This document shows, piece by piece, positions 1 to 64,000 of a stretch of DNA of 64,000 nucleotides; the first letter of the stretch is position 1, and every line of letters starts with the position of its first letter. Made by a program: the position numbers and the translations under genes. The notes beneath the pieces are model-generated. The model was not told where the DNA came from. It saw only the letters and a list, made by a program, of their open reading frames with translations, and ran no database searches. Source of the DNA: Planctomycetota bacterium (GTDB lineage: Bacteria; Planctomycetota; JAJSAM01; JAJVHW01); the NCBI GenBank assembly GCA_965248445.1, contig CBDFJG010000004.1:1920001-1984000 (forward strand), in the 5' to 3' direction.

Positions 1-96
1 TACCGCCGGTCGCGGTCGCCGCCGACCCAAACGGGAGCGATCTGCACACACCCGGTCGGAGACAAACCGGGGCCGTGCCGCTAGTCTCTCGCCGCG

Positions 97-924
97 ATGG
101 AACTCCTGGCCGAACTCACCTGGAACGCGGACCCCGAGATCTTCTCCATCGGGCCGGTCACGGTGCGCTGGTACGGGCTGATCTTCGGCCTGGGCTTCGT
201 CTTGGCCTACCTGCTGGCCCGGCGCATCTGGGGCGGCGAGGGCAAGAAGGTCGAGCACCTCGAAGACCTGCTCGTCCTTGTGGTCATCTTCACGATCGTC
301 GGTGCGCGTCTCGTGCACTGCTTCGTGTACGAGCCGGACCGCTACGCGAACGACCTGGGGTCTGTCCTTCGAGTCTGGGAGGGCGGCCTGGCCAGCCACG
401 GCGGCGTGCTCGGAATCGTGATCGCGATCGCGTGGCACTCGCTCAAGCACGCGGACCAGCCGTTCTGGTGGCTGCTCGACCGCGTCGCGGCCGTGGCCTG
501 CGTGCCGGCCGCCATGGTGCGCCTCGGCAACTTCGTCAACTCCGAGATCGTGGGCAAGCCGACCGACGTCGCGTGGGCGGTCACGTTCCCGCGCGCTCCG
601 CACGACTCCGTGCCGCGCCACCCGGCGCAACTGTATGAGGCGCTGCTCTACGGCGTCCTCGCGTTCGTGCTCTGGCGCCTCTACCGCAAGTTCGAGAAGC
701 AGGTTCCCCGTGGACTGTTGGTCGGCATCCTCCTCATCGGCGTGTTCGGCGGTCGCTTCCTGATCGAGTACCTGAAGGAACCGCAGGCGAGCTTCGATCC
801 GGCCGGCACGTTGACGATGGGGCAGTGGCTGTCGCTCCCCGCCGTCGTGATTGGGCTGTGGATGATCGCGACGTGCAAGAAGCGCGGACCGGCCGTCACG
901 GTCAGCGAGCCCGGCAGCAGCTAG
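97..924 (+). CDS. lgt: Prolipoprotein diacylglyceryl transferase
   Basis: Motifs RWYGL, GARLVH, WEGGLASHGG, RLGNFVNSEIVG and RHPAQLYE; multi-TM. Confidence 0.95.
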   Translation: MELLAELTWNADPEIFSIGPVTVRWYGLIFGLGFVLAYLLARRIWGGEGKKVEHLEDLLVLVVIFTIVGARLVHCFVYEPDRYANDLGSVLRVWEGGLASHGGVLGIVIAIAWHSLKHADQPFWWLLDRVAAVACVPAAMVRLGNFVNSEIVGKPTDVAWAVTFPRAPHDSVPRHPAQLYEALLYGVLAFVLWRLYRKFEKQVPRGLLVGILLIGVFGGRFLIEYLKEPQASFDPAGTLTMGQWLSLPAVVIGLWMIATCKKRGPAVTVSEPGSS

Positions 925-1271
925 AGCGTCAGATCGGCGAGCGCGACCAGTTCGTCGAACTCGAGTCCGACCACGCGCTTGGGCACCGATCCGTCATCAC
1001 TCGGAAGAGCTCCGACCGGCAGTACCCAGGTGACGCGCTCCGCGCGGTCGATGGTCGTGTCCACACCGGCCTGCTTGCAGTCGAACGCGATGTGCACGAA
1101 GTTCCCCGGCTCGACCTGCAGGTGCGTGTCCTGGGTGCTGAAGCGCGCGCCGCCCGCGCCGACGTCTTCGAGCCGGCCGTCGATCGTGAGGCCGACCAGC
1201 GTCAGACGCGCGGGCAGCGACACGGGATGCCGCTCGTGCGCTCGTCGCTCGCCGTGGGGGAGGGTTGTCAT
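921..1271 (-). CDS. Single-domain PilZ protein (c-di-GMP receptor)
   Basis: RxxxR (RRAHER) and DxGxGG (DVGAGGARF) motifs; C-terminal GLEF. Confidence 0.75.
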   Translation of the reverse strand: MTTLPHGERRAHERHPVSLPARLTLVGLTIDGRLEDVGAGGARFSTQDTHLQVEPGNFVHIAFDCKQAGVDTTIDRAERVTWVLPVGALPSDDGSVPKRVVGLEFDELVALADLTL

Positions 1272-1284
1272 GGCGACAGACTAG

Positions 1285-2953
1285 CCCGAATCGTTCACCA
1301 GCCGGGAATCTGAGCGGGCCGTCGTCTGTCTAAGTGCTCGTACTCGCTAGTACTTGCACCGACAGGAGCGCCGGCCCGATGACGACAGACTGTAGCCCGC
1401 AGGGGACCCTCTTCGCGGGCATCTGTGGACGCACCGCGGTGACGCGCTTCGACGCCGGTACCGTGACGAGCGACGGGGGCGTGCTGCTGCTCGAGCGGAC
1501 CGATCGTCGCATCGATCTGCTCTCGCGGTTTGCGCGCTGCTTCGGGGACCACCGGGACCCGCGTCGGGTCGAGCACACGGTCGGCCAGATGCTGCGTCAG
1601 CGGGTCTTCGGGCTGTGCGCGGGCTACGAGGATCTGGTGGACCACGACCATGTCGGCAAGGACCCGCTGTTTGCCGCGGCGTGCGGCAAGCGCGAGGGTG
1701 CTCTGGCCACGCACCCGACGCTCTCGCGGCTCGAGACCACGCAGCTCGGCGCCACGGCACAGACGCGCTACGCCAAGATCGAGATGGACCAGGAGCGCGT
1801 GGACAGCGTGCTCAGCGACGTCTTCTGCGAGGCCATGGGGCCGGAGGATCCGGGCCTGCTCGTGCTGGACCTGGACCACTCCGACGTGCGGCTGCACGGC
1901 CGGCAGGAGGGCCGCTTCTTCCACGGCTACTACGGGCACTACTGCTACCTGCCGCTGTACGTCTTCTGCGGCGAGCACCTCTTGCTCGCTCGGCTCCAGA
2001 CCGCTGACAGAGATCCCGCGCGCGGAGTCGTGGACGAGCTCCGTGCGCTGGTCTTACGTCTGCGGCGCCGCTGGCCCCGGGCCAAGGTGCTCGTGCGCGC
2101 AGACTCGGGCTTTTGCCGCGAGGAGCTGATGGCCTGGTGCGAGGCCGCCGGCCACTTCTACCTGCTGGGCATGGCGCGCAATGAGCGCCTTGAGCGACAC
2201 GTCGAAGACGCGCTCGATGAGGCCGCAGCCCGTGCCGTGCAGACCGGCCGAGCAGCCCGGGTCTTTCGCGACTTTGCCTGGACCACGCTGGGGAGCTGGA
2301 GCCAGAGGCGTCGCGTGGTCGCCAAGGCCGAGCACCTGCCGGGCGGCAAGCGCAATCCCCGCTTCGTGGTGACCAATCTGCCGCCTCGTAGCTGGAGCAG
2401 CAAGCGTCTCTACGAGCAGCTCTACTGCGCCCGGGGCGAGGCGGAGAATCGCATCAAGGAGCAGCAGCTCGAGCTCTTCGGCACCCGTCTGTCGGTGCAC
2501 ACGATGCAGGGCAACGCCGTGCGGATGGCCATGTCGGCCATGGCCTACGTCCTGACCTGTGCGCTGCGACGCATCGGTCTCGCCGGCACCGAGATGGCGC
2601 GTGCGCAAGCCGGCACGATCCGCCTGCGGCTGCTCAAGATCGGCGCGCTCGTGCGGATCACGACGCGCCGGATCTGGGTCTCGATGTCCTCGTCGTGGCC
2701 CTGGCAGCACGTCTTCGAGCGCTGCGCGCAACGACTGCTGGCATCCCCGAAGCCGACCTGACGTCCCGCCGCGCCGTCCGCCACACCACCGCCCGGCCTA
2801 CGGTCTGCCCACACCGCAGAATCCGCGCCGTTTCGGCCGCTCACTCGCGTTGCCCTTGTGGCAACGACGACAGCATCCGCCCTCGCCTGGCCAAGATCTG
2901 ACCCTGTGGACTCCGAAAGCACCGTCATCGCGACGTCTCGTGAACAGATGCGG
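1285..2953 (+). mobile_element. IS1380-family insertion sequence
   Basis: Imperfect terminal IRs CCCGAATCGTTCAC / rc CCGCATCTGTTCAC; flanks CTAG / CTAA; encloses an IS1380 transposase. Confidence 0.85.
1334..2761 (+). CDS. IS1380-family DDE transposase (ATG at 1379 is a possible start)
   Basis: TSDGG, GYEDLVDHD, LDLD, HGxQEG.FHGYY..YCYLPL, RADSGF and YCARGEAENRIKE motifs. Confidence 0.93.
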   Translation: MLVLASTCTDRSAGPMTTDCSPQGTLFAGICGRTAVTRFDAGTVTSDGGVLLLERTDRRIDLLSRFARCFGDHRDPRRVEHTVGQMLRQRVFGLCAGYEDLVDHDHVGKDPLFAAACGKREGALATHPTLSRLETTQLGATAQTRYAKIEMDQERVDSVLSDVFCEAMGPEDPGLLVLDLDHSDVRLHGRQEGRFFHGYYGHYCYLPLYVFCGEHLLLARLQTADRDPARGVVDELRALVLRLRRRWPRAKVLVRADSGFCREELMAWCEAAGHFYLLGMARNERLERHVEDALDEAAARAVQTGRAARVFRDFAWTTLGSWSQRRRVVAKAEHLPGGKRNPRFVVTNLPPRSWSSKRLYEQLYCARGEAENRIKEQQLELFGTRLSVHTMQGNAVRMAMSAMAYVLTCALRRIGLAGTEMARAQAGTIRLRLLKIGALVRITTRRIWVSMSSSWPWQHVFERCAQRLLASPKPT

Positions 2954-3096
2954 CTAAGTCATTGCGATAGAATTGTTTAAGGGATGGGCCCGGGATTCGG
3001 GTCGCGGGGGTCGCCACGCGGTGACCGTGAGGGGTCCGGGTCGATTCGGTCTACTCGCGCAAGCGGAGAGCGGAATCCACCATGTAGGGGGGGAGG

Positions 3097-4623
3097 GTGC
3101 AACCGTCTGTGGACACGATGGCGGGAGACGGCTTGCGCGTGACGGCTCAACTGGAGACAGCTGACCACGTCGTGGTGATCGGCGGAGGTCCCGCGGGGCT
3201 GACCGCTGCGTACCTCCTCGCCAAGGACGGCGTCGACGTGACCGTGCTCGAGGCCAGCGACATGGTCGGGGGCATCTCCCGGACCGAGGTCTACAAGGGC
3301 TACCGCTTCGACATCGGCGGGCACCGCTTCTTCACGAAGATCAAGCCCGTGCAGGACCTCTGGGAAGAGATCCTCGGCGATGAGTTCCTCGACGTCCCGC
3401 GGCTGTCGCGCATCTTCTACGACAGCAAGTTCTTCGACTACCCGCTGAAGGCGCGCAACGCGCTTGCCGGGCTGGGAATCGTGAACGCCGTCCGCATCAT
3501 GCTGAGCTACATCAAGGCGCAGGTGCGGCCCATCCAGCCCGAGGTCAACTTCGAGGAGTGGGTGACGAACCGGTTCGGGCGCCGGCTCTACGAGATCTTC
3601 TTCAAGACCTACACCGAGAAGGTGTGGGGCATGCCGTGCACGGAGATCCAGGCCGAGTGGGCGGCGCAGCGCATCCAGAACCTCTCGCTGGGACGCGCGA
3701 TCCTGAACGCGGCTTCGATGCAGAAGCGGTCGAAGAAGATCAAGAGCCTGATCGACAGCTTCCGCTACCCGCGCCTCGGACCCGGGCAGATGTGGGAGAT
3801 GTGCCGCGACCGTATCCGCGAGCGCGGCGGCCGCGTCCTGATGAACCACCGCGTCACGAAGATCGACGTAGAGGGTGGCAAGGTCGTCGGAGTTCGTGCC
3901 CTCACGCCCGAGGGGGAAGTGCAGATCCCGGCCGACCACCTGATCTCCAGCATGCCGGTGCGGCATCTGGTGCGGGCGATCGCACCACCGAACGCGGCGG
4001 AGATCCTGGCGGCAGGCGAGGGCCTCAGGTACCGCGACTTCCTGGTCGTCGCACTGATGCTCGACCAGGCCGATCTCTTCCCGGACAACTGGATCTACAT
4101 CCACTCGGCGCACGTGCAGGTCGGGCGCATCCAGAACTTCAACAACTGGAGCCAGGCGATGGTGCCCGAAGAGGGCAAGACCTGCATCGGGATGGAGTAC
4201 TTCTGTTTCAAGGGCGACGGGTTGTGGAGCACCCCGGACGAGGACCTGATCGCTCTTGCGACACGCGAGCTCGACGGACTCGGCCTCGCCGATGCCGCCA
4301 CGGTCTTTGACGGCCGCGTGATCCGAGTGCCCAAGGCGTATCCCGTCTACGACGCCGAGTACAAGGACCACCTCCTGAAGGCCCGCGAGTTCCTGGACCC
4401 GATCGCGAACCTGCATTGCGTCGGCCGCAACGGGATGCACAAGTACAACAACCAGGACCACTCGATGCTGACGGCCATGTTGTCGCTCGAGAACATGCGC
4501 GGAGCGCGGCACGACACGTGGGCCGTCAATACGGACTTCGAGTACCACGAGACCCAGAAGGTCGAGAGCACACCACCGCCGGTGCCGAGACGAGACACGG
4601 TGAAGCATCGTGAATCGTCATGA
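3097..4623 (+). CDS. FAD-dependent oxidoreductase (protoporphyrinogen oxidase/UDP-galactopyranose mutase-like family found in glycan clusters); start may be 3118
   Basis: GGGPAG Rossmann motif, FDIGGHRFF, AYPVY, GRNGMHKYNNQDHSM. Confidence 0.85.
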   Translation: MQPSVDTMAGDGLRVTAQLETADHVVVIGGGPAGLTAAYLLAKDGVDVTVLEASDMVGGISRTEVYKGYRFDIGGHRFFTKIKPVQDLWEEILGDEFLDVPRLSRIFYDSKFFDYPLKARNALAGLGIVNAVRIMLSYIKAQVRPIQPEVNFEEWVTNRFGRRLYEIFFKTYTEKVWGMPCTEIQAEWAAQRIQNLSLGRAILNAASMQKRSKKIKSLIDSFRYPRLGPGQMWEMCRDRIRERGGRVLMNHRVTKIDVEGGKVVGVRALTPEGEVQIPADHLISSMPVRHLVRAIAPPNAAEILAAGEGLRYRDFLVVALMLDQADLFPDNWIYIHSAHVQVGRIQNFNNWSQAMVPEEGKTCIGMEYFCFKGDGLWSTPDEDLIALATRELDGLGLADAATVFDGRVIRVPKAYPVYDAEYKDHLLKAREFLDPIANLHCVGRNGMHKYNNQDHSMLTAMLSLENMRGARHDTWAVNTDFEYHETQKVESTPPPVPRRDTVKHRESS

Positions 4624-5795
4624 AGATCGGGATCGACGGTACCAGCTGGTTCAACGGCCGGGGGTACGGCCGGTTCACGCGGGAGTTGCTCCCGGAGCTC
4701 GTGGACGCCGGGGAAGATCACGAGTTCGTCCTGTTCGTCGAGGCGATGAACGAGGGCAGGCTCGGCTGGGAGGCGCGCAACCTCGAGGTCCACGGTGTCC
4801 GGTGCAGCGCAGCGCCTACGGAGGCTGCTGCCGCCAGCGGATACCGCTCACCGCGCGACATGCTCCGCTTCACGTCGGCCGTGCGCCGGCGGCGTCCCGA
4901 CGTACTGTTCTTCTCGACCGTCTACACCTACTTCCCGGTGCCACGTGGAGCCCGCGCCGTGGTGACGGTCCACGACGCGATCACCGAGCGTTTCCCCGAA
5001 CTGACCCTGCCGACGAGGCGCGCTCGACTGTTCTGGCGGCTGAAGGTCTGGCTGGCGCTGCGGCAGAGCCGCATCGTGCTGACCGTCTCGGACTATGCGG
5101 CGTCGGAGATCACAAGCTGGCTGGGTGTGCCGAAGGAGCGCCTGCGCGTCACGTCGGAAGCCCCGGCGCGTGCGTACGTGTTCGACGTGTCGCCCGAGCA
5201 GCGCGCGGGGGCGCACGAGCTCGCCGGGCTGCCGTCGGGCACGCGCTGGTTCACATACGTGGGCGGTTTCAACCCGCACAAGCGCGTGGATGTGCTCATT
5301 CGCGCGCATGCGCGTCTCGTCGCCGGCATGGAGGACCCGCCGCACCTGTTGCTGGTCGGTTCGCTCGACCGCGACGTCTTCCACGGTTGTCAAGAGGAAC
5401 TCACCCGCCTGCCGGGGTCCCTGGGGACTCAGGATCTCGTGCACTGGACGGGCTTCGTCCCCGACGAGCGGCTGCGCGTGCTGCACGCCGTCGCCGTCGC
5501 CTGCGTTCTGCCGTCCGAGTCCGAGGGCTTCGGGTTGCCGGCCGTCGAGGCGGCGGCGTGCGGCGCGCCCGTCATCGCGACCACCGAGAGCCCGCTGACC
5601 GCTCTGCTGGAGGGAGGGGGCGTTTTCGTGCGCCCCGGCGACGAGGCGGAGCTGGCGGAGGCGATGCGCCGGCTGGCGACCGATGGGGCCCAGCAGCGGG
5701 CGCGCGGCCGCAGCGCAATGGAGAGCGCGCGCAGCTTGTCGTGGGCCGCGGCGGCGCGTCGCGCGCTCGACGCGATCGAGGAGGCAGCGGCGTGA
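4620..5795 (+). CDS. Glycosyltransferase family 4
   Basis: MKIGID start, VTVHD, PSESEGFGLPAVEAAACG; ATGA coupling with the upstream gene. Confidence 0.9.
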   Translation: MKIGIDGTSWFNGRGYGRFTRELLPELVDAGEDHEFVLFVEAMNEGRLGWEARNLEVHGVRCSAAPTEAAAASGYRSPRDMLRFTSAVRRRRPDVLFFSTVYTYFPVPRGARAVVTVHDAITERFPELTLPTRRARLFWRLKVWLALRQSRIVLTVSDYAASEITSWLGVPKERLRVTSEAPARAYVFDVSPEQRAGAHELAGLPSGTRWFTYVGGFNPHKRVDVLIRAHARLVAGMEDPPHLLLVGSLDRDVFHGCQEELTRLPGSLGTQDLVHWTGFVPDERLRVLHAVAVACVLPSESEGFGLPAVEAAACGAPVIATTESPLTALLEGGGVFVRPGDEAELAEAMRRLATDGAQQRARGRSAMESARSLSWAAAARRALDAIEEAAA

Positions 5796-7057
5796 GCGGT
5801 CTCCGCTTCTGCATGCTGACGACGTTCTATCCGCCGTACCACTTCGGCGGCGATGCGATGGGTGTGCAGCGGCTGTGCCACGGCCTCGTACGGCGCGGCC
5901 ACGACGTCACGGTCATCCACGACGTCGATGCGTTCATGGCGCTGCACGACGGACCCGAACCGGTCGAGAAGCCGGAGCCCGACGGGATGACGGTCCATCG
6001 GCTGCGCAGCGGTGCGGGGAGGCTCGCACCGTTCCTCACGCAGCAGACGGGCCGGCCGCTCTGGCACGGCCGGCGGATCGCAGAGATCCTCGCTGCCGGC
6101 GAATTCGACGTGATCAACTTCCACAACGTCTCGCTCGTCGGGGGACCGGGACTCCTGCGGTACGGCGACGCGATCAAGCTGTACATGGCGCACGAGCACT
6201 GGCTCGTGTGCCCGTCTCACGTCCTCTGGCGGCACGGACGCGAACTCTGCACTGGCCGCGAGTGCCTGCGGTGCGTGCTGAACCATCGCCGGCCGCCGCA
6301 GTACTGGCGGCACACCGGGCTGCTTCAGCGCGAGCTGCGGCACGTGGACACCTTCATCGCGATGAGCCGCTTCAGCGCCGAGAAGCACCGCGAGTTCGGG
6401 TTCCCCCGCGAGATGGAGGTCCTGCCCTACTTCCTGCCCGATGAGGATTTCCGCAGCGAGGGCCAGCCGGGCGGATCGCCGCACGACAGGCCGTACTTCC
6501 TGTTCGTGGGTCGGTTGGAGCTGATCAAGGGACTGGACGACGTCATCCCGCTCTTCCGGGACTATCCACACGCCGACCTTCTGGTGGCTGGCGACGGTAC
6601 GCACGCCGCGACCCTGCGAGAGCTCGCCGCGGATGTCCCGAACGTGCGCTTCCTGGGGCGTCTGCCTCCCACGGAGTTGCCGCGTCTCTACCGACACGCC
6701 GTAGCGCTGATCGTGCCGTCGGTGTGCTACGAGACGTTCGGCATCATCCTCATCGAGTCGTTCACGCACGGCACCCCGGTCATCGCCCGGCGCATCGGGC
6801 CGTTCCCGGAGATCGTCGAGGAGTCCGGCGGAGGTGAGCTGTTCGGCGACGGGGCGGAACTCCTCGCAGCGATGCACCGCATGCAGGACGACGAGGAGCA
6901 TCGCGCCTCACTCGCACGAGCCGGGTCTCGCGCCGCGTGGAGTACATGGTCGGAGAGCGCGGTCATCCCGCGGTACCTGGATCTCGTCCGCCAGGTGGCG
7001 GAGAGACGCGGACGGCACGGCACATTGGCGCGGCTGATGGAGGGAGTGGCGACATGA
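5792..7057 (+). CDS. Glycosyltransferase family 4
   Basis: GTG start overlapping the upstream stop; YPP..GG, FVGRL..KG, PSVCYETFGIILIES. Confidence 0.9.
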   Translation: MSGLRFCMLTTFYPPYHFGGDAMGVQRLCHGLVRRGHDVTVIHDVDAFMALHDGPEPVEKPEPDGMTVHRLRSGAGRLAPFLTQQTGRPLWHGRRIAEILAAGEFDVINFHNVSLVGGPGLLRYGDAIKLYMAHEHWLVCPSHVLWRHGRELCTGRECLRCVLNHRRPPQYWRHTGLLQRELRHVDTFIAMSRFSAEKHREFGFPREMEVLPYFLPDEDFRSEGQPGGSPHDRPYFLFVGRLELIKGLDDVIPLFRDYPHADLLVAGDGTHAATLRELAADVPNVRFLGRLPPTELPRLYRHAVALIVPSVCYETFGIILIESFTHGTPVIARRIGPFPEIVEESGGGELFGDGAELLAAMHRMQDDEEHRASLARAGSRAAWSTWSESAVIPRYLDLVRQVAERRGRHGTLARLMEGVAT

Positions 7058-8043
7058 AGGTCCTCATCACTGGAGGAGCCGGTTTCATCGGCTCGCACCT
7101 GGCGGATCACCTGCTGGCGTCCGATCTGCAGGTGCTCGTGCTGGACGACCTCTCGACGGGCAGCATGTCCAACATCGAGCACCTCATCGGCCGTCCCGGA
7201 TTCGACTATCGAATCGGGTCGGCGCTGGACAAGCCACTCGTGGCCGAACTCGTGGATCGCGCCGACTGCACCGTCCACCTTGCGGCGGCCGTCGGGGTGC
7301 GGCTCATCGTGGAGCGGCCGGTCTACACGATCCAGACCAACCTCGGCGCCACGGAGGTCGTGCTCGATGCGGCCGCGAAGAAGAAGAAGCTGGTCCTCGT
7401 CGCTTCGACATCAGAGGTCTACGGGAAGAGCGAGAAGGTGCCGTTCACCGAGGAGGACGACCTGAGTCTCGGGCCCACCACGCGGTCACGTTGGGCGTAC
7501 GCATGCTCGAAGGCGCTGGACGAGTGGCTGGCCATGGCGTACCTGACCGAAAAACACGTGCCGGTGATCGTCGCTCGGCTGTTCAACACCGTTGGTCCGC
7601 GCCAGGTCGGTCGCTATGGCATGGTGCTGCCGAACTTCGCGCGCCAGGCACTGCGCGGGGAGCCGATCACGGTCTACGGAGACGGGACGCAGCGTCGCTG
7701 CTTCGGCCACGTGACCGACTCGGTCGTGGCGCTCACGCGCCTGCTGCGCGCCCCCGCGGCGGTCGGCGAGGTGTGCAACATCGGCTCGACGGAGGAGATC
7801 TCCATCGCTGCGCTGGCCGATCTCGTTCGCACGCGTGCGCACAGCAAGTCGGAAGTCCAGATGATCCCCTACGCCAAGGCCTACGGCAAGGGCTTCGAAG
7901 ACATGCCGCGTCGCGTGCCCGACGTCAGCAAGATGGATAGGCTGATCGGATACCAGTACCAGCACTCGCTGGAGAAAATCGTCGACGATGTGCTCGAGGA
8001 CCAGCGGGGCAGACTCACGCCGGGGGAATTGGAGGTCGCGTGA
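7054..8043 (+). CDS. NAD-dependent nucleotide-sugar epimerase/dehydratase
   Basis: MKVLITGGAGFIGSHL, STSEVYG, YACSK, RLFNTVGPRQ. Confidence 0.92.
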   Translation: MKVLITGGAGFIGSHLADHLLASDLQVLVLDDLSTGSMSNIEHLIGRPGFDYRIGSALDKPLVAELVDRADCTVHLAAAVGVRLIVERPVYTIQTNLGATEVVLDAAAKKKKLVLVASTSEVYGKSEKVPFTEEDDLSLGPTTRSRWAYACSKALDEWLAMAYLTEKHVPVIVARLFNTVGPRQVGRYGMVLPNFARQALRGEPITVYGDGTQRRCFGHVTDSVVALTRLLRAPAAVGEVCNIGSTEEISIAALADLVRTRAHSKSEVQMIPYAKAYGKGFEDMPRRVPDVSKMDRLIGYQYQHSLEKIVDDVLEDQRGRLTPGELEVA

Positions 8044-8074
8044 CCGCCGTCGGGCGGTCGTGGAACCAGATCAG

Positions 8075-8833
8075 ATGCGCGCGATATTGACCTACCACTC
8101 CGTCGATGACTCGGATTCGGTCATCTCGATCAGCGAACGCGAGTTCGCCGATCACGTGCGTTTCCTGTCGTCCGGCCGCGTGCGAGTCATGCCGCTCAGC
8201 GAACTGCTCGAGTCCCCCGACACGGCGGACGCCGTCGCGCTGACCTTCGACGACGGCTTCGCCAACTTCGCGACCGCTGCCTGGCCACTGCTGCGCGACG
8301 CCGGTCTGCCGGCGACGGTGTACGTCGTGAGCGAGCACGTGGGCGGGACGAACCTCTGGGGCGGGCGGCCGGAACCCGGCATTCCCCGATTGTCCCTGAT
8401 GGACTGGGACGCTCTGGCCAGGCTGGCAGAAGAAGGACTCGAGCTCGGCGGACACGGCGGGAGCCACTGCTCTCTCGAGGGACTCGCCGCCGCCGCCCTG
8501 CGCGCGGAGGTCGAGGCCGCGACGCAGCGAATCCGGGAGGAGACGGGACAGGAGGCTTGGTCGTTCGCGTACCCGTACGGCGACCACGACGACGCCGCGG
8601 CGTCCGCCGTTGGGCAGCACTACGGCGCGGCGTGCACCACGCGGCTCGCAACGCTGTCGGGACGCCCCGATCCACTCCGGCTGCCACGGCTCGACGCCTT
8701 CTACCTCCGCCGCCCGGGCGCGCTCGACCGCTACGGCACACCGGCGTTCGCGCGGTTCGTGCGCCGGCGTGCCATGCTGCGCCAGATCCGCGGGCACGCG
8801 GTCCGAATGCTGTCTCTGGGGAGGGAATCGTGA
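8075..8833 (+). CDS. Polysaccharide deacetylase (CE4/NodB)
   Basis: ILTYH, LTFDDGF, GGHGGSH, FAYPYG. Confidence 0.88.
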   Translation: MRAILTYHSVDDSDSVISISEREFADHVRFLSSGRVRVMPLSELLESPDTADAVALTFDDGFANFATAAWPLLRDAGLPATVYVVSEHVGGTNLWGGRPEPGIPRLSLMDWDALARLAEEGLELGGHGGSHCSLEGLAAAALRAEVEAATQRIREETGQEAWSFAYPYGDHDDAAASAVGQHYGAACTTRLATLSGRPDPLRLPRLDAFYLRRPGALDRYGTPAFARFVRRRAMLRQIRGHAVRMLSLGRES

Positions 8834-8909
8834 AGTCGCGACGGCCGCCGACGCGCGTCGGGTGGCAGAGAGTGAGTGCTACGATGGATTCGTCCCGTAG
8901 GGAGCGCCC

Positions 8910-9302
8910 GTGATGCCACTACCCGACGCAGCCCGAGTTGTGGATCAACTCCCCGCGCCGCTGCGGCCGACGGTGGCGCCGCTCGTGAAGACCGCGATGG
9001 GATTGGCCGTCGGTACGGTCTGTGGCGTGCTGCTCCTCGTGCTCGCGCTCTTCCATGCGGCGGTTGGTCCAGAGCGCGCGAAAGACCTGTGGGTCTGGCT
9101 GCTGGGGAACAACCTGTTTCACGGGTACACTCCGACCCCGCTGGGCGCGACAGTCGGCTTCGCGTGGGGTGTCGGCGCGGGGTTCGTGCTCGGCTTTGTG
9201 CTCGCGGCGGGCCGTAACGCGATCATCGCGCTCTGGATACTCTGGGTGGGCGCGCGAGAGCGACTGCGCGCGGACCGCGGCGTGCTCGACGATTTGATGT
9301 GA
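8910..9302 (+). CDS. Small membrane protein, paralog of 10580-10885
   Basis: Hydrophobic helices; shares an LL..(L/Y)F.GY.....G..(V/I)GFA pattern with the downstream gene. Confidence 0.7.
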   Translation: MMPLPDAARVVDQLPAPLRPTVAPLVKTAMGLAVGTVCGVLLLVLALFHAAVGPERAKDLWVWLLGNNLFHGYTPTPLGATVGFAWGVGAGFVLGFVLAAGRNAIIALWILWVGARERLRADRGVLDDLM

Positions 9303-9336
9303 GTGGAGTTCCCCCGGTTCGGTGGACACCCGGGGA

Positions 9337-10201
9337 CTATGATACGGCGGCCTCCGGCCGTCGCCGCCTCTCGAACTCGATGGGCGACAGGTCCTCGATG
9401 GAGGAGTGTCGCCGCTGCGGATTGTAGAAGCCCTCGATGAAGTCGAACACCGCCAACCGCGCTGCGGACTGCGGACTTGGTCGAAAAGCTGGTGCGGTCG
9501 ATCAACTCGGTCTCGAGCGTGGCGAAGAAGCTCTCGCACATGGCGTTGTCGTAGGCGTCTCCGACCGATCCCATGGACGGCCTGACGCCCGCTTCTCTGC
9601 AGCGCCGCCCGAAGGCGAGCGACGTGTACTGGCAGCCCTGGTCGGAGTGGTGGACGACTCCGAGGGGCTGGCGCTGGCGCACGGCCATCTCGAGTGCGTC
9701 CAGCACGATCTTGGTGTGGAGCGTCGTGGCCATGGACCAGCCGACGATCCGGCGGCTCCAGACGTCGAGGACGACCGCCAGGTACAGGAACCCCGTCCAG
9801 GTCGGCACGTACGTGATGTCGGCCACCCAGAGCTGATCGGGTGCGTCGGCCGTGAAGTCGCGATCGACCAGGTCGGCGGCCGGCGCCTGACGCTGCGAGC
9901 GCTTCGTGGTCTTGGCTCTCTTGCGGCGGCTCACGCCCTCGATCCCAGCCTGGCGCATGAGGCGCTCGACGCGCTTCCTACCGATGTGGAGGCCCTCGTA
10001 GCGCAGCTCGGCATGGATGCGCGGTGATCCGTACGTCTGGCGAGAGCGCTCGTGGATCTCGCGGACGCGCTCGGTCAGGGCAGCGTCCTCGCGATCTCTC
10101 TTCGAGGGCGCACGGCCGCGCGATGCGTAGTACCCGCTCCTCGAGACGCCGAGGACCCGACACATGGTGGCCACGTCGTGCTCTGCCTGGTGATCGCTCA
10201 C
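9337..10201 (-). pseudogene. IS3 OrfB integrase core, frameshifted near the C-terminus by a 7-bp duplication
   Basis: WVADITY, HHSDQG, DNAMCESFF; removing one CTGCGGA (9462-9475) restores AVFDFIEGFYNPQRRHSS. Confidence 0.88.
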
Positions 10202-10512
10202 GAACCCGAACCCTTCTCTGGGATCGAGCGCGTCTCCCGAGCGAACCAGGCCGCGGCTTTTTTCAAGATGTCGCGCTCCTCGCGCAGCCGGCGCACATCT
10301 CGTCTGAGCTTGCGCAGCTCATCGCGCTCCGCGGTGGTCAAGCCGTCGTCACGCTCTCCGGCGTCCAGCGCGGCCTGCTTGATCCACTTGCGGATCGTCA
10401 TCTCCGTCGGCTCGAACTCGCGGCACAGGCTCATCACGCTCCGGCCGGCGCGGTGCAACTCGACGATCTGGCGCTTGTACTCCTCGTCGTACGGTGGTCT
10501 CGATCTGGGCAT
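10198..10512 (-). CDS. IS3 OrfA (HTH)
   Basis: YDEEYKRQIV...LREERDILKKAAAWF; A6G -1 frameshift site (TTGAAAAAAGCC) near 10257-10265. Confidence 0.9.
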   Translation of the reverse strand: MPRSRPPYDEEYKRQIVELHRAGRSVMSLCREFEPTEMTIRKWIKQAALDAGERDDGLTTAERDELRKLRRDVRRLREERDILKKAAAWFARETRSIPEKGSGS

Positions 10513-10579
10513 CTGGACATCCTCCCAACCTCAGTGGTCGGGTGTCCACCGAACCGGGGGAACTCCAGAGGGAGAGCGG

Positions 10580-10885
10580 ATGAGCGTCCAAAACGACGAG
10601 AACCTTGCGGAAGGGTACCTGGTCCGGCTGAGCGGGCGCGTCTGGGGGATCGCCCTCGGACTGTGCTTCGGGATCGGACTCTTCGTGTTGACCAACATCC
10701 TCGTGCTGAAGGGCGGCGAGGACATGGGGACGCACCTGGGGCTGCTGAGCCAGTACTTCTACGGCTACGAGATCGACTTCGTCGGGAGCTTGATCGGTTT
10801 CGCGTACGCGTCCGTCGTGGGCTTTGCGATCGGCTGGGGAGTCTGCCAGATCTACAACCTCGCTTCGCGCAGTCGGTCGCGGTGA
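10580..10885 (+). CDS. Small membrane protein, paralog of 8910-9302
   Basis: GGAGAG RBS; hydrophobic; LLSQYFYGYEIDFVGSLIGFAY. Confidence 0.75.
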   Translation: MSVQNDENLAEGYLVRLSGRVWGIALGLCFGIGLFVLTNILVLKGGEDMGTHLGLLSQYFYGYEIDFVGSLIGFAYASVVGFAIGWGVCQIYNLASRSRSR

Positions 10886-10986
10886 CCGCGATCGCCTGGT
10901 TGTAGGGTGCATGGAGTTCGTCGCACTGACTCGGTAGCGCACCGAGCGGCGACGGCTATGCGAGCGTTTTGGGGGGGAGGCGAGGG

Positions 10987-12555
10987 GTGAACGACGCTGC
11001 GGAGCTACCTGACAGCGCGACATCGAGCCCTGCGCTCGTCACGCCGCCGGCACGCCCGCATCGCTGGTTCACCGTGTCCCTCGCGGTCCTGCTCGCGCTC
11101 ACGATCGTGGCGCGATTCTTCGCGATCGAGGCCGATGCGCCGTACGCCATCATCTCGCACTCCGGCACATTCCTCACGGACGAGGGCTGGTACACCAAGA
11201 GCGCCCAGCTGCATACCAGGTTCGGTGTCTGGTGCAACGCCGAGGACTTCTGCTGGTACTCGCACAGCTTCTTGGCCACGCTGCTCCAGCGTGCCGCATT
11301 CGGGATTCTCGGGACGGGTCTGGCGACCGCGCGGCTGCTCTCGATCCTCGGATCCGTGATTGCACTGGCGTCCTTGTACGGTATCGCTCGTACCACGCAG
11401 CCACGGGTCATGGCCCTGGTGACCTGCCTGCTGGTCTCGTTGACCCTGCACAATCTCGCGTACTCTCGATTGGCGCTGCTCGAGCCCGTCGGAGTCGGCT
11501 TCTCTCTCGCGGCGCTCTACTTCTGGGTTCGGTTTCCTCGATCGATCGTCGCCGCAGGTGGCGCGATCGCACTGGCAGGCGCAGCGTTCCTCGTCAAGTT
11601 TGCGTTCGCATACTCGTTGATCGCCGCGGGCCTGCTCGTGCTGGGCGACGCCGTCGCGTGCTTCCACCGCGGCGCACGGGGGAGAGCCGCTGCATACGCC
11701 TGCGTCGCCGTGATCGGCTGCCTCGCCGTGTACTCCGTGCACACCGGAGTGGTGAACTGGTCCGCCGGCGACGGTGAGACGTTCGCTGCCTTCCACATCG
11801 CTGGTCGCGTCGAGATGGCGCAGAGCTTGCGCATCATCCTCTATGAGTTGAAGTCGCTCTACACCGTGATGTACAAGACCGGTGCGACTACGCTCACCTG
11901 CTCCCTCGTGGGTGGCGCCCTGTTTCTTCTGATCAAGCAGCGACTGACCGTGCGCACTTTCCGGCGCCGCTGGTCTCGAGCGACATTGGCACTGCTGCTC
12001 TGGGGCGTCGGCGGCGTGACGCTGTTCGGGCTGTTTCGCGGTCAGCCTCCGCGGTACTACTACTTTGCCCTCTTCCCGCTGGTGTACGCCACTGTGATGG
12101 TGACCGGTGAAGTGGTCGGCAAGCGGCACTGGAGGCTGGCCTGCTTGTTCCTCCTGTTCCTGCATGTCACAGTGCAGCTGCCGGGCTACGAGCGGTGGCT
12201 GCGCCGCGATGATCTTCACACCGGCGCGAATTCGGCGCGGCAGATCGTGGCGCGGATCCACGCCCACAACACGACGGGAGAACCCGTGGTGCTGTTGGGC
12301 GGCATTGCGTCGTACGTGACTCTGTTCGATGATCGCATTCGATCGATCGAGTTCAATCCCTGGGAGGGACTGACGGCTCGCCTGCGGCGGTGGCGGCCGC
12401 GATACATGATCGTGGAGCCTTCGCGACTCCCTCAGTTCGAGGAGTTTTCGCCTGGCGTCATCGCCAAGATGGAACTGCTCGAGAGCTACCGGATCATGGA
12501 GAACTACTACACCGGCGAGGACTTCGGACTCTATGTGGTCGCATACTCCGAGTGA
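10987..12555 (+). CDS. GT-C fold membrane glycosyltransferase (GT39/ArnT-like)
   Basis: TDEGWY after the first TM, ARLLS, SRLALLEP, K, PPRYYY; many TM helices. Confidence 0.75.
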   Translation: MNDAAELPDSATSSPALVTPPARPHRWFTVSLAVLLALTIVARFFAIEADAPYAIISHSGTFLTDEGWYTKSAQLHTRFGVWCNAEDFCWYSHSFLATLLQRAAFGILGTGLATARLLSILGSVIALASLYGIARTTQPRVMALVTCLLVSLTLHNLAYSRLALLEPVGVGFSLAALYFWVRFPRSIVAAGGAIALAGAAFLVKFAFAYSLIAAGLLVLGDAVACFHRGARGRAAAYACVAVIGCLAVYSVHTGVVNWSAGDGETFAAFHIAGRVEMAQSLRIILYELKSLYTVMYKTGATTLTCSLVGGALFLLIKQRLTVRTFRRRWSRATLALLLWGVGGVTLFGLFRGQPPRYYYFALFPLVYATVMVTGEVVGKRHWRLACLFLLFLHVTVQLPGYERWLRRDDLHTGANSARQIVARIHAHNTTGEPVVLLGGIASYVTLFDDRIRSIEFNPWEGLTARLRRWRPRYMIVEPSRLPQFEEFSPGVIAKMELLESYRIMENYYTGEDFGLYVVAYSE

Positions 12556-12618
12556 ATGCAACGCGGCTCTCGTGCACGAGTGCAGAACAGGCCGAGAATA
12601 CGCGCCGCCCGCGAGGCG

Positions 12619-13119
12619 TCAATCCTCGACGACGTGCGTGGCGAACTCGTCGCGGTAGCGGTTCCACTGCGCGGTGTCGAAGGTGCCATCGCTGAGGCAG
12701 TCCACGGCCGCATAGGCCATGTAGAGCGCGTGGTGCGTATTGTCGTGCGCGAAGAGGCCCTGCCTGCCGTAGCTGAGCAGGCGGTCGATCTTGGACACGT
12801 ACGCGTCGACAGTCGCGAGCGGCTCCTCGTATCCCGTCAGGTAGATCGGGTACGCGTGGGACAGGCGTTTGACGTGCACGGAAACTGGAGGCCGCGCCAA
12901 CGGCAGGCCGGCGCTGGCCAGGTCGTCCGCCACCAGAGTCGCGAGGTCCTCGTCGCTGGCGGTCCAGTGTTCGTCGCCTGTGGAACACGGTAGCTCAGCG
13001 CACACGACCGTGCGCCCTCGGGGCTCGTCGCGGGCCGCGTAGTTCTTCGTCTCCGACAGTCGGGTTATCCGGATGTCGGCTCCTGGGAAGTAGTGCGCGT
13101 CGTACTCGGTGAAATGCTG
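12619..13119 (-). pseudogene. C-terminal part of a second FAD-dependent oxidoreductase
   Basis: HFTEYDAHYFP, AYPIY and GRQGLFAHDNTHH motifs, paralogous to 3097-4623. Confidence 0.85.
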
Positions 13120-14033
13120 CGGAGGTGGACCTGCCGGCGTCGGTGCGGCGTACCAGCTTGCAAAGACCGGTTCTGCAGAGGCGGTGGTCCTCGAGCGCGC
13201 CGGATACGTTGGCGGCAACGCCGGCAGCTTCGACTGGAACTCCCATCGCCTGGACTTCGGCAGCCACCGGCTCCATCCAGCCTGCGATCCGGGCGTGCTC
13301 GCAGACATCCAGAAGCTGCTCGGGGACGCTCTGCGGGATCGACCGCGGCACGGCCGTATCCGACTCCTGGGACGCTGGGTTCACTTCCCGCTCAAGCCGG
13401 TCGATCTCCTCCTGCACGCGCACCCCGCGTTCGCGGCGGGCGCAGTCAAGGACGCGATCGCCCGCGTCCTGCCCCAGAAGCCGGTTGCCGAGGAGTCGTT
13501 CGGCTCCGTCCTGAACGGGAGTCTCGGTCCGACCATCTGCCGGCACTTCTACTTCCCCTACGCCCGCAAGATCTGGGGGCATGCGCCCGAGGAACTCTCC
13601 GCCATCCAGGCGCGGCGCCGCGTTTCGGCGAGTTCGTTCGGGAAGATCCTGCGCAAGGTCCTGACCCAGGTGCCGGGACTCAAGCCGCCCGGATCGGGCC
13701 GCTTCTTCTACCCGCGCAACGGGTTCGGCAGCATCTCGGAGGCGTACGCGAGCGCCGCACGTGAGCACGGAGCCGACATTCGCATGGGTCACACGGTGAC
13801 TGCAGTGACACGGCCCGAAACCCCGGATGAGCCCTGGCGTGTCACGGCGGAGGCGGACGGCCGTTCGATCGAGCTGACCGGGGATCACATCTGGTCGACC
13901 ATTCCGGTGACGATCCTCGCGCGACTGATGCGCCCCGCGGCACCGCGGCACCGGAGGCCGTGCTCCGGGCCACGAGCGCCATCTCGTATCGAGCAATGGT
14001 GCTGGTCTACCTCGAGTTGGATGTCCAGCATTT
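13120..14033 (+). pseudogene. N-terminal part of the same oxidoreductase, inverted, start codon missing, with an internal 8-bp duplication
   Basis: GGGPAG, LDFGSHRLH and FFYP motifs; ends ...LELDVQHF, continuing into HFTEYD on the opposite strand. Confidence 0.85.
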
Positions 14034-15533
14034 GTAACCGTTCACCCCTTGACAGCGTGTGAGCCTCAGCGTGCGACGGGCAGCGGGACCATGACGGGCG
14101 GGTCGGCGCCGGTGAGGTGCGCGGCGACCGAGTCGGCGAGGAAGTCGAAGACTTGGTCGCCACGGCGTCGCAGCGTGGCCGCGGCGGTCAACACGCGCTC
14201 GGCGAAGCGGAGTCCGCGAGCGGACTGGCTTCCGAAGGAGCCCTTGCGCCAGAGCACCGCTTTGCGGACCGCGCGCTCGGCGGCGTTGTTCGTCGGACTC
14301 ACGTCCTGGGTCCGCGCATAGGTGAAGAGGGCGACCACGCGGGGGCGCAGATGGTTGGCCAGAGCCGAGTCGTCGTTCGCGATCAGTCGCTCGAGCCGTC
14401 CGCGCAGCACAGCGGCTTCGCCTTGCAGCCGGTCACGGTCGCCGTGCTCACCGAAGAGCCGGTAGCTGCGCATGACCGACTGCGCGATCATGACGCCCTT
14501 GTTGCCGAAGCGGCGATGTCCTCGCGGGCCTTCGGCCAGCGCACGGAAGGCGCGCTCGATGTGCGCCCAGCAGAGCTGGCGGCGGGCAAGTGGGTGTGAC
14601 TCGTAGGCACCCATCCGGTCGCTGATCACCGTGCCACCGAAGCGCCGCCCGATCAGCCGCCCTTTCGCCTTGGCACTGCGGCGGCGATCGATCCCGAAGG
14701 CTGTGGCGTGCTCGCTCTCCGCCGCCCACAGCCAGCACACCCGGCCCCGTTCCTTCCACGACGTCTCGTCCACGTTGGCTCGCAGCGACGTGCGGACTGC
14801 CCCGAGGGCTTCGAGGTACGACGAGTGCAGAGCGTCACTGAGCCGACGCTCACAGTCGCTGATCTTGCCCAGCGACATCTTCACACCGAAGATCTCACCG
14901 AGCAGCCGCTGCGTCTCCCGCACGCTCACGCGGTACACGCCGCGCAGCGCGCCGGCAAGTGTGGTCAGCCGCGGACCGAAGGCCCCGGTCGGCACGCCAT
15001 CGGGCAGGACCGCCGTCGTGACCGCACGACAGCGCCGGCACCGCGCCTTGTGCAGCCGGTGCTCCCGCACCGTGACGAGCACGCGCGGGAGCACCGTCAC
15101 CTGGTGCCGGTACGGATCGCCGATGCCCTGCTCGAGATCGTCGTGTCCGCACGCGTCGCAGAGGTCGGGACGGTGCTCCTTGGTCTCATCGACGTTGGAC
15201 GGATCCACCAGCTCGCGCGCCGTGCCCTCATGGCCCGGCTGTCCGCCCTGCTGGCGACCGCTACGCGGCCTTCGGCCGCGACGGCGCTTGGACCACGCCG
15301 GGTCCGACGACGGAGGCCTCGAGCTGTTGCGGGAGTCACGCTTCAGACGCGACTCGAGCTCGTCGATGCGGCGCAGATGCTTCGCTTCGCGACGCTCCAG
15401 CTCCTCGATCCAGGCCAGAAGGCCCTCGACCATCGCCCGCAGATCCTCGTCCTGCCGCTCGCCCACAACCTCTTGATCGACCGATGGCCGAACGATCTGG
15501 ATCCTGGCTCGCGACGAAGGGGTGAACGGTTAC
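14034..15533 (-). mobile_element. IS66-family single-ORF element, variant A copy 1 (1500 bp)
   Basis: 17-bp perfect IRs GTAACCGTTCACCCCTT; flanks CAGCATTT / GAGTCCGC (no direct target duplication). Confidence 0.93.
14066..15466 (-). CDS. IS66 TnpC-type transposase (variant A)
   Basis: NSSRPPSSD, GGQPGH, CxxC zinc motifs, DETSW, SDR, QLCWAH, PTNNAAERAVR. Confidence 0.93.
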   Translation of the reverse strand: MGERQDEDLRAMVEGLLAWIEELERREAKHLRRIDELESRLKRDSRNSSRPPSSDPAWSKRRRGRRPRSGRQQGGQPGHEGTARELVDPSNVDETKEHRPDLCDACGHDDLEQGIGDPYRHQVTVLPRVLVTVREHRLHKARCRRCRAVTTAVLPDGVPTGAFGPRLTTLAGALRGVYRVSVRETQRLLGEIFGVKMSLGKISDCERRLSDALHSSYLEALGAVRTSLRANVDETSWKERGRVCWLWAAESEHATAFGIDRRRSAKAKGRLIGRRFGGTVISDRMGAYESHPLARRQLCWAHIERAFRALAEGPRGHRRFGNKGVMIAQSVMRSYRLFGEHGDRDRLQGEAAVLRGRLERLIANDDSALANHLRPRVVALFTYARTQDVSPTNNAAERAVRKAVLWRKGSFGSQSARGLRFAERVLTAAATLRRRGDQVFDFLADSVAAHLTGADPPVMVPLPVAR

Positions 15534-15596
15534 GAGTCCGCGGGATCAGTCGTCATCTGCTCGCAAGAGCCGAGGCACTTTGGTCCTTCGCCGACG

Positions 15597-17128
15597 GTAC
15601 CCGTTCAGGGTATGACGATCCGCGGCCTCAGCGCGTGATCGGGAGCGCGACGAGAGCCGGCGGCGAGCGGTTGTGCGCGAGTGCCGCGCTGACGTCTGCG
15701 AGGTAATCGAAGACGCTCTCGCCACGCTGGCGGAGCGTGGCGGTGACGGTCAGGATGCGCTCGACGAAGCGGAGTCCGCGCTCGCTCTGACTTCCGTGCG
15801 TTGCGCGTCTCCACAGGACCGGCTTGCGCACCGCGCGCTCAGCGGCGTTGTTCGTCGGGGAGACGCCAGGGACGTCGGCGAAGGTCCACAGAGCCTCCGC
15901 TCGGTCGAGCAGATGCCGAGTCGTTCCGCGTACTCGGCGGTGCTTGCTGTCTGCGCCGCGCACGAGCAGCGTCAGGAGTCGGTCCCATGTGAGACGCAGC
16001 TCACGCCGCATGCGGTCGCGGTCCCCGTGCTCGCCGAAGTGACGCTGAGCTCGCATGACAGCCTGGGCGAGACGCACGGCCTGCTTGCCGAAGCGCCGGC
16101 CGCCGCGCGAGCCCTCGGCCAGCGCTCGAAAGTCCCTCTCGAGATGCGCCCAGCAGATCTGGCGGCGCTCGGTGGGATGCTGGTCGTAAGCGCCCATACG
16201 GTCGGTCACGAGGACGCCCCTGAAGCGCTTGCCCACGAGTCGCCGCATGGCCTTGGCGCTCCTGCGCCGATCGATACGATGGACCGTGGCGTGCTCACAG
16301 ACCGCGCTCCACAGCCAATGCAGCGTGCCACGACGCGACCACGGTGTCTCGTCTACATAGGCGACGCTGCTCGTGCGTACGGCCCCGAGGGCCTCGATGT
16401 GCGCTGAGGAGATGGCTCCCGACACCCGCTCCTCGATCGCACTGACCGTGCCCGGTGACATCGAGACGCCGATGACGTCACGCAACAGACGACTGGTCTC
16501 GCGCCGCGACAGGCGGAAGACGCCGACCAGAGCCGCGGTGAGCGCACAGAGTCGCGGGCCGAAGGGACTCGCCGTCACACCGCTTGGCAGCGAGGCAGTG
16601 GACGTGGCGCCACAGTCCGTGCACCGTGCCCGGTGCAACCGGTGCTCGGTCACCTGGATCAGCCGTGGCGGGACCTCGAAGACCTGCTGGCGTGTCGGGG
16701 CGCGATCGATCGGGACGAGCACGTCGCTCCCACACGCGCTGCACTCGCGCGGGCGGTGGTCCTCTACGCCATCGACCTCGGACTCGTCCACGAGCTTGCG
16801 CGTCGCCCCTTTGTGGCCGGGCTGCGCACCCTGGCGCTTGTCCGACGGCGGCTTGCGCCGCCGCCGCTTCTTGGACCACGACGGATCCGAGGACGGTGGG
16901 CGCGAGGAGGTGCGGGAGTCCCGGCGAAGACGGCTCTCGAGATCGTCGATCCGTGCCGCCTGCCGCTCGATCACCTCCGCCTGCTCGGCAATCGTCTCGT
17001 CCCGAGCGTCCAGACGACGGGTCAGGCGCTCGACCAGATCACGCAGCTCATCGGTGCCCACATCCGATTCATCGACCGAACGGAAAGCGATCTGGATCCG
17101 AGCTCAGAACCAAGGGCTGAACGGGTAC
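15597..17128 (-). mobile_element. IS66 variant C, complete
   Basis: IRs GTACCCGTTCAG; 8-bp target duplication CGCCGACG (15589-15596 / 17129-17136). Confidence 0.95.
15628..17061 (-). CDS. IS66 transposase (variant C)
   Basis: TSSRPPSSD, DETPW, QICWAH, PTNNAAERAVR. Confidence 0.93.
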   Translation of the reverse strand: MGTDELRDLVERLTRRLDARDETIAEQAEVIERQAARIDDLESRLRRDSRTSSRPPSSDPSWSKKRRRRKPPSDKRQGAQPGHKGATRKLVDESEVDGVEDHRPRECSACGSDVLVPIDRAPTRQQVFEVPPRLIQVTEHRLHRARCTDCGATSTASLPSGVTASPFGPRLCALTAALVGVFRLSRRETSRLLRDVIGVSMSPGTVSAIEERVSGAISSAHIEALGAVRTSSVAYVDETPWSRRGTLHWLWSAVCEHATVHRIDRRRSAKAMRRLVGKRFRGVLVTDRMGAYDQHPTERRQICWAHLERDFRALAEGSRGGRRFGKQAVRLAQAVMRAQRHFGEHGDRDRMRRELRLTWDRLLTLLVRGADSKHRRVRGTTRHLLDRAEALWTFADVPGVSPTNNAAERAVRKPVLWRRATHGSQSERGLRFVERILTVTATLRQRGESVFDYLADVSAALAHNRSPPALVALPITR

Positions 17129-17474
17129 CGCCGACGTGCCGGGTGTCTCCCCGACCAACAACATCGCCGAGCGCGCCGTGCGCAAACCAGTGCTCTGGCG
17201 CCGCGGCACCCACGGCAGCCAGAGCGAGCGAGGACTGCGCTTCGTCGAGCGCATCTTGACCGTCACCGCCACCTGCCGGCAGCGCGGCGACAACGTCTTC
17301 GACTACCTCGTCGCCGCGTCGCCGCCACCAGCGCCGCCGGGCTCGGGCAACCGCCGCCGACTCTCGTCGCGCTGCCGATCAGTCGCTGAGCACGGGGCTG
17401 CTCACTCATGACCTGAACAGGTACGCGCGGCGGGGCCTTTTCTGAGTTGTACGTAGATCCTCAGTTCGTGGCTG

Positions 17475-17915
17475 CTACGGGCACTCACACCACCAGGTTG
17501 AGTTTATCCCCTGGAGCGCGCTGTTCGGCTCGCAGTCGTTGGGGCAACCCCGCTCTTGACACCATGGCTGGAAAGTGCCGACAGGCATTCCGGCGGGCGT
17601 GAAGAACATCAGGTTGCACAGCGTTGCCGTGTCGCCCTGCGGCGTCGAGAACATGCCGGTGTTGTGGTCGAAGCAGATGCAGTAGGCAAGCGTGTTCCCC
17701 GTTGTCGGGTTCGTGACGTTGACCTCGAAGCAGTCAACGTTGGGGCCAACGCATGAGCCAAGGCAGTTGAGAGGCGGAGTTCCGGCACCGCCAAGCGGCA
17801 TTGTGGCACCCGCCGAGTAGCAGTCACCGGGGTTACCCGCAAGCGCGACGCTCCCGAATGACCAAGCAACCACGAACATCGCGATCATCGCCACGAACGC
17901 TAATGTGAATCTCAT
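17475..17915 (-). CDS. Secreted 12-cysteine protein of unknown function
   Basis: GGAGGTG RBS; Sec signal ending VALA; about 120-aa mature part with 12 Cys ending WWCECP. Confidence 0.8.
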   Translation of the reverse strand: MRFTLAFVAMIAMFVVAWSFGSVALAGNPGDCYSAGATMPLGGAGTPPLNCLGSCVGPNVDCFEVNVTNPTTGNTLAYCICFDHNTGMFSTPQGDTATLCNLMFFTPAGMPVGTFQPWCQERGCPNDCEPNSALQGINSTWWCECP

Positions 17916-17948
17916 AATCACCTCCAGTGTTCCAAAACAAAAGATACG

Positions 17949-18329
17949 TCAGGTCGTCTGCTCGGTGTCTCCTACGATTGAGAGCGCACAACCGCTCAGC
18001 CCGAGCGAAAGCAACAGCGCCGATATTGCAAGGCGTAGCGGTGGAGCGACGCTCACGGCCCCGAAACACCCGCATCCAGCTGCCGAGGCAGCGCCGCTCT
18101 GCTGCTCCACGACTTGCCACGCCACAAAGCCTGTGCCCAGCAAAGCCAAGCCGATGAACCCAACGCCCCGACTGCGCGGCAACAAGATGAGAGCGGCCAC
18201 CGCGGCTTCAACACACCCCACCGTCAACGCCAGAGCGCCCCCCGTCCCGGAGCGGAACTTCAGCCACACGATTATTGACAGGATAGCGATAGCCACGATC
18301 GATACGGAAGTGCGTGCCGCGAGTTTCAC
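17949..18329 (-). CDS. MauE/DoxX-family redox-associated membrane protein
   Basis: 3-4 TM helices, K in TM1, VE in TM2, GCGCFG motif. Confidence 0.75.
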   Translation of the reverse strand: MKLAARTSVSIVAIAILSIIVWLKFRSGTGGALALTVGCVEAAVAALILLPRSRGVGFIGLALLGTGFVAWQVVEQQSGAASAAGCGCFGAVSVAPPLRLAISALLLSLGLSGCALSIVGDTEQTT

Positions 18330-19312
18330 TATTCGAACGCCCTTGCCACGGCAGCGTCCGCCTCACTTCGAATAGACTCCAGGTTCCCGATCCCCTGGTC
18401 TAGATCCTGATCCTCACCGCGCCTGACCAACCATAGTCTGCCAAGCTGGACTCTGAACGCCACGACGTCCTCATCGACGGGTCTGGCACTGCCGCCTCTA
18501 GCAGCCTCTGCCACGGCCGCGAAAAGCCGATGCCGGGCACGCTGAAGCTCGTCGCCCCACTCGAAGAACAGCTTCTCAAGCTCCGCTCTACGAACAGGGT
18601 CCATTCGGTCCAGTCGTTCGCCGTGATGCAGCGCGGTTTGCTCTGGCGCCGTGAGAACCGGGATGCGGCTGAACATACCCGAGTCGGCGCCGATGAGAGC
18701 TTCGAATAGCCCGGCAGAACGGTACCCCAGGGACTGGAACCCGCCTCGGCTAAGAGGAGTAGGGCGCCTGAAGTTGGCCCTGCCCAGCCTCCGTATCAAG
18801 GACGTTCTGTCTTCGTAGATCAAGCGATCGGAGCCATTCTCACCGACGGTCTGAAGATACTCAGCTGGCGAAGCATGCAGCGGTCGCACGGCTACGTCAT
18901 CGTACGTCGCCCGAAACAGCTGTACAGCCTGTGTTCCCGCAACGACTTCGTAAATCGCCTGACGCGGACCTACTGCTTGGTCGATCTCCGGTGCCTCGCC
19001 TGATCGGGCCAGCTCTGCCCCGGTGCTCACATCAGGAGGTGCATCGTCTGCTGATGGAGGCCCTGCACTATCGCCTCCTGGGGTGGCGCCACTCGACTCT
19101 CCTTGGATTAGTTCCGTAGCCTCGGTGTCCGCTTGCTCCTGCTCTCCGGACGGGGGCTCCTCGACGCTGGAGGTACGGTCGATATCTCGCAAAGCATCGA
19201 CAACGTCGGTTCGCCCTTCGGATAGCGCGATCTCGACGCCCATTCGAGCTGAGATGCCGGCGGCAAACAGTGTCAATCCACCGACAACAGCCAGAATGAC
19301 GGCCTTACTCAT
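18329..19312 (-). CDS. N-terminally anchored hypothetical protein
   Basis: Hydrophobic N-terminus, acidic/Pro linker; stop and start overlap both neighbours. Confidence 0.7.
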   Translation of the reverse strand: MSKAVILAVVGGLTLFAAGISARMGVEIALSEGRTDVVDALRDIDRTSSVEEPPSGEQEQADTEATELIQGESSGATPGGDSAGPPSADDAPPDVSTGAELARSGEAPEIDQAVGPRQAIYEVVAGTQAVQLFRATYDDVAVRPLHASPAEYLQTVGENGSDRLIYEDRTSLIRRLGRANFRRPTPLSRGGFQSLGYRSAGLFEALIGADSGMFSRIPVLTAPEQTALHHGERLDRMDPVRRAELEKLFFEWGDELQRARHRLFAAVAEAARGGSARPVDEDVVAFRVQLGRLWLVRRGEDQDLDQGIGNLESIRSEADAAVARAFE

Positions 19313-20276
19313 TGAAGAACTCATCTAGTAAGGCCGCAAATCGATCTCGTAGTTCTGTGATGTCAGATGCCGCCTCCCGGACACGCGGCGTCGATCTATC
19401 GTCACACAAGTAGAGTTGTCGATCGATCACGGCGTATCCAACCGCGTGTGTGGATGCTGTCGTATCCACGGCCAGTGTATCCAGCGACTCGAACACGGCC
19501 ACCAACTCGTCACGCCGGCGCTCCGCGAGGTTCTGCAAGTCGCGCAGCAGACGCTCTCGTACTGCCGGGTCGAGGGCTCGCCCGCGCTGCTCTTCTTCCC
19601 ATGCGATGGACTGATCCGCGGATGCGATCGGAAGAAAGTCCCTGCCAGACACACTCTCGTAGCCGCGCCAGTACTGGATCTCTTCGTCAGTCAGAGATCC
19701 CACGATTTGGAAACGCGCGCTGTCCCACGGAGCTGGACCCGTGCGCTCTAGTCTCGCGACATTGCTGCGCCAGAAGCGAAGGTGGAGCGGTTCGGTGACG
19801 CCGAGTGCCGTCCTTGCCCTCTTGGTGAATGTGTCGGTTGCGTTCTTATCCTTGTTCAGAACGAACTTGACCATGACATCCGACATGCACTGTTCGGTCG
19901 CGACCACGCTACCGTCTTGCCACGCGCTAGAAGGGGCGCGCGACTCCCAAGGGTGCTTGAGTGCCACCTCGGAAATCGCCGGGTCCTGGCGAGCGTGGTC
20001 GCCCTCGGTCGTGTCTTCGCCTTCGGCTTCGCCGACGCGGTCGGAGCCCTGCACTGCTCGCTCGACGCGACGTCGCCGGCCATCGCCTTGCGCCGCGTCA
20101 TAGACTCGGCTTGCCGCATCTCCGGATGGAGGCGCCTTGTCCGTGACAGGGTCCGGACTTGAGCCGGCGGGTGGGTCGCCGTCAAGCCAGATAATCAACT
20201 GTCCGATGAGGACACCGAGCAGGAACACGCCAACAGCGAACACGACTCTCGCCGCCGGAGTATGAGGAGTCCACAT
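19305..20276 (-). CDS. N-terminally anchored hypothetical protein, probable paralog of 18329-19312
   Basis: GGAAGGA RBS; TM at N-terminus; similar C-terminal region. Confidence 0.7.
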   Translation of the reverse strand: MWTPHTPAARVVFAVGVFLLGVLIGQLIIWLDGDPPAGSSPDPVTDKAPPSGDAASRVYDAAQGDGRRRRVERAVQGSDRVGEAEGEDTTEGDHARQDPAISEVALKHPWESRAPSSAWQDGSVVATEQCMSDVMVKFVLNKDKNATDTFTKRARTALGVTEPLHLRFWRSNVARLERTGPAPWDSARFQIVGSLTDEEIQYWRGYESVSGRDFLPIASADQSIAWEEEQRGRALDPAVRERLLRDLQNLAERRRDELVAVFESLDTLAVDTTASTHAVGYAVIDRQLYLCDDRSTPRVREAASDITELRDRFAALLDEFFNE

Positions 20277-20538
20277 GGCGGTTCCTTCCATCCGAGCCCT
20301 GTTCGTCCCCGCCCGAGACCACGCTGCGATCGGCAGTCCAGACTGTGCGGAGGTGCGGAGACGCACTCTTTCACCGGGGAGCATATCAGGGAGTGCGTGC
20401 CGGTCTGCCGGTCAAGAGGACAGCGGAGTGGGAGATGCGTCGAGATGGGAGCGTAGACCTCGTCACAGGAGACAAGAAGGGGCTGCCCTTGATCGACTGA
20501 GAGCCCTCGGCGGCCTCTTGGACCTCCGCTCAACTCAA

Positions 20539-21402
20539 TCATGATCGCCGCAGCCGTCGGAGTGCCTGCGCGATAGTCTTCGCGACGACTTCTCGCTGCG
20601 AGCCCCCGCCGCCAGAAGAGATGGGTCGCAGCCGGGTCTTCACGCGGTAGCCGAGCACGCGATTGTCGTCCGGCGAAAGCGGCTCCGGGAGCGCTGCCAG
20701 GAGTTCCTCGGGTTTGAGAAACCTCACACTTCCCATCCGCTCTGCGCCAAGCTCCGACTCTGCACGCGCTCGCACCGAGCGCAGGTTGCCAGCTCTCGGG
20801 GCAATCACGACGATGTCTGTCAGCCCGGCATTCAGGCACTTCCGGATGTTGTCGACCTCGTGCGCCGCACTTGTCGTGACCGAGATCTCAACTGCGATGA
20901 CCGTCTCGCCTCGTTCGAGCAGCACGTCGACTCGACCAGCCTTCCCCACCGTCGCCTCGACGGTTGCGATGAACCCCTTGCTCTGTGCATGCTGGCAGAT
21001 CAGCGACTGCAGGTACTTGTGCTGCGGTCCACCCCGGCCGGCAGTCGCTTCCTCGCGCGGTGACTCTGGCGGAGTCGGCGGGTCCGCGAGCTCCGTGCGC
21101 TCTGGCCTCGCGACGACTGGCTGCTGGGGGTCTTTGTCTTTGGGCTCAGTCGTTCGGCGCCGGATCGCTCGAGCCGGAACCACGGCGGCGATCACCTGCT
21201 CCACGTCTACACGTTGGCTCGCGTAACGCCGGCGAGAGTTCTCCCGGACCCTCTCGCGTGTCGCCACGGCTGTCCCCTCGTCCAAGGGATCTCTGCGGTC
21301 CGTCGTAAGGTTGAAGTCATGACGCGATCGGCCAACGCGACACACCGCTTCCCCCACCCCGAGGTCCTGTAGGTCCTCCGCAGAGAACGACCTGAAGCCC
21401 TT
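20539..21402 (-). pseudogene. 3' fragment of a probable VirD4/TraD-like ATPase with a C-terminal PD-(D/E)XK-like domain, cut by IS66 A2
   Basis: DLQDLGVGEAVCRVG..FNL tail; HKYLQ...E...RVDVLL...AVEIS; ORF runs into the IS end. Confidence 0.6.
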
Positions 21403-22902
21403 GTAACCGTTCACCCCTTGACAGCGTGTGAGCCTCAGCGTGCGAGGGGCAGCGGGACCATGACGGGCGGGTCGGCGCCGGTGAGGTGCGCGGCGACCGA
21501 GTCGGCGAGGAAGTCGAAGACTTGGTCGCCACGGCGTCGCAGCGTGGCCGCGGCGGTCAACACGCGCTCGGCGAAGCGGAGTCCGCGAGCGGACTGGCTT
21601 CCGAAGGAGCCCTTGCGCCAGAGCACCGCTTTGCGGACCGCGCGCTCGGCGGCGTTGTTCGTCGGACTCACGTCCTGGGTCCGCGCATAGGTGAAGAGGG
21701 CGACCACGCGGGGGCGCAGATGGTTGGCCAGAGCCGAGTCGTCGTTCGCGATCAGTCGCTCGAGCCGTCCGCGCAGCACAGCGGCTTCGCCTTGCAGCCG
21801 GTCACGGTCGCCGTGCTCACCGAAGAGCCGGTAGCTGCGCATGACCGACTGCGCGATCATGACGCCCTTGTTGCCGAAGCGGCGATGTCCTCGCGGGCCT
21901 TCGGCCAGCGCACGGAAGGCGCGCTCGATGTGCGCCCAGCAGAGCTGGCGGCGGGCAAGTGGGTGTGACTCGTAGGCACCCATCCGGTCGCTGATCACCG
22001 TGCCACCGAAGCGCCGCCCGATCAGCCGCCCTTTCGCCTTGGCACTGCGGCGGCGATCGATCCCGAAGGCTGTGGCGTGCTCGCTCTCCGCCGCCCACAG
22101 CCAGCACACCCGGCCCCGTTCCTTCCACGACGTCTCGTCCACGTTGGCTCGCAGCGACGTGCGGACTGCCCCGAGGGCTTCGAGGTACGACGAGTGCAGA
22201 GCGTCACTGAGCCGACGCTCACAGTCGCTGATCTTGCCCAGCGACATCTTCACACCGAAAATCTCACCGAGCAGCCGCTGCGTCTCCCGCACGCTCACGC
22301 GGTACACGCCGCGCAGCGCGCCGGCAAGTGTGGTCAGCCGCGGACCGAAGGCCCCGGTCGGCACGCCATCGGGCAGGACCGCCGTCGTGACCGCACGACA
22401 GCGCCGGCACCGCGCCTTGTGCAGCCGGTGCTCCCGCACCGTGACGAGCACGCGCGGGAGCACCGTCACCTGGTGCCGGTACGGATCGCCGATGCCCTGC
22501 TCGAGATCGTCGTGTCCGCACGCGTCGCAGCGGTCGGGACGGTGGTCCTTGGTCTCATCGACGTTGGACGGATCCACCAGCTCGCGCGCCGTGCCCTCAT
22601 GGCCCGGCTGTCCGCCCTGCTTGCGACCGCTACGCGGCCTTCGGCCGCGACGGCGCTTGGACCACGCCGGGTCCGACGACGGAGGCCTCGAGCTGTTGCG
22701 GGAGTCACGCTTCAGACGCGACTCGAGCTCGTCGATGCGGCGCAGATGCTTCGCTTCGCGACGCTCCAGCTCCTCGATCCAGGCCAGAAGGCCCTCGACC
22801 ATCGCCCGCAGATCCTCGTCCTGCCGCTCGCCCACAACATCTTGATCGACCGATGGCCGAACGATCTGGATCCTGGCTCGCGACGAAGGGGTGAACGGTT
22901 AC
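21403..22902 (-). mobile_element. IS66 variant A copy 2 (transposase 21435-22835)
   Basis: Same 17-bp IRs, near-identical to A1; flanks AAGCCCTT / GCTCCGAC. Confidence 0.93.
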
Positions 22903-22938
22903 GCTCCGACGACCTTCGGCGTCGAGGAGGCTGGGCGA

Positions 22939-23535
22939 ATGTCAGAGATCGCGTCACATCGGGACGAACGTCTCGTAGAGCGTCTGCTAGCTGCTGCTTG
23001 CCGCGGTGATCGTCGAGCGGGCGCGGCACTGATCCAACACTACTCCGGGTTCGTTCTCGAAAGGGCTCGCAGGCAAGTGAGATCGAGTCTCCAGCACCGC
23101 TGTGAGCCGAGCGACATTGCTCAGTCCGTTCTCACCGATGCGCTAGAAGCGGTTCACCGCCTCGACAACCGAGGACGTCGCTCGTTCGAGGGCTGGCTTG
23201 GGAAGATCACATGCAACACGGTGGCGATGTCCCTGCGTCGTCATACCGGATCCGACGTGACTTGCCGGGTCGTCAGCGTGTCATCGGCCAACGATCTGCC
23301 AGACCCGCTGGAGACGCCGATACAGTCGGCGTTGCGCCGGGAGCGCTACGCGCACGCACGCGCTCTGCTCCTGTCTCTCGGTCCACAGGAACGTGAAGTC
23401 GTTCGTCTCCGTATCGAAGAGGATCTATCCCACCGCGAGGTCGCTATCCGACTGGGTCTCCTGTCCGAGGACGCCGCACGAAAGCGCTACATGCGCGCGA
23501 TCAAACACCTCCGCCGTCGGGCCCGCACCGGCTGA
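22939..23535 (+). CDS. ECF sigma-70 factor (planctomycete-like)
   Basis: GAGGAGG RBS; GDRRA..L, PSDIAQ, SFEGWL, region 4 REVVRLR..EDLSHREVA. Confidence 0.85.
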   Translation: MSEIASHRDERLVERLLAAACRGDRRAGAALIQHYSGFVLERARRQVRSSLQHRCEPSDIAQSVLTDALEAVHRLDNRGRRSFEGWLGKITCNTVAMSLRRHTGSDVTCRVVSVSSANDLPDPLETPIQSALRRERYAHARALLLSLGPQEREVVRLRIEEDLSHREVAIRLGLLSEDAARKRYMRAIKHLRRRARTG

Positions 23536-23595
23536 CGAGCGGGCCTCTATCGAACGCGATGTCACGAGTTGCGGTGTCAGGTTCCGGAGGTCTTC

Positions 23596-23815
23596 TCACG
23601 ATTCGGCGTTGATGTCGACACGCCAGCGGAGCGCGATCAGGACGTCTTTGCGGCTCACGTCACCGCGTCCCGCGAGGTCGGCGAGCGTGCGGGCGACGCG
23701 GAGGACGCGGACCACGCCGCGGGCGGAGAGAGCGCCGCCGGCCGCGGCGCGGGCGAGGGCGGCAGTGGCTTCGCGATCGAGGCGCGCGAAGCGCTCGAGG
23801 TCGCGGGGGCGGAGA
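23596..23815 (-). pseudogene. comM: 3' remnant of comM/YifB Mg-chelatase-like ATPase
   Basis: LSARGVVRVLRVARTLADLAG...DVLIALRWR matches the ComM C-terminal consensus. Confidence 0.8.
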
Positions 23816-24022
23816 GGATCTTCGCCCACTTGTTCGACAGCGCTCGCGTTGCGGTGTTGTGACGGACGCCTCGCGCGCGCTGGTAGTCGTAGTAGGCGCG
23901 CGCCCAAGTGCTGGCCGCGCGGCTGCAGCGCGCCACGTTGTAGAGCGCGGCCTGCAGTCCGCGGCGGCAGTGCCGCCGCGTGCTGACGTGGCCGCGCGTC
24001 TGCTCGCCCGAGCGGCGCGTGA
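23816..24022 (-). pseudogene. Internal fragment of an IS110 transposase (C-terminal domain)
   Basis: TRRSG...LQAALY...WARAYYDYQRARG..H..A.RALSNKWAKIL. Confidence 0.75.
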
Positions 24023-24149
24023 AGACGCTTCTGTCGCCCCTCCCGGAGGGCCAGAAATCGAAGTGGATACCTACAAGGGCATGGACAACAAGAAACCTCA
24101 TCCAGTTCCAGCAGACTGAGCCTATGCAGTTGTCGCACGCGGACGCGAA

Positions 24150-24300
24150 CGTTGACGCTACGACTGCTGCTCGGCCTGCCGCTACGCCAGACCGAGGGCG
24201 CGAGATCGAAGAGAGCAGGAAGTGGGGGCGCTACTCGCGTGCAACATCCTCAACAGGATGATCGGACTCGCCCGGCCCGAGTCCTACCCGATCGGCGTGT
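24150..24300 (+). pseudogene. Internally deleted IS5 (IS903-like) transposase remnant
   Basis: LPLRQTEG motif directly joined to the C-terminal ACNILNRM..L.RPESY. Confidence 0.7.
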
Positions 24301-24310
24301 CGCGATCTCC

Positions 24311-24772
24311 TCACGCACGTACTCGGCGAACAGCCTGTCCGCTGAGTCGAGCCAGGAGCAGAATGACGACAAGCTCCGCGAGGACGATCCCGTTGGCGGT
24401 GAGTGCGTCCGAGACCGTGCGGCGCTGGAAGGCCGTCAGGCAACCGCAGTCCGCGTCCGCGCCCAGCTGCATCCGCAGGAACCACAGCCACGCGCAGAAG
24501 AGCGCGACGATCGTGGCTCCGAGTGCAATCGCCCGGGTTCCGCCGAGACGTCCGAGAGCGAGCGCTGTGACGACGGCGCACTCCACGCCGGCGACCACGG
24601 AAACAAGCGCGACCCCAAGCCAGTTCGACTCGAGGGCCACGATCGCAGACTCCACCGCCGTCCTCGGGTCGAGGAGCTTCGACACGGCGCCGAGCCCCGC
24701 GATGATCGCCACCGTCCACACCCCGGCAGGAACCAGCACTCCGGTCAAGCACCGGAACGCTCTGGTGCTCAT
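24311..24772 (-). CDS. MauE/DoxX-family membrane protein
   Basis: SKLLDP, GVE, DCGCL, N in the last TM. Confidence 0.75.
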   Translation of the reverse strand: MSTRAFRCLTGVLVPAGVWTVAIIAGLGAVSKLLDPRTAVESAIVALESNWLGVALVSVVAGVECAVVTALALGRLGGTRAIALGATIVALFCAWLWFLRMQLGADADCGCLTAFQRRTVSDALTANGIVLAELVVILLLARLSGQAVRRVRA

Positions 24773-25158
24773 GGCGTGACGATCAGCGTCGCGCGCGACA
24801 TGCCATCGGGTCGCGCACGCTCCGCATCGAGACGCACCCGGGGAGTCCGCTCGTGCAGAGGGGTCGAGACCAAGAACTCCAACTGTTGGTGTGCCGCCAC
24901 GTCGATGAACTCACGAGGCCCCAGGATCCGCGCCGTGGCCGGCTCTTCGCATGAGACCGTCACGCGGTCGAAACCGTGGACTCCCGCGACGCCCATCCGG
25001 ACCAGCCAGGTTCGCTGCGAGCTCGTCTGCATGCTCGCGGGACGCACCTCACCTGTGAGCCACGCCGGGCTCCTCCAGATCGAGAGCGCGACGCGTGACG
25101 TCCCGATGGCAAACGCGGCCGCCACGAGTGCCAGGCTCGCGGACCGGGTCAACCTCAC
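24769..25158 (-). CDS. Small exported hypothetical protein
   Basis: Hydrophobic N-terminus; 4-bp overlaps with both neighbours. Confidence 0.6.
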   Translation of the reverse strand: MRLTRSASLALVAAAFAIGTSRVALSIWRSPAWLTGEVRPASMQTSSQRTWLVRMGVAGVHGFDRVTVSCEEPATARILGPREFIDVAAHQQLEFLVSTPLHERTPRVRLDAERARPDGMSRATLIVTP

Positions 25159-27305
25159 TCGCCGACTTCCACTTCAACGGCGAGCGTGGCGACGCCGCTC
25201 GGAACGTCGAAGAACGTCCTTCCGCCGACGCCGCCGCCGACGCCGACCACCGCGTACGCACCCGGGAGGAGTCGCGCCGCTGCCCGGCCCGTCTCATCGG
25301 TCCGGATCTTGGTGTTCCCACGCAGGCAGGGGCCGGAGTCGTCGCCGCGGCCGGCGACCCGAGAGACGACCAGCGGGATGCCGCCCATCGGGAGCGTCCG
25401 GCCGTCACGCTGGACCGAGAACGCCACGGACGTCGCGTCCACGCGGTCCGCATCGAATCGAGGCGCCGCCAGGACAGTCGGCTCGTCCGCCGACAGCGTG
25501 CCGACGGGAACGTAGCGCACGGTTTCGGGCCGGACGGCGATCGGCCTTCCCTCGCTCGTCTGCTCGAGCAGTCCGAACGCAATGGCGTCGATGCGCTCGT
25601 TCGCCGGGAGCCAGAAAGAGACCGACCCTTCTGCTGTCAGCTCGATCTGCTCGTAGGGATCGACCCACGCCGAGATGTCGCGCAGTCCCGCGTCGTGGAC
25701 GGCCCCCGCGTCGTCCTGCCGAATGTCTCGCACGTAGGGCCAGGCGGAGTACCGGGACACCCAGGCGCGTCGACCGCCCGGAAAGTCGGACTCCGCGAGG
25801 TCTCCGAGACTCAGCTCGATCACACGACCCGCGGGCACGTGTAGCTCGAGTTCCGTCGCCTGTGGCGAGTCTGCCGGCTGGAACTCGAGCGACGCGATCT
25901 GGATGGGGCCGATGTGCAGCTCTGCCGTGTGTCCACCCTCGTGCGTTGCGCGATGCGAGAAACGGCCAGGTCCCACGCGCTCGACGCCGCCCAGCTCGGT
26001 CATCCAGCCCTCGAGCGAGTAGGCGGGCGGGATCCAGCCGGGCACGGGCTGGACGGGGACCGTGACCTGCGCCGTGGGATCGAACGCCTCCCGCTCGTGA
26101 GACAGCCGCTGCTGATCGATCGGATGGACCTGCACGCCCGCTCCGGCGGCGATGGCGAGCGGGGCGCCCGGACCTGTCAGAGTGATGCGCACCCCGCGCC
26201 GGCGCTGGAGCACGATGCTCTCGGTGCGGGCGTCGGCGACCCGGCAGTCGAGCGCGATTGCACGCGTCACGTGCCGGGGTCCGCCGACGCCGAGGAAGAC
26301 GTGACCGGGTTGTCGCGGGAAGCGCAGCACGATCTCCCCGCTCTCGTCGAGCCGCACTACGTAGCGCGCCTCTTCGAACGCATCGTGCTCGCGCATGTTC
26401 CACTGACCGTGGCGGCCCACCTTGACGAGGGCGTCGATGACCGGGGCGCCGTCGGGGTCCACGACGCGAAGAGTCCACGTCGAGATCTCGGACGACGGCG
26501 CCACGATGTCCCCGACGTCCACGATCGGGGCCGGTGAATCGGCGAACGACCTCATCTCGCTCCACACCCCAGCGTCTCCCGTCGCGGCGATCACGAATCG
26601 GCCGGGTCTGATGCGTGTCGAGAACTGGCCGTCCGGTCCCGCGACCGCGGCGTGCTCCTGCACGGACGACTCACCGCTGCAGCAGCGTCTGGCCGGGGCA
26701 TAGCCGTCCGACGCGATCCGGATCTGCGCACCCGCGGCGGGTTCGCCCGCGTCGTTGATGACCCGGCCGCGGACCTTGAGTGATCGGCGCAGGACCAGAA
26801 CGAGAGGTGGTGCGCTACCTGCACGCCGTCTGTCCAGCGTGAGCGCGTGTCTCGAGCTCATCGTCGGGCCAGCGTCGCACCGAGCCCGGACCCAGAACGT
26901 CCTGTTCGTCTCCGCGAGTTGCAGCGTCACGCGAAAGCGTCCCGTCTCGCCCTCCGGCGCTCCGACCGCGCGGACCCGGGCTCGATCGGCATTCGCATCC
27001 AGCACTTCGACGGTGACCGCGTCGGCGGCTGCCTGACCTCCCTCTCCGCGCACGACGCCGTGCACGATGCCGGTCCACGTCGTCTGCGGACCCGGCTCCA
27101 CGTCGTCGGCCGGTGCGGTGGACTCGTCCTCGACCGGACGGGTCTTCGCACTGCGCAGCCCGCCCGCTACCTGGAGCCGCTCGTTGCCTGCCGCCGGAAC
27201 CGGCTCACCGCGGCCGCGAGCGGGCGTCCCGAAACCGAACTCGATGACCAGGAACGCGGCGATCGCGAGCAGGAGCAGTGCGACGACGATACGCCGAGTC
27301 GTCAT
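25155..27305 (-). CDS. Membrane-anchored protein with carboxypeptidase-regulatory-like beta-sandwich repeats
   Basis: N-terminal TM; repeats GRVINDAGEPAAGAQI, LRVVDPDGAPVIDA, TDETGRA..LLPGAY. Confidence 0.75.
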   Translation of the reverse strand: MTTRRIVVALLLLAIAAFLVIEFGFGTPARGRGEPVPAAGNERLQVAGGLRSAKTRPVEDESTAPADDVEPGPQTTWTGIVHGVVRGEGGQAAADAVTVEVLDANADRARVRAVGAPEGETGRFRVTLQLAETNRTFWVRARCDAGPTMSSRHALTLDRRRAGSAPPLVLVLRRSLKVRGRVINDAGEPAAGAQIRIASDGYAPARRCCSGESSVQEHAAVAGPDGQFSTRIRPGRFVIAATGDAGVWSEMRSFADSPAPIVDVGDIVAPSSEISTWTLRVVDPDGAPVIDALVKVGRHGQWNMREHDAFEEARYVVRLDESGEIVLRFPRQPGHVFLGVGGPRHVTRAIALDCRVADARTESIVLQRRRGVRITLTGPGAPLAIAAGAGVQVHPIDQQRLSHEREAFDPTAQVTVPVQPVPGWIPPAYSLEGWMTELGGVERVGPGRFSHRATHEGGHTAELHIGPIQIASLEFQPADSPQATELELHVPAGRVIELSLGDLAESDFPGGRRAWVSRYSAWPYVRDIRQDDAGAVHDAGLRDISAWVDPYEQIELTAEGSVSFWLPANERIDAIAFGLLEQTSEGRPIAVRPETVRYVPVGTLSADEPTVLAAPRFDADRVDATSVAFSVQRDGRTLPMGGIPLVVSRVAGRGDDSGPCLRGNTKIRTDETGRAAARLLPGAYAVVGVGGGVGGRTFFDVPSGVATLAVEVEVGE

Positions 27306-27471
27306 TCGTGCATCGCTCTCACGCGGCCACGCGCTCGGGCCACAGTCCGCTCCCCATCACCGGCCCGCAGTGCAGGTCGTTTTCGGCCCGGCCTCCACGT
27401 CGCGATCTCGCACCAGAGGCGAGACGGGCGTCTCACCGCGCGGCCGCTACGGACGCCATCGTCGCCGCGTA

Positions 27472-28302
27472 TCACCGGGAGAGGACCGTCGAGGAAAGGC
27501 GGGAAATCATCTGGAACTTCCAGTTGGTCACGCTGCAGTTGTCGGCGGTCGCGGCGGCGTCCGTCTTGACCTCGTACGTGACCTTTACGTCTCGTATGTC
27601 GAGGGTGCTGAAATCGGAGGTGGAATTCCGGTAGTCGGTGTCGTCCGACGGATCCGTGCCCTCGCCACCGAACGAGGCGACGCCATGCGTCGCGTTGACG
27701 GAAGTGATCGGCTGACCCGCGTTCTGGTGGGGAATCGGGTAGTTGCCCGCCGGGACGGCGGTGCCGACGGTGTGTGCATCGTACTGCTCGTATGGGTCCG
27801 AGGGGGTCGCCCAGCCGGGCTCGGAGGTCGAGTCGTCGGTCTTGGTGATGACGACCGTCGGCTGCTTGTCGGTGACCCTCACGGTCGGCGACCACCACCA
27901 CTGCCCGTCGAGCGGATTCGACTGCGATGCGGTTCCGGAGTCCATTGTGCTCGTGGTGAGATCGACCAAGATCGCGACATCCGTTGTCCCGTTCCTTACC
28001 CACTTGTGAACCAGCGTAACGGTCTCCTGCGCCATCGGGACCGAACAGAGCGGCTCGTTCACGCCGGTCCACTCAGCGCCGTTGCTGCCCTGGATGGAGA
28101 TGATCCAGTTGTACGACTTGGTATTCGACCACGCCTTCAGCAGACCGGACGAACCGGCGATGCCGCCACAGGGCACCGCGTCCTTCCCCCCGGTCACCGA
28201 GGCATACCCACTGGACGGCGGAGTCAGATTGGCCCAAGCCGGCAGTGACATAGCGAGGCCAACAAGCACCGCGCTCAACGAGACCCTTCGAGCGGACGTC
28301 AT
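27472..28302 (-). CDS. Secreted Thr/Ser-rich hypothetical protein
   Basis: AGGAG RBS; signal peptide ending PAWA. Confidence 0.75.
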   Translation of the reverse strand: MTSARRVSLSAVLVGLAMSLPAWANLTPPSSGYASVTGGKDAVPCGGIAGSSGLLKAWSNTKSYNWIISIQGSNGAEWTGVNEPLCSVPMAQETVTLVHKWVRNGTTDVAILVDLTTSTMDSGTASQSNPLDGQWWWSPTVRVTDKQPTVVITKTDDSTSEPGWATPSDPYEQYDAHTVGTAVPAGNYPIPHQNAGQPITSVNATHGVASFGGEGTDPSDDTDYRNSTSDFSTLDIRDVKVTYEVKTDAAATADNCSVTNWKFQMISRLSSTVLSR

Positions 28303-28392
28303 GGCTCAGCTCCTTGGTTTCCTGTTTACGAGGCCCCACGTATGCACGGCCGCCCGCGCGGCCGCTCTGGTTACTGGACGTACGTGTTCAGG

Positions 28393-28420
28393 TTCGACGA
28401 GTTGTAGAACTTCCAGTTCC
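28393..28420 (-). promoter_or_regulatory. Putative ECF-sigma promoter
   Basis: GGAACT-N16-GTCGAA about 90 bp upstream of the 28302 start. Confidence 0.45.
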
Positions 28421-28506
28421 GAGCAAACGACACATTTCGAGACTAGATCGTGCCCTTTCGGGCCGCCTGGGGCCATGTTGGGGCCATGTCGTCGCGGTCA
28501 TCGGCG

Positions 28507-28659
28507 TCACCTCACACCGTGGTCGAGGTGGGCATGGACGCTCATGAACCCGGCCACCAGACTCAGCACGCAAACGGCCGTGACGATGTCCGTGGTGAAC
28601 ACGAGCACCGTGAACCCAATACCGATGGACGCGATGCCGAACCACAAGAGCGCCCTCAT
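28507..28659 (-). CDS. Small 2-TM protein
   Basis: ATGA overlap with the upstream gene; hydrophobic. Confidence 0.5.
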   Translation of the reverse strand: MRALLWFGIASIGIGFTVLVFTTDIVTAVCVLSLVAGFMSVHAHLDHGVR

Positions 28660-29039
28660 TCCGTCTCTCCGAGCGCCGCGATGACGGCGTCGAGCATCGC
28701 CTCGGTCGGGGTGGCGCCAGTCGCGCCTTGCATCCCGACTCCGGGCGGCTCGGGCGTTTCGTGGTCCAGCCCGACATACCACTCGTCCGGGTGACGGCGG
28801 ATGCAGCCGAACTCCCATCCCTCCGGCAGCGCCTCGGCCAGCCGACCGACGAAGAACAGTTGCTCGGCGAGGGTGTACGACTCGTCGTCCGAGGCGGCGA
28901 ACAGCCACATGAAGCTCCCCTCTGGGCTTGACTCCTCGCCGTGTTCCATGCTCATCGACGGTCCGAGCGACGGGTCAAGGCGATACGTCACCCCCGGCAG
29001 CAGCGCCGCGACATTCTCGGCCTTCTCGCGCAGGGTCAT
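28656..29039 (-). CDS. Phage-like hypothetical protein
   Basis: ATGA coupling at both ends. Confidence 0.6.
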   Translation of the reverse strand: MTLREKAENVAALLPGVTYRLDPSLGPSMSMEHGEESSPEGSFMWLFAASDDESYTLAEQLFFVGRLAEALPEGWEFGCIRRHPDEWYVGLDHETPEPPGVGMQGATGATPTEAMLDAVIAALGETE

Positions 29040-29458
29040 CGCAGGTCCGCCGTGACGTGGTCCTGGTGCTTGCTCGCCATGTGCCGCTTCACGTTCACGA
29101 ACTCGCGCTTGCAGAACAGGCAGGCGCCAGCACCCGCTCGCGTCTTCGCGCGAGTCAGGTGGCCCTTGTAGGCGCTGGCTCGGCGCTCTTGGTGGTCTCG
29201 CTGCTCTCGGAGACGCTGTGCCCGCCGCTCGGCGTCCGCCTTCTGCTTCGTCGCGTACTCCTCCCACTCGCGGGCGCTACGCCGGGCCTTCTCCAGGTCG
29301 CTCTCGCCCGGGTAGTGCTGCGGGTGTCCCGCGGGGCAGTAGAGGTTCTTGTGGTCGCGCCTCCGCTTGCGGAGGAACTCCTCCGTGATCGCGAACACCA
29401 TCGAGCAGTCGATGCAAGTCTCGAGGGCCAGTTGGATGCCGAAGGTCTGTGTGCTCAT
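29036..29458 (-). CDS. Phage-like zinc-finger/coiled-coil protein
   Basis: CxxC...CPAGH, a coiled coil, and a C-terminal CLFC..HMASKH C2H2-like motif; AGGAG RBS. Confidence 0.7.
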   Translation of the reverse strand: MSTQTFGIQLALETCIDCSMVFAITEEFLRKRRRDHKNLYCPAGHPQHYPGESDLEKARRSAREWEEYATKQKADAERRAQRLREQRDHQERRASAYKGHLTRAKTRAGAGACLFCKREFVNVKRHMASKHQDHVTADLR

Positions 29459-29505
29459 CGGTGTCTCCTGTTCGGACGTGTAGACGGCTCCGCTACCATG
29501 CCCCC

Positions 29506-30597
29506 GTGGAACGCCGCACCTTCGGGACCGTCTACCGCCGCAAGCGGCCCGACGGGACCCCCTACGACGACTGGCGGGTCCGCTGGTCCGAGAACGGCCG
29601 CCGACGCAAACAGAGCGGGTTCAAGACCCGGAAGGCGGCCAAGACGTTCCTCATGGAGCGCGAGGCCGACATCGCGAAGGGCCGCGTCCACGCCAGCGGC
29701 GTGACCTTCGACTCCATCATCCCGCTGTTCCTGCGCGCCAAGCGGGCGACGTGCGCGCCCTCGACCATCGAACGCGAGGAGGCGTGCCTGCGGAAGATTG
29801 CCGCGATGTGGGGCAACCGCCGCATGGCCGACGTGAAGCGCGGCGATGTCCGGGGGTGGACGCAGCGCATCGCGGTGAAGCGCGGGTACGCGCCCGCCAC
29901 GGTGCGGCTCTACCTCGCCGTCCTGTCCGGCGCCTACCGGGTCGGCATCGACGCCGGGCTGCTCGAGGTCAACCCGTGCGAGCGCCTCGGCCTCCGCAAG
30001 CCGCCGCTTAAGGCCGTCCCGTTCCTGTCGCCCGCGGACCTCGAGCGCCTGTACGCCACGATGCCGCCGAGCATCCGCCCCTACGTCATCGTGCTCGGCG
30101 AGACGGGCCTGCGTCGCGGTGAGGGCGAGCAACTGGCTTGGCGCGACATCACGCACGACTTCGTGACCCTGACCGTGCGGTACGGGAAGGGCGGGAAGAC
30201 GCGCGTGGTGCCGCTCACGGCTCGCGTAGCGGATGCTCTGCGGAGTCTCTGGGCTGCGCGGGAGGCGACACCGCTCCACGGCGCGGCGCTTGTCTTCGGC
30301 TTCCTCCCGAAGCGTCGCGTCGTGTCGCGCATCTTCCACCGGGCGGCGACGGCGGCTGGGTTCCCGACACTCACGCCGCACGGGCTCCGCCACGCTTTCG
30401 CGGTCGCGCTCGTGCGTGCCGGCGTGGACCTCCCGACCATCAAGCGACTGCTCGGGCACTCGTCGCTCGCCACGACGATGCGGTACGCCGACCACGCGCC
30501 GAACGACGCGCCGACACAGGCAATCCGTGCGCTGCAACGTCACCGGAAGTCCTCCCTCTCCCAAGGCGAGACGACCGGCACCGCCTCCACTTCGTGA
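29506..30597 (+). CDS. Tyrosine recombinase/phage integrase
   Basis: TGLRRGE, K, HGLRH, LLGHSS, TMRY catalytic residues; N-terminal arm-binding-like region. Confidence 0.93.
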   Translation: MERRTFGTVYRRKRPDGTPYDDWRVRWSENGRRRKQSGFKTRKAAKTFLMEREADIAKGRVHASGVTFDSIIPLFLRAKRATCAPSTIEREEACLRKIAAMWGNRRMADVKRGDVRGWTQRIAVKRGYAPATVRLYLAVLSGAYRVGIDAGLLEVNPCERLGLRKPPLKAVPFLSPADLERLYATMPPSIRPYVIVLGETGLRRGEGEQLAWRDITHDFVTLTVRYGKGGKTRVVPLTARVADALRSLWAAREATPLHGAALVFGFLPKRRVVSRIFHRAATAAGFPTLTPHGLRHAFAVALVRAGVDLPTIKRLLGHSSLATTMRYADHAPNDAPTQAIRALQRHRKSSLSQGETTGTASTS

Positions 30598-30770
30598 CCG
30601 ACGGACTCGAGCGCTTTCTTCGTGACGTGCTCGTTCAACGCCTCTTGCGTCGTGATCCACGACTTGCCTGGCCTCCAAGCGGGGAGCGTCCCATCGGCGA
30701 AGAGTTCGCGCACCCGGCTCTCCGAGATGCTGAGCTGTGCGGCCACGTCAGGGGTGCGGAGGAGGCTCAC
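30540..30770 (-). CDS. Excisionase-like winged HTH
   Basis: LLRTPDVAAQLSISESRVRELFADGTLPAWRPGKSW; converges on and overlaps the integrase 3' end. Confidence 0.8.
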   Translation of the reverse strand: MSLLRTPDVAAQLSISESRVRELFADGTLPAWRPGKSWITTQEALNEHVTKKALESVGHEVEAVPVVSPWEREDFR

Positions 30771-30973
30771 TCGGCGGGCTCCGGGACACGGCGCATCGCG
30801 GCCACTCCCGCAAGCGCGCGGTTCTGTGCGGCTTCCTCGTCGTGCAGGTACGTGAACGCCTCTCCAAGCGACCACTCCCCGATCTGGAGTTCATCGCACA
30901 GGACTGCGCATGGTTCGTGAACACGCATGATGTTCCCGTGGCCGGGTTCAGGGTCGCTCGGCTGCTCGGTCAT
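30767..30973 (-). CDS. Small phage-like hypothetical protein
   Basis: 4-bp overlaps with both neighbours. Confidence 0.5.
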   Translation of the reverse strand: MTEQPSDPEPGHGNIMRVHEPCAVLCDELQIGEWSLGEAFTYLHDEEAAQNRALAGVAAMRRVPEPAE

Positions 30974-31206
30974 GGCTGAGTCTCCAGCGCGCGGGCGGCG
31001 GCTTCGAGGATGTCGTTCATCGCGTGGTAGTCGCAGGTGTTGAAGCAGAGTTCGCCTTCGTTGACCGTCTGGTCTGCGGGCCACCTTGCCGCCTTGCAGT
31101 CCGTCACGAACTCGACGGCCTTCTTGAGCGCAGCGGTCAGCGTCTCGATGCGGGTGTCATTCCCCGGACGGTGTACGGACACGCGGCCACAGAAGACACA
31201 CGTCAA
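30970..31206 (-). CDS. Small phage-like hypothetical protein (start uncertain)
   Basis: CxxC motifs; coupled to the downstream ORF. Confidence 0.45.
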   Translation of the reverse strand: MTCVFCGRVSVHRPGNDTRIETLTAALKKAVEFVTDCKAARWPADQTVNEGELCFNTCDYHAMNDILEAAARALETQP

Positions 31207-31489
31207 GACGTTTGTAGATTGCCGCTCCCCTATCAGCCGCAGCGCCAGCCGGGCGAGGTCGCCTCGGTCCTTCTCAACCGGCGTGTCGCAGTGGCGTATC
31301 GCAGCCCGTCCGCTCCAACACGACGTACCCCCTCGACTGAGCTACGCCGCCGGCCGTGTCACAATGTAACACGCGCGCAGCCGGAGCCTGCCAGCCGCGA
31401 GCCCCGAGAGTGGGCGCAAGGGTGTCCGCCGATCGCGCCATTCCGTGAGGCAGGCAAACGACTTAGGACGGCGCATACCGGAGGCAGAG

Positions 31490-32032
31490 ATGAGCGCATT
31501 CGTCGTGGGGAGAACCCATATCGCCTACTTGGTCGCGGCTGCGATGTCGCGGCGCCTGAACCCGTGCGGAGGCTCGTTCACCTGGTGGCACGCGAGCGAG
31601 CGGAAGCACTACACGCTGAACGCTGGTGCGACGGGCTACCCGGGCGCGCGCACGAACATCGAGAGCCCGGAGGCTGTCGGTCAGATGCTGTGGTCCGAGA
31701 ACATCCTGAGCGTGCTCGGTCGCTACCCGCAGTGCGACACCGAGACGATGCCGGGCCCGGGTGACGACGAGACGTTCGACTACCACGAGCACGTCACCCC
31801 GCGCATCGGCTACGAGACGCGAATCGACCCTGCCCAGGTGTGGCAGGCCGTGCGCTGCCTCGCCTACCAGTCGTGTGAGCACGCGGGCTGGGAGACCTCG
31901 AACGCCAAGGCGTTCTGCGACGCGCTGGAACAGGCGGCGTCCGCTCTGGTGAAGCAAGCCGAGACACGCCGCGGCAAGGACTTCCGCTACCAGTGGGAGA
32001 TCCGGGACGAGGTGACGGCGGTGCGGTCGTGA
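31490..32032 (+). CDS. MGE-type hypothetical protein with a YQSCE motif
   Basis: GGAGG RBS; GQMLW.EN..SV..RY and CLAYQSCEH..W motifs. Confidence 0.7.
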   Translation: MSAFVVGRTHIAYLVAAAMSRRLNPCGGSFTWWHASERKHYTLNAGATGYPGARTNIESPEAVGQMLWSENILSVLGRYPQCDTETMPGPGDDETFDYHEHVTPRIGYETRIDPAQVWQAVRCLAYQSCEHAGWETSNAKAFCDALEQAASALVKQAETRRGKDFRYQWEIRDEVTAVRS

Positions 32033-32292
32033 CCGCCGCCGACCGAGCCGCGGTGCGACTGATCGACACTGTGAGCGAGAGGACCGGGCGCGCGGCTCAT
32101 CGTGCGCTCGCGGTCATGTCGGAGACTGAGCGCGTCGAGGTGTCACTCGCGCGGGCCACGCACCACACGGCGAAGGCGGCGAAGGCCGTGATCCGCCACT
32201 ATCGGCCAGGGATGAACCTCTCCGAGATGTGCCGGGAGGCGGGCTTCGTTGCGGCGGTCGCGGCGAGGCGAGAGGCGGTGTCCCGTGGATAG
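32029..32292 (+). CDS. Hypothetical protein
   Basis: GTGA overlap within a coupled operon. Confidence 0.5.
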   Translation: MTAADRAAVRLIDTVSERTGRAAHRALAVMSETERVEVSLARATHHTAKAAKAVIRHYRPGMNLSEMCREAGFVAAVAARREAVSRG

Positions 32293-33100
32293 GGCGGCGC
32301 ACACTCCGGGACTGTGGCTGGTGATCTTCGACGCGACCGACGCTCGGGTCTACGCCAACGAGGCGGCGGCGCGCTTCGTGGCGCGGCAGACGGAAGAGGC
32401 GACGGGCGACAACGTCGTCCCTCGCGCGATGCCGCTCTCGGTCGCGTTGGCGGCGCCGGACCTGCTGGAGGCGCTCGACGGTATCCGGACGCTCGTGCAA
32501 CGTCCTCCCTTGCGGAGCATGGAGGAGCAGGCCGAGCGGTTGCTCGACGCTGTGTGGAACGCTGCCCGCGCGGCCCTCGCGAAGGCGGACGACGGTGCGG
32601 CGCCCCACGCGGGCCGCGCGAAGGCAATCGCCGAGGGCGATGAGGTCCCGGACGCCCTTCGCGGCGGGTACGGTCTCGACCGCCCCGAGTACGTCTGCGC
32701 GGCCTGCGGCGGCGACAGCGTGCAGGGCATCCAACTGGTGAACCCGAACGCGCCTGCCGATGTGACGCAGCACGACACGGAGGGGCTGACGTGGCGTCCC
32801 GGGAAGTGCCTGGAGATCGCTACGTGGTGCTACGACTGCGGCACGGACGGCGAGGGGAACGGGCTCGGCATCGTGCTCGCTTCGAAGTACGAGCCGGGCG
32901 ACGCGGTCGCCACGGCGGTCTTCGGCCCCGGCTGTCCGTGCGGCTGCGGGAACGCGGCGGACGACTGCGAGAGCGGCTCGGGCAAGTGCGAGGACTGCGG
33001 CGCGGTAGTGCCTACGACGGAGCTTGTCCCGTGGGATGACGGCGCGATCTGCAAGGCATGCGACGCGAAGTCGCACCCGGAGAAGGGCGGTGCGTCGTGA
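32285..33100 (+). CDS. Phage-like multi-CxxC protein
   Basis: HTPG.W, LAAPDLLEAL, several CxxC pairs. Confidence 0.65.
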   Translation: MDRAAHTPGLWLVIFDATDARVYANEAAARFVARQTEEATGDNVVPRAMPLSVALAAPDLLEALDGIRTLVQRPPLRSMEEQAERLLDAVWNAARAALAKADDGAAPHAGRAKAIAEGDEVPDALRGGYGLDRPEYVCAACGGDSVQGIQLVNPNAPADVTQHDTEGLTWRPGKCLEIATWCYDCGTDGEGNGLGIVLASKYEPGDAVATAVFGPGCPCGCGNAADDCESGSGKCEDCGAVVPTTELVPWDDGAICKACDAKSHPEKGGAS

Positions 33101-33435
33101 GTCTGCCTCGCTTCCTTCTGATCGCGCGCACGCCGGACGGGCGCCGGGGCGAGAGCCTCGGTTTCCTGACCGAGGGCGACGCGCTGGACGCGTTCGCGGA
33201 CCTGAACGCCGCGGGTTTCGACCTTGCGGCGGTGCGGCTCCCGGGCGCGCGTCACGACGGCGAGGGCGAGTGTCGCGCGTGCGGCGTTGGTCTCGCGTCC
33301 CCTTGCGAATGCGGGATGTGCGATGACGCGGCGTGCTGGTGCCGGCGGGTCGCGCCTGGCGACCACGCGGCGCGTATCCGCGAGATCGTCGCGACGCTTG
33401 GCGCGGCGCCCGCGTTCGGCGGAGGTGCGTCATGA
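33097..33435 (+). CDS. Cys-rich hypothetical protein
   Basis: Coupled at both ends; CxxC...CxCxxC. Confidence 0.55.
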   Translation: MSLPRFLLIARTPDGRRGESLGFLTEGDALDAFADLNAAGFDLAAVRLPGARHDGEGECRACGVGLASPCECGMCDDAACWCRRVAPGDHAARIREIVATLGAAPAFGGGAS

Positions 33436-34346
33436 GGGCCGTCGATCTCTTCGCGGGCGCTGGTGGCTTCACCACCGGCGCGACAGCCGCGGGCGTGGAC
33501 GTCCTGCTCGCGCTGAATCACTGGGCGGCGGCCGTGGACATCCACGCGCGCAACCACGGCGGCGTCACGCACTGGACGCAGGACGCGCAAGAGGCGGACT
33601 GGCGGCTGGTGCCGGACCACGATCTGCTGCTGGCGTCGCCTGCCTGCCAGGGACACTCCCAGGCGGGGCAGCCCGGCCGGTGGCAGTCTGGCGTACTGCG
33701 GCGGCAACAGGCGGACCGGAACACCGCGTGGGCGGTGATCGCGTGCGCGGAGACCAAGAGGCCGCGGACCATCTTGGTCGAGAACGTGGCGGACTTCCTG
33801 CGGTGGCCGCTGTTCGGCGGGTGGACGCGGTGCCTGGAACTGCTCGGCTACGTGGTGCGCACGCACGTCTTCGACGTCGCGGACTTCGGGCTGCCGCAGA
33901 ACCGCGTCCGCGCGATCGTGACGGCGCGGCAGGGCGAGGCGCTGGACCTCGCGTCACCCGGGCTTGAGTGGCGCGGCTTCGGGCCGTGCGTGGACTGGGC
34001 GGCCGGGGAGTGGGCGGCGGTCGCGGGAAAGACCGCGGGCGTGCGCCGGCGGATCCAGCGCGGGAGGGATCGCGGCCTCGGGCGGCGGTTCCTGACCCAC
34101 TACGTGACCGGTCACCCGGGGCGGTCGCTCTCGCGGCCGATCGGGTGCGTGACCACGAAGGCGCAATGGGCGGTCGTTGACGGCGACCGCACGCGGATGC
34201 TGAGCACGGCGGAGTTGCGTCGTGCGATGGGGTTCCCGGCGGACTACGTTCTGCCGACCGGGAAGACGCTGGCGCTGCGGATGCTCGGGAACGCGATCCC
34301 GCCTGGGTTCGCGCAAGAGTTGGTCGCGCAGGCGGTGGCGGCATGA
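33432..34346 (+). CDS. Orphan DNA (cytosine-5)-methyltransferase
   Basis: Motifs I DLFAGAGG, IV SPACQGHS, VI ENV, VIII QNRVR, X GNAIP. Confidence 0.92.
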   Translation: MRAVDLFAGAGGFTTGATAAGVDVLLALNHWAAAVDIHARNHGGVTHWTQDAQEADWRLVPDHDLLLASPACQGHSQAGQPGRWQSGVLRRQQADRNTAWAVIACAETKRPRTILVENVADFLRWPLFGGWTRCLELLGYVVRTHVFDVADFGLPQNRVRAIVTARQGEALDLASPGLEWRGFGPCVDWAAGEWAAVAGKTAGVRRRIQRGRDRGLGRRFLTHYVTGHPGRSLSRPIGCVTTKAQWAVVDGDRTRMLSTAELRRAMGFPADYVLPTGKTLALRMLGNAIPPGFAQELVAQAVAA

Positions 34347-35072
34347 GCGGCGGAGGCACAGGGTCGCGGGATCGGCGGCGGAAGGTGGTGGCGCTCGTCC
34401 GCGTGTCCACCGAGAGCCAGCACCTGGACCGCCAGATCTCGCGGGCGCAGGCGTGGGCGGACGCGAATGGCTGTCGGCTGGGGATCCGAGAGGAGAAGGC
34501 GTCGGGGCGGTCGCGGGATCGGCCGGTGCTCGACAAGCTGATCCGGGACTGCCGGGCGGGCCGCGTGCGCGTCGTGTGGGTGGATGACTTCGACCGGTTA
34601 TCGCGGTCACTCGAAGGCGGCATCCGGACGATGGCGGAACTCAGTCGCCTCGGCGTGCGTGTACGTGCGGGAGTTGGACGTCGACTACGGGACCGCGGAG
34701 GGCGCGCTGAAGGCGGCGCTGTTCCTGGCGCTCGCGGAGTACTTCGCGCGGAAGCTCGGAGAGCGCACGAAGGCGGGACTCGAGGCGGCGCGGCTTCGCG
34801 GAGAGCGGATCGGCCGGCAGCCGTACGTGTGGACGGCGCTGGACGACCAGCGGCTGCGGCAACTCGCGGCCGCTGGATGGGCGATCAAGCGGATCCATCG
34901 GGAGGGCGGCCTGCGGCTGTTCCGCGGCGTGAAGGTGGACGGCGAGTGGACCGAGCGGGCGTCGTCGCCGAGCCGGAAGCTGATCCGGACGCGGATGGTC
35001 GAGCTGGGGTTGAAGAAGCGCCCCGTAGTATCCGGGCAGGACGGTGCGCGACGCACCGAGGGGAGGGCGTGA
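34343..35072 (+). pseudogene. Serine recombinase (resolvase/invertase) with a frameshift near 34660
   Basis: VRVST, SGRSRDRP and DRLSRS in one frame; ERTKAGLEAAR.RG..IGR in the other. Confidence 0.85.
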
Positions 35073-35338
35073 TGTCAGTTGTGTTTGCGAGCTACGACCT
35101 GCAGAAGCCTGGCCAGCCTTGGGCGGCGGTTGACGAGGCGCTCAAGAAGCTGAAGGGCTACCGCGCTCTCGAAACCTTCTGGTTCTTCGCGGCGCCGACA
35201 ACGGTGAAGCAGGTCACTGCCGTGTTCCGCCGTCTCGCGGACGACAACGACAAATGGTTCGTCGGCACAGCGTCGGACCCGGCGGGGTGGGAACTGGCGT
35301 CCGCCGACTGGGACAAGTGGCTCCAGGAGAGCCTGTAG
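35072..35338 (+). CDS. Small SinR/Cas2-like (ferredoxin-like fold) protein
   Basis: hhhSYDL..PGQ.W..V..AL....ET.W...DDND..FV pattern; TGATG coupling. Confidence 0.6.
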   Translation: MSVVFASYDLQKPGQPWAAVDEALKKLKGYRALETFWFFAAPTTVKQVTAVFRRLADDNDKWFVGTASDPAGWELASADWDKWLQESL

Positions 35339-35383
35339 GCGGGAATAGCCGTCACGGCCGAGCGCGCGGCCGGGCGCGGCGGC

Positions 35384-35653
35384 TCACGCCCGCTCCTTGA
35401 CCCACGCCCAGACGGCATCGACTCCCTCTATGTCGTCGTCCGGGGCGTCGTCGCGGATCTCGCAGATGATGCACGAGCAGCCGGCGGCGTTGCGTGGTCG
35501 GCCGTGCGTCTCCTGCCACTCCGGATCGCCGTGGTCGTACTCGTGTGGCGCGCAGAGCACGATGACGAGGGTGTCCTCGTCGCACTCGCCGCAGCCGCAG
35601 TTCCGCGTGAGCGAGCAGCTGCACAGTAGCGTGACGGTCTCGGGCTTCGTCAC
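35384..35653 (-). CDS. Cys-rich phage-like hypothetical protein
   Basis: CSC..CGC..C...CSCIIC; GTGA coupling. Confidence 0.55.
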   Translation of the reverse strand: MTKPETVTLLCSCSLTRNCGCGECDEDTLVIVLCAPHEYDHGDPEWQETHGRPRNAAGCSCIICEIRDDAPDDDIEGVDAVWAWVKERA

Positions 35654-35940
35654 GACGCCTCGCCCTCCGCGACCTGGTCGCGCTCGCAGGCCGCGGGTCG
35701 CGCCTCGAACAGCTGGCACTGCATCACGCAACCGACTTGGACGGCGCCCTGGTGCCCCTCGGGCCGCGGCATGAACTCGTGCCGGCAGTGCGAGTGGGTG
35801 ACTCCCTGGTCCGACAAGTTCGCCTCCAGTGCGCCTTCGCCGACGAGCTTCACCGTGCCGGGGGCGATGTCGATCGTGAACCCCCACTTGCAGGATCCGC
35901 AGATCGTGCGGGAGCCGACGGACTCGGGCTTGTCGCTCAT
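35650..35940 (-). CDS. Phage-like hypothetical protein
   Basis: GAGGAG RBS; CxxC. Confidence 0.55.
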   Translation of the reverse strand: MSDKPESVGSRTICGSCKWGFTIDIAPGTVKLVGEGALEANLSDQGVTHSHCRHEFMPRPEGHQGAVQVGCVMQCQLFEARPAACERDQVAEGEAS

Positions 35941-36395
35941 GCAGTGCTCCTCGCGGCGATGCGGCGGCGCTCCTTGGCCAACCTCGCGACCGCCCGCCGT
36001 TGCGCCTCTGCCGCGTCGCACGTGCACGGCGGCCCGCTGAGTCGGCGGCAGCCCGTGTCGCGCGACAGCGGCAGAGTGTCAACCTGTTGAAAACGTGTCG
36101 GTGACGGGACACGAGCGCCGCTCTCCCATCGGCTCGTCGCTAGACTCTCCCCATGCAGCCACCACGCCGCCCGCGCCGCTGGAGCCCTCGCGCGTTCGGT
36201 GTTGTCGTCCGCGTGGCGGCGGTCGTCGGCCTGGTGGCGATGGTGGGGTGGCCGGAGACTCACGGTGTGAGTCGGTACTGGGGGACGGAGGACAAGTTCG
36301 ACCTCACGTCGTTCCGGTGGCGCGGCGATCCGGAGGTCGTTTGGTTTGACGCGCGGTCCCCCCGGGGCACGGTGGTACCGACCGCGTCGTGCGCT

Positions 36396-37070
36396 TCACC
36401 CCACGCCCCACGCGACCACGTTCGCGACCGTGTGCACGATCCAGCCGTACAGGAGGCTCCCGGTCCACTGCCTGGCGAGGCCGATTACAGCCGCGCCAAG
36501 AAGGACGTACATCAACTGGAACGTCGCGAAACGCGGGGGCATCGCCGCGAAGTTCGGTAGGTGCCAGGCGGTGAACACGAGGGCGGTCAGGAGGAGCGGC
36601 CACTCGATGGGCAGCCACGCGATAACGCGGCCACTCCAAGCGCTGTCCAGAACGCGGTAGACGAAACCGAAGAATACGAGATCCTGCGCCGCGGGCGACA
36701 CCGTCCACATGCTCGATGACGCCCCCTTGAAGGCGTGTAGATCGAGCAACGGATAGACCACCACGGTCAGCAGGAGCGGAACGCCGCACACGACGAGCAC
36801 GCCGCGCCAGTGCTCGCGGATGCGTCCGATCACGAGCCCGCTGCGCACGGGTGCCCAGAGCGTCAGCGCCAATCCGTAGACCAGCGTCCAGCCCTCGAAC
36901 CAGTAGGACCATGTGACACCGCACAGCCACACCGGCGGCCCCGCCGTCCTGGCGAGCCAGCGCCAGATTGCGTGCCAGAGTGCCGCGGCAGCTAGCCCAA
37001 TGCAGAGCGACACCGCACGGCGAGCGCGCGACGGTAGCGGTGCTGTGGAGTCCTCGAGGCGTTGGTACAT
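36396..37070 (-). CDS. CPBP (CAAX protease/Abi) family membrane protein
   Basis: AQDLVFFG (EExxFRG position), FTAWH, HTVAN. Confidence 0.75.
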   Translation of the reverse strand: MYQRLEDSTAPLPSRARRAVSLCIGLAAAALWHAIWRWLARTAGPPVWLCGVTWSYWFEGWTLVYGLALTLWAPVRSGLVIGRIREHWRGVLVVCGVPLLLTVVVYPLLDLHAFKGASSSMWTVSPAAQDLVFFGFVYRVLDSAWSGRVIAWLPIEWPLLLTALVFTAWHLPNFAAMPPRFATFQLMYVLLGAAVIGLARQWTGSLLYGWIVHTVANVVAWGVG

Positions 37071-37109
37071 GAATGCCCTGGTGGTCCGCCGGTCACCATC
37101 AGCGAGCCT

Positions 37110-37225
37110 TCCGTCACAAGGGGGCAAGGGTCGAGCAAGCGATCCAGGGTACATCTCTCGTTCAGGACCAAGTACCGAGTCAGCAACTGGCCCGAGTACG
37201 ACCGCGGACTCGTCCGGCGAGGCGT
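37110..37225 (+). pseudogene. 5' remnant of an IS5 (IS903-like) element
   Basis: KYRVSNWPEYDRGLVRRG motif. Confidence 0.7.
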
Positions 37226-37471
37226 GCCTGCAATGCCCTCAACTGGATGATCGGCGTCGGGCGGTAGAGGACGCGAGCCGCTGGGGCGGATTCGGCAGTT
37301 GCTGATCCATGCACGAACACCGAGAACACCGCTCAGCGCAACTCGTCGTGGAACCCGTGGAGCTCCGCTGGTAGCGACGGATCGCGTTGCGCCGGCAGAC
37401 TGTAGGACCTGCACGCCGACGTCAGCAGCGACGCGAGCCACGAGAGCACTCACCAACGCCTCCTAGGCCTC

Positions 37472-38227
37472 CTACGCCTCAACCGGCCTACTGCCGTGCT
37501 CGCAGCCTTCATGAGGGTCGCGGACTACATATCCGACGACGGCCATGAGGGCGAAGCCGAGAACCGACACGACGTAACCGACTCGGTACTGACCGAGAAC
37601 CGCGACGACGCGGTCCTGGGTCAGCGGAATGGCGCGATGGGCGAGCTGCAAGTCGGCGACGACGAACGACAGAACGTGCGCAAGTCCAAGCGCGGCCTGG
37701 GCGGAGATCGTCGCGAGGGGATCCTGGATCCATCCACGACCGCGCCGTCTCCAGTACAGGATGGCGATCACCGCGAGCCAGATTGCACCGATCTCGAGCC
37801 ACCGGAGGGCTCCCGAGAGCACGCCGACGTAGTCGGAGTAGAGATACGATGCCTCGATCGCAACGACGATCGCAGACAGGTAGGCGAGCGATTCGGAGGA
37901 TGCCGCGGTCAAGCGCGATCGGGGGCATCGATGTAACACCGCGAGGGAGACCGCCCAGACCGGAACGAACAAGTACGGATACACGCGCCGGACCGCCCAG
38001 AGCCCGGCAAGGAACTCATCCCAGGTGTGACCGCACGGTGCTGCGCCCGCGATCAATTCGCTCGGCACGATGTGCCGAGGACCTCCCGTTGGACCGATCT
38101 TCACTTCGACGAGCGGTAGGAATGCGGACACCACGACGGTCACGATGGCGGTCCACCGAACAGCACGCCACGTCAACATGTCCGTGCGCGGCGGGGCAGA
38201 TGCCTGGTTCACACGGTCACTGTCCAT
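37472..38227 (-). CDS. Multi-pass membrane protein
   Basis: About 6 hydrophobic segments; overlaps the WD40 gene end. Confidence 0.7.
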   Translation of the reverse strand: MDSDRVNQASAPPRTDMLTWRAVRWTAIVTVVVSAFLPLVEVKIGPTGGPRHIVPSELIAGAAPCGHTWDEFLAGLWAVRRVYPYLFVPVWAVSLAVLHRCPRSRLTAASSESLAYLSAIVVAIEASYLYSDYVGVLSGALRWLEIGAIWLAVIAILYWRRRGRGWIQDPLATISAQAALGLAHVLSFVVADLQLAHRAIPLTQDRVVAVLGQYRVGYVVSVLGFALMAVVGYVVRDPHEGCEHGSRPVEA

Positions 38228-40253
38228 CGCCGTCGCGGGCGGAACGACCCAGTTTCCAGACGATCACACGCGCATCCACACCGCCGGAGACAATGCGGTC
38301 GGCGGAGCGATCGAGGCAGACGCGCAGAACAGCGCCATGGTGACGCTTGCCGACGAGTTGCGGCTCGCTGCCGTCAAGACCGATCCGACGTACGGTTCCG
38401 TCGTCATACCCGACCGCCGCCAGCTCTCCGGACAACGCAACGTCGAAGCACCTTGGACCGCTGCCGAGCTGGGTACGGGTCATCTCCACAGCGCTCTGCG
38501 GCGTGATCCTCCAACTCGTCAGATCTCCGCCCGCAAGAACAAAGAGCGTGTCGATGCTCTGGATACCGAAACTCACGCCCTTGATCAGCCCCGTGTTCGC
38601 GTCTGGCTCAGGAGTGAATTCATGTAGTATTTCAAGGCTCTCTGCGTCCCGTACCCGGACTCGTGTGCCTGACACGACCTGCGCGAGCAGCGCCGCATCC
38701 CGTGATGCGCTGATGTGCCCGCCCATGCCGCCGCCCGACTCCGACCACCGCCCCGAGCGGTCACTCGATTCGAGACGGTGTGTCCAGACTCTGGCGTCCG
38801 AGAACGAGAGGAATACACGCGTGCCGGCGGCATCGACGGCGAGTCCGCGCACATCGCCCGCCGGCGCCTCGATCGAGAACTGAACAGCCCCGGAGTCGTG
38901 GTCGCGCACAGTCAGCCGGCCAGCGACCGTGCGGTGGACGATGATCGCCGCTCGTCTGACGTGGACGAGGTCGCGGACCTCGCGCTCCACGAGAGTTGCG
39001 TCAACGAGTTCGCAGCGTTCGCCCAACGCCCAGCGCCGGAGATCGCCCTCGCCTCCGACCGTCCACGTCACGTTGCCGTCGACCGCGAGAGCGGCCGAGC
39101 GAATGGGACCGACGTGCGAACTCGGTTCTCCTATCTCACGTCCGGTCGTCAGGTCCCACGTCCGCAGCACTCCGGACTCGAGAAGCACGGTCACTTCGGC
39201 GCCACCCGGCCGAGCGGCCATCGCCACGACTGCCGCGCCCGTATCGTCGACGATCTGCCGCACCCTTCCGCTCGCAACGTCCCACTCGAACACGGTGTTG
39301 CGGCGCCAGATGAACGCACGACCCGGCGTGGCTGTCACGACACCACACCACAGGGGTGTCTCCTCGCCGGGGAGCCGCGCCGCCGGCAGATCCGACTGCG
39401 ACCCGTCTCGTAGATTCACCAACACGGCGCGGCCAGATCGTTCTCCGAGCACGATGAGTTCCGTCGGCGTCGACGTGACGCCGAGCCAGCGTTCACTCTT
39501 GTCCAACATCGTCACCTGGCGCACGGTGTGTGCCGCCTCGTCGAATACTTCGACGCGACCGGTCTCGCGGAGGACCACGACGTCACGCCGCGAGTGGGCA
39601 TCTAGCCAAACTGCCCCACTTCCTCGCGTAGAGACGAGTGTCAACTCCTCCCCGTGACTCAGACTGGCGACGCCGAGCGTTCCATCGGGCCACGAGACGA
39701 CGGCGGACCCGTCGTCGGTCTCCGCGAACGCCAACGCACCGACCGGAGGCCCGCCCGGGATAGTTCGTAGAAGTTGTCCGCGCTCTGACCAGACGAAGAT
39801 TGACCCGGACGCGACGGTGATGACGGACCCCGTCGTTCTGCTCCAGACCAGCGTCGACGCAATGTCTGCGCCATCGGCGAGTTCGAGGTGGCGCTGGATG
39901 ACTTCAACAAGAGACGGCTTGGCGTCATCGTCGCGGACCGTGTGTGCGTGAAAGCGAGCAGACACCGCCCGCGATCGTGTATCCCAGATCGTGACCGTGC
40001 CGTCCGCTGACGCGCACAAGAGCCGTTCGCCATCGCTCGAGTACGTTGGCGGCACCACGACGAACGGCGGCGCGACGCGGAACCCCCGTGGGCTGAGTTC
40101 GACGGAGCACCCCGCGCGCGCCGGCTGCTCAGCGGGACTGCACCGCGCGGCGCCGAACGGGAGCCACGCAATCGCAGCGAGACCGACGAGAACGGCGAAG
40201 AATCGGCGAGCGGAGTTCGGAGACGTCAAGTGGTCCGCCCGACATGGTGACAT
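38217..40253 (-). CDS. Exported WD40/beta-propeller protein
   Basis: SADGTVTIWD, GVLRTWD, SHVGPI, GYDDGTV, SGGVDARVIVW repeats; N-terminal TM. Confidence 0.85.
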   Translation of the reverse strand: MSPCRADHLTSPNSARRFFAVLVGLAAIAWLPFGAARCSPAEQPARAGCSVELSPRGFRVAPPFVVVPPTYSSDGERLLCASADGTVTIWDTRSRAVSARFHAHTVRDDDAKPSLVEVIQRHLELADGADIASTLVWSRTTGSVITVASGSIFVWSERGQLLRTIPGGPPVGALAFAETDDGSAVVSWPDGTLGVASLSHGEELTLVSTRGSGAVWLDAHSRRDVVVLRETGRVEVFDEAAHTVRQVTMLDKSERWLGVTSTPTELIVLGERSGRAVLVNLRDGSQSDLPAARLPGEETPLWCGVVTATPGRAFIWRRNTVFEWDVASGRVRQIVDDTGAAVVAMAARPGGAEVTVLLESGVLRTWDLTTGREIGEPSSHVGPIRSAALAVDGNVTWTVGGEGDLRRWALGERCELVDATLVEREVRDLVHVRRAAIIVHRTVAGRLTVRDHDSGAVQFSIEAPAGDVRGLAVDAAGTRVFLSFSDARVWTHRLESSDRSGRWSESGGGMGGHISASRDAALLAQVVSGTRVRVRDAESLEILHEFTPEPDANTGLIKGVSFGIQSIDTLFVLAGGDLTSWRITPQSAVEMTRTQLGSGPRCFDVALSGELAAVGYDDGTVRRIGLDGSEPQLVGKRHHGAVLRVCLDRSADRIVSGGVDARVIVWKLGRSARDGDGQ

Positions 40254-40328
40254 GAGTCGGCGACGTCGCGTGCTCGGTGGGCGGCGTCCCACGAGAAGGT
40301 GGCCGTGCCACGCGCGCGGCCGTCAGAG

Positions 40329-40814
40329 TTACTCGTAGTACCACATGGTCGAGACGTCGGAGTCGCTCATCGCCTCGGCATATACCCCCGTGGCCGGATC
40401 ATCGACGAGCACGCGGTAACCGTCCTTGCCGTTCGGGAGCCATACCACGCCAGTGTTACCGCTCGTGGTCAGCCCAACGGTCGTGAGGGACGCAGTACCC
40501 ACAGTCGTCCACTCACCAGACTCCAGACGACCGCTGCTGTCGGAGTCGACCCCGTACTGGAGCAGGGCGCTCTGGACCGGGTCGTCTGCGGGGTCATCGT
40601 GCACGACGTTGATACTCATCCAGGTCTTCGTCGAATTCGTGACCGGATCGTACGCTCCGTAGTCGACGTCGATCGCCGTATCGACGTCGTCCTGCGTGTG
40701 GACGACGCTTCTTCGTATTGCATCCGTGACGGGCGGCGTGGCGCTCGCCACACCCAGGAACGTTCCTAGTCCGGCCAGCAGGCACGCGATGCGTGTGGTT
40801 CGGTGTAGCCTCAT
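40329..40814 (-). CDS. Secreted hypothetical protein
   Basis: Signal peptide ending VASA; EF-hand-like DSDSSGRLESGE. Confidence 0.7.
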   Translation of the reverse strand: MRLHRTTRIACLLAGLGTFLGVASATPPVTDAIRRSVVHTQDDVDTAIDVDYGAYDPVTNSTKTWMSINVVHDDPADDPVQSALLQYGVDSDSSGRLESGEWTTVGTASLTTVGLTTSGNTGVVWLPNGKDGYRVLVDDPATGVYAEAMSDSDVSTMWYYE

Positions 40815-40914
40815 GACTCCGGTCTCCTCTCGATCAACCAGGCTGACGACCCGTCACTGTCGAGTCTTCGCGGCCGCAACGCCATGCTGCGCTCACTTCG
40901 GCCTGCGAGCCTCA

Positions 40915-41397
40915 CTACTCGTGCGTCCACTCGAGTGTGTACGCGAACATGCTCTTGGACGCGCTCCCTTCCAACAACTCTACGCTCATGCTGACGAGCG
41001 TCTTGTCCGGGTCTACGGTGATGCCGTGTGCCCCGGCTCCAGTGGTCGTGACCTTGTTGGTCTTGCTGCCATCGGCGTATGTGCCCTGCACATAGACGCC
41101 CACCGAGCCGACCGCGGTCGGGTCCGCGTTGACCGTGACGTTGTCTCCGGCTGCATTCATCTTCAGAATGACCGGAGGCAGGACTGCGGGCGAGCCACTG
41201 GCGCTACCCGGCGATACGACGGGTCCGTCCTCCGACTGGTACGACTCGGTGATCTCACTTCCCTGCGTGAAGAGCGGGGGGTCCGGCAGTGCGGCGGGGT
41301 CGGGTTGTGACGCCGAGCACCCGACAGCTATGCCGAGAAATCCGGCGCAGAAGTAACCTGCTGCCTGCGCGAACTGTGTGTGAACTCTCGGGGTCAT
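40915..41397 (-). CDS. Putative lipoprotein
   Basis: GGGAGG RBS; lipobox AVGC; Pro-rich tether. Confidence 0.7.
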   Translation of the reverse strand: MTPRVHTQFAQAAGYFCAGFLGIAVGCSASQPDPAALPDPPLFTQGSEITESYQSEDGPVVSPGSASGSPAVLPPVILKMNAAGDNVTVNADPTAVGSVGVYVQGTYADGSKTNKVTTTGAGAHGITVDPDKTLVSMSVELLEGSASKSMFAYTLEWTHE

Positions 41398-41465
41398 AAG
41401 CGTGCTCCCTCCCGCTGACTTCGCGTGGCAGTTCATCGTATGCGGGTCCCGATACTCGTCAATGA

Positions 41466-41538
41466 GTAACCGTTCACAACATCACGGAGCGGAGTCTCAG
41501 CGCGCAGATCGGGGTCAGCGCGATCAGCCTGTCCAACT
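41466..41538 (-). mobile_element. Terminal remnant of a further IS66 variant (D)
   Basis: Begins GTAACCGTTCAC; following sequence resembles the transposase 3' end of variant C. Confidence 0.55.
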
Positions 41539-44500
41539 GTAACCGTTCACCCCTTCGTCGCGAGCCAGGATCCAGATCGTTCGGCCATCGGTCGATCAAG
41601 ATGTTGTGGGCGAGCGGCAGGACGAGGATCTGCGGGCGATGGTCGAGGGCCTTCTGGCCTGGATCGAGGAGCTGGAGCGTCGCGAAGCGAAGCATCTGCG
41701 CCGCATCGACGAGCTCGAGTCGCGTCTGAAGCGTGACTCCCGCAACAGCTCGAGGCCTCCGTCGTCGGACCCGGCGTGGTCCAAGCGCCGTCGCGGCCGA
41801 AGGCCGCGTAGCGGTCGCAAGCAGGGCGGACAGCCGGGCCATGAGGGCACGGCGCGCGAGCTGGTGGATCCGTCCAACGTCGATGAGACCAAGGAGCACC
41901 GTCCCGACCTCTGCGACGCGTGCGGACACGACGATCTCGAGCAGGGCATCGGCGATCCGTACCGGCACCAGGTGACGGTGCTCCCGCGCGTGCTCGTCAC
42001 GGTGCGGGAGCACCGGCTGCACAAGGCGCGGTGCCGGCGCTGTCGTGCGGTCACGACGGCGGTCCTGCCCGATGGCGTGCCGACCGGGGCCTTCGGTCCG
42101 CGGCTGACCACACTTGCCGGCGCGCTGCGCGGCGTGTACCGCGAGCGTGCGGGAGACGCAGCGGCTGCTCGGTGAGATTTTCGGTGTGAAGATGTCGCTG
42201 GGCAAGATCAGCGACTGTGAGCGTCGGCTCAGTGACTCTCTGCACTCGTCGTACCTCGAAGCCCTCGGGGCAGTCCGCACGTCGCTGCGAGCCAACGTGG
42301 ACGAGACGTCGTGGAAGGGTACCTGTTCAGCCCTTGATCTGACCGAGGATCCAGATTGTTCCGACGCGGGTCGATGAAGAGTGTGTGGGCACCGACGAGT
42401 TGCGCGAGCTGGTCGAGCGGATGTCGCGTCGGCTGAACGACGCGGAGGAGACGATCGCGTCGCAAGCGGAGGTGATCGAGCGTCAGGCAGCCCGCATCGA
42501 CGAGCTCGAGAGCCGATTGCGACGCGACTCCCGCACATCGTCGCGGCCGCCCTCGTCGGACCCGTCGTGGTCCAAGAGGCGGCGGCGGCGCAAGCCGCCG
42601 TCTGACAAGAAGCAGGGTGCGCAGTCGGGTCACGAGGGCACGACGCGCCAGCTCGTGGACGAGTCCGAGGTCGATGATGTCCAGGACCACCGTCCGCAGG
42701 AGTGCAGCTCCTGCGGTAGCGGCGCACTCATTGCGGTCGATCGTGCCCCCACGCGGCAGCAGGTCTTCGCGCTACCGCCGCGACTGGTCCACGTGACCGA
42801 GCACCGGCTGCACCGCGCTCGCTGCACAGGGTGTGGGATGACGTCCACGGGGCGTCTGCCCGATGGCGTCACCGCCAGTCCCTTCGGTCCACGGCTCACC
42901 GCACTGACTGCCTCGCTGGTCGGAGTCTTCCGGCTGTCGCGGCGGGAGACGAGCCGCCTGCTGCGCGACGTGATCGGCGTGTCGATGTCGCCCGGCACCG
43001 TGAGCGCCATCGAGGAGCGGGTGTCGGGTGCGCTGTCCTCCGCGCACCTCGAGGCACTGGGTGCCGTGCGCACGAGCCGGGTCGCTCACGTGGACGAAAC
43101 ACCGTGGCCTCGTCGCGGCGTCCTGCACTGGCTGTGGAGCGCGGTCAGCGAGCACGCAGTGGTCCACCGGATCGATCGTCGTCGCAGCGCCAAGGCCATG
43201 CGACGACTCATCGGTCGCCGTTACCGCGGCGTCCTGGTCACCGACCGCATGGGCGCCTACGACCGGCACCCGACCGAGCGTCGCCAGATCTGCTGGGCGC
43301 ACCTTGAGCGCGACTTTCGCTCGCTTGCGGAGGGACGATCTGGCGAGCGTCGCTTCGGCAAGAGCGCGGTCTCGCTCGCCCAGGCCGTCATGCGAGCGCA
43401 TCGCCGCTTGGGTGAGCACGGGGACCGCGCAAGGATGCAGCGAGAGCTGCGCCCGACGTGGTCGCGACTGATCGACTTGCTCGTACGCGGGGCGGACAGC
43501 AAGCAGCGTCGAGTCCGCGGGATCAGTCGTCATCTGCTCGCAAGAGCCGAGGCACTTTGGTCCTTCGCCGACGTGCCGGGTGTCTCCCCGACCAACAACA
43601 TCGCCGAGCGCGCCGTGCGCAAACCAGTGCTGTGGCGCCGCGGCACCCACGGCAGCCAGAGCGAGCGGGGCCTGCGCTTCGTCGAGCGCATCTTGACCGT
43701 CACCGCCACCTGCCGGCAGCGCGGCGACAACGTCTTCGACTACCTCGTCGCCGCCACCAGCGCCGCCGGGCTCGGGCAACCGCCGCCGACTCTCGTCGCG
43801 CTGCCGATCAGTCGCTGAGCACGGGGCTGCTCACTCATGACCTGAACAGGTACGTGGAAGGAACGGGGCCGGGTGTGCTGGCTGTGGGCGGCGGAGAGCG
43901 AGCACGCCACAGCCTTCGGGATCGATCGCCGCCGCAGTGCCAAGGCGAAAGGGCGGCTGATCGGGCGGCGCTTCGGTGGCACGGTGATCAGCGACCGGAT
44001 GGGTGCCTACGAGTCACACCCACTTGCCCGCCGCCAGCTCTGCTGGGCGCACATCGAGCGCGCCTTCCGTGCGCTGGCCGAAGGCCCGCGAGGACATCGC
44101 CGCTTCGGCAACAAGGGCGTCATGATCGCGCAGTCGGTCATGCGCAGCTACCGGCTCTTCGGTGAGCACGGCGACCGTGACCGGCTGCAAGGCGAAGCCG
44201 CTGTGCTGCGCGGACGGCTCGAGCGACTGATCGCGAACGACGACTCGGCTCTGGCCAACCATCTGCGCCCCCGCGTGGTCGCCCTCTTCACCTATGCGCG
44301 GACCCAGGACGTGAGTCCGACGAACAACGCCGCCGAGCGCGCGGTCCGCAAAGCGGTGCTCTGGCGCAAGGGCTCCTTCGGAAGCCAGTCCGCTCGCGGA
44401 CTCCGCTTCGCCGAGCGCGTGTTGACCGCCGCGGCCACGCTGCGACGCCGTGGCGACCAAGTCTTCGACTTCCTCGCCGACTCGGTCGCCGCGCACCTCA

Positions 44501-44579
44501 CCGGCGCCGACCCGCCCGTCATGGTCCCGCTGCCCGTCGCACGCTGAGGCTCACACGCTGTCAAGGGGTGAACGGTTAC
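41539..44579 (+). mobile_element. IS66 variant A copy 3, interrupted by variant B, with a 2-bp deletion near 42142
   Basis: Same IRs as A1/A2; 5' half 41606-42318, 3' half 43854-44547; flanks GTCCAACT / GACACGTC. Confidence 0.92.
42319..43853 (+). mobile_element. IS66 variant B, complete (transposase 42385-43818)
   Basis: IRs GTACCTGTTCAG; 8-bp target duplication GTGGAAGG (42311-42318 / 43854-43861). Confidence 0.95.
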
Positions 44580-44732
44580 GACACGTCCCGGTCCCGCGAC
44601 CTCGGCGCTCTGTCCTCGTTCAGCACGGCTATTGCGTTGCAGAGAGTCGAAACTACGCCTACTAGCGTGTCTTCACGCTGCACTGCTTCTCTCATTCTCG
44701 ATCATGCGGGAGGATGCCCGTCCTCCCCGATC

Positions 44733-46220
44733 TCATCGCGTGTCTCTCAGTGAATCGAGTGCTAGCACCGCCTTCGCGCGCACATCGTCATCGCCGTCAT
44801 GGAGTGACACTTCGCCGAGCGTCTCGATCGCAAAAGTGCGTAACGCCCTGTCGCCCTTTGAGCCCACACGACGCAGCACAGAGACTACAAGGAGCCGCAG
44901 CTCAGCACTTGTCGAGGAATCGGAGGTCAGCCCACGTGCCACGCGCTTGCCTCTGGAGCGAGCATCGGCGCCCCACTGCTTGGGGACGAACTCGTTTCCC
45001 AGAAGCACCTGGAGTGCGCGAGCACGGACCGTCGGTCTCACGGTGGAGTCCATTGCCACGCGTTCGGCTGCGGCGAACTCGCCTGCAACGGCCAGCGCTT
45101 GGAGCGTACGCAATGCCGCTGGGTCGTCTCCTTGCCGCACAATTGTGTCCACATGCGCTGCAAGCGGCAGGACATCAATGGACATCCGTGCGGCCTTGAG
45201 CACTACCGAGGACAGGCTGACCAGAGTCTGCACAGACGCGTCCGCTTCGAGGACGCTCGCAACGCGATCTGCCGAGACCAACCATGAAACCAACGCCGTT
45301 CGAGTGTCGACGTCTATCTCGCCCTGCCGCAGGACTTCCAATGACACGGGAATGCCCAACTCGCCGAAATCCGGAAGGTACCGTAGCGCGTCCTCACGCA
45401 CGTCGCGCGGCCCCCGCAGCGCCGCCATCCGCACGAGGGGGAGTACGTCGCGACGAAGCCCATCCGATCGCTCGTCGAGGGTGAGCTCGCTGAGAAGGAC
45501 GCTGAGCGTCGACCAGCGCAGCGACTGGTCCTCGTCTACCATTGCGATCTCGCGGAGACGGTCGATCACGGGAGCCGGAAGATCCTCGTCCGCCGACGCC
45601 GCAATCGTGAGGCCGGCCGCGCGCCACTGAGATTCCGGATGCTGCATGAGGGCGAGCGAGAGTTCCGCCAGATTGGTATCATCGGCTTCGGCGGCGCGCT
45701 CCGCGAGGCTTCCGGAAAGAGGTCGCAAGTCGAGTCCAGTGGGCGACTCCGGCCGCACAACCGAGTGAAGCGCCGAGACGGCCGCCGACGGTTCGACGAG
45801 GCTGAACAGGGTGTCAGCGATCATGTCCGCTTCGTCCCACTCCTCGCGCGACCGTGCCTGCGCAAGCAGTGAGGCCTGGATGGCCACGGCCGGTGGCAGG
45901 GGCGTGCCCTCCAACTCGGAAGCTAGCGCGACATGCTCGGCGCCTAGCTGCGCAGGATCGCGCAACGCACGGATCAACACCTCGAGTGGAGTCGTACCGG
46001 TCTCTGCCTCAACGGCCTCAGCCCGTTCGGGCGGGCGGACCCGGCCGTCACGCGCCGCTCCATGATCGTGCTGCGCATCAGACCGTCGTGGCGTACCCCG
46101 AGTTCGCTCGTTCGTCGGCACCCGACTTGCCCCACCACTATCCCAGGCACGCGGCATGAGCACCGCGACGATGCCCACGAGGACGATCATCACGGCCGCA
46201 GTTCGCCAACTGAGCGACAC
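44733..46220 (-). CDS. Membrane-anchored HEAT-repeat-like protein
   Basis: N-terminal TM; D.D..VR..A..AL-type repeats. Confidence 0.7.
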   Translation of the reverse strand: MSLSWRTAAVMIVLVGIVAVLMPRAWDSGGASRVPTNERTRGTPRRSDAQHDHGAARDGRVRPPERAEAVEAETGTTPLEVLIRALRDPAQLGAEHVALASELEGTPLPPAVAIQASLLAQARSREEWDEADMIADTLFSLVEPSAAVSALHSVVRPESPTGLDLRPLSGSLAERAAEADDTNLAELSLALMQHPESQWRAAGLTIAASADEDLPAPVIDRLREIAMVDEDQSLRWSTLSVLLSELTLDERSDGLRRDVLPLVRMAALRGPRDVREDALRYLPDFGELGIPVSLEVLRQGEIDVDTRTALVSWLVSADRVASVLEADASVQTLVSLSSVVLKAARMSIDVLPLAAHVDTIVRQGDDPAALRTLQALAVAGEFAAAERVAMDSTVRPTVRARALQVLLGNEFVPKQWGADARSRGKRVARGLTSDSSTSAELRLLVVSVLRRVGSKGDRALRTFAIETLGEVSLHDGDDDVRAKAVLALDSLRDTR

Positions 46221-46303
46221 AATGCGTTACCCGTCCAGCGCCGATTGGACGTCAGCCGTGGCCGCCTCGGCGCCCATGCCATCGCTCAATAGACTCGCCG
46301 TCA

Positions 46304-49300
46304 CTAGAATGTTCCCTGGTTGATGCGACTCAAATACGTTGCCTGCCATTGGCTACCGTTCGTGAGTCTCTTCCGCATTTCCCAGACAGAGATGGGCCTT
46401 GAGCATCCGCAAGAACAGTAGATCGGATCGAAGATATCGTAGAAATCCTCGATATCCTCGTCTGACGCGCCCGCTGGGTGCTTCGAGTTATTCTCCTTCG
46501 ACTTGTTCGCCTTGATCATCGCCTGCAAGCGCGCGCGAGTATTCTTGGTCACCTGCGCGTGGCTGTCGGGTTTCGCCTTCTTGTTGTTCTTGTGATGCTC
46601 GTCTTCGTGAAGTCCTGCCACGAATACGTCCCAGAACGCCTCGCCGAAGCAGGGGCAGAAGGCGTCGGGATCTGGCATGTCCAGGCGAATCTTGTTCGTG
46701 GTCGGATCCGTCTCGCCGGCGGCGGCGCCTCCATGCCCCCCAGATGGCGGCGACTCCGGCCCGTACCCGGACGTGTCGTCGGCGCTTCCGTCGTCGAGTC
46801 CATCGTCACCCATCTGCTTGATCAGACCGTCAATCACTTTCATAGCCTTCTTTGCCGCCTGGTCATTGTCTGCCTGAGACGCATCGTCCAGCCCCATTGC
46901 GTCTGTACGACGCACGGGGGAATTCGAAGCGTACATGTACAGGCTCGGTCCATCCGCATATCCGGTCGCGTCACGCTGCACGAACCTCCGCAACTCCGCC
47001 GAGTACGCCCGCGCCCGGTAGTGGTACAATCCGCTCTCCTCGTCCATCCGCCTCCCGGTGAACATCCACGGGTTTTCGATCTGCGATGAGGTCACTGAGC
47101 CGCCGTTGATGTCCGAGATCGCGACCGTCCCGTACGGGTCGTAGCTGTAGCTCTCGACCACAGCCTCGTCGGGATCCGTGACGTGCGTGACCGACCCCAC
47201 GAGCTGCCCGTGGTAGTAGAAGCGCTTGAGCTCCGTGGTGTTGCTGTCGCTGTCCACGTCGGCGACGTCCGGCGCTTCCATCACCGCCGGATCGTCGATC
47301 TTGTCACTGTAGGCGTACAGGCGAAGCAGATCGGTTCCGTCGTACTCCTCAATCACGCTGTTGCCGTCATAGATGTAGCGCGACGTGTCGCTGCCGACGG
47401 TCTTCTTCGTGCGTCGGCCGCGGCCGAGCGCGTCGTACTTGTACTCGCCGAGCACGGCAGAGTCGCTCTTGCGCGTCACCTTGAGGAGGTGGTTGTGGGC
47501 GTCGTAGGCGTAGGTGTTGGTGCCGTCGTCTGTGAGGTTGCCGCTGGCGTCGTAGGTGTGCGTCGTGCCGCCGACGGCCGTGTACTCGTTGACGGCGTTC
47601 GACGTGTAGCTGGTCGTCGTCGCACTTCCGCCGTAGGGCGTCACCACGTAGGACGTCAGGTTGAAGACATCGTCCATGTTGTAATCGCGCTTCTCGTCGT
47701 ACGTCTCGGTGCCGGGGTTGGCGAGTTCGTTCGCCGGATCCGCCACCGCCATCAGGGTCTTCGTCAGACGGTTCGCCTGGTCGTAGGTGTACAGTTCGCC
47801 GGCGCCTGACTCGTGGCCTCGTGCCTCGTAGAGGGGGTTCGAGTTCGCGTCCCACGCGTAGTCGAACGACGCGAACTCCGGGCTGCTCGAATCCTCGTGC
47901 GCGATCTCGACGATGCGGCGGTAGCCGTCGTAGCCGACCGTCGTGGTCGTGCCGTTCCCGAAGGTGACCGTGTCCCGTCGGTGGTGCCGGCCGATCACGC
48001 CGAAGGACACGATCGAGGTGTCCGTCTTGTCGTCCACCTCCATCAGGCAGCAGACCTCGTCGTAGGTCCGCCGCGCCTCGAACGTTGAGGGGTATGTCAC
48101 TCTGGTCTTGTTGGACTCCGCGTCCCACGTGTACGTGACGGTCTTCGCCTCGCTGCCCAGTGGATTGCTGCCCTGCTTCTCGGTCAGGACGCGCGAGAGC
48201 GAGTCGTATGTGAGCTGCACGATGGCGTCGTTGTCTTTGGCCTCGGTCAGACGGTTGAGGCCGTCGTAGGCGAAGTCCTCGTCGGTGTCGCCGAGGACGC
48301 CAGTGCCCTTGGTGATGTCGCGGGCGATCAGACGGTCGAGATCGTCGAAGTCCTGGTCGAACTCGGTGCCGTTCTGATCGATGATCGTCGTTGCGTTGCC
48401 GTTCGCATCGAGACTGAGCGTGACCACGCCGGAGTCGGCGTAGGTGACTTCCTCAAGGCGGTTCATGAGGTCGTAGTCGTACTGCGTCTCGTTCCCCGCG
48501 TCGTCGCGATAGACGATCACGTTGTTGTGGATGTCGAAGTCCCACTCGATGTCAAGGGACGCGCCCGACCCCAGATCGACGCTCTTCTTCGTGATGCGTG
48601 CCAGGCCGTCCGAGAACAACTCCGTGTCGGTGCCATCCGGCTCGATCTCCACTCTCGCCACGCTGAGCGCGTCGAGCTTCCACTCCGTCACGAGACTGTT
48701 CGCGGAGTTCGCGGCGTCGATGCGCTTCTGCGTCCTCCTTCGGTTCAAGGCGTCGTAAGTGAACTCCGTCTCGTAGACCTCGCTGACCGTCGTGCCGTGC
48801 AGGAACTCAGTCTCCTTGATCTCCGTGACGTTCCCGTTCGCATCGAGCGTGTACTCCTCCAGGTTGCCGATGGCATCGGTGTCCTTCGTGAGCCGGCCCG
48901 CGCCGTCGTAGACACGAGTCGTGTCGTATCCCCGCCGGTCGTTGAGCACCGTGGTGAGGCCGCGCCTGTCGAGTGTCCTCGTCCGATACAACCAGGTGTC
49001 CGGCGTTCCTTGGAGCACCGCCTCGCTCTGCCAGAGCCGGTTGATCTCGTCGTAGTTGCGCTTCTCGTGGGCGAGGAGGTCGTCTGCCGACGGGTCGTTG
49101 TCCTGCCAGCTCTTGCGTTCGGTCAGGTTGTTCGCCTTGTCGTACGCGAGCTGCGTGTAATGGCCCAACGCGTTGGTGCCTTGGGTGGGCCGATCGAAGA
49201 GGTCGAACATCGCTGTCGAACTCTTGCCGCGAGGGTTCGTCACGGAGGTCCGATTGCGGTTCCCGTCGTAATCGATGGTCGTCGTGGCGGCGATGTGTCC

Positions 49301-51502
49301 CGTTCCGGGGTCGGCGACGCGCTTCTGCAGTAAGTCGCGCTCGTCGAACGTGAACTCGACACGTACGTCACCGCGCTGCATGGCGGACCGGTTGTCGTTC
49401 GGGTCGTACTCGAACGTCGTGGTGCGAGTCGTCGTGGCGGTGATGTCCTCGACGGCGGACGCTAGGTCGTTCTCGACGGTGTACGTGTAACTCGCCTCCC
49501 ACCACTGGGGAGTGGAGCTCCAGATGCCCAAGTGATCGATGTTCTTGATCTCGCGCTTGGTGACATTGAGGTTGCCGTCGTAGGTCAACTTCGTGATGTA
49601 GCCCAGAGCGGTGGGGGCGGCAACCTGCGTGACGTTGCCGTACCGCTCGACCGTCAGGTTGGTCGTGTTCCCGCGGGGATCCGTGATCGCATTGACGTCA
49701 CCCCAGTTCTCGTAAGCGATGGTGGTCAGGAGTCCCAGTCCGCCTTGATCGACGGTCTTCGTCGACAGGAGAGCCTTCGTGTTGCCGGTTGCGAAGTACG
49801 TGTACGCCGTCACGTACCCCTCACCGTCGGTGAAGGAAGCCACTGTGCCGTCCGTGTTGAACGTGTAGCTGTTCGTGATGGTCACGTTCGGCGTGAGGTT
49901 CGTGATCGTCGGGAACGTGATCCTCGTCGGCTGGCCCGCCGCGTTCAGGGTGTACGTCGTCGTGTTCCCTCGACCGTCCGTGTAGCTCGTGACGCCGTAG
50001 TTCTTGGTCGAGTCATAGGCCCAAGTGTTGACGATGTCGTTCGTCGCACTGTCGGCCGCCGTCATGTCCTCCTTGTGGCGCCGCTTGGTTGCGAGCTTCG
50101 CCGTGTTGAGCGTGTATTTGAGCCCGTTGCCACGCGGGTACGTCACGGTGAGGAGATAGCCGGCGGAGTCGTGCGCCCACTTGGTCGTGTAGTCACCCTC
50201 GCCGGTCCGCACGCCGCGGTTCGTCTCCTCGACGACCTGCGTGGGAGTGAGCGTCGAGGCGCTGTAGGTCCACACCTCACGGTTGCCGGCGCGGTCGGTC
50301 ACGGTCGTCTGGTTCGTGAGCGGCGTGTACGCCAGCGTCATCGTGTCCGTGCCGCCGATCGTCTGCACGGTGACGCGGTCCGTGCCGTCGTACTGATTAT
50401 TGATGTGCGAATTCCCGCGGCCGTCGATCTCCGCGATCATGTTGCCGTTCAGCGCCGCGGTGGCGGAGCCGTTGATGTAGAGGAACTGCGTCCAGACGCC
50501 GCCGGGGAAGCTCGTCGTCGGCGGCCCCTCGATGCGCATGAGCTGCGTCTTGATGTTGTAGTGAAGTGTCCACGCGGCTCCATCGGCCGTCGTAATCGAC
50601 ATCAGGCGCCCGGTCGCCGGGTAGTACGCCAGCGTGTGCGCCAGCCCGCGGCTGTCGCCGATCATCGTGATCTGGCCGGCGGGGTTGCGCGCGTAGTTCG
50701 TCGTGTTACCGAACGCGTCCGCGACCGACGTGAGCCAGCCGTTCGAGTAGGTCCACGTGCCGCCCTCGGGGAGCGTTCGTACGTAGCCGCCAGGGGTCGC
50801 CGTGAGGGTGTCCCGCAGGCCGACCGGTGTCGTGTAACCGACGCCGTTGAACAGGTACGTGCTGAGGACGCCTGTCTCCTTGAGGATCGCGACGTCGCCG
50901 GCGCCGTTGACGGTGTAGCTAGAATCGAGCACGCTGCCCATGCCGTACCCGACTGAGCTGTCGAACGCGCTCTGCGAGTTGTAGGTCAGGGCGATGCCGG
51001 ATTCGCTCGTGCTGGCCACCATCATCGTGGGGGCGTTCGAGACCGAGCAGCACTCCGGCATCAGGATCATCGGGCGGACGCCGCGGGATCGGCCGATCGT
51101 GTAACGCCGCGCGAACGCGCCGTTGTGAATGGCCAAGCTGCGCCCCACGAACGCCGACTGCCCCGAGGGCGCAAAGGGCTCCGCCGTCATGAAACCGGCG
51201 AGCGTCGGGACCGTGGCTCCGTCGTGCACACCCGGGCCACCGTCGAGCGGGGACGGGTCGATGAGATCGAGCAAGGTGTCGAAGTCCGAGTCGGGGTTGT
51301 TGGGATCGGTGCCCGTCTCGAACACCTCCTTGAAGTCGTTCCAGCCATCGCCGTCGCTGTCGGCGGCTGCCGGGTTGGTGCCGAGGATCGTGCCCTCGAA
51401 GACGTCGTCCAGTCCGTCGCCGTCGGTGTCCGCGGCGAACGCCGCTGTCGTCCAACCGAAGAGCAGCACGGCAGCCAGCGAGAACGCGTGCTTCGTCCGC
51501 AT
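46304..51502 (-). CDS. RHS/YD-repeat protein (1732 aa) with Sec signal and variable C-terminal domain
   Basis: Signal ending AAFA; DTDGDG/DSDGDG Ca-binding repeats; YD repeats; core PWMFTGR..D.ESGLYHYRARAY...YMY..NSP...DAMGL. Confidence 0.93.
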   Translation of the reverse strand: MRTKHAFSLAAVLLFGWTTAAFAADTDGDGLDDVFEGTILGTNPAAADSDGDGWNDFKEVFETGTDPNNPDSDFDTLLDLIDPSPLDGGPGVHDGATVPTLAGFMTAEPFAPSGQSAFVGRSLAIHNGAFARRYTIGRSRGVRPMILMPECCSVSNAPTMMVASTSESGIALTYNSQSAFDSSVGYGMGSVLDSSYTVNGAGDVAILKETGVLSTYLFNGVGYTTPVGLRDTLTATPGGYVRTLPEGGTWTYSNGWLTSVADAFGNTTNYARNPAGQITMIGDSRGLAHTLAYYPATGRLMSITTADGAAWTLHYNIKTQLMRIEGPPTTSFPGGVWTQFLYINGSATAALNGNMIAEIDGRGNSHINNQYDGTDRVTVQTIGGTDTMTLAYTPLTNQTTVTDRAGNREVWTYSASTLTPTQVVEETNRGVRTGEGDYTTKWAHDSAGYLLTVTYPRGNGLKYTLNTAKLATKRRHKEDMTAADSATNDIVNTWAYDSTKNYGVTSYTDGRGNTTTYTLNAAGQPTRITFPTITNLTPNVTITNSYTFNTDGTVASFTDGEGYVTAYTYFATGNTKALLSTKTVDQGGLGLLTTIAYENWGDVNAITDPRGNTTNLTVERYGNVTQVAAPTALGYITKLTYDGNLNVTKREIKNIDHLGIWSSTPQWWEASYTYTVENDLASAVEDITATTTRTTTFEYDPNDNRSAMQRGDVRVEFTFDERDLLQKRVADPGTGHIAATTTIDYDGNRNRTSVTNPRGKSSTAMFDLFDRPTQGTNALGHYTQLAYDKANNLTERKSWQDNDPSADDLLAHEKRNYDEINRLWQSEAVLQGTPDTWLYRTRTLDRRGLTTVLNDRRGYDTTRVYDGAGRLTKDTDAIGNLEEYTLDANGNVTEIKETEFLHGTTVSEVYETEFTYDALNRRRTQKRIDAANSANSLVTEWKLDALSVARVEIEPDGTDTELFSDGLARITKKSVDLGSGASLDIEWDFDIHNNVIVYRDDAGNETQYDYDLMNRLEEVTYADSGVVTLSLDANGNATTIIDQNGTEFDQDFDDLDRLIARDITKGTGVLGDTDEDFAYDGLNRLTEAKDNDAIVQLTYDSLSRVLTEKQGSNPLGSEAKTVTYTWDAESNKTRVTYPSTFEARRTYDEVCCLMEVDDKTDTSIVSFGVIGRHHRRDTVTFGNGTTTTVGYDGYRRIVEIAHEDSSSPEFASFDYAWDANSNPLYEARGHESGAGELYTYDQANRLTKTLMAVADPANELANPGTETYDEKRDYNMDDVFNLTSYVVTPYGGSATTTSYTSNAVNEYTAVGGTTHTYDASGNLTDDGTNTYAYDAHNHLLKVTRKSDSAVLGEYKYDALGRGRRTKKTVGSDTSRYIYDGNSVIEEYDGTDLLRLYAYSDKIDDPAVMEAPDVADVDSDSNTTELKRFYYHGQLVGSVTHVTDPDEAVVESYSYDPYGTVAISDINGGSVTSSQIENPWMFTGRRMDEESGLYHYRARAYSAELRRFVQRDATGYADGPSLYMYASNSPVRRTDAMGLDDASQADNDQAAKKAMKVIDGLIKQMGDDGLDDGSADDTSGYGPESPPSGGHGGAAAGETDPTTNKIRLDMPDPDAFCPCFGEAFWDVFVAGLHEDEHHKNNKKAKPDSHAQVTKNTRARLQAMIKANKSKENNSKHPAGASDEDIEDFYDIFDPIYCSCGCSRPISVWEMRKRLTNGSQWQATYLSRINQGTF

Positions 51503-52002
51503 CAGCGGCCCCCTTCCCCGAACAGGCCACCGCGGATCGCGAGCGCCATGCCCTGGAGACGCTGGTTCGTGCCCGCCTTCGCGTTCACGTACGAGCTCAC
51601 GTCCTTCCACTTCTTGCTGTCGGACTTCTCTGCGCGACACCAGGCAGCGAGCGCGGCGCACCGCACGCCGTCGGTCCGCTTGGTGTCCTCGTAGATGATC
51701 TTCAGCTTCGCGCGAGCGCCTGAGTAGTCGCCGCGACCGATCGTGGCGATCGCCATCGCGGCCAGCTTGTCGTCCTTGCTCGCCGCCATGGCAGTAAGCG
51801 CGCTCCGAGACGCGCCGGTGCCGATGCCCAGAAGCTCCTCCATCAGCGCCGCGCGACGCGAGACACCGATCGGCGACTCGCAGATCGTTCGGAGGCGTGT
51901 GACCCTCTCGTTGCTCGGGCCAGAGTGCGCCGTGGCTGACAGCGCCACGGCCACCAGGGCAAGAAGTCCGAACGCGAGATTGCGTGAACGAGACCGGGTC
52001 AT
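51502..52002 (-). CDS. Secreted helical (HEAT-like) protein coupled to the RHS gene
   Basis: GGAGG RBS; signal peptide; TGATG overlap with the RHS start. Confidence 0.75.
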   Translation of the reverse strand: MTRSRSRNLAFGLLALVAVALSATAHSGPSNERVTRLRTICESPIGVSRRAALMEELLGIGTGASRSALTAMAASKDDKLAAMAIATIGRGDYSGARAKLKIIYEDTKRTDGVRCAALAAWCRAEKSDSKKWKDVSSYVNAKAGTNQRLQGMALAIRGGLFGEGGR

Positions 52003-52029
52003 CGGAAGTTCCTCCATTTGCTGCGCTCG

Positions 52030-52574
52030 AGGTCCCGCAGGACCTCGGGCACGGACTCGCGCACCCGCCGGTGGAAGCTCCTCGCAGAGCACGACGGCAG
52101 TCGATGCCCCAGCGACTTGACGGCGCCGCGTGCGGCATTCACGAGTTTCGTGCGCGCAGAGACCACGCGCTCCCGCGCGCGCAGCAGCGCCATGTCGGCC
52201 TGCATGGACTCGCCCCGGTGGACCACCGGATGCAGCAGGCCGGGATGCCCCGCACCGAGCTGCGCCAGCACCAGTGCGTCGCGCCGATCCGTCTTCTTCG
52301 GCGAGTCCCAGATCGCTCGCAGCCGTCGCGCGTCCGCCACGATCACGTCGTGGCCGTGGGACGCGACCAGCCGGCTGATCCACGGAGAGTGCGTCCCGCT
52401 CTCCATCACCACCTTGGACCGCTCCGTCTGCTCGAAGAACTTGCCGAGCGCCTTGCGTGTCGCCCCGACCCGTCCCTCCCCGACGACCTCCCCCGTCTTG
52501 CGGTCGAGCATGCAGACATGCACCACGCGATCACCCAGATCCATCCCGATCACCAAGCGTGTACCCTTCGCCAT
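52030..52574 (-). pseudogene. 5' fragment of an IS110 transposase
   Basis: GMDLG, MESG and KTDRRDA DEDD motifs; C-terminal domain absent. Confidence 0.85.
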
Positions 52575-52898
52575 AGCCGGTTCCTCCTCGGGCGCAGAGC
52601 CCGTTTGTGACTCGGAAAACCGCTACGGGTTACACCGAGGCAGGGACCGGCCTTCTTGTATGACGTCCACTCATGCCCGCGACCTACGGTGGACAGAGAT
52701 CGACGAGAGCCGGGAGAGGGTCGCCGCGGCCTTCACGAGGCGCAGTCCTCGGAGATGAGATTGGCGCCCTCGACCGGCGACCCACGCTCGGACGGGATCC
52801 TGAGGCGCGCAGACGCGCGTCCTCGCATGAACAAGGATGAGTACGGTCGCCGGCTCCGAGGCTCCCGGTCCTCCTCGTCGCATGACAGGAGGTGCACG

Positions 52899-54098
52899 AT
52901 GCGCTACGCGGGGATAGACATCGCTTCGAAGAAGCACGTCGTGGCGGTGATGGACGAGGACGAAGAGATCCTGGTGCGGCCCACCGCCTTCGGTGAGGAC
53001 GCACAGGGCTACGAGGAGCTCTTCGAGTTGCTCGGCGTCCCTCGAGACGTGCTCGTGGCCTTGGAGGCGACCGGGCACTACTGGCGCAACTTGGCGGCGG
53101 AGCTTCTCTCGCGCGGTTTCGCCATGGTGCTGATCAATCCGCTGCGGACCCACCGCTTCGCCGGCGAGGACCTGCAGCGGACCAAGACCGATGCCATCGA
53201 CGCCCTCGGGCTCGCCCGGTTCGCTCGCCAGAAACGCCCGGAGCCCACGCGGCTGCCCGACTCCGGCACCGAGGAACTGCGCGAGCTCGTCAGACTCAGG
53301 GATCGCGTGGTCCAGGACTTTGGAGACCGGGTCCGCCGGCTTCACCGCTTGGTGGACCTGGGTTTCCCGGAGTTCACACGCCACGTCCGCACCCTCGACA
53401 GCGAACTCGCCACGGCGCTGCTCAACCGCCATCCCACCGCGCAGGCCTTTGTGGGTGTCTCGGTCAAGCGACTCGCCGCGCTCCGTTACGACGGACGTCA
53501 CCGAGTCGGGCGGCAGCTTGCCCAAGACCTGGTCCGTGCAGCCAAGTCGTCCGTGGGCCGCCACCACGCCGAGGCCTATCGCACTCAGGTCCGGTACGCC
53601 TGCGAGGATCTGGACTTGCTGCGCCGGCGCCTTCGCGACTTGGAGAAGCTGATCGGGGGAACCCTGGAGCACCACGAGGTCGGCAAGCTCCTCACGACCA
53701 TCGACGGCATCGGGCCACAGACCGCCGCGCGGCTCGTCGCGGAGCTGGGCGACATCACTCGTTTCCGCGACGCCAAGGCGCTGGCGTCATACATCGGGGT
53801 CGTCCCGGCACTCAAGCAGTCCGGACGCAACCAGGGCCAACGCGCCGCCATCACCCGCATCGGGCACGCCCGGCTGCGCAGGGCCCTGTGGATGCCCGTC
53901 CTGACCGCGGTGCGCAGGAACCCCTGGCTGCGCGCCTTCTACGAACGGCTTCGGTCCCAGGGCAAGCTCCCGAAGGTCGCCCTCGTCGCGTCCATGCGAA
54001 AGCTCCTGGTCGCCGTCCACTGGGTGGCTCGAAACAAACAGCCCTTCGTCCCCCGGCCCACACCCGTGGCCACGTCGGCCACGCAGGTGCCCGCATGA
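52899..54098 (+). CDS. IS110-family transposase, intact
   Basis: GIDIAS, LEATGHYW, KTDAIDA, IDGIG, QSG; AGGAGG RBS; long non-coding flanks. Confidence 0.93.
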   Translation: MRYAGIDIASKKHVVAVMDEDEEILVRPTAFGEDAQGYEELFELLGVPRDVLVALEATGHYWRNLAAELLSRGFAMVLINPLRTHRFAGEDLQRTKTDAIDALGLARFARQKRPEPTRLPDSGTEELRELVRLRDRVVQDFGDRVRRLHRLVDLGFPEFTRHVRTLDSELATALLNRHPTAQAFVGVSVKRLAALRYDGRHRVGRQLAQDLVRAAKSSVGRHHAEAYRTQVRYACEDLDLLRRRLRDLEKLIGGTLEHHEVGKLLTTIDGIGPQTAARLVAELGDITRFRDAKALASYIGVVPALKQSGRNQGQRAAITRIGHARLRRALWMPVLTAVRRNPWLRAFYERLRSQGKLPKVALVASMRKLLVAVHWVARNKQPFVPRPTPVATSATQVPA

Positions 54099-54480
54099 GC
54101 CACGAGTCTTCCGAGCGAACTCGCGCGCGCTCCGCCGCCCCGGATTCATGCCCGAGCCGACAGGCGAAGGCGTCGCACCACCCAACCTGTCCTCGCGGCC
54201 CGCCGAGCGCGGTCCCCGCGCGCAGGCGAGGCGGGCAGCGCCAACAACGCTCTAAGAACCTTGGTCGAGAAGACGGGATCTCATCTCATCACCAACGCCG
54301 AGGACCGAGCGCGACGCGTCCCGCGGCGCCACGATCGATTTCGGGGGACTCCTCGCGACACAGGTCTGTTATCCCGGGTACGCGAGCCCGTGACTCCGGG
54401 GAGTACTACGGCGGTGCCAGTTGGGTCCCGCGTACATCCTGCCCGGCAGAGGGCCGGCTACCACGAGAGGCGGTGCGGAG

Positions 54481-54705
54481 ATGAGCGGAAGATGGATCGG
54501 AGCCTTGCTGTGCGTCGCGACGATGGCTCTTCTGGCGGGTTGCCAGTGCACGGGTTCATCCACCAAGTCGGACCATCCGACGCGGACGGAACACCCGAAG
54601 GCTGCGCAGGAGCACCCGGCGGGGACCGAGCACCCGGCGGGGACCGAGCACCCCAAGAAGTCGGAGCATCCCAAGAAGTCGGAGCACCCGGACCACCCGA
54701 AGTGA
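54481..54705 (+). CDS. Small lipoprotein with eight (E/D)HP repeats
   Basis: Lipobox LAGC; 18-bp coding repeats at about 54610-54690; GTGA coupling to the next gene. Confidence 0.75.
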   Translation: MSGRWIGALLCVATMALLAGCQCTGSSTKSDHPTRTEHPKAAQEHPAGTEHPAGTEHPKKSEHPKKSEHPDHPK

Positions 54706-56105
54706 GAACCGCGCTCGGGATGTCGGCGCGGTCGGGATCACGCGTGCCCTCCACGCTCCCGGCCGCGCATCTCCTCGCACTCGCCTTCGCCTACGTCGTC
54801 CTCGCGGGCTGCGGGTCGGTCGGCGCGGCGGAGCCGCCGCCCGCCGGCGCGCCGGTTCCGAGCGTCGTGACCGCCGACATCCAGGCGGGCATCGAACATC
54901 ACATCGAGGAACAGGTCCGAATCGGGGACGGGTACTTCGCGCTCTCCCACGGTGACGAGCTGCTGCGCCTCAGGCTCGTGCGGGTCCACACCGAGTACCT
55001 GGCCAACCTCGGTCCCCGCCGGCAGTTCGCCTGCGTCGACCTCGTGGACGCGAGCGGCGACGTCTACGACGTCGACTTCTTCCTCTCAGGCGACCCGGGC
55101 GACATGAGCGTCACGGAGACCACGGTCCACAAGATCAACGGGCAGCCATACTACGTCTGGAACCAGGCGCCGGACGACACGTGGCACCGGGTCCCCGTGG
55201 ACCAGGCCAACGAGGGGCACTTCGGAGTAGTCCGGGGGAACGACTCGTTCGACTTCCTCTACCGAGCGAAGCTGCCCGAGCTCGCGGCTCCCGCCCGCAT
55301 GTGGCTGCCCCTACCGGAGTCGGACGCGTTCCAGACGGTCGAGGTCGTGTCCATCACGGCACCGGGCGAGCAGCGGATCCTCCGGGACCGCGCGCACGGC
55401 AACCGTGTCCTGCTCCTGGAACTCTCCCCCGGAGACGGCGGCGAGGCCGCGGAGATCCGGTTCGCGGTGCGACGGAACGAGAAGGCGTTCTACGAGGCGC
55501 CGGCGTCCGAACCGGCCGGACCGTTCCTCGCCGCGGAGCGGCTCGTGCCCGCGAGCGACGAATTCCGGACCATCGCCGAGGAGGTGGTGGCGGGGAAGAA
55601 GCAAGATCTCGTGCGTGCCAGAGCGCTCTACGACCACGTCATCGACCACATGCGCTACATGAAGTTCGGGGACGGGTGGGGCCTCGGCGACGCCGAGTAC
55701 GCCTGCGACGCGGCGACCGGGAACTGCACGGACTTCCACGCCTACTTCATCGCGCTGTCGCGGTCCGTCGGGATCCCCGCGCGCTTCGCCATCGGGGCGA
55801 GCATCCCCTCCGAACGCGACGACGGCGGGATCGACGGGTATCACTGCTGGGCGGAGTTCTACGCCGACGGGAAGTGGTGGCCGGTGGATATCAGCGAAGG
55901 CGACAAGTACTCCAGCCTCGCGACCTACTACTTCGGGCACCACCCGGCGAACCGCTTCGAGATGAGTCGCGGTCGCGATCTGATCGTGGATCCCCTGCCC
56001 GAATCCGGACCCATCAACTTCCTCGCCTACCCCGTGCTCGAGGTGGCGGGGAAGCCGGTCAAGGCCGAGGTGACGTTCTCGTTCGTCCGCCACGGCACCC
56101 GTTGA
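54702..56105 (+). CDS. Exported transglutaminase-like domain protein
   Basis: GNCTDFH, YHCWAEF and WWPVD Cys-His-Asp triad; LAGC lipobox-like segment. Confidence 0.88.
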   Translation: MRTALGMSARSGSRVPSTLPAAHLLALAFAYVVLAGCGSVGAAEPPPAGAPVPSVVTADIQAGIEHHIEEQVRIGDGYFALSHGDELLRLRLVRVHTEYLANLGPRRQFACVDLVDASGDVYDVDFFLSGDPGDMSVTETTVHKINGQPYYVWNQAPDDTWHRVPVDQANEGHFGVVRGNDSFDFLYRAKLPELAAPARMWLPLPESDAFQTVEVVSITAPGEQRILRDRAHGNRVLLLELSPGDGGEAAEIRFAVRRNEKAFYEAPASEPAGPFLAAERLVPASDEFRTIAEEVVAGKKQDLVRARALYDHVIDHMRYMKFGDGWGLGDAEYACDAATGNCTDFHAYFIALSRSVGIPARFAIGASIPSERDDGGIDGYHCWAEFYADGKWWPVDISEGDKYSSLATYYFGHHPANRFEMSRGRDLIVDPLPESGPINFLAYPVLEVAGKPVKAEVTFSFVRHGTR

Positions 56106-56144
56106 ATCCCGAGCACGAGACGCTGCTCAGTGCCGGAGGACGTG

Positions 56145-57248
56145 ATGAACCCGCTGCAACGAGCCCTAACGACCGCGCTGTTCACGTTGACCCTGTTGCC
56201 GGGCTGCAACGCCATGGGCCCCACGGCGGTCCGTGGTGCGCCGTTACCGTACAACGAAGCCATTGCGGCGACGCGCGACGAGCAGCAGCTCCTCAACCTG
56301 GTTCGGCTCCGCTATCGCGACGTGCCGCTCTTCCTCGACGTGGGCAGCCTGACGACGCAGTACACGTTCGACAGCTCGCTCTCAGCCAGCTCCACTTTCG
56401 TAGACGGTTCGGCGGAGGACAGTCCGAGGTTCACCACGGGCGGCTCGATGAAGTGGTCGGAGAAGCCGACGGTCAGCTACTCCCCGCTCCAGGGCGAGAA
56501 GTTCGTCAAGCAGATGATGGCGCCGGTGCCGCTCGAGATTCTGGCGTTGCTCACCCGCTCGGGCTGGAGTTCGGGGCGCGTGATGCGGCTGGCCGTCCAG
56601 AGCATGAACGGCGTCCTGAACGCCCCGACCGCATCCGGACCGACGCCGGGGAGTCCGCCCGTGTACAAGGACTTCCGTCGGCTGGGCGGGCTGATCCGGG
56701 AACTCCAGCAGACCGGCCAGGCCCACGTCGCCATCTCAGGCGCGGCGGATGGTCCGCGGCTGGGCTGGGCGCTCCGCGCGGGCGGCACCGAGACGGCCCA
56801 GGCCGCCGAGATCCGGCGCATCCTCCGGCTGCGCGAGGGCCGGACCTTCTACCCGATGGTCGCCGCGTACGACGATGCGCTGACCGATGACGGAGACCGC
56901 ATCCGCGTCACGCCCCGGTCGTTCCTCGGCATCCTGTTCTACTTGTCGCACGCCGTCGAGGTTCCCGAGGAGCACTCCGCGCGGGGGTGGGTGACCAACA
57001 CCACGGCTGCCGACGGGACGCCGTTCGACTGGGGCGAAGTCACGGGCGACCTGCTCCGTGTCCGGACCTCGTCGTCCAAGCCGGACGGCGCGTACGTCGC
57101 GATCCCCTATCGCGGCGCGTGGTTCTACATCGACGACGCGAACCTCGAGTCGAAGACGACGTTCGCGCTGCTGTCCTACCTGTTCGCGCTCCAGGCCGGC
57201 GACCGCAAGTCGGTCACGCCCGCGCTGACGCTTCCGATCGGGGGCTAG
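56145..57248 (+). CDS. Putative lipoprotein of unknown function
   Basis: GGAGG RBS; lipobox LPGC; LLNLVRLRYRD.P.FL, PTVSYSPLQG; C-terminal LTLPIG. Confidence 0.8.
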   Translation: MNPLQRALTTALFTLTLLPGCNAMGPTAVRGAPLPYNEAIAATRDEQQLLNLVRLRYRDVPLFLDVGSLTTQYTFDSSLSASSTFVDGSAEDSPRFTTGGSMKWSEKPTVSYSPLQGEKFVKQMMAPVPLEILALLTRSGWSSGRVMRLAVQSMNGVLNAPTASGPTPGSPPVYKDFRRLGGLIRELQQTGQAHVAISGAADGPRLGWALRAGGTETAQAAEIRRILRLREGRTFYPMVAAYDDALTDDGDRIRVTPRSFLGILFYLSHAVEVPEEHSARGWVTNTTAADGTPFDWGEVTGDLLRVRTSSSKPDGAYVAIPYRGAWFYIDDANLESKTTFALLSYLFALQAGDRKSVTPALTLPIGG

Positions 57249-57340
57249 CCCGCACCTCCCGACGCGGACGACGACACCGAACCAGTGCTCCTGATTCTCT
57301 CCTGACTCCGAATCGCCGCTGGACGCTGCGACCGAAGGCG

Positions 57341-58560
57341 CTACTTCACGCCCAAGAGGCGGAAGAGGTGGAAGCGCGAAGCGCGCGGGTAGCCAGTCGG
57401 AGGTCTTCTCACGCTCGCACAGCTTGGACGTGAACTCCTTCCACTCCGCTTCGAGAGCCTTGGAACCGGCGCGGTCGGTGATCCCCATCGCGTCGTAGAA
57501 CAGCTTGGACGTCCAGATCCCGCCCTCGGCGAGCGGCTCCGTGGGCTTCGGCACGACCCACTCGCGCTCGAGATACCGCACGAAGCGGTCGCGGTACTTC
57601 GGCTGTCCGAGTTCCTCCGCATACCAGAGGAAGTACACGAGACTCCATGCGCGCGCGTAGTAGAGGTTCGCGTAGACGGCGTGGACCGCGTCGAGCCAGG
57701 CGACCCAGCGCTCGTTCTCGGCCTGCGCGCGCGTGAGGCGCGGCGACACGCCAAGGACGGCCTGATCGAGTTCGCCGCCGTCCAGGGGCGTCATGAGCGC
57801 GTTCAGCGACCAGTCACTCCACTGCAGCTTCGGAAAGGCCTGTTCCACGATCCAGATGAGCTCCATGCGGCTGTCGAGCGGCTGCATCCAGCGCCGTGCG
57901 TCTCCGTCGCCCGCGTACGCCGAGAAGAACTCCGCGAAACCCTCCGAACTCCACAGCGGTTGCGACGAGCCGCGGTCCCAGGCAGGCGGATCGCCCCCCG
58001 CGGCGGTCGACAGCTCGCGCGTGTAGAAGTGGATGAGCTGATGCACGCCTTCGTGGCACTGGGTCTGGTAGGTCGCGTACGGCTCCTCGTGTGTGCGCCC
58101 GTCGTGCGTCACGATGAAGCGTGGCTCCCGCTGCGAGTAGAACGCGCACACGCCGGCCATGCGGGGGCTCCACGCGTAGTACTGGCGGTTGAACCGCTCG
58201 AAGTCCTTCTCGCGCGAGAACGCGTGGATCTTCAACAGCGTGCCGAACTCCGCGTTGTCGGGGCCGTACTTCTTGAAGTCGAAGAGCGGTCCCAACTCGC
58301 GATGCCAGCCGTCGTAGAGCGTCGGGAACAACGTCGTCGTCTCGCGCAGGATGCGCTGCGCGCGGTTCATCTCCACCTCGTCCACGTCGGCAAGGTCCTT
58401 CCGCGGCGAACCCCCGACGGAGACGAAGATCACGTACGGGCCGACGGCCTCCCGCAGCGCCGGGTAGTCCTTCATCACCTCGAGGGTGCGCTGATAGACA
58501 CCCCACTTCTCGACGCCGAGCCAGTAGGGACTCTGCAGCCACGCCGACGACGGAGAGCGC
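57341..58560 (-). pseudogene. 5'-truncated DUF1570-like zincin peptidase with a 7-bp duplication near its 3' end
   Basis: HEGVHQLIH, W..EGFAEF, YARAWSLVYFL; removing one AAGCGCG restores the stop at 57341. Confidence 0.75.
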
Positions 58561-58602
58561 CACCTCACAGCGTCGATCGCTCCCGTCGGTCGCGTGACGA
58601 TC

Positions 58603-58853
58603 TGCAGCGGTAGTGCAGCGGTAGCCGGAATCGGCCTGAAACGCGGGGTCCGAATGGGGCGCGCGAAGTCGCCGTAACTCGCTCGTGCGGCAATGGTTAC
58701 GCGTGGTCGGGGCGAGAGGATTTGAACCTCCGGCCTCTTGCTCCCGAAGCAACGAGAGATCGTTGTCCAGCAAGGACTTACGCGTGTCCCTCGCTGCACA
58801 AGCCGCACAAGAGGCAGGAGCGGGCGGACGTTGTGCAGCGGTAGTGCAGCGGT
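58603..58853. repeat. Arm-type tandem repeats around a tRNA fragment (att site)
   Basis: TGCAGCGGTAG twice at 58603-58624; TGCAGCGGTAG+TGCAGCGGT at 58834-58853; partial inverted CGCTGCA at 58792-58798. Confidence 0.75.
58704..58752 (-). tRNA. 3' half of tRNA-Pro(CGG); att core, not a full tRNA
   Basis: TTGC-TTCGGGA-GCAAG anticodon arm, GGAGGTTCAAATCCTCT T-arm, CGCCCCG-ACCA end; no D-arm or 5' acceptor strand. Confidence 0.85.
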
Positions 58854-58854
58854 C

Positions 58855-59627
58855 CCGCGCAACGGCTCAAGCGCCCGGGACATCCGCCGCTCGATGTTGC
58901 TGACGCTGCCGACCGAGATCTTCACGTCGAAGGCCTCGGAGAGCAGACGTGCCGCCTCCGCCCGGCTCAGTCGGTAGGCGGCCACGAGGGTGACGACCAG
59001 AGCCTGCAGTCGAGGCCCGAAGGCGCTGGGGGACACGCCTTCGGGCAGATCCGCGAAGACCGCGTCGCCGCAGTGCCCGCAGAGCCGCCCGCGTAGGCGG
59101 TGCTCGGTGATCGTCGCCAAGAGCGGCGGGATCTCGGTGACCTGGTGGCGGCGAGGGGCGATCCCACCGTCCACGAGCTCTACGTGTCCGCACGTGCGGC
59201 ACGCGCTCGGCTCGTGGTCGACGATCTCATCGACGTCGCCTGGATCGACGAGGTTGCGCGTCTTGCCCGGATGGCCGGGCTGAGCGCCCTGCTTCTTGTC
59301 AGACGGCGGACGGCGACGGCCGCGGCGCTTGGACCACGGGCCGTCACTCGACGGAGGGCGTGAGGACGTGCTGGAGTCGCGCCTGAGGCGCGACTCCAGC
59401 TGCGCGATGCGCCCGATGCGCCGCAAGTGCTGGCGCTCTCGACCCTCGAGCTCGGCGATGCGACGCAGCAGGCGACCGACGAGCTCGCGCAGCTCCGCGA
59501 TCACAGCGCGGAGGTCGTCGGCAAGCCCGTTGGAGTCCACACCTCATAGATCGACCGACGATGCGCTCTTCGGGATCCAGTCCAAATCAGCCTCCGATCG
59601 GGGCTTCCGACCGACGTGAAGGGTTAC
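58855..59627 (-). mobile_element. 5' half of IS66 variant E (transposase starts at 59540, truncated)
   Basis: End GTAACCCTTCAC; TSSRPPSSD, GAQPGH, CxxC; stops before the DET motif. Confidence 0.88.
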
Positions 59628-59805
59628 CCTGCTGCGAGCTCAAGTGTGGCGAGTTCAGATGCGACCTCGCTACGATCGCCGCGGGAGGGAAGAGACCATG
59701 GCTCGGTCCAATCGAAGCGTGAGTGTGATCACACTGCGGGGTTGGCATCCTCCTTGTGCCCGCGCGCGGTCCAGACGCCGCAGCGCCGTTGCGGTCGCGG
59801 GCGCG

Positions 59806-60905
59806 ATGCGAATCCTGGTGGGCATCGCCCTCCTCCTCCTCCTCGTCGGCTGCTCGTCTGCGCTCAGACGCGGCGATCGCGCGTGGGAGGCGCAGCGGTG
59901 GGACAAGGCAGCGAAGTACTACCAAGAGGCACTCGAGGACGGCAAGACCGAGGGCCGTGGGGACGAGATCCGGCAGCGCGCGGAGACATCGCGAGATCGC
60001 GCAGCGGATGAGTACTTCGAGCGGGCGCGAATCGAGCGCGCGTCCGGAGACCTCGGGGCGGCGATGGCGAGTGCGCAGGAAGCCCTCACGTACCGCGCAC
60101 GCGATGACATCGCTGCCGAGTTGCGATCGATGCGGCAGGAGCGCGGAGGGGAGTTGGCGCGGGAGGGTCGGGCGGCAGCCGCGGCCGGCGACTTCAGTCG
60201 CGCAGAGACCGCGTTGAGCGAGGCCAAGAGCATGGACTCGACACTCAATGTCGATCAGGATCTCGCGCACGCGCGGAAGGAAGCCGAGGTGGCGCGAGCG
60301 GTCGCGTTCGCCGAGAGCACGACAGCGGGGAAGGCCGCATTCGAACAGCGCGAGTGGACCGAGGCACTTGCACGCTTCAACGACGCGCTCCAGAACGGTG
60401 ACGATGAGCATGTGCGTCGACTGCGGGACTTCTGCTCGGCGATTCTGACGGCGGAGTCAAGCGCCGCCGCGGGGCAGTGGGACGCCGCCGCGAGGGCGTT
60501 CGGCACTGCGAAGCAGCTACAAGTTGCGCCGGACGTCATCGCCGAGCGCGAGCCGTTCCTCGTCGAGCGTAACTACACGATCACGCTACACAGCGCGGTC
60601 ATTCTGCCGTTCAAGCCGCAGGACCATCGGAAGTGGGACGGTCTTGCCGTTGGGACGGTGAGGCAGGCCGGGTCGGTGCTCAAGGGGCTCGGCGCGCTCT
60701 CCGCCTCACCGCCAGTTGCCTACATCGAACTTGCAACGCTTGTCGCAGGCGTTGGGAACACGGGGATCGGCCCGCCGGACTGCTATCCAATCTTCGATGT
60801 AGACAATAGGGAGACCCCCTACCGCAATGATGTCATCGAGAACTCGCTGGAGCCGTCGTGGAACCTCTGGGTGAACGTGCGAGCGACTGCGAGCGACAAG
60901 CGGGC
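59806..60905 (+). pseudogene. TPR-like lipoprotein with a possible C2-like C-terminal domain, cut by an IS
   Basis: Lipobox LVGC; helical repeats; PD.Y...NSLEPSWN; ORF runs into the IS end. Confidence 0.7.
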
Positions 60906-60909
60906 CCTC

Positions 60910-62546
60910 TGTGCCAACGTGGCTGAGACACCGACCCCACGGATGATTACTGTGCAGGGCGGTGGAGGAACCAGCGATGACGAACAACCACAACACAGCG
61001 CCGGGGGAGATCCCGGAGCCGAGGGAGGGCGAGCATAGCGAGCGCGATCGAGGCGGAGGGGGCTCCCCCGGGGCGCGCGGCCCGGGGGACGTTGGGGTGC
61101 GCGACCCCGAGGTCGTGCCGCGCGCCTCGCGGCGGCGCTTTGGCGCCGCGTACAAGCTACGGATCATCGAGGCGGCGGACGCGTGCACGAAGCCCGGCGA
61201 GATCGGCGCTCTCTTGCGCCGTGAGGGGCTGTACTCCTCGCACTTGTTGACGTGGCGGCGCGCGCGGGACCAGGGCCAGCTCGAGGCGCTCTCGCCCAAG
61301 CGGCGTGGTCCCAAGCCCGATCCGGACCGTGCGCTCAAGAAGCGCAACGAGCAGCTCGAGCGCGAAGTCGCCCGTCTCGAGAAGCGGCTCGAGACGGCCG
61401 AGGTGATCATCGACGTGCAGCGAAAAGTCTCACGGCTGCTGGGCATCGAGATGCCCGAGACGAGCGGGAGCGACACGTGATTGCGGCGGAGGAGCTGGGG
61501 GGACGCGTGGGCGTCGCCCCCGCGTGCCGCGCGCTCGGAGTCACGCGCGCCACGCTCTATCGGCGCCGAACGGCACGCACGTGCCCCCGGCCCCAGCAGC
61601 CGCGCCGGCGCTCGCCGCGCGCCCTCACGATCGACGAGCGTCTTACCGTACTCGCGGTGCTGAGCGAGGAGCGCTTCTGCGATCTGTCACCGCTTGCGGC
61701 GTGGGCGATCCTGCTCGACGAGGGACGCTACCTGTGCTCGGTGCGCACGATGTACCGCATCCTCGGTGCGGCTGGTGCTGTGCGTGAGCGCCGCAACCAG
61801 CTGCGTCATCCCGCGTACAAGAAGCCCGAGCTCCTCGCGACCTCCCCGAACCAGGTCTGGAGCTGGGACATCACCAAGCTCCGCGGCCCGGTGAAGTGGA
61901 GCTACTTCTATCTCTACGTCGTGCTCGACATCTACTCCCGCAACGTCGTGGGCTGGATGCTGGCGGACTGCGAGAGCGGTGCGCTGGCGACGGCACTCAT
62001 CGAGCAGTCCTGCGAGAAGCAGGGGATCGCGGCGGAGCAGCTCACGATCCACTCCGATCGGGGGCCGCCGATGATCAGCAAGCCGGTGGCCTTTCTGCTC
62101 GCCGATCTCGGCGTGACGAAGTCGCACAGCCGGCCGTACACGTCGAATGACAATCCGTTTTCCGAGAGCCAATTCCGCACGCTGAAGTACCGGCCGGACT
62201 TCCCAGCGCGCTTCGGCTGCATCGAGGACGCGCGGGCGCACTGCCGCGCCTTTTTCCACTGGTACAACCGCGAGCATCGTCACTCGAGTCTCGGGCTGCT
62301 GACGCCCGAGACCGTGCACTACGGCCGCGCCGAAGCGGCCGTCGCCGCGCGCTCGGTCGTGCTCGATGCCGCGTACGCGGCGCATCCCGAGCGCTTCGTG
62401 CGCCGTGCGCCGACGCCGCCGGCTCTGCCGACCGAGACGTGGATCAACCCGCCGGCCCGGGAACTCGCGGCGCTGGAGACTGCGACACAGGAGGCTGCTC
62501 ACTAAACTCGAAGACGCGGTGTCTCAAAGTCGTTGACACGTCCCGC
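60910..62546 (+). mobile_element. IS3-family element copy 1 (orfA 60977-61480, orfB 61477-62505); exact ends uncertain
   Basis: IR cores GTGCCAACG..TGAGACACCG / GTGTCAACG..TGAGACACCG; WSWDITKL, HSDRG, NDNPFSES. Confidence 0.9.
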
Positions 62547-62784
62547 TCCCCGCGAAGTACTGCGACGTAATCGTGTCAACCCAGAAGCCCGGGTCGCGGA
62601 TCGCAACGCCCCTCGTGTCGTTGCGCAGGTCCTTGTCGAGTTCGTAGAAAACCCTCTCCCGGTCCGCCGATGCGCTTGCGTCGATGTCGCCGCCGATCAG
62701 CGCGCCAACATGGCCCTCGATCGCCTTCTTGACAGCGGCGCCCGAAGGACGCTCGGGGCGGGCAGTCGGCTCGGGCGGCGGCTG

Positions 62785-64000
62785 GCGGGACGTGTCAACG
62801 ACTTTGAGACACCGCGTCTTCGAGTTTAGTGAGCAGCCTCCTGTGTCGCAGTCTCCAGCGCCGCGAGTTCCCGGGCCGGCGGGTTGATCCACGTCTCGGT
62901 CGGCAGAGCCGGCGGCGTCGGCGCACGGCGCACGAAGCGCTCGGGATGCGCCGCGTACGCGGCATCGAGCACGACCGAGCGCGCGGCGACGGCCGCTTCG
63001 GCGCGGCCGTAGTGCACGGTCTCGGGCGTCAGCAGCCCGAGACTCGAGTGACGATGCTCGCGGTTGTACCAGTGGAAAAAGGCGCGGCAGTGCGCCCGCG
63101 CGTCCTCGATGCAGCCGAAGCGCGCTGGGAAGTCCGGCCGGTACTTCAGCGTGCGGAATTGGCTCTCGGAAAACGGATTGTCATTCGACGTGTACGGCCG
63201 GCTGTGCGACTTCGTCACGCCGAGATCGGCGAGCAGAAAGGCCACCGGCTTGCTGATCATCGGCGGCCCCCGATCGGAGTGGATCGTGAGCTGCTCCGCC
63301 GCGATCCCCTGCTTCTCGCAGGACTGCTCGATGAGTGCCGTCGCCAGCGCACCGCTCTCGCAGTCCGCCAGCATCCAGCCCACGACGTTGCGGGAGTAGA
63401 TGTCGAGCACGACGTAGAGATAGAAGTAGCTCCACTTCACCGGGCCGCGGAGCTTGGTGATGTCCCAGCTCCAGACCTGGTTCGGGGAGGTCGCGAGGAG
63501 CTCGGGCTTCTTGTACGCGGGATGACGCAGCTGGTTGCGGCGCTCACGCACAGCACCAGCCGCACCGAGGATGCGGTACATCGTGCGCACCGAGCACAGG
63601 TAGCGTCCCTCGTCGAGCAGGATCGCCCACGCCGCAAGCGGTGACAGATCGCAGAAGCGCTCCTCGCTCAGCACCGCGAGTACGGTAAGACGCTCGTCGA
63701 TCGTGAGGGCGCGCGGCGAGCGCCGGCGCGGCTGCTGGGGCCGGGGGCACGTGCGTGCCGTTCGGCGCCGATAGAGCGTGGCGCGCGTGACTCCGAGCGC
63801 GCGGCACGCGGGGGCGACGCCCACGCGTCCCCCCAGCTCCTCCGCCGCAATCACGTGTCGCTCCCGCTCGTCTCGGGCATCTCGATGCCCAGCAGCCGTG
63901 AGACTTTTCGCTGCACGTCGATGATCACCTCGGCCGTCTCGAGCCGCTTCTCGAGACGGGCGACTTCGCGCTCGAGCTGCTCGTTGCGCTTCTTGAGCGC
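62785..64000 (-). mobile_element. IS3-family element copy 2, inverted, running off the window (orfB 62826-63854)
   Basis: orfB protein identical to copy 1; same right end. Confidence 0.92.

Follow-up and report, generated by a model that had tools for sequence, protein, structure and literature searches.

Flush double-strand excision of the Tn10/Tn5 type reportedly gives blunt donor flanks that keep both target copies, as Benjamin and Kleckner are said to have found in 1992, and where the host lacks Ku, such a donor is either lost or restored through recombination. Kusumoto is said to have listed, in 2011, deletions of the IS only in which both 3-bp target copies remain. IEE, which promotes the excision of IS3/IS30-type elements of E. 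coli, uses microhomology and yields precise excision or deletions according to parts of two studies (10.1101/2023.06.07.543989, PMC9943667), and IS66 is not mentioned in those parts of the first that we draw on. Copy-out/paste-in elements form circles with spacers of 6-8 bp (ISCth4) or 5-7 bp (IS256), as given in part of PMC7780238, and sections of another paper (PMC5225508) state that precise excision of IS256 drops one target copy through slippage and that Muta1 with a donor target duplication undergoes about 90% precise excision. That a departing haloarchaeal transposon may leave its target duplication behind, with a frameshift as the result, was raised as a possibility by Dyall-Smith in 2011; the relevant passages of that paper document repeat-mediated, trace-free removal instead (PMC3119063). 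Our literature search, whose coverage was thin for subscription papers, returned no paper on excision scars of IS66 and no account of IS66 donor sites. To our knowledge, the chemistry of IS66 transposition has not been worked out.

The window analyzed here, a 64-kb stretch of a planctomycete genome, had been predicted to carry five perfect tandem duplications that are emptied IS66 donor sites, rejoined flush with both target copies kept. We found that the doublings of 7 to 8 bases are genuine insertions that disrupt genes and that they occupy target sites of the IS66 type.

IS66 elements and tandem duplications of the window

IS66-A (family F2, 1500 bp; 14034..15533, minus strand, with a second copy at 21403..22902, minus strand) has a single ORF of 466 aa, and IS66-B (family F3, 1532 bp; 15597..17128, minus strand) has a single ORF of 477 aa and sits inside a copy of IS66-C. 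The intact IS66-C (family F8, 1535 bp; 42319..43853, plus strand) is itself hosted by an IS66-A copy (41539-44579). The transposases of all three match PF03050, and those of IS66-A and IS66-B score 247 and 295 bits with NF033517 (cut-off, 180). With lengths of 1500-1535 bp and one ORF of 466-477 aa, the elements do not have the canonical tnpA-tnpB-tnpC layout, and this single-ORF form is presumably the ISBst12 group. Elements A, B, and C have terminal inverted repeats (GTA...TAC) and an 8-bp target duplication. Within the window, the matched 8-bp duplication is indeed seen twice, as had been claimed, around IS66-B (15589-15596 and 17129-17136) and around the intact IS66-C (42311-42318 and 43854-43861). 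Of 95 left ends of IS66 elements, 53 match a right flank from their own family over 8 bases, and none does so over 9. The genome holds about 105 IS66 copies. The two flanks of IS66-A at 14034..15533 differ from each other, and the flanks of this element are unmatched in 25 of 49 cases on the left and 30 of 48 on the right; unmatched flanks are also a product of replicative transposition, according to part of PMC4471558.

All five predicted duplications are present, and the repeat placed at 57372 begins one base earlier, at 57371. Removal of one unit had been said to restore the expected frame or motif in each case. The duplications at 9462, 13935, 17309, and 57372 are real frame-breaking insertions, and the repeat at 59405 is in frame. 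The 7-bp duplication at 9462..9475 (minus strand) is a frameshift near the 3' end of orfB in an IS3-family element (9304-10567). Of 10 full IS3 copies, 3 have this same 7-bp insertion and otherwise differ from intact copies by 0-1 nt, so that it reflects one event copied to three loci; at two of these, the element has its own target duplication, and public contigs contain other IS3 copies without the 7 bases. The 8-bp duplication at 13935..13950 (plus strand), 99 bp from the end of IS66-A, causes a frameshift in a gene for an FAD oxidoreductase, and comparison with the orthologues from two relatives places the shift exactly at the duplication. In the 3' remnant of the IS66-C copy (17129-17424), the 8-bp duplication at 17309..17324 (plus strand) is missing from the intact sister, as had been noted, and is in fact an 8-bp insertion relative to seven sister loci. 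The 7-bp duplication at 57371..57385 (minus strand) changes the last codons of a gene that we take, after the original prediction, to be DUF1570-like, and its +1 frame agrees with the C terminus of the closest relative's protein. The 9-bp repeat at 59405..59422 (minus strand), in the coiled-coil N terminus of IS66-E, is also found in a 94%-identical sister copy (G000:C4:89386-90370). Since it is in frame and common to the sister copy, it is weak as a footprint case and is outside the frame-breaking class. Slippage or a chance repeat probably explains it. Two further candidate 8-bp tandem repeats, missed in the original prediction, lie at 20345..20360 and 20398..20413 (no strand assigned), 1058 and 1005 bp from an IS66-A copy; homologues of this region were only weak matches in 4 of the 300 genomes searched.

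The original prediction named one alternative, in which the consensus is an artefact of mixing IS-bearing and IS-free members of a population. Many 1-base frameshifts, which may be assembly errors, occur in the genome, the four public runs come from one sample, probably the source, and the spanning contigs listed support the 13935 site and a sigma-54 activator site elsewhere in the genome, not 17309, 57372, or 59405. However, in each of the four runs a 513-bp contig (13549-14061) covers the 13935 site without a single difference, at depths of 14.3, 8.8, 18, and 4, compared with 11.7, 6, 13.3, and 3.6 for its neighbors, and all four runs likewise have an unbroken, difference-free contig over the sigma-54 activator site. 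Both sites with spanning contigs carry the duplication, and a consensus artefact is thus not their source. With the IS3 allele present at three loci, the artefact is largely refuted for the 13935, sigma-54, and IS3-allele sites, and we consider it scarcely credible as the general explanation.

Length, position, and target preference of repeats across the genome

A peak at 7-9 bp in the length spectrum had been proposed as support. The raw counts are near chance both in the window (7 bp, 7 versus 7.4 expected; 8 bp, 4 versus 1.7; 9 bp, 2 versus 0.9) and in the genome (7 bp, 501 versus 481 expected; 8 bp, 164 versus 158.5), so that the test fails in its raw form and a peak, at 7-8 bp, emerges only when the repeats are filtered. 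A genome-wide frame scan, with a model score of >1.0 called frame-breaking and 4- and 5-bp repeats sampled at 3000 each, found 11 of 164 8-bp repeats to be frame-breaking, with 0.9 expected, and 8 of 501 7-bp repeats, with 0.7 expected (three of these eight are the one IS3 event); there were none among 57 repeats of 10-17 bp, and 4- and 5-bp repeats were at background. With a retrained frame model, 12/164 (8 bp) and 7/501 (7 bp) were found here, and 1/108 and 1/368 in 1.93 Mb of the relative G001, in which a search for IS66 and Ku found neither. When 20 candidates were examined by profile or orthologue tests, 8 were confirmed splits inside one gene (galE, a sigma-54 activator, a PF09350 protein, GT4, mnmA, an ECF sigma factor, PMT_2, and FG-GAP); 4 of the others are gene junctions, and 7 had no homologues to compare. 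Among 202 insertions between repeat copies, the only tandem duplications of more than 3 bp are one of 7 bp, a single event present at 3 loci, and two of 8 bp. The insertion length thus equals the target duplication of the resident element, with a peak at 8 bp and a shoulder at 7 bp, as expected of a footprint. One 5-bp frame-breaking duplication is present as well.

Position gave a test free of the frame model. Within 1.2 kb of any IS, we counted 40 of 162 8-bp repeats (14.5 expected; p=3e-9) and 63 of 466 7-bp repeats (41.6 expected; p=7e-4), and repeats of 4, 5, 6, 9, 11, and 12 bp showed no excess. Repeats of 10 bp were also in excess (7/20 versus 1.8 expected), and repeats of 11-17 bp exceed the expectation of the Markov model genome-wide, which together indicates that a general duplication background exists. 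Of the 14 8-bp candidates, four are at most 300 bp from the end of an IS66 element, and none is close to an IS1380/IS3 element. Local hopping was considered and rejected, since 8-bp repeats as a whole show the same enrichment beside non-IS66 elements (23 versus 8.6) as beside IS66 (22 versus 6.6). This equal enrichment near any IS is read as survival in dead DNA rather than as hopping.

A model of the IS66 target was then trained on 183 half-sites, the strongest signal being avoidance of G at position -2 (p=2e-15). The 9 confirmed 8-bp sites scored 0.64 and 54 true sites emptied in silico 0.99, compared with -1.12 for random in-silico duplications (p=0.0002 against the confirmed sites) and -0.52 for other 8-bp repeats (p=0.019). 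In an independent set, 36 8-bp repeats near IS scored 0.23 and 114 far ones -0.76 (p=0.002). The result for 7-bp sites was mixed (p=0.019 for five chosen sites; p=0.13, nonsignificant, for the near-IS set). Three of the 9 confirmed 8-bp sites are without flanking microhomology, and these three average 1.3, close to the true sites (0.87); microhomology amounts to 1-4 bases at all five scored 7-bp sites and to 5 at one 8-bp site.

These data bear on two alternatives. Ordinary replication slippage or chance repeats, retained in a decaying genome, would be in line with the raw counts at chance, with the microhomology at the five 7-bp sites and one 8-bp site, and with the existence of longer duplications, but would give no reason why frame-breaking repeats should peak at 8 and not stand out at 4, 5, or 11-17 and would leave the IS66 target signature unexplained; slippage is already disfavored, and we regard it as quite improbable. 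Another family with 8-bp targets might also have made the scars. Families F7, F9, and F10 likewise have 8-bp target duplications (NCBIfam assigns F7 and F9 to IS1595), the genome contains an IS256 remnant, and enrichment is equal near non-IS66 elements. Against this, the summed score of the 9 confirmed sites is +5.8 with the IS66 model and -21.6 with a noisy IS1595 model (25 half-sites), and IS66 is about four times as numerous as the three IS1595-type families (about 24 copies together), which makes such an origin decidedly improbable.

Joints, end-joining genes, and the origin of the duplications

The joints are clean. Remnants of elements between the copies (GTAC, GTA, GT, CATG, and others) were not enriched genome-wide; GTAC spacers numbered 6, with about 4.9 expected, and all six look like ordinary coding repeats. 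The 2-4 terminal element bases between target copies that mark Tc1/mariner-type footprints were not found, nor were the palindromic bases and junction substitutions of the hAT/Transib-type flank hairpin: there was no excess near IS of 8+1+8 or imperfect period-8 repeats, and a complementary spacer occurred in 15 of 28 near-IS and 199 of 411 far repeats. Among about 60 tests, excesses appeared at period 13 (p=0.001) and period 16 (p=0.006), where a common spacer was absent. Inside the genome, no site was present in both a filled and an empty version, and the contigs show one allele; former occupancy of the sites by an element is thus something we infer. Duplication units equal to existing target duplications gave 11 matches, none of which is the same locus by context. 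Among the public-run contig joints listed, none skips a whole IS66 element and none is a circle junction; contigs drop rare variants.

A search for Ku/LigD had been suggested, and an intact locus is indeed present: the genome has intact genes for Ku, for a 636-aa LigD (PE-ligase-polymerase), and for a further NHEJ ligase. Scores exceeded the cut-off for TIGR02772 (234 bits), TIGR02779 (237), and TIGR02778 (252), and TIGR02777 gave 126 versus a cut-off of 144 on the 636-aa reading, which starts inside the domain. Ku was found in 1 of 17 genomes of the class, the present one, and in none of 16 relatives, which are incomplete. In two IS66-rich genomes that gave no match to Ku (G044 and G142), none of the 14 8-bp repeats was frame-breaking, over 0.56 Mb with low power and unmeasured sensitivity; the target length was not recovered there and one 10-bp duplication occurs at 4 loci, so that this control is too weak to count. 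The link of the scars to Ku is a correlation in one genome. No IEE-like protein was recognized among the matches to PF22548 (AEP-TOTE) in the genome; the four matches look, from their translations, like primase-helicase replicases beside a RecD-like helicase.

We put flush excision of IS66 followed by end joining at about even chances. An IS66 element would leave through flush cuts in both strands, each flank keeping its 8-base target copy, and the flanks would be rejoined by Ku/LigD end joining, with the 8-base doubling left behind. The 7-bp class would be the same scar minus one base at the joint, often via a one-base overlap, and the scars would persist mainly in already dead DNA, near IS of any family. 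The original prediction of such footprints is supported for the IS66 link, the 7-8 bp peak, and the presence of Ku/LigD; we infer the steps of former occupancy, double-strand flush excision, and sealing by Ku/LigD. A rough total is 30-60 scars, compared with about 105 IS66 elements. Counted against flush excision were the lack of a filled/empty pair, the ISCth4-like copy-out fold described below, the roughly 105 copies, and the unmatched IS66-A flanks, as were the 10-bp excess near IS, the near-IS p value of 0.13 for 7-bp sites, the one 5-bp case, and a Ku link drawn from one genome.

The same scar is predicted if the IS66 transposase cuts its target with the 8-base stagger and no element stays, because the target is hydrolyzed or the insertion is reversed after gap filling; the LigD polymerase would fill the 5' overhangs and the blunt ends would be ligated at what was never a stable donor. 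Mycobacterial work has described LigD fill-in of 5' overhangs. A cut of this kind fits the 8 bp, the IS66 target preference, the clean joints, the presence of Ku/LigD, and the missing filled/empty pair, and makes double-strand excision by an IS256-like fold unnecessary. However, DDE transposases cut the target with the 3' ends of the element as nucleophiles, and we know of no description of a target hydrolyzed on both strands in concert, or of an insertion fully reversed, in vivo; we hold this origin to be rather unlikely.

Copy-out/paste-in has to be weighed because the closest solved fold to the IS66 transposase is that of ISCth4, a copy-out/paste-in enzyme of the IS256 family (Z 13.7, rmsd 6.0, 281 aligned, 12% identity). 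The P element (Z 9.7), Hermes (Z 9.0), and Transib were also matched; IS4-family enzymes were not among the top fold matches, and a PDB sequence search gave no real match. One strand would be circularized with a 0-1 base spacer, which would yield 8- and 7-bp scars, the gapped donor strand sealed directly, and the empty allele fixed by replication, Ku being incidental; strong copy-number expansion is also in line with this. However, the published spacers of 6-8 bp (ISCth4) or 5-7 bp (IS256) would remove most of one target copy (PMC7780238, in part), and in Klebsiella, by the portion of PMC5001619 considered, deletion junctions were unseen for any IS type, with one DJ read each tabled for two types. 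An IEE-like protein was not recognized among the PF22548 matches either, and copy-out appears improbable.

With somewhat less than even confidence, we propose for flush IS66 excision that the break was survived and sealed via horizontally gained Ku/LigD, which would have strewn the genome with eukaryote-style footprints in an irreversible, gene-killing ratchet. If so, short 8-bp tandem duplications would record past IS66 traffic, much as fossils do, in Ku-positive bacteria generally. The scars would be a sequence read-out of the IS66 donor step, would lend themselves to a simple assay, and would be a first clue to IS66 movement if the reading holds; they bear on the fate of the donor after bacterial cut-and-paste and on whether end joining alters it. 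Unlike an IS insertion, which is revertible by precise excision, such a scar is a frameshift without a marking element, and IS-driven gene loss would thus be undercounted. The three tests (frame-breaking spectrum, near-IS excess, and target signature) can be applied to any complete genome.

Comparison with known excision systems

Excision of the Tn10/Tn5 type would supply the substrate required here, a donor with blunt flanks that each keep a target copy. IS256 and ISCth4 share the 8-bp target duplication and the closest solved fold with IS66 but regenerate the donor, and neither route leaves both target copies. IEE-promoted excision in E. coli is similar in that IS loss from the chromosome is linked to the transposase. 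The footprints of eukaryotic cut-and-paste elements (hAT, MULE, Tc1/mariner, and P), which are repaired by end joining, differ from those described here, where the host is bacterial and the joints are a clean 8+8 or 7+8 in which neither palindromic bases nor remnants of an element were detected. The hAT and MULE transposases nevertheless have an insertion domain and a CxxH motif in common with that of IS66, in which C303 and H306 are invariant, and eukaryotic footprints likewise consist of an empty site in which extra, target-derived bases shift the frame of genes.

The window duplications and their surroundings

The window corresponds to G000:C4:1920001-1984000 in a source genome (G000) assembled in 4 contigs (5.40 Mb, 68.7% GC), and repeats with at least three copies make up about 8% of this assembly. 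IS66 is represented by three single-ORF families (IS66-A, IS66-B and IS66-C) and, with a fourth degenerate type counted in, by about 105 merged intervals genome-wide; further repeat families are two of IS1380, two of IS3 type and three with an 8-bp target, two of them confirmed as IS1595. Both target duplications are in place in 2 of 40 full copies of IS66-A and 14 of 32 of IS66-B. Genome-wide, target duplications of the three families are often divided among different copies and IS66-A variants are mosaic, which points to heavy inter-copy recombination, and five IS66-A left ends pair, reversed, with another left end and one with an IS66-C right end, which suggests composite or mixed-end transposition. 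An inverted pair at 60905-62554 and 62780-64000 is formed by an IS3-type element of 1641 bp that has about 20 copies; its ends have fixed extra bases outside TGT...ACA and no matched target duplication. IS1380 (about 70 and 13 copies; 1281-2956 in the window and genome-wide) occupies CTAG sites and forms head-to-tail arrays, e.g., at G000:C4:1198088-1203117, and the end of the smaller family is a recurrent target of an IS1595-type family (F7). A further, almost complete copy of the gene for a 1944-aa RHS-repeat protein (46304-52138) lies at another place in the genome.

In the original prediction, five perfect tandem duplications were taken for scars, i.e., emptied IS66 donor sites with both target copies kept, at which removal of one unit restores the expected frame or motif. 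All five exist, but their number by itself is unremarkable: compared with a Markov model, the window contains 7 versus 7.4 repeats of 7 bp, 4 versus 1.7 of 8 bp and 2 versus 0.9 of 9 bp, and the genome 501 versus 481 of 7 bp and 164 versus 158.5 of 8 bp. Therefore, polarity was examined site by site. Removal of one unit indeed restores the frame at 13935, where the frame of an oxidoreductase switches exactly at the duplication relative to two relatives, and at 57372 (DUF1570-like gene), where the C terminus of the closest of six relatives is encoded in the shifted frame. The duplication at 17309 (IS66-C remnant) is missing at 7 sister loci. The 7-bp insertion at 9462 (IS3 orfB) is carried by three of the ten full IS3 copies; since these three are within 0 to 1 nt of six intact ones, and a separate 3-bp target duplication flanks two of the three, a single scarred allele has been copied. 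The duplication at 59405 (IS66-E) was dropped, since its three additional residues keep the frame and a 94%-identical sister has it too. Tandem repeats of 11 bp at 58603-58624 and 28468-28489 are each common to other repeat copies, and 17 of this length occur genome-wide (3.6 under the Markov model).

Gene-breaking duplications across the genome

Each tandem repeat was scored with a codon-phase model for a frame change of matching size. At scores above 1.0, the frame was broken by 11 of 164 8-bp repeats (0.9 expected) and 8 of 501 7-bp repeats (0.7 expected) and by none of the 57 repeats of 10 to 17 bp; repeats of 4 and 5 bp (3000 sampled from each of 19008 and 6166) were at background, and other thresholds gave a similar result. 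The expected length peak of 7 to 9 bp was thus found at 7 to 8 bp among frame-breaking repeats but not in the raw counts, which are at chance. A retrained model gave 12/164 and 7/501 for 8 and 7 bp in the source genome; in a relative (G001), of which 1.93 of 5.6 Mb was covered, it gave 1/108 and 1/368 (1.1 and 1.4 expected), a limited control because G001 is probably under stronger selection.

Homology tests on 20 candidates confirmed 8 within-gene splits and left 1 plausible (a TPR kinase); the others were 4 gene junctions, 1 IS256 remnant and 6 candidates without usable homologues. One junction, nuoH/nuoI (L013, G000:C3:805532), was falsely scored as frame-breaking, the 8-bp repeat being the overlap of nuoH stop and nuoI start itself. 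When paralogues and G001 proteins served as references, an unbiased census gave 42 frameshift loci, chiefly changes of 1 to 2 bases and several ambiguous; larger events were two of 8 bp, four of 7 bp (two events, one caught only by inspection), one 5-bp duplication and one G run. Comparison of repeat copies yielded 202 insertions; the tandem duplications in this set numbered 32, 13 and 6 at 1, 2 and 3 bp and 3 and 2 at 7 and 8 bp, with none at 4 to 6 or at 9 or more bp. Overall, 9 events of 8 bp and 4 of 7 bp were confirmed, and the duplication class is a genuine feature of the whole genome, more pronounced than the five examples had suggested.

That the scars are assembly artefacts is extremely unlikely. 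The region is contained in four public runs, all from a single sample and study, probably those behind the assembly, and in all four the duplication at 13935 is crossed by a 513-bp contig without difference or gap at about chromosomal depth; the confirmed duplication in a sigma-54 activator gene is likewise crossed in all four. Since contigs lose rare alleles, a minor IS-carrying subpopulation may exist.

Within 1.2 kb of any IS, we found 40 of 162 8-bp repeats (14.5 expected, p=3e-9), 63 of 466 7-bp repeats (41.6 expected, p=7e-4) and 7 of 20 10-bp repeats (1.8 expected, p=0.001), and no excess of repeats of 4, 5, 6, 9, 11 or 12 bp. GC contents near and far from IS are alike (67.8 versus 68.9%). 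The excess has the same size beside IS66 and beside other families and is therefore attributed to survival of scars in already dead DNA. In the sole copy of mnmA (L020, G000:C3:69700-71100), an 8-bp duplication breaks the gene and IS66 cuts it 273 bp away. The near-IS excesses together with far confirmed sites suggest a total of roughly 30 to 60 scars.

IS66 target signature

In IS66 half-sites, G is avoided at the second base beyond the duplication (p=2e-15), with weaker biases at other positions. On a target model trained on 183 half-sites, the mean score was 0.64 for the 9 confirmed 8-bp sites, 0.99 for 54 true sites emptied in silico (leave-one-out), -1.12 for random in-silico duplications (p=0.0002) and -0.52 for other 8-bp repeats (p=0.019). 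Moreover, the score was 0.23 for 36 further near-IS 8-bp repeats outside the confirmed set, and 114 repeats far from IS scored -0.76 (p=0.002). Another family with an 8-bp target is a very improbable source, since the confirmed 8-bp sites summed to -21.6 on an IS1595 model (25 half-sites only) versus +5.8 on the IS66 model. Five 7-bp sites (four confirmed, one unconfirmed) also fitted the IS66 model (p=0.019); the 7-bp near-IS set gave p=0.13. Slippage or chance repeats could account for the microhomology of at least 1 base at all five scored 7-bp sites, but the same is expected if an 8-bp pair loses one base via overlap, and we consider slippage or chance improbable as the source of the scars. 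These data demonstrate a heritable class of 8-bp (and 7-bp) gene-breaking duplications at IS66-type targets, and an IS66 origin of the scars, all such readings pooled, is likely.

Possible routes to the scars and known systems

Our preferred reading, to which we give about even credence, is that IS66 would be excised by flush double-strand cuts and the donor ends would then be joined by Ku/LigD. The main rival, in which the target would be cut with a stagger but no insertion would last, fill-in and joining following, is unlikely, though sequence alone cannot tell the two apart. Neither palindromic bases nor element ends were detected in the scars, and excision would therefore require either flush cutting or a hairpin that is opened at the tip. 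In the IS66-B protein, D237, D287, E408 and the C303-x-x-H306 motif are invariant among 109 aligned sequences, and the nearest folds to its structure model (pLDDT 91) are ISCth4 (Z 13.7), the P element (9.7), Hermes (9.0) and Transib (7.8). Since this clade includes copy-out and cut-and-paste enzymes, the fold leaves the chemistry undecided, although it leans slightly against plain cut-and-paste. Copy-out with donor sealing, in line with ISCth4 as the closest fold, is nonetheless rather improbable.

As for the joining step of flush excision, the search for Ku/LigD was successful: G000:C1:348-352 kb encodes Ku (288 aa), a 636-aa LigD with phosphoesterase, polymerase and ligase domains and a further NHEJ ligase of 310 aa, and all three reading frames are open. 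Of 17 class genomes, 8 of which (the source genome included) are at least 90% complete, Ku was found in the source genome alone, which suggests that the locus was recently gained. In 0.56 Mb of two IS66-rich genomes without a Ku match, 0 of 14 8-bp and 1 of 32 7-bp repeats were scored as breaking the frame (0.5 and 1.3 expected), a control that counts for little because only about 3 scars are estimated at the source-genome rate. No gene like the suggested IS-excision enhancer was recognised in the source genome. Reading of the translation suggests BRCT-like and MerR-like parts and a TPR part in the ORF following LigD-Ku-ligase (L146:8362-13466, G000:C1:348-353 kb). An AEP-TOTE domain is present in four primase-helicase genes, which lie in repeated integrated regions and adjoin a RecD-like helicase in both loci read (L141:1291-3402, L143:1-2385). 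In one genome without a Ku match (G044; L191, L192, L195, L199), several IS66 copies are broken by a 10-bp duplication with a 6-base overlap, which looks like slippage.

No paper on IS66 scars was found in the main texts of the open-access literature searched. Single IS629 cases have reportedly retained both target copies. Precise or simple IS excision is described as uncommon in bacteria (PMC9397093), IS types reportedly gave no deletion junctions, in line with known mechanisms (PMC5001619), and a target-duplication footprint is named as a possibility (PMC3119063); other literature was also consulted (10.1101/2023.06.07.543989, PMC11708052, PMC4471558, PMC9943667, PMC7780238, PMC5225508).
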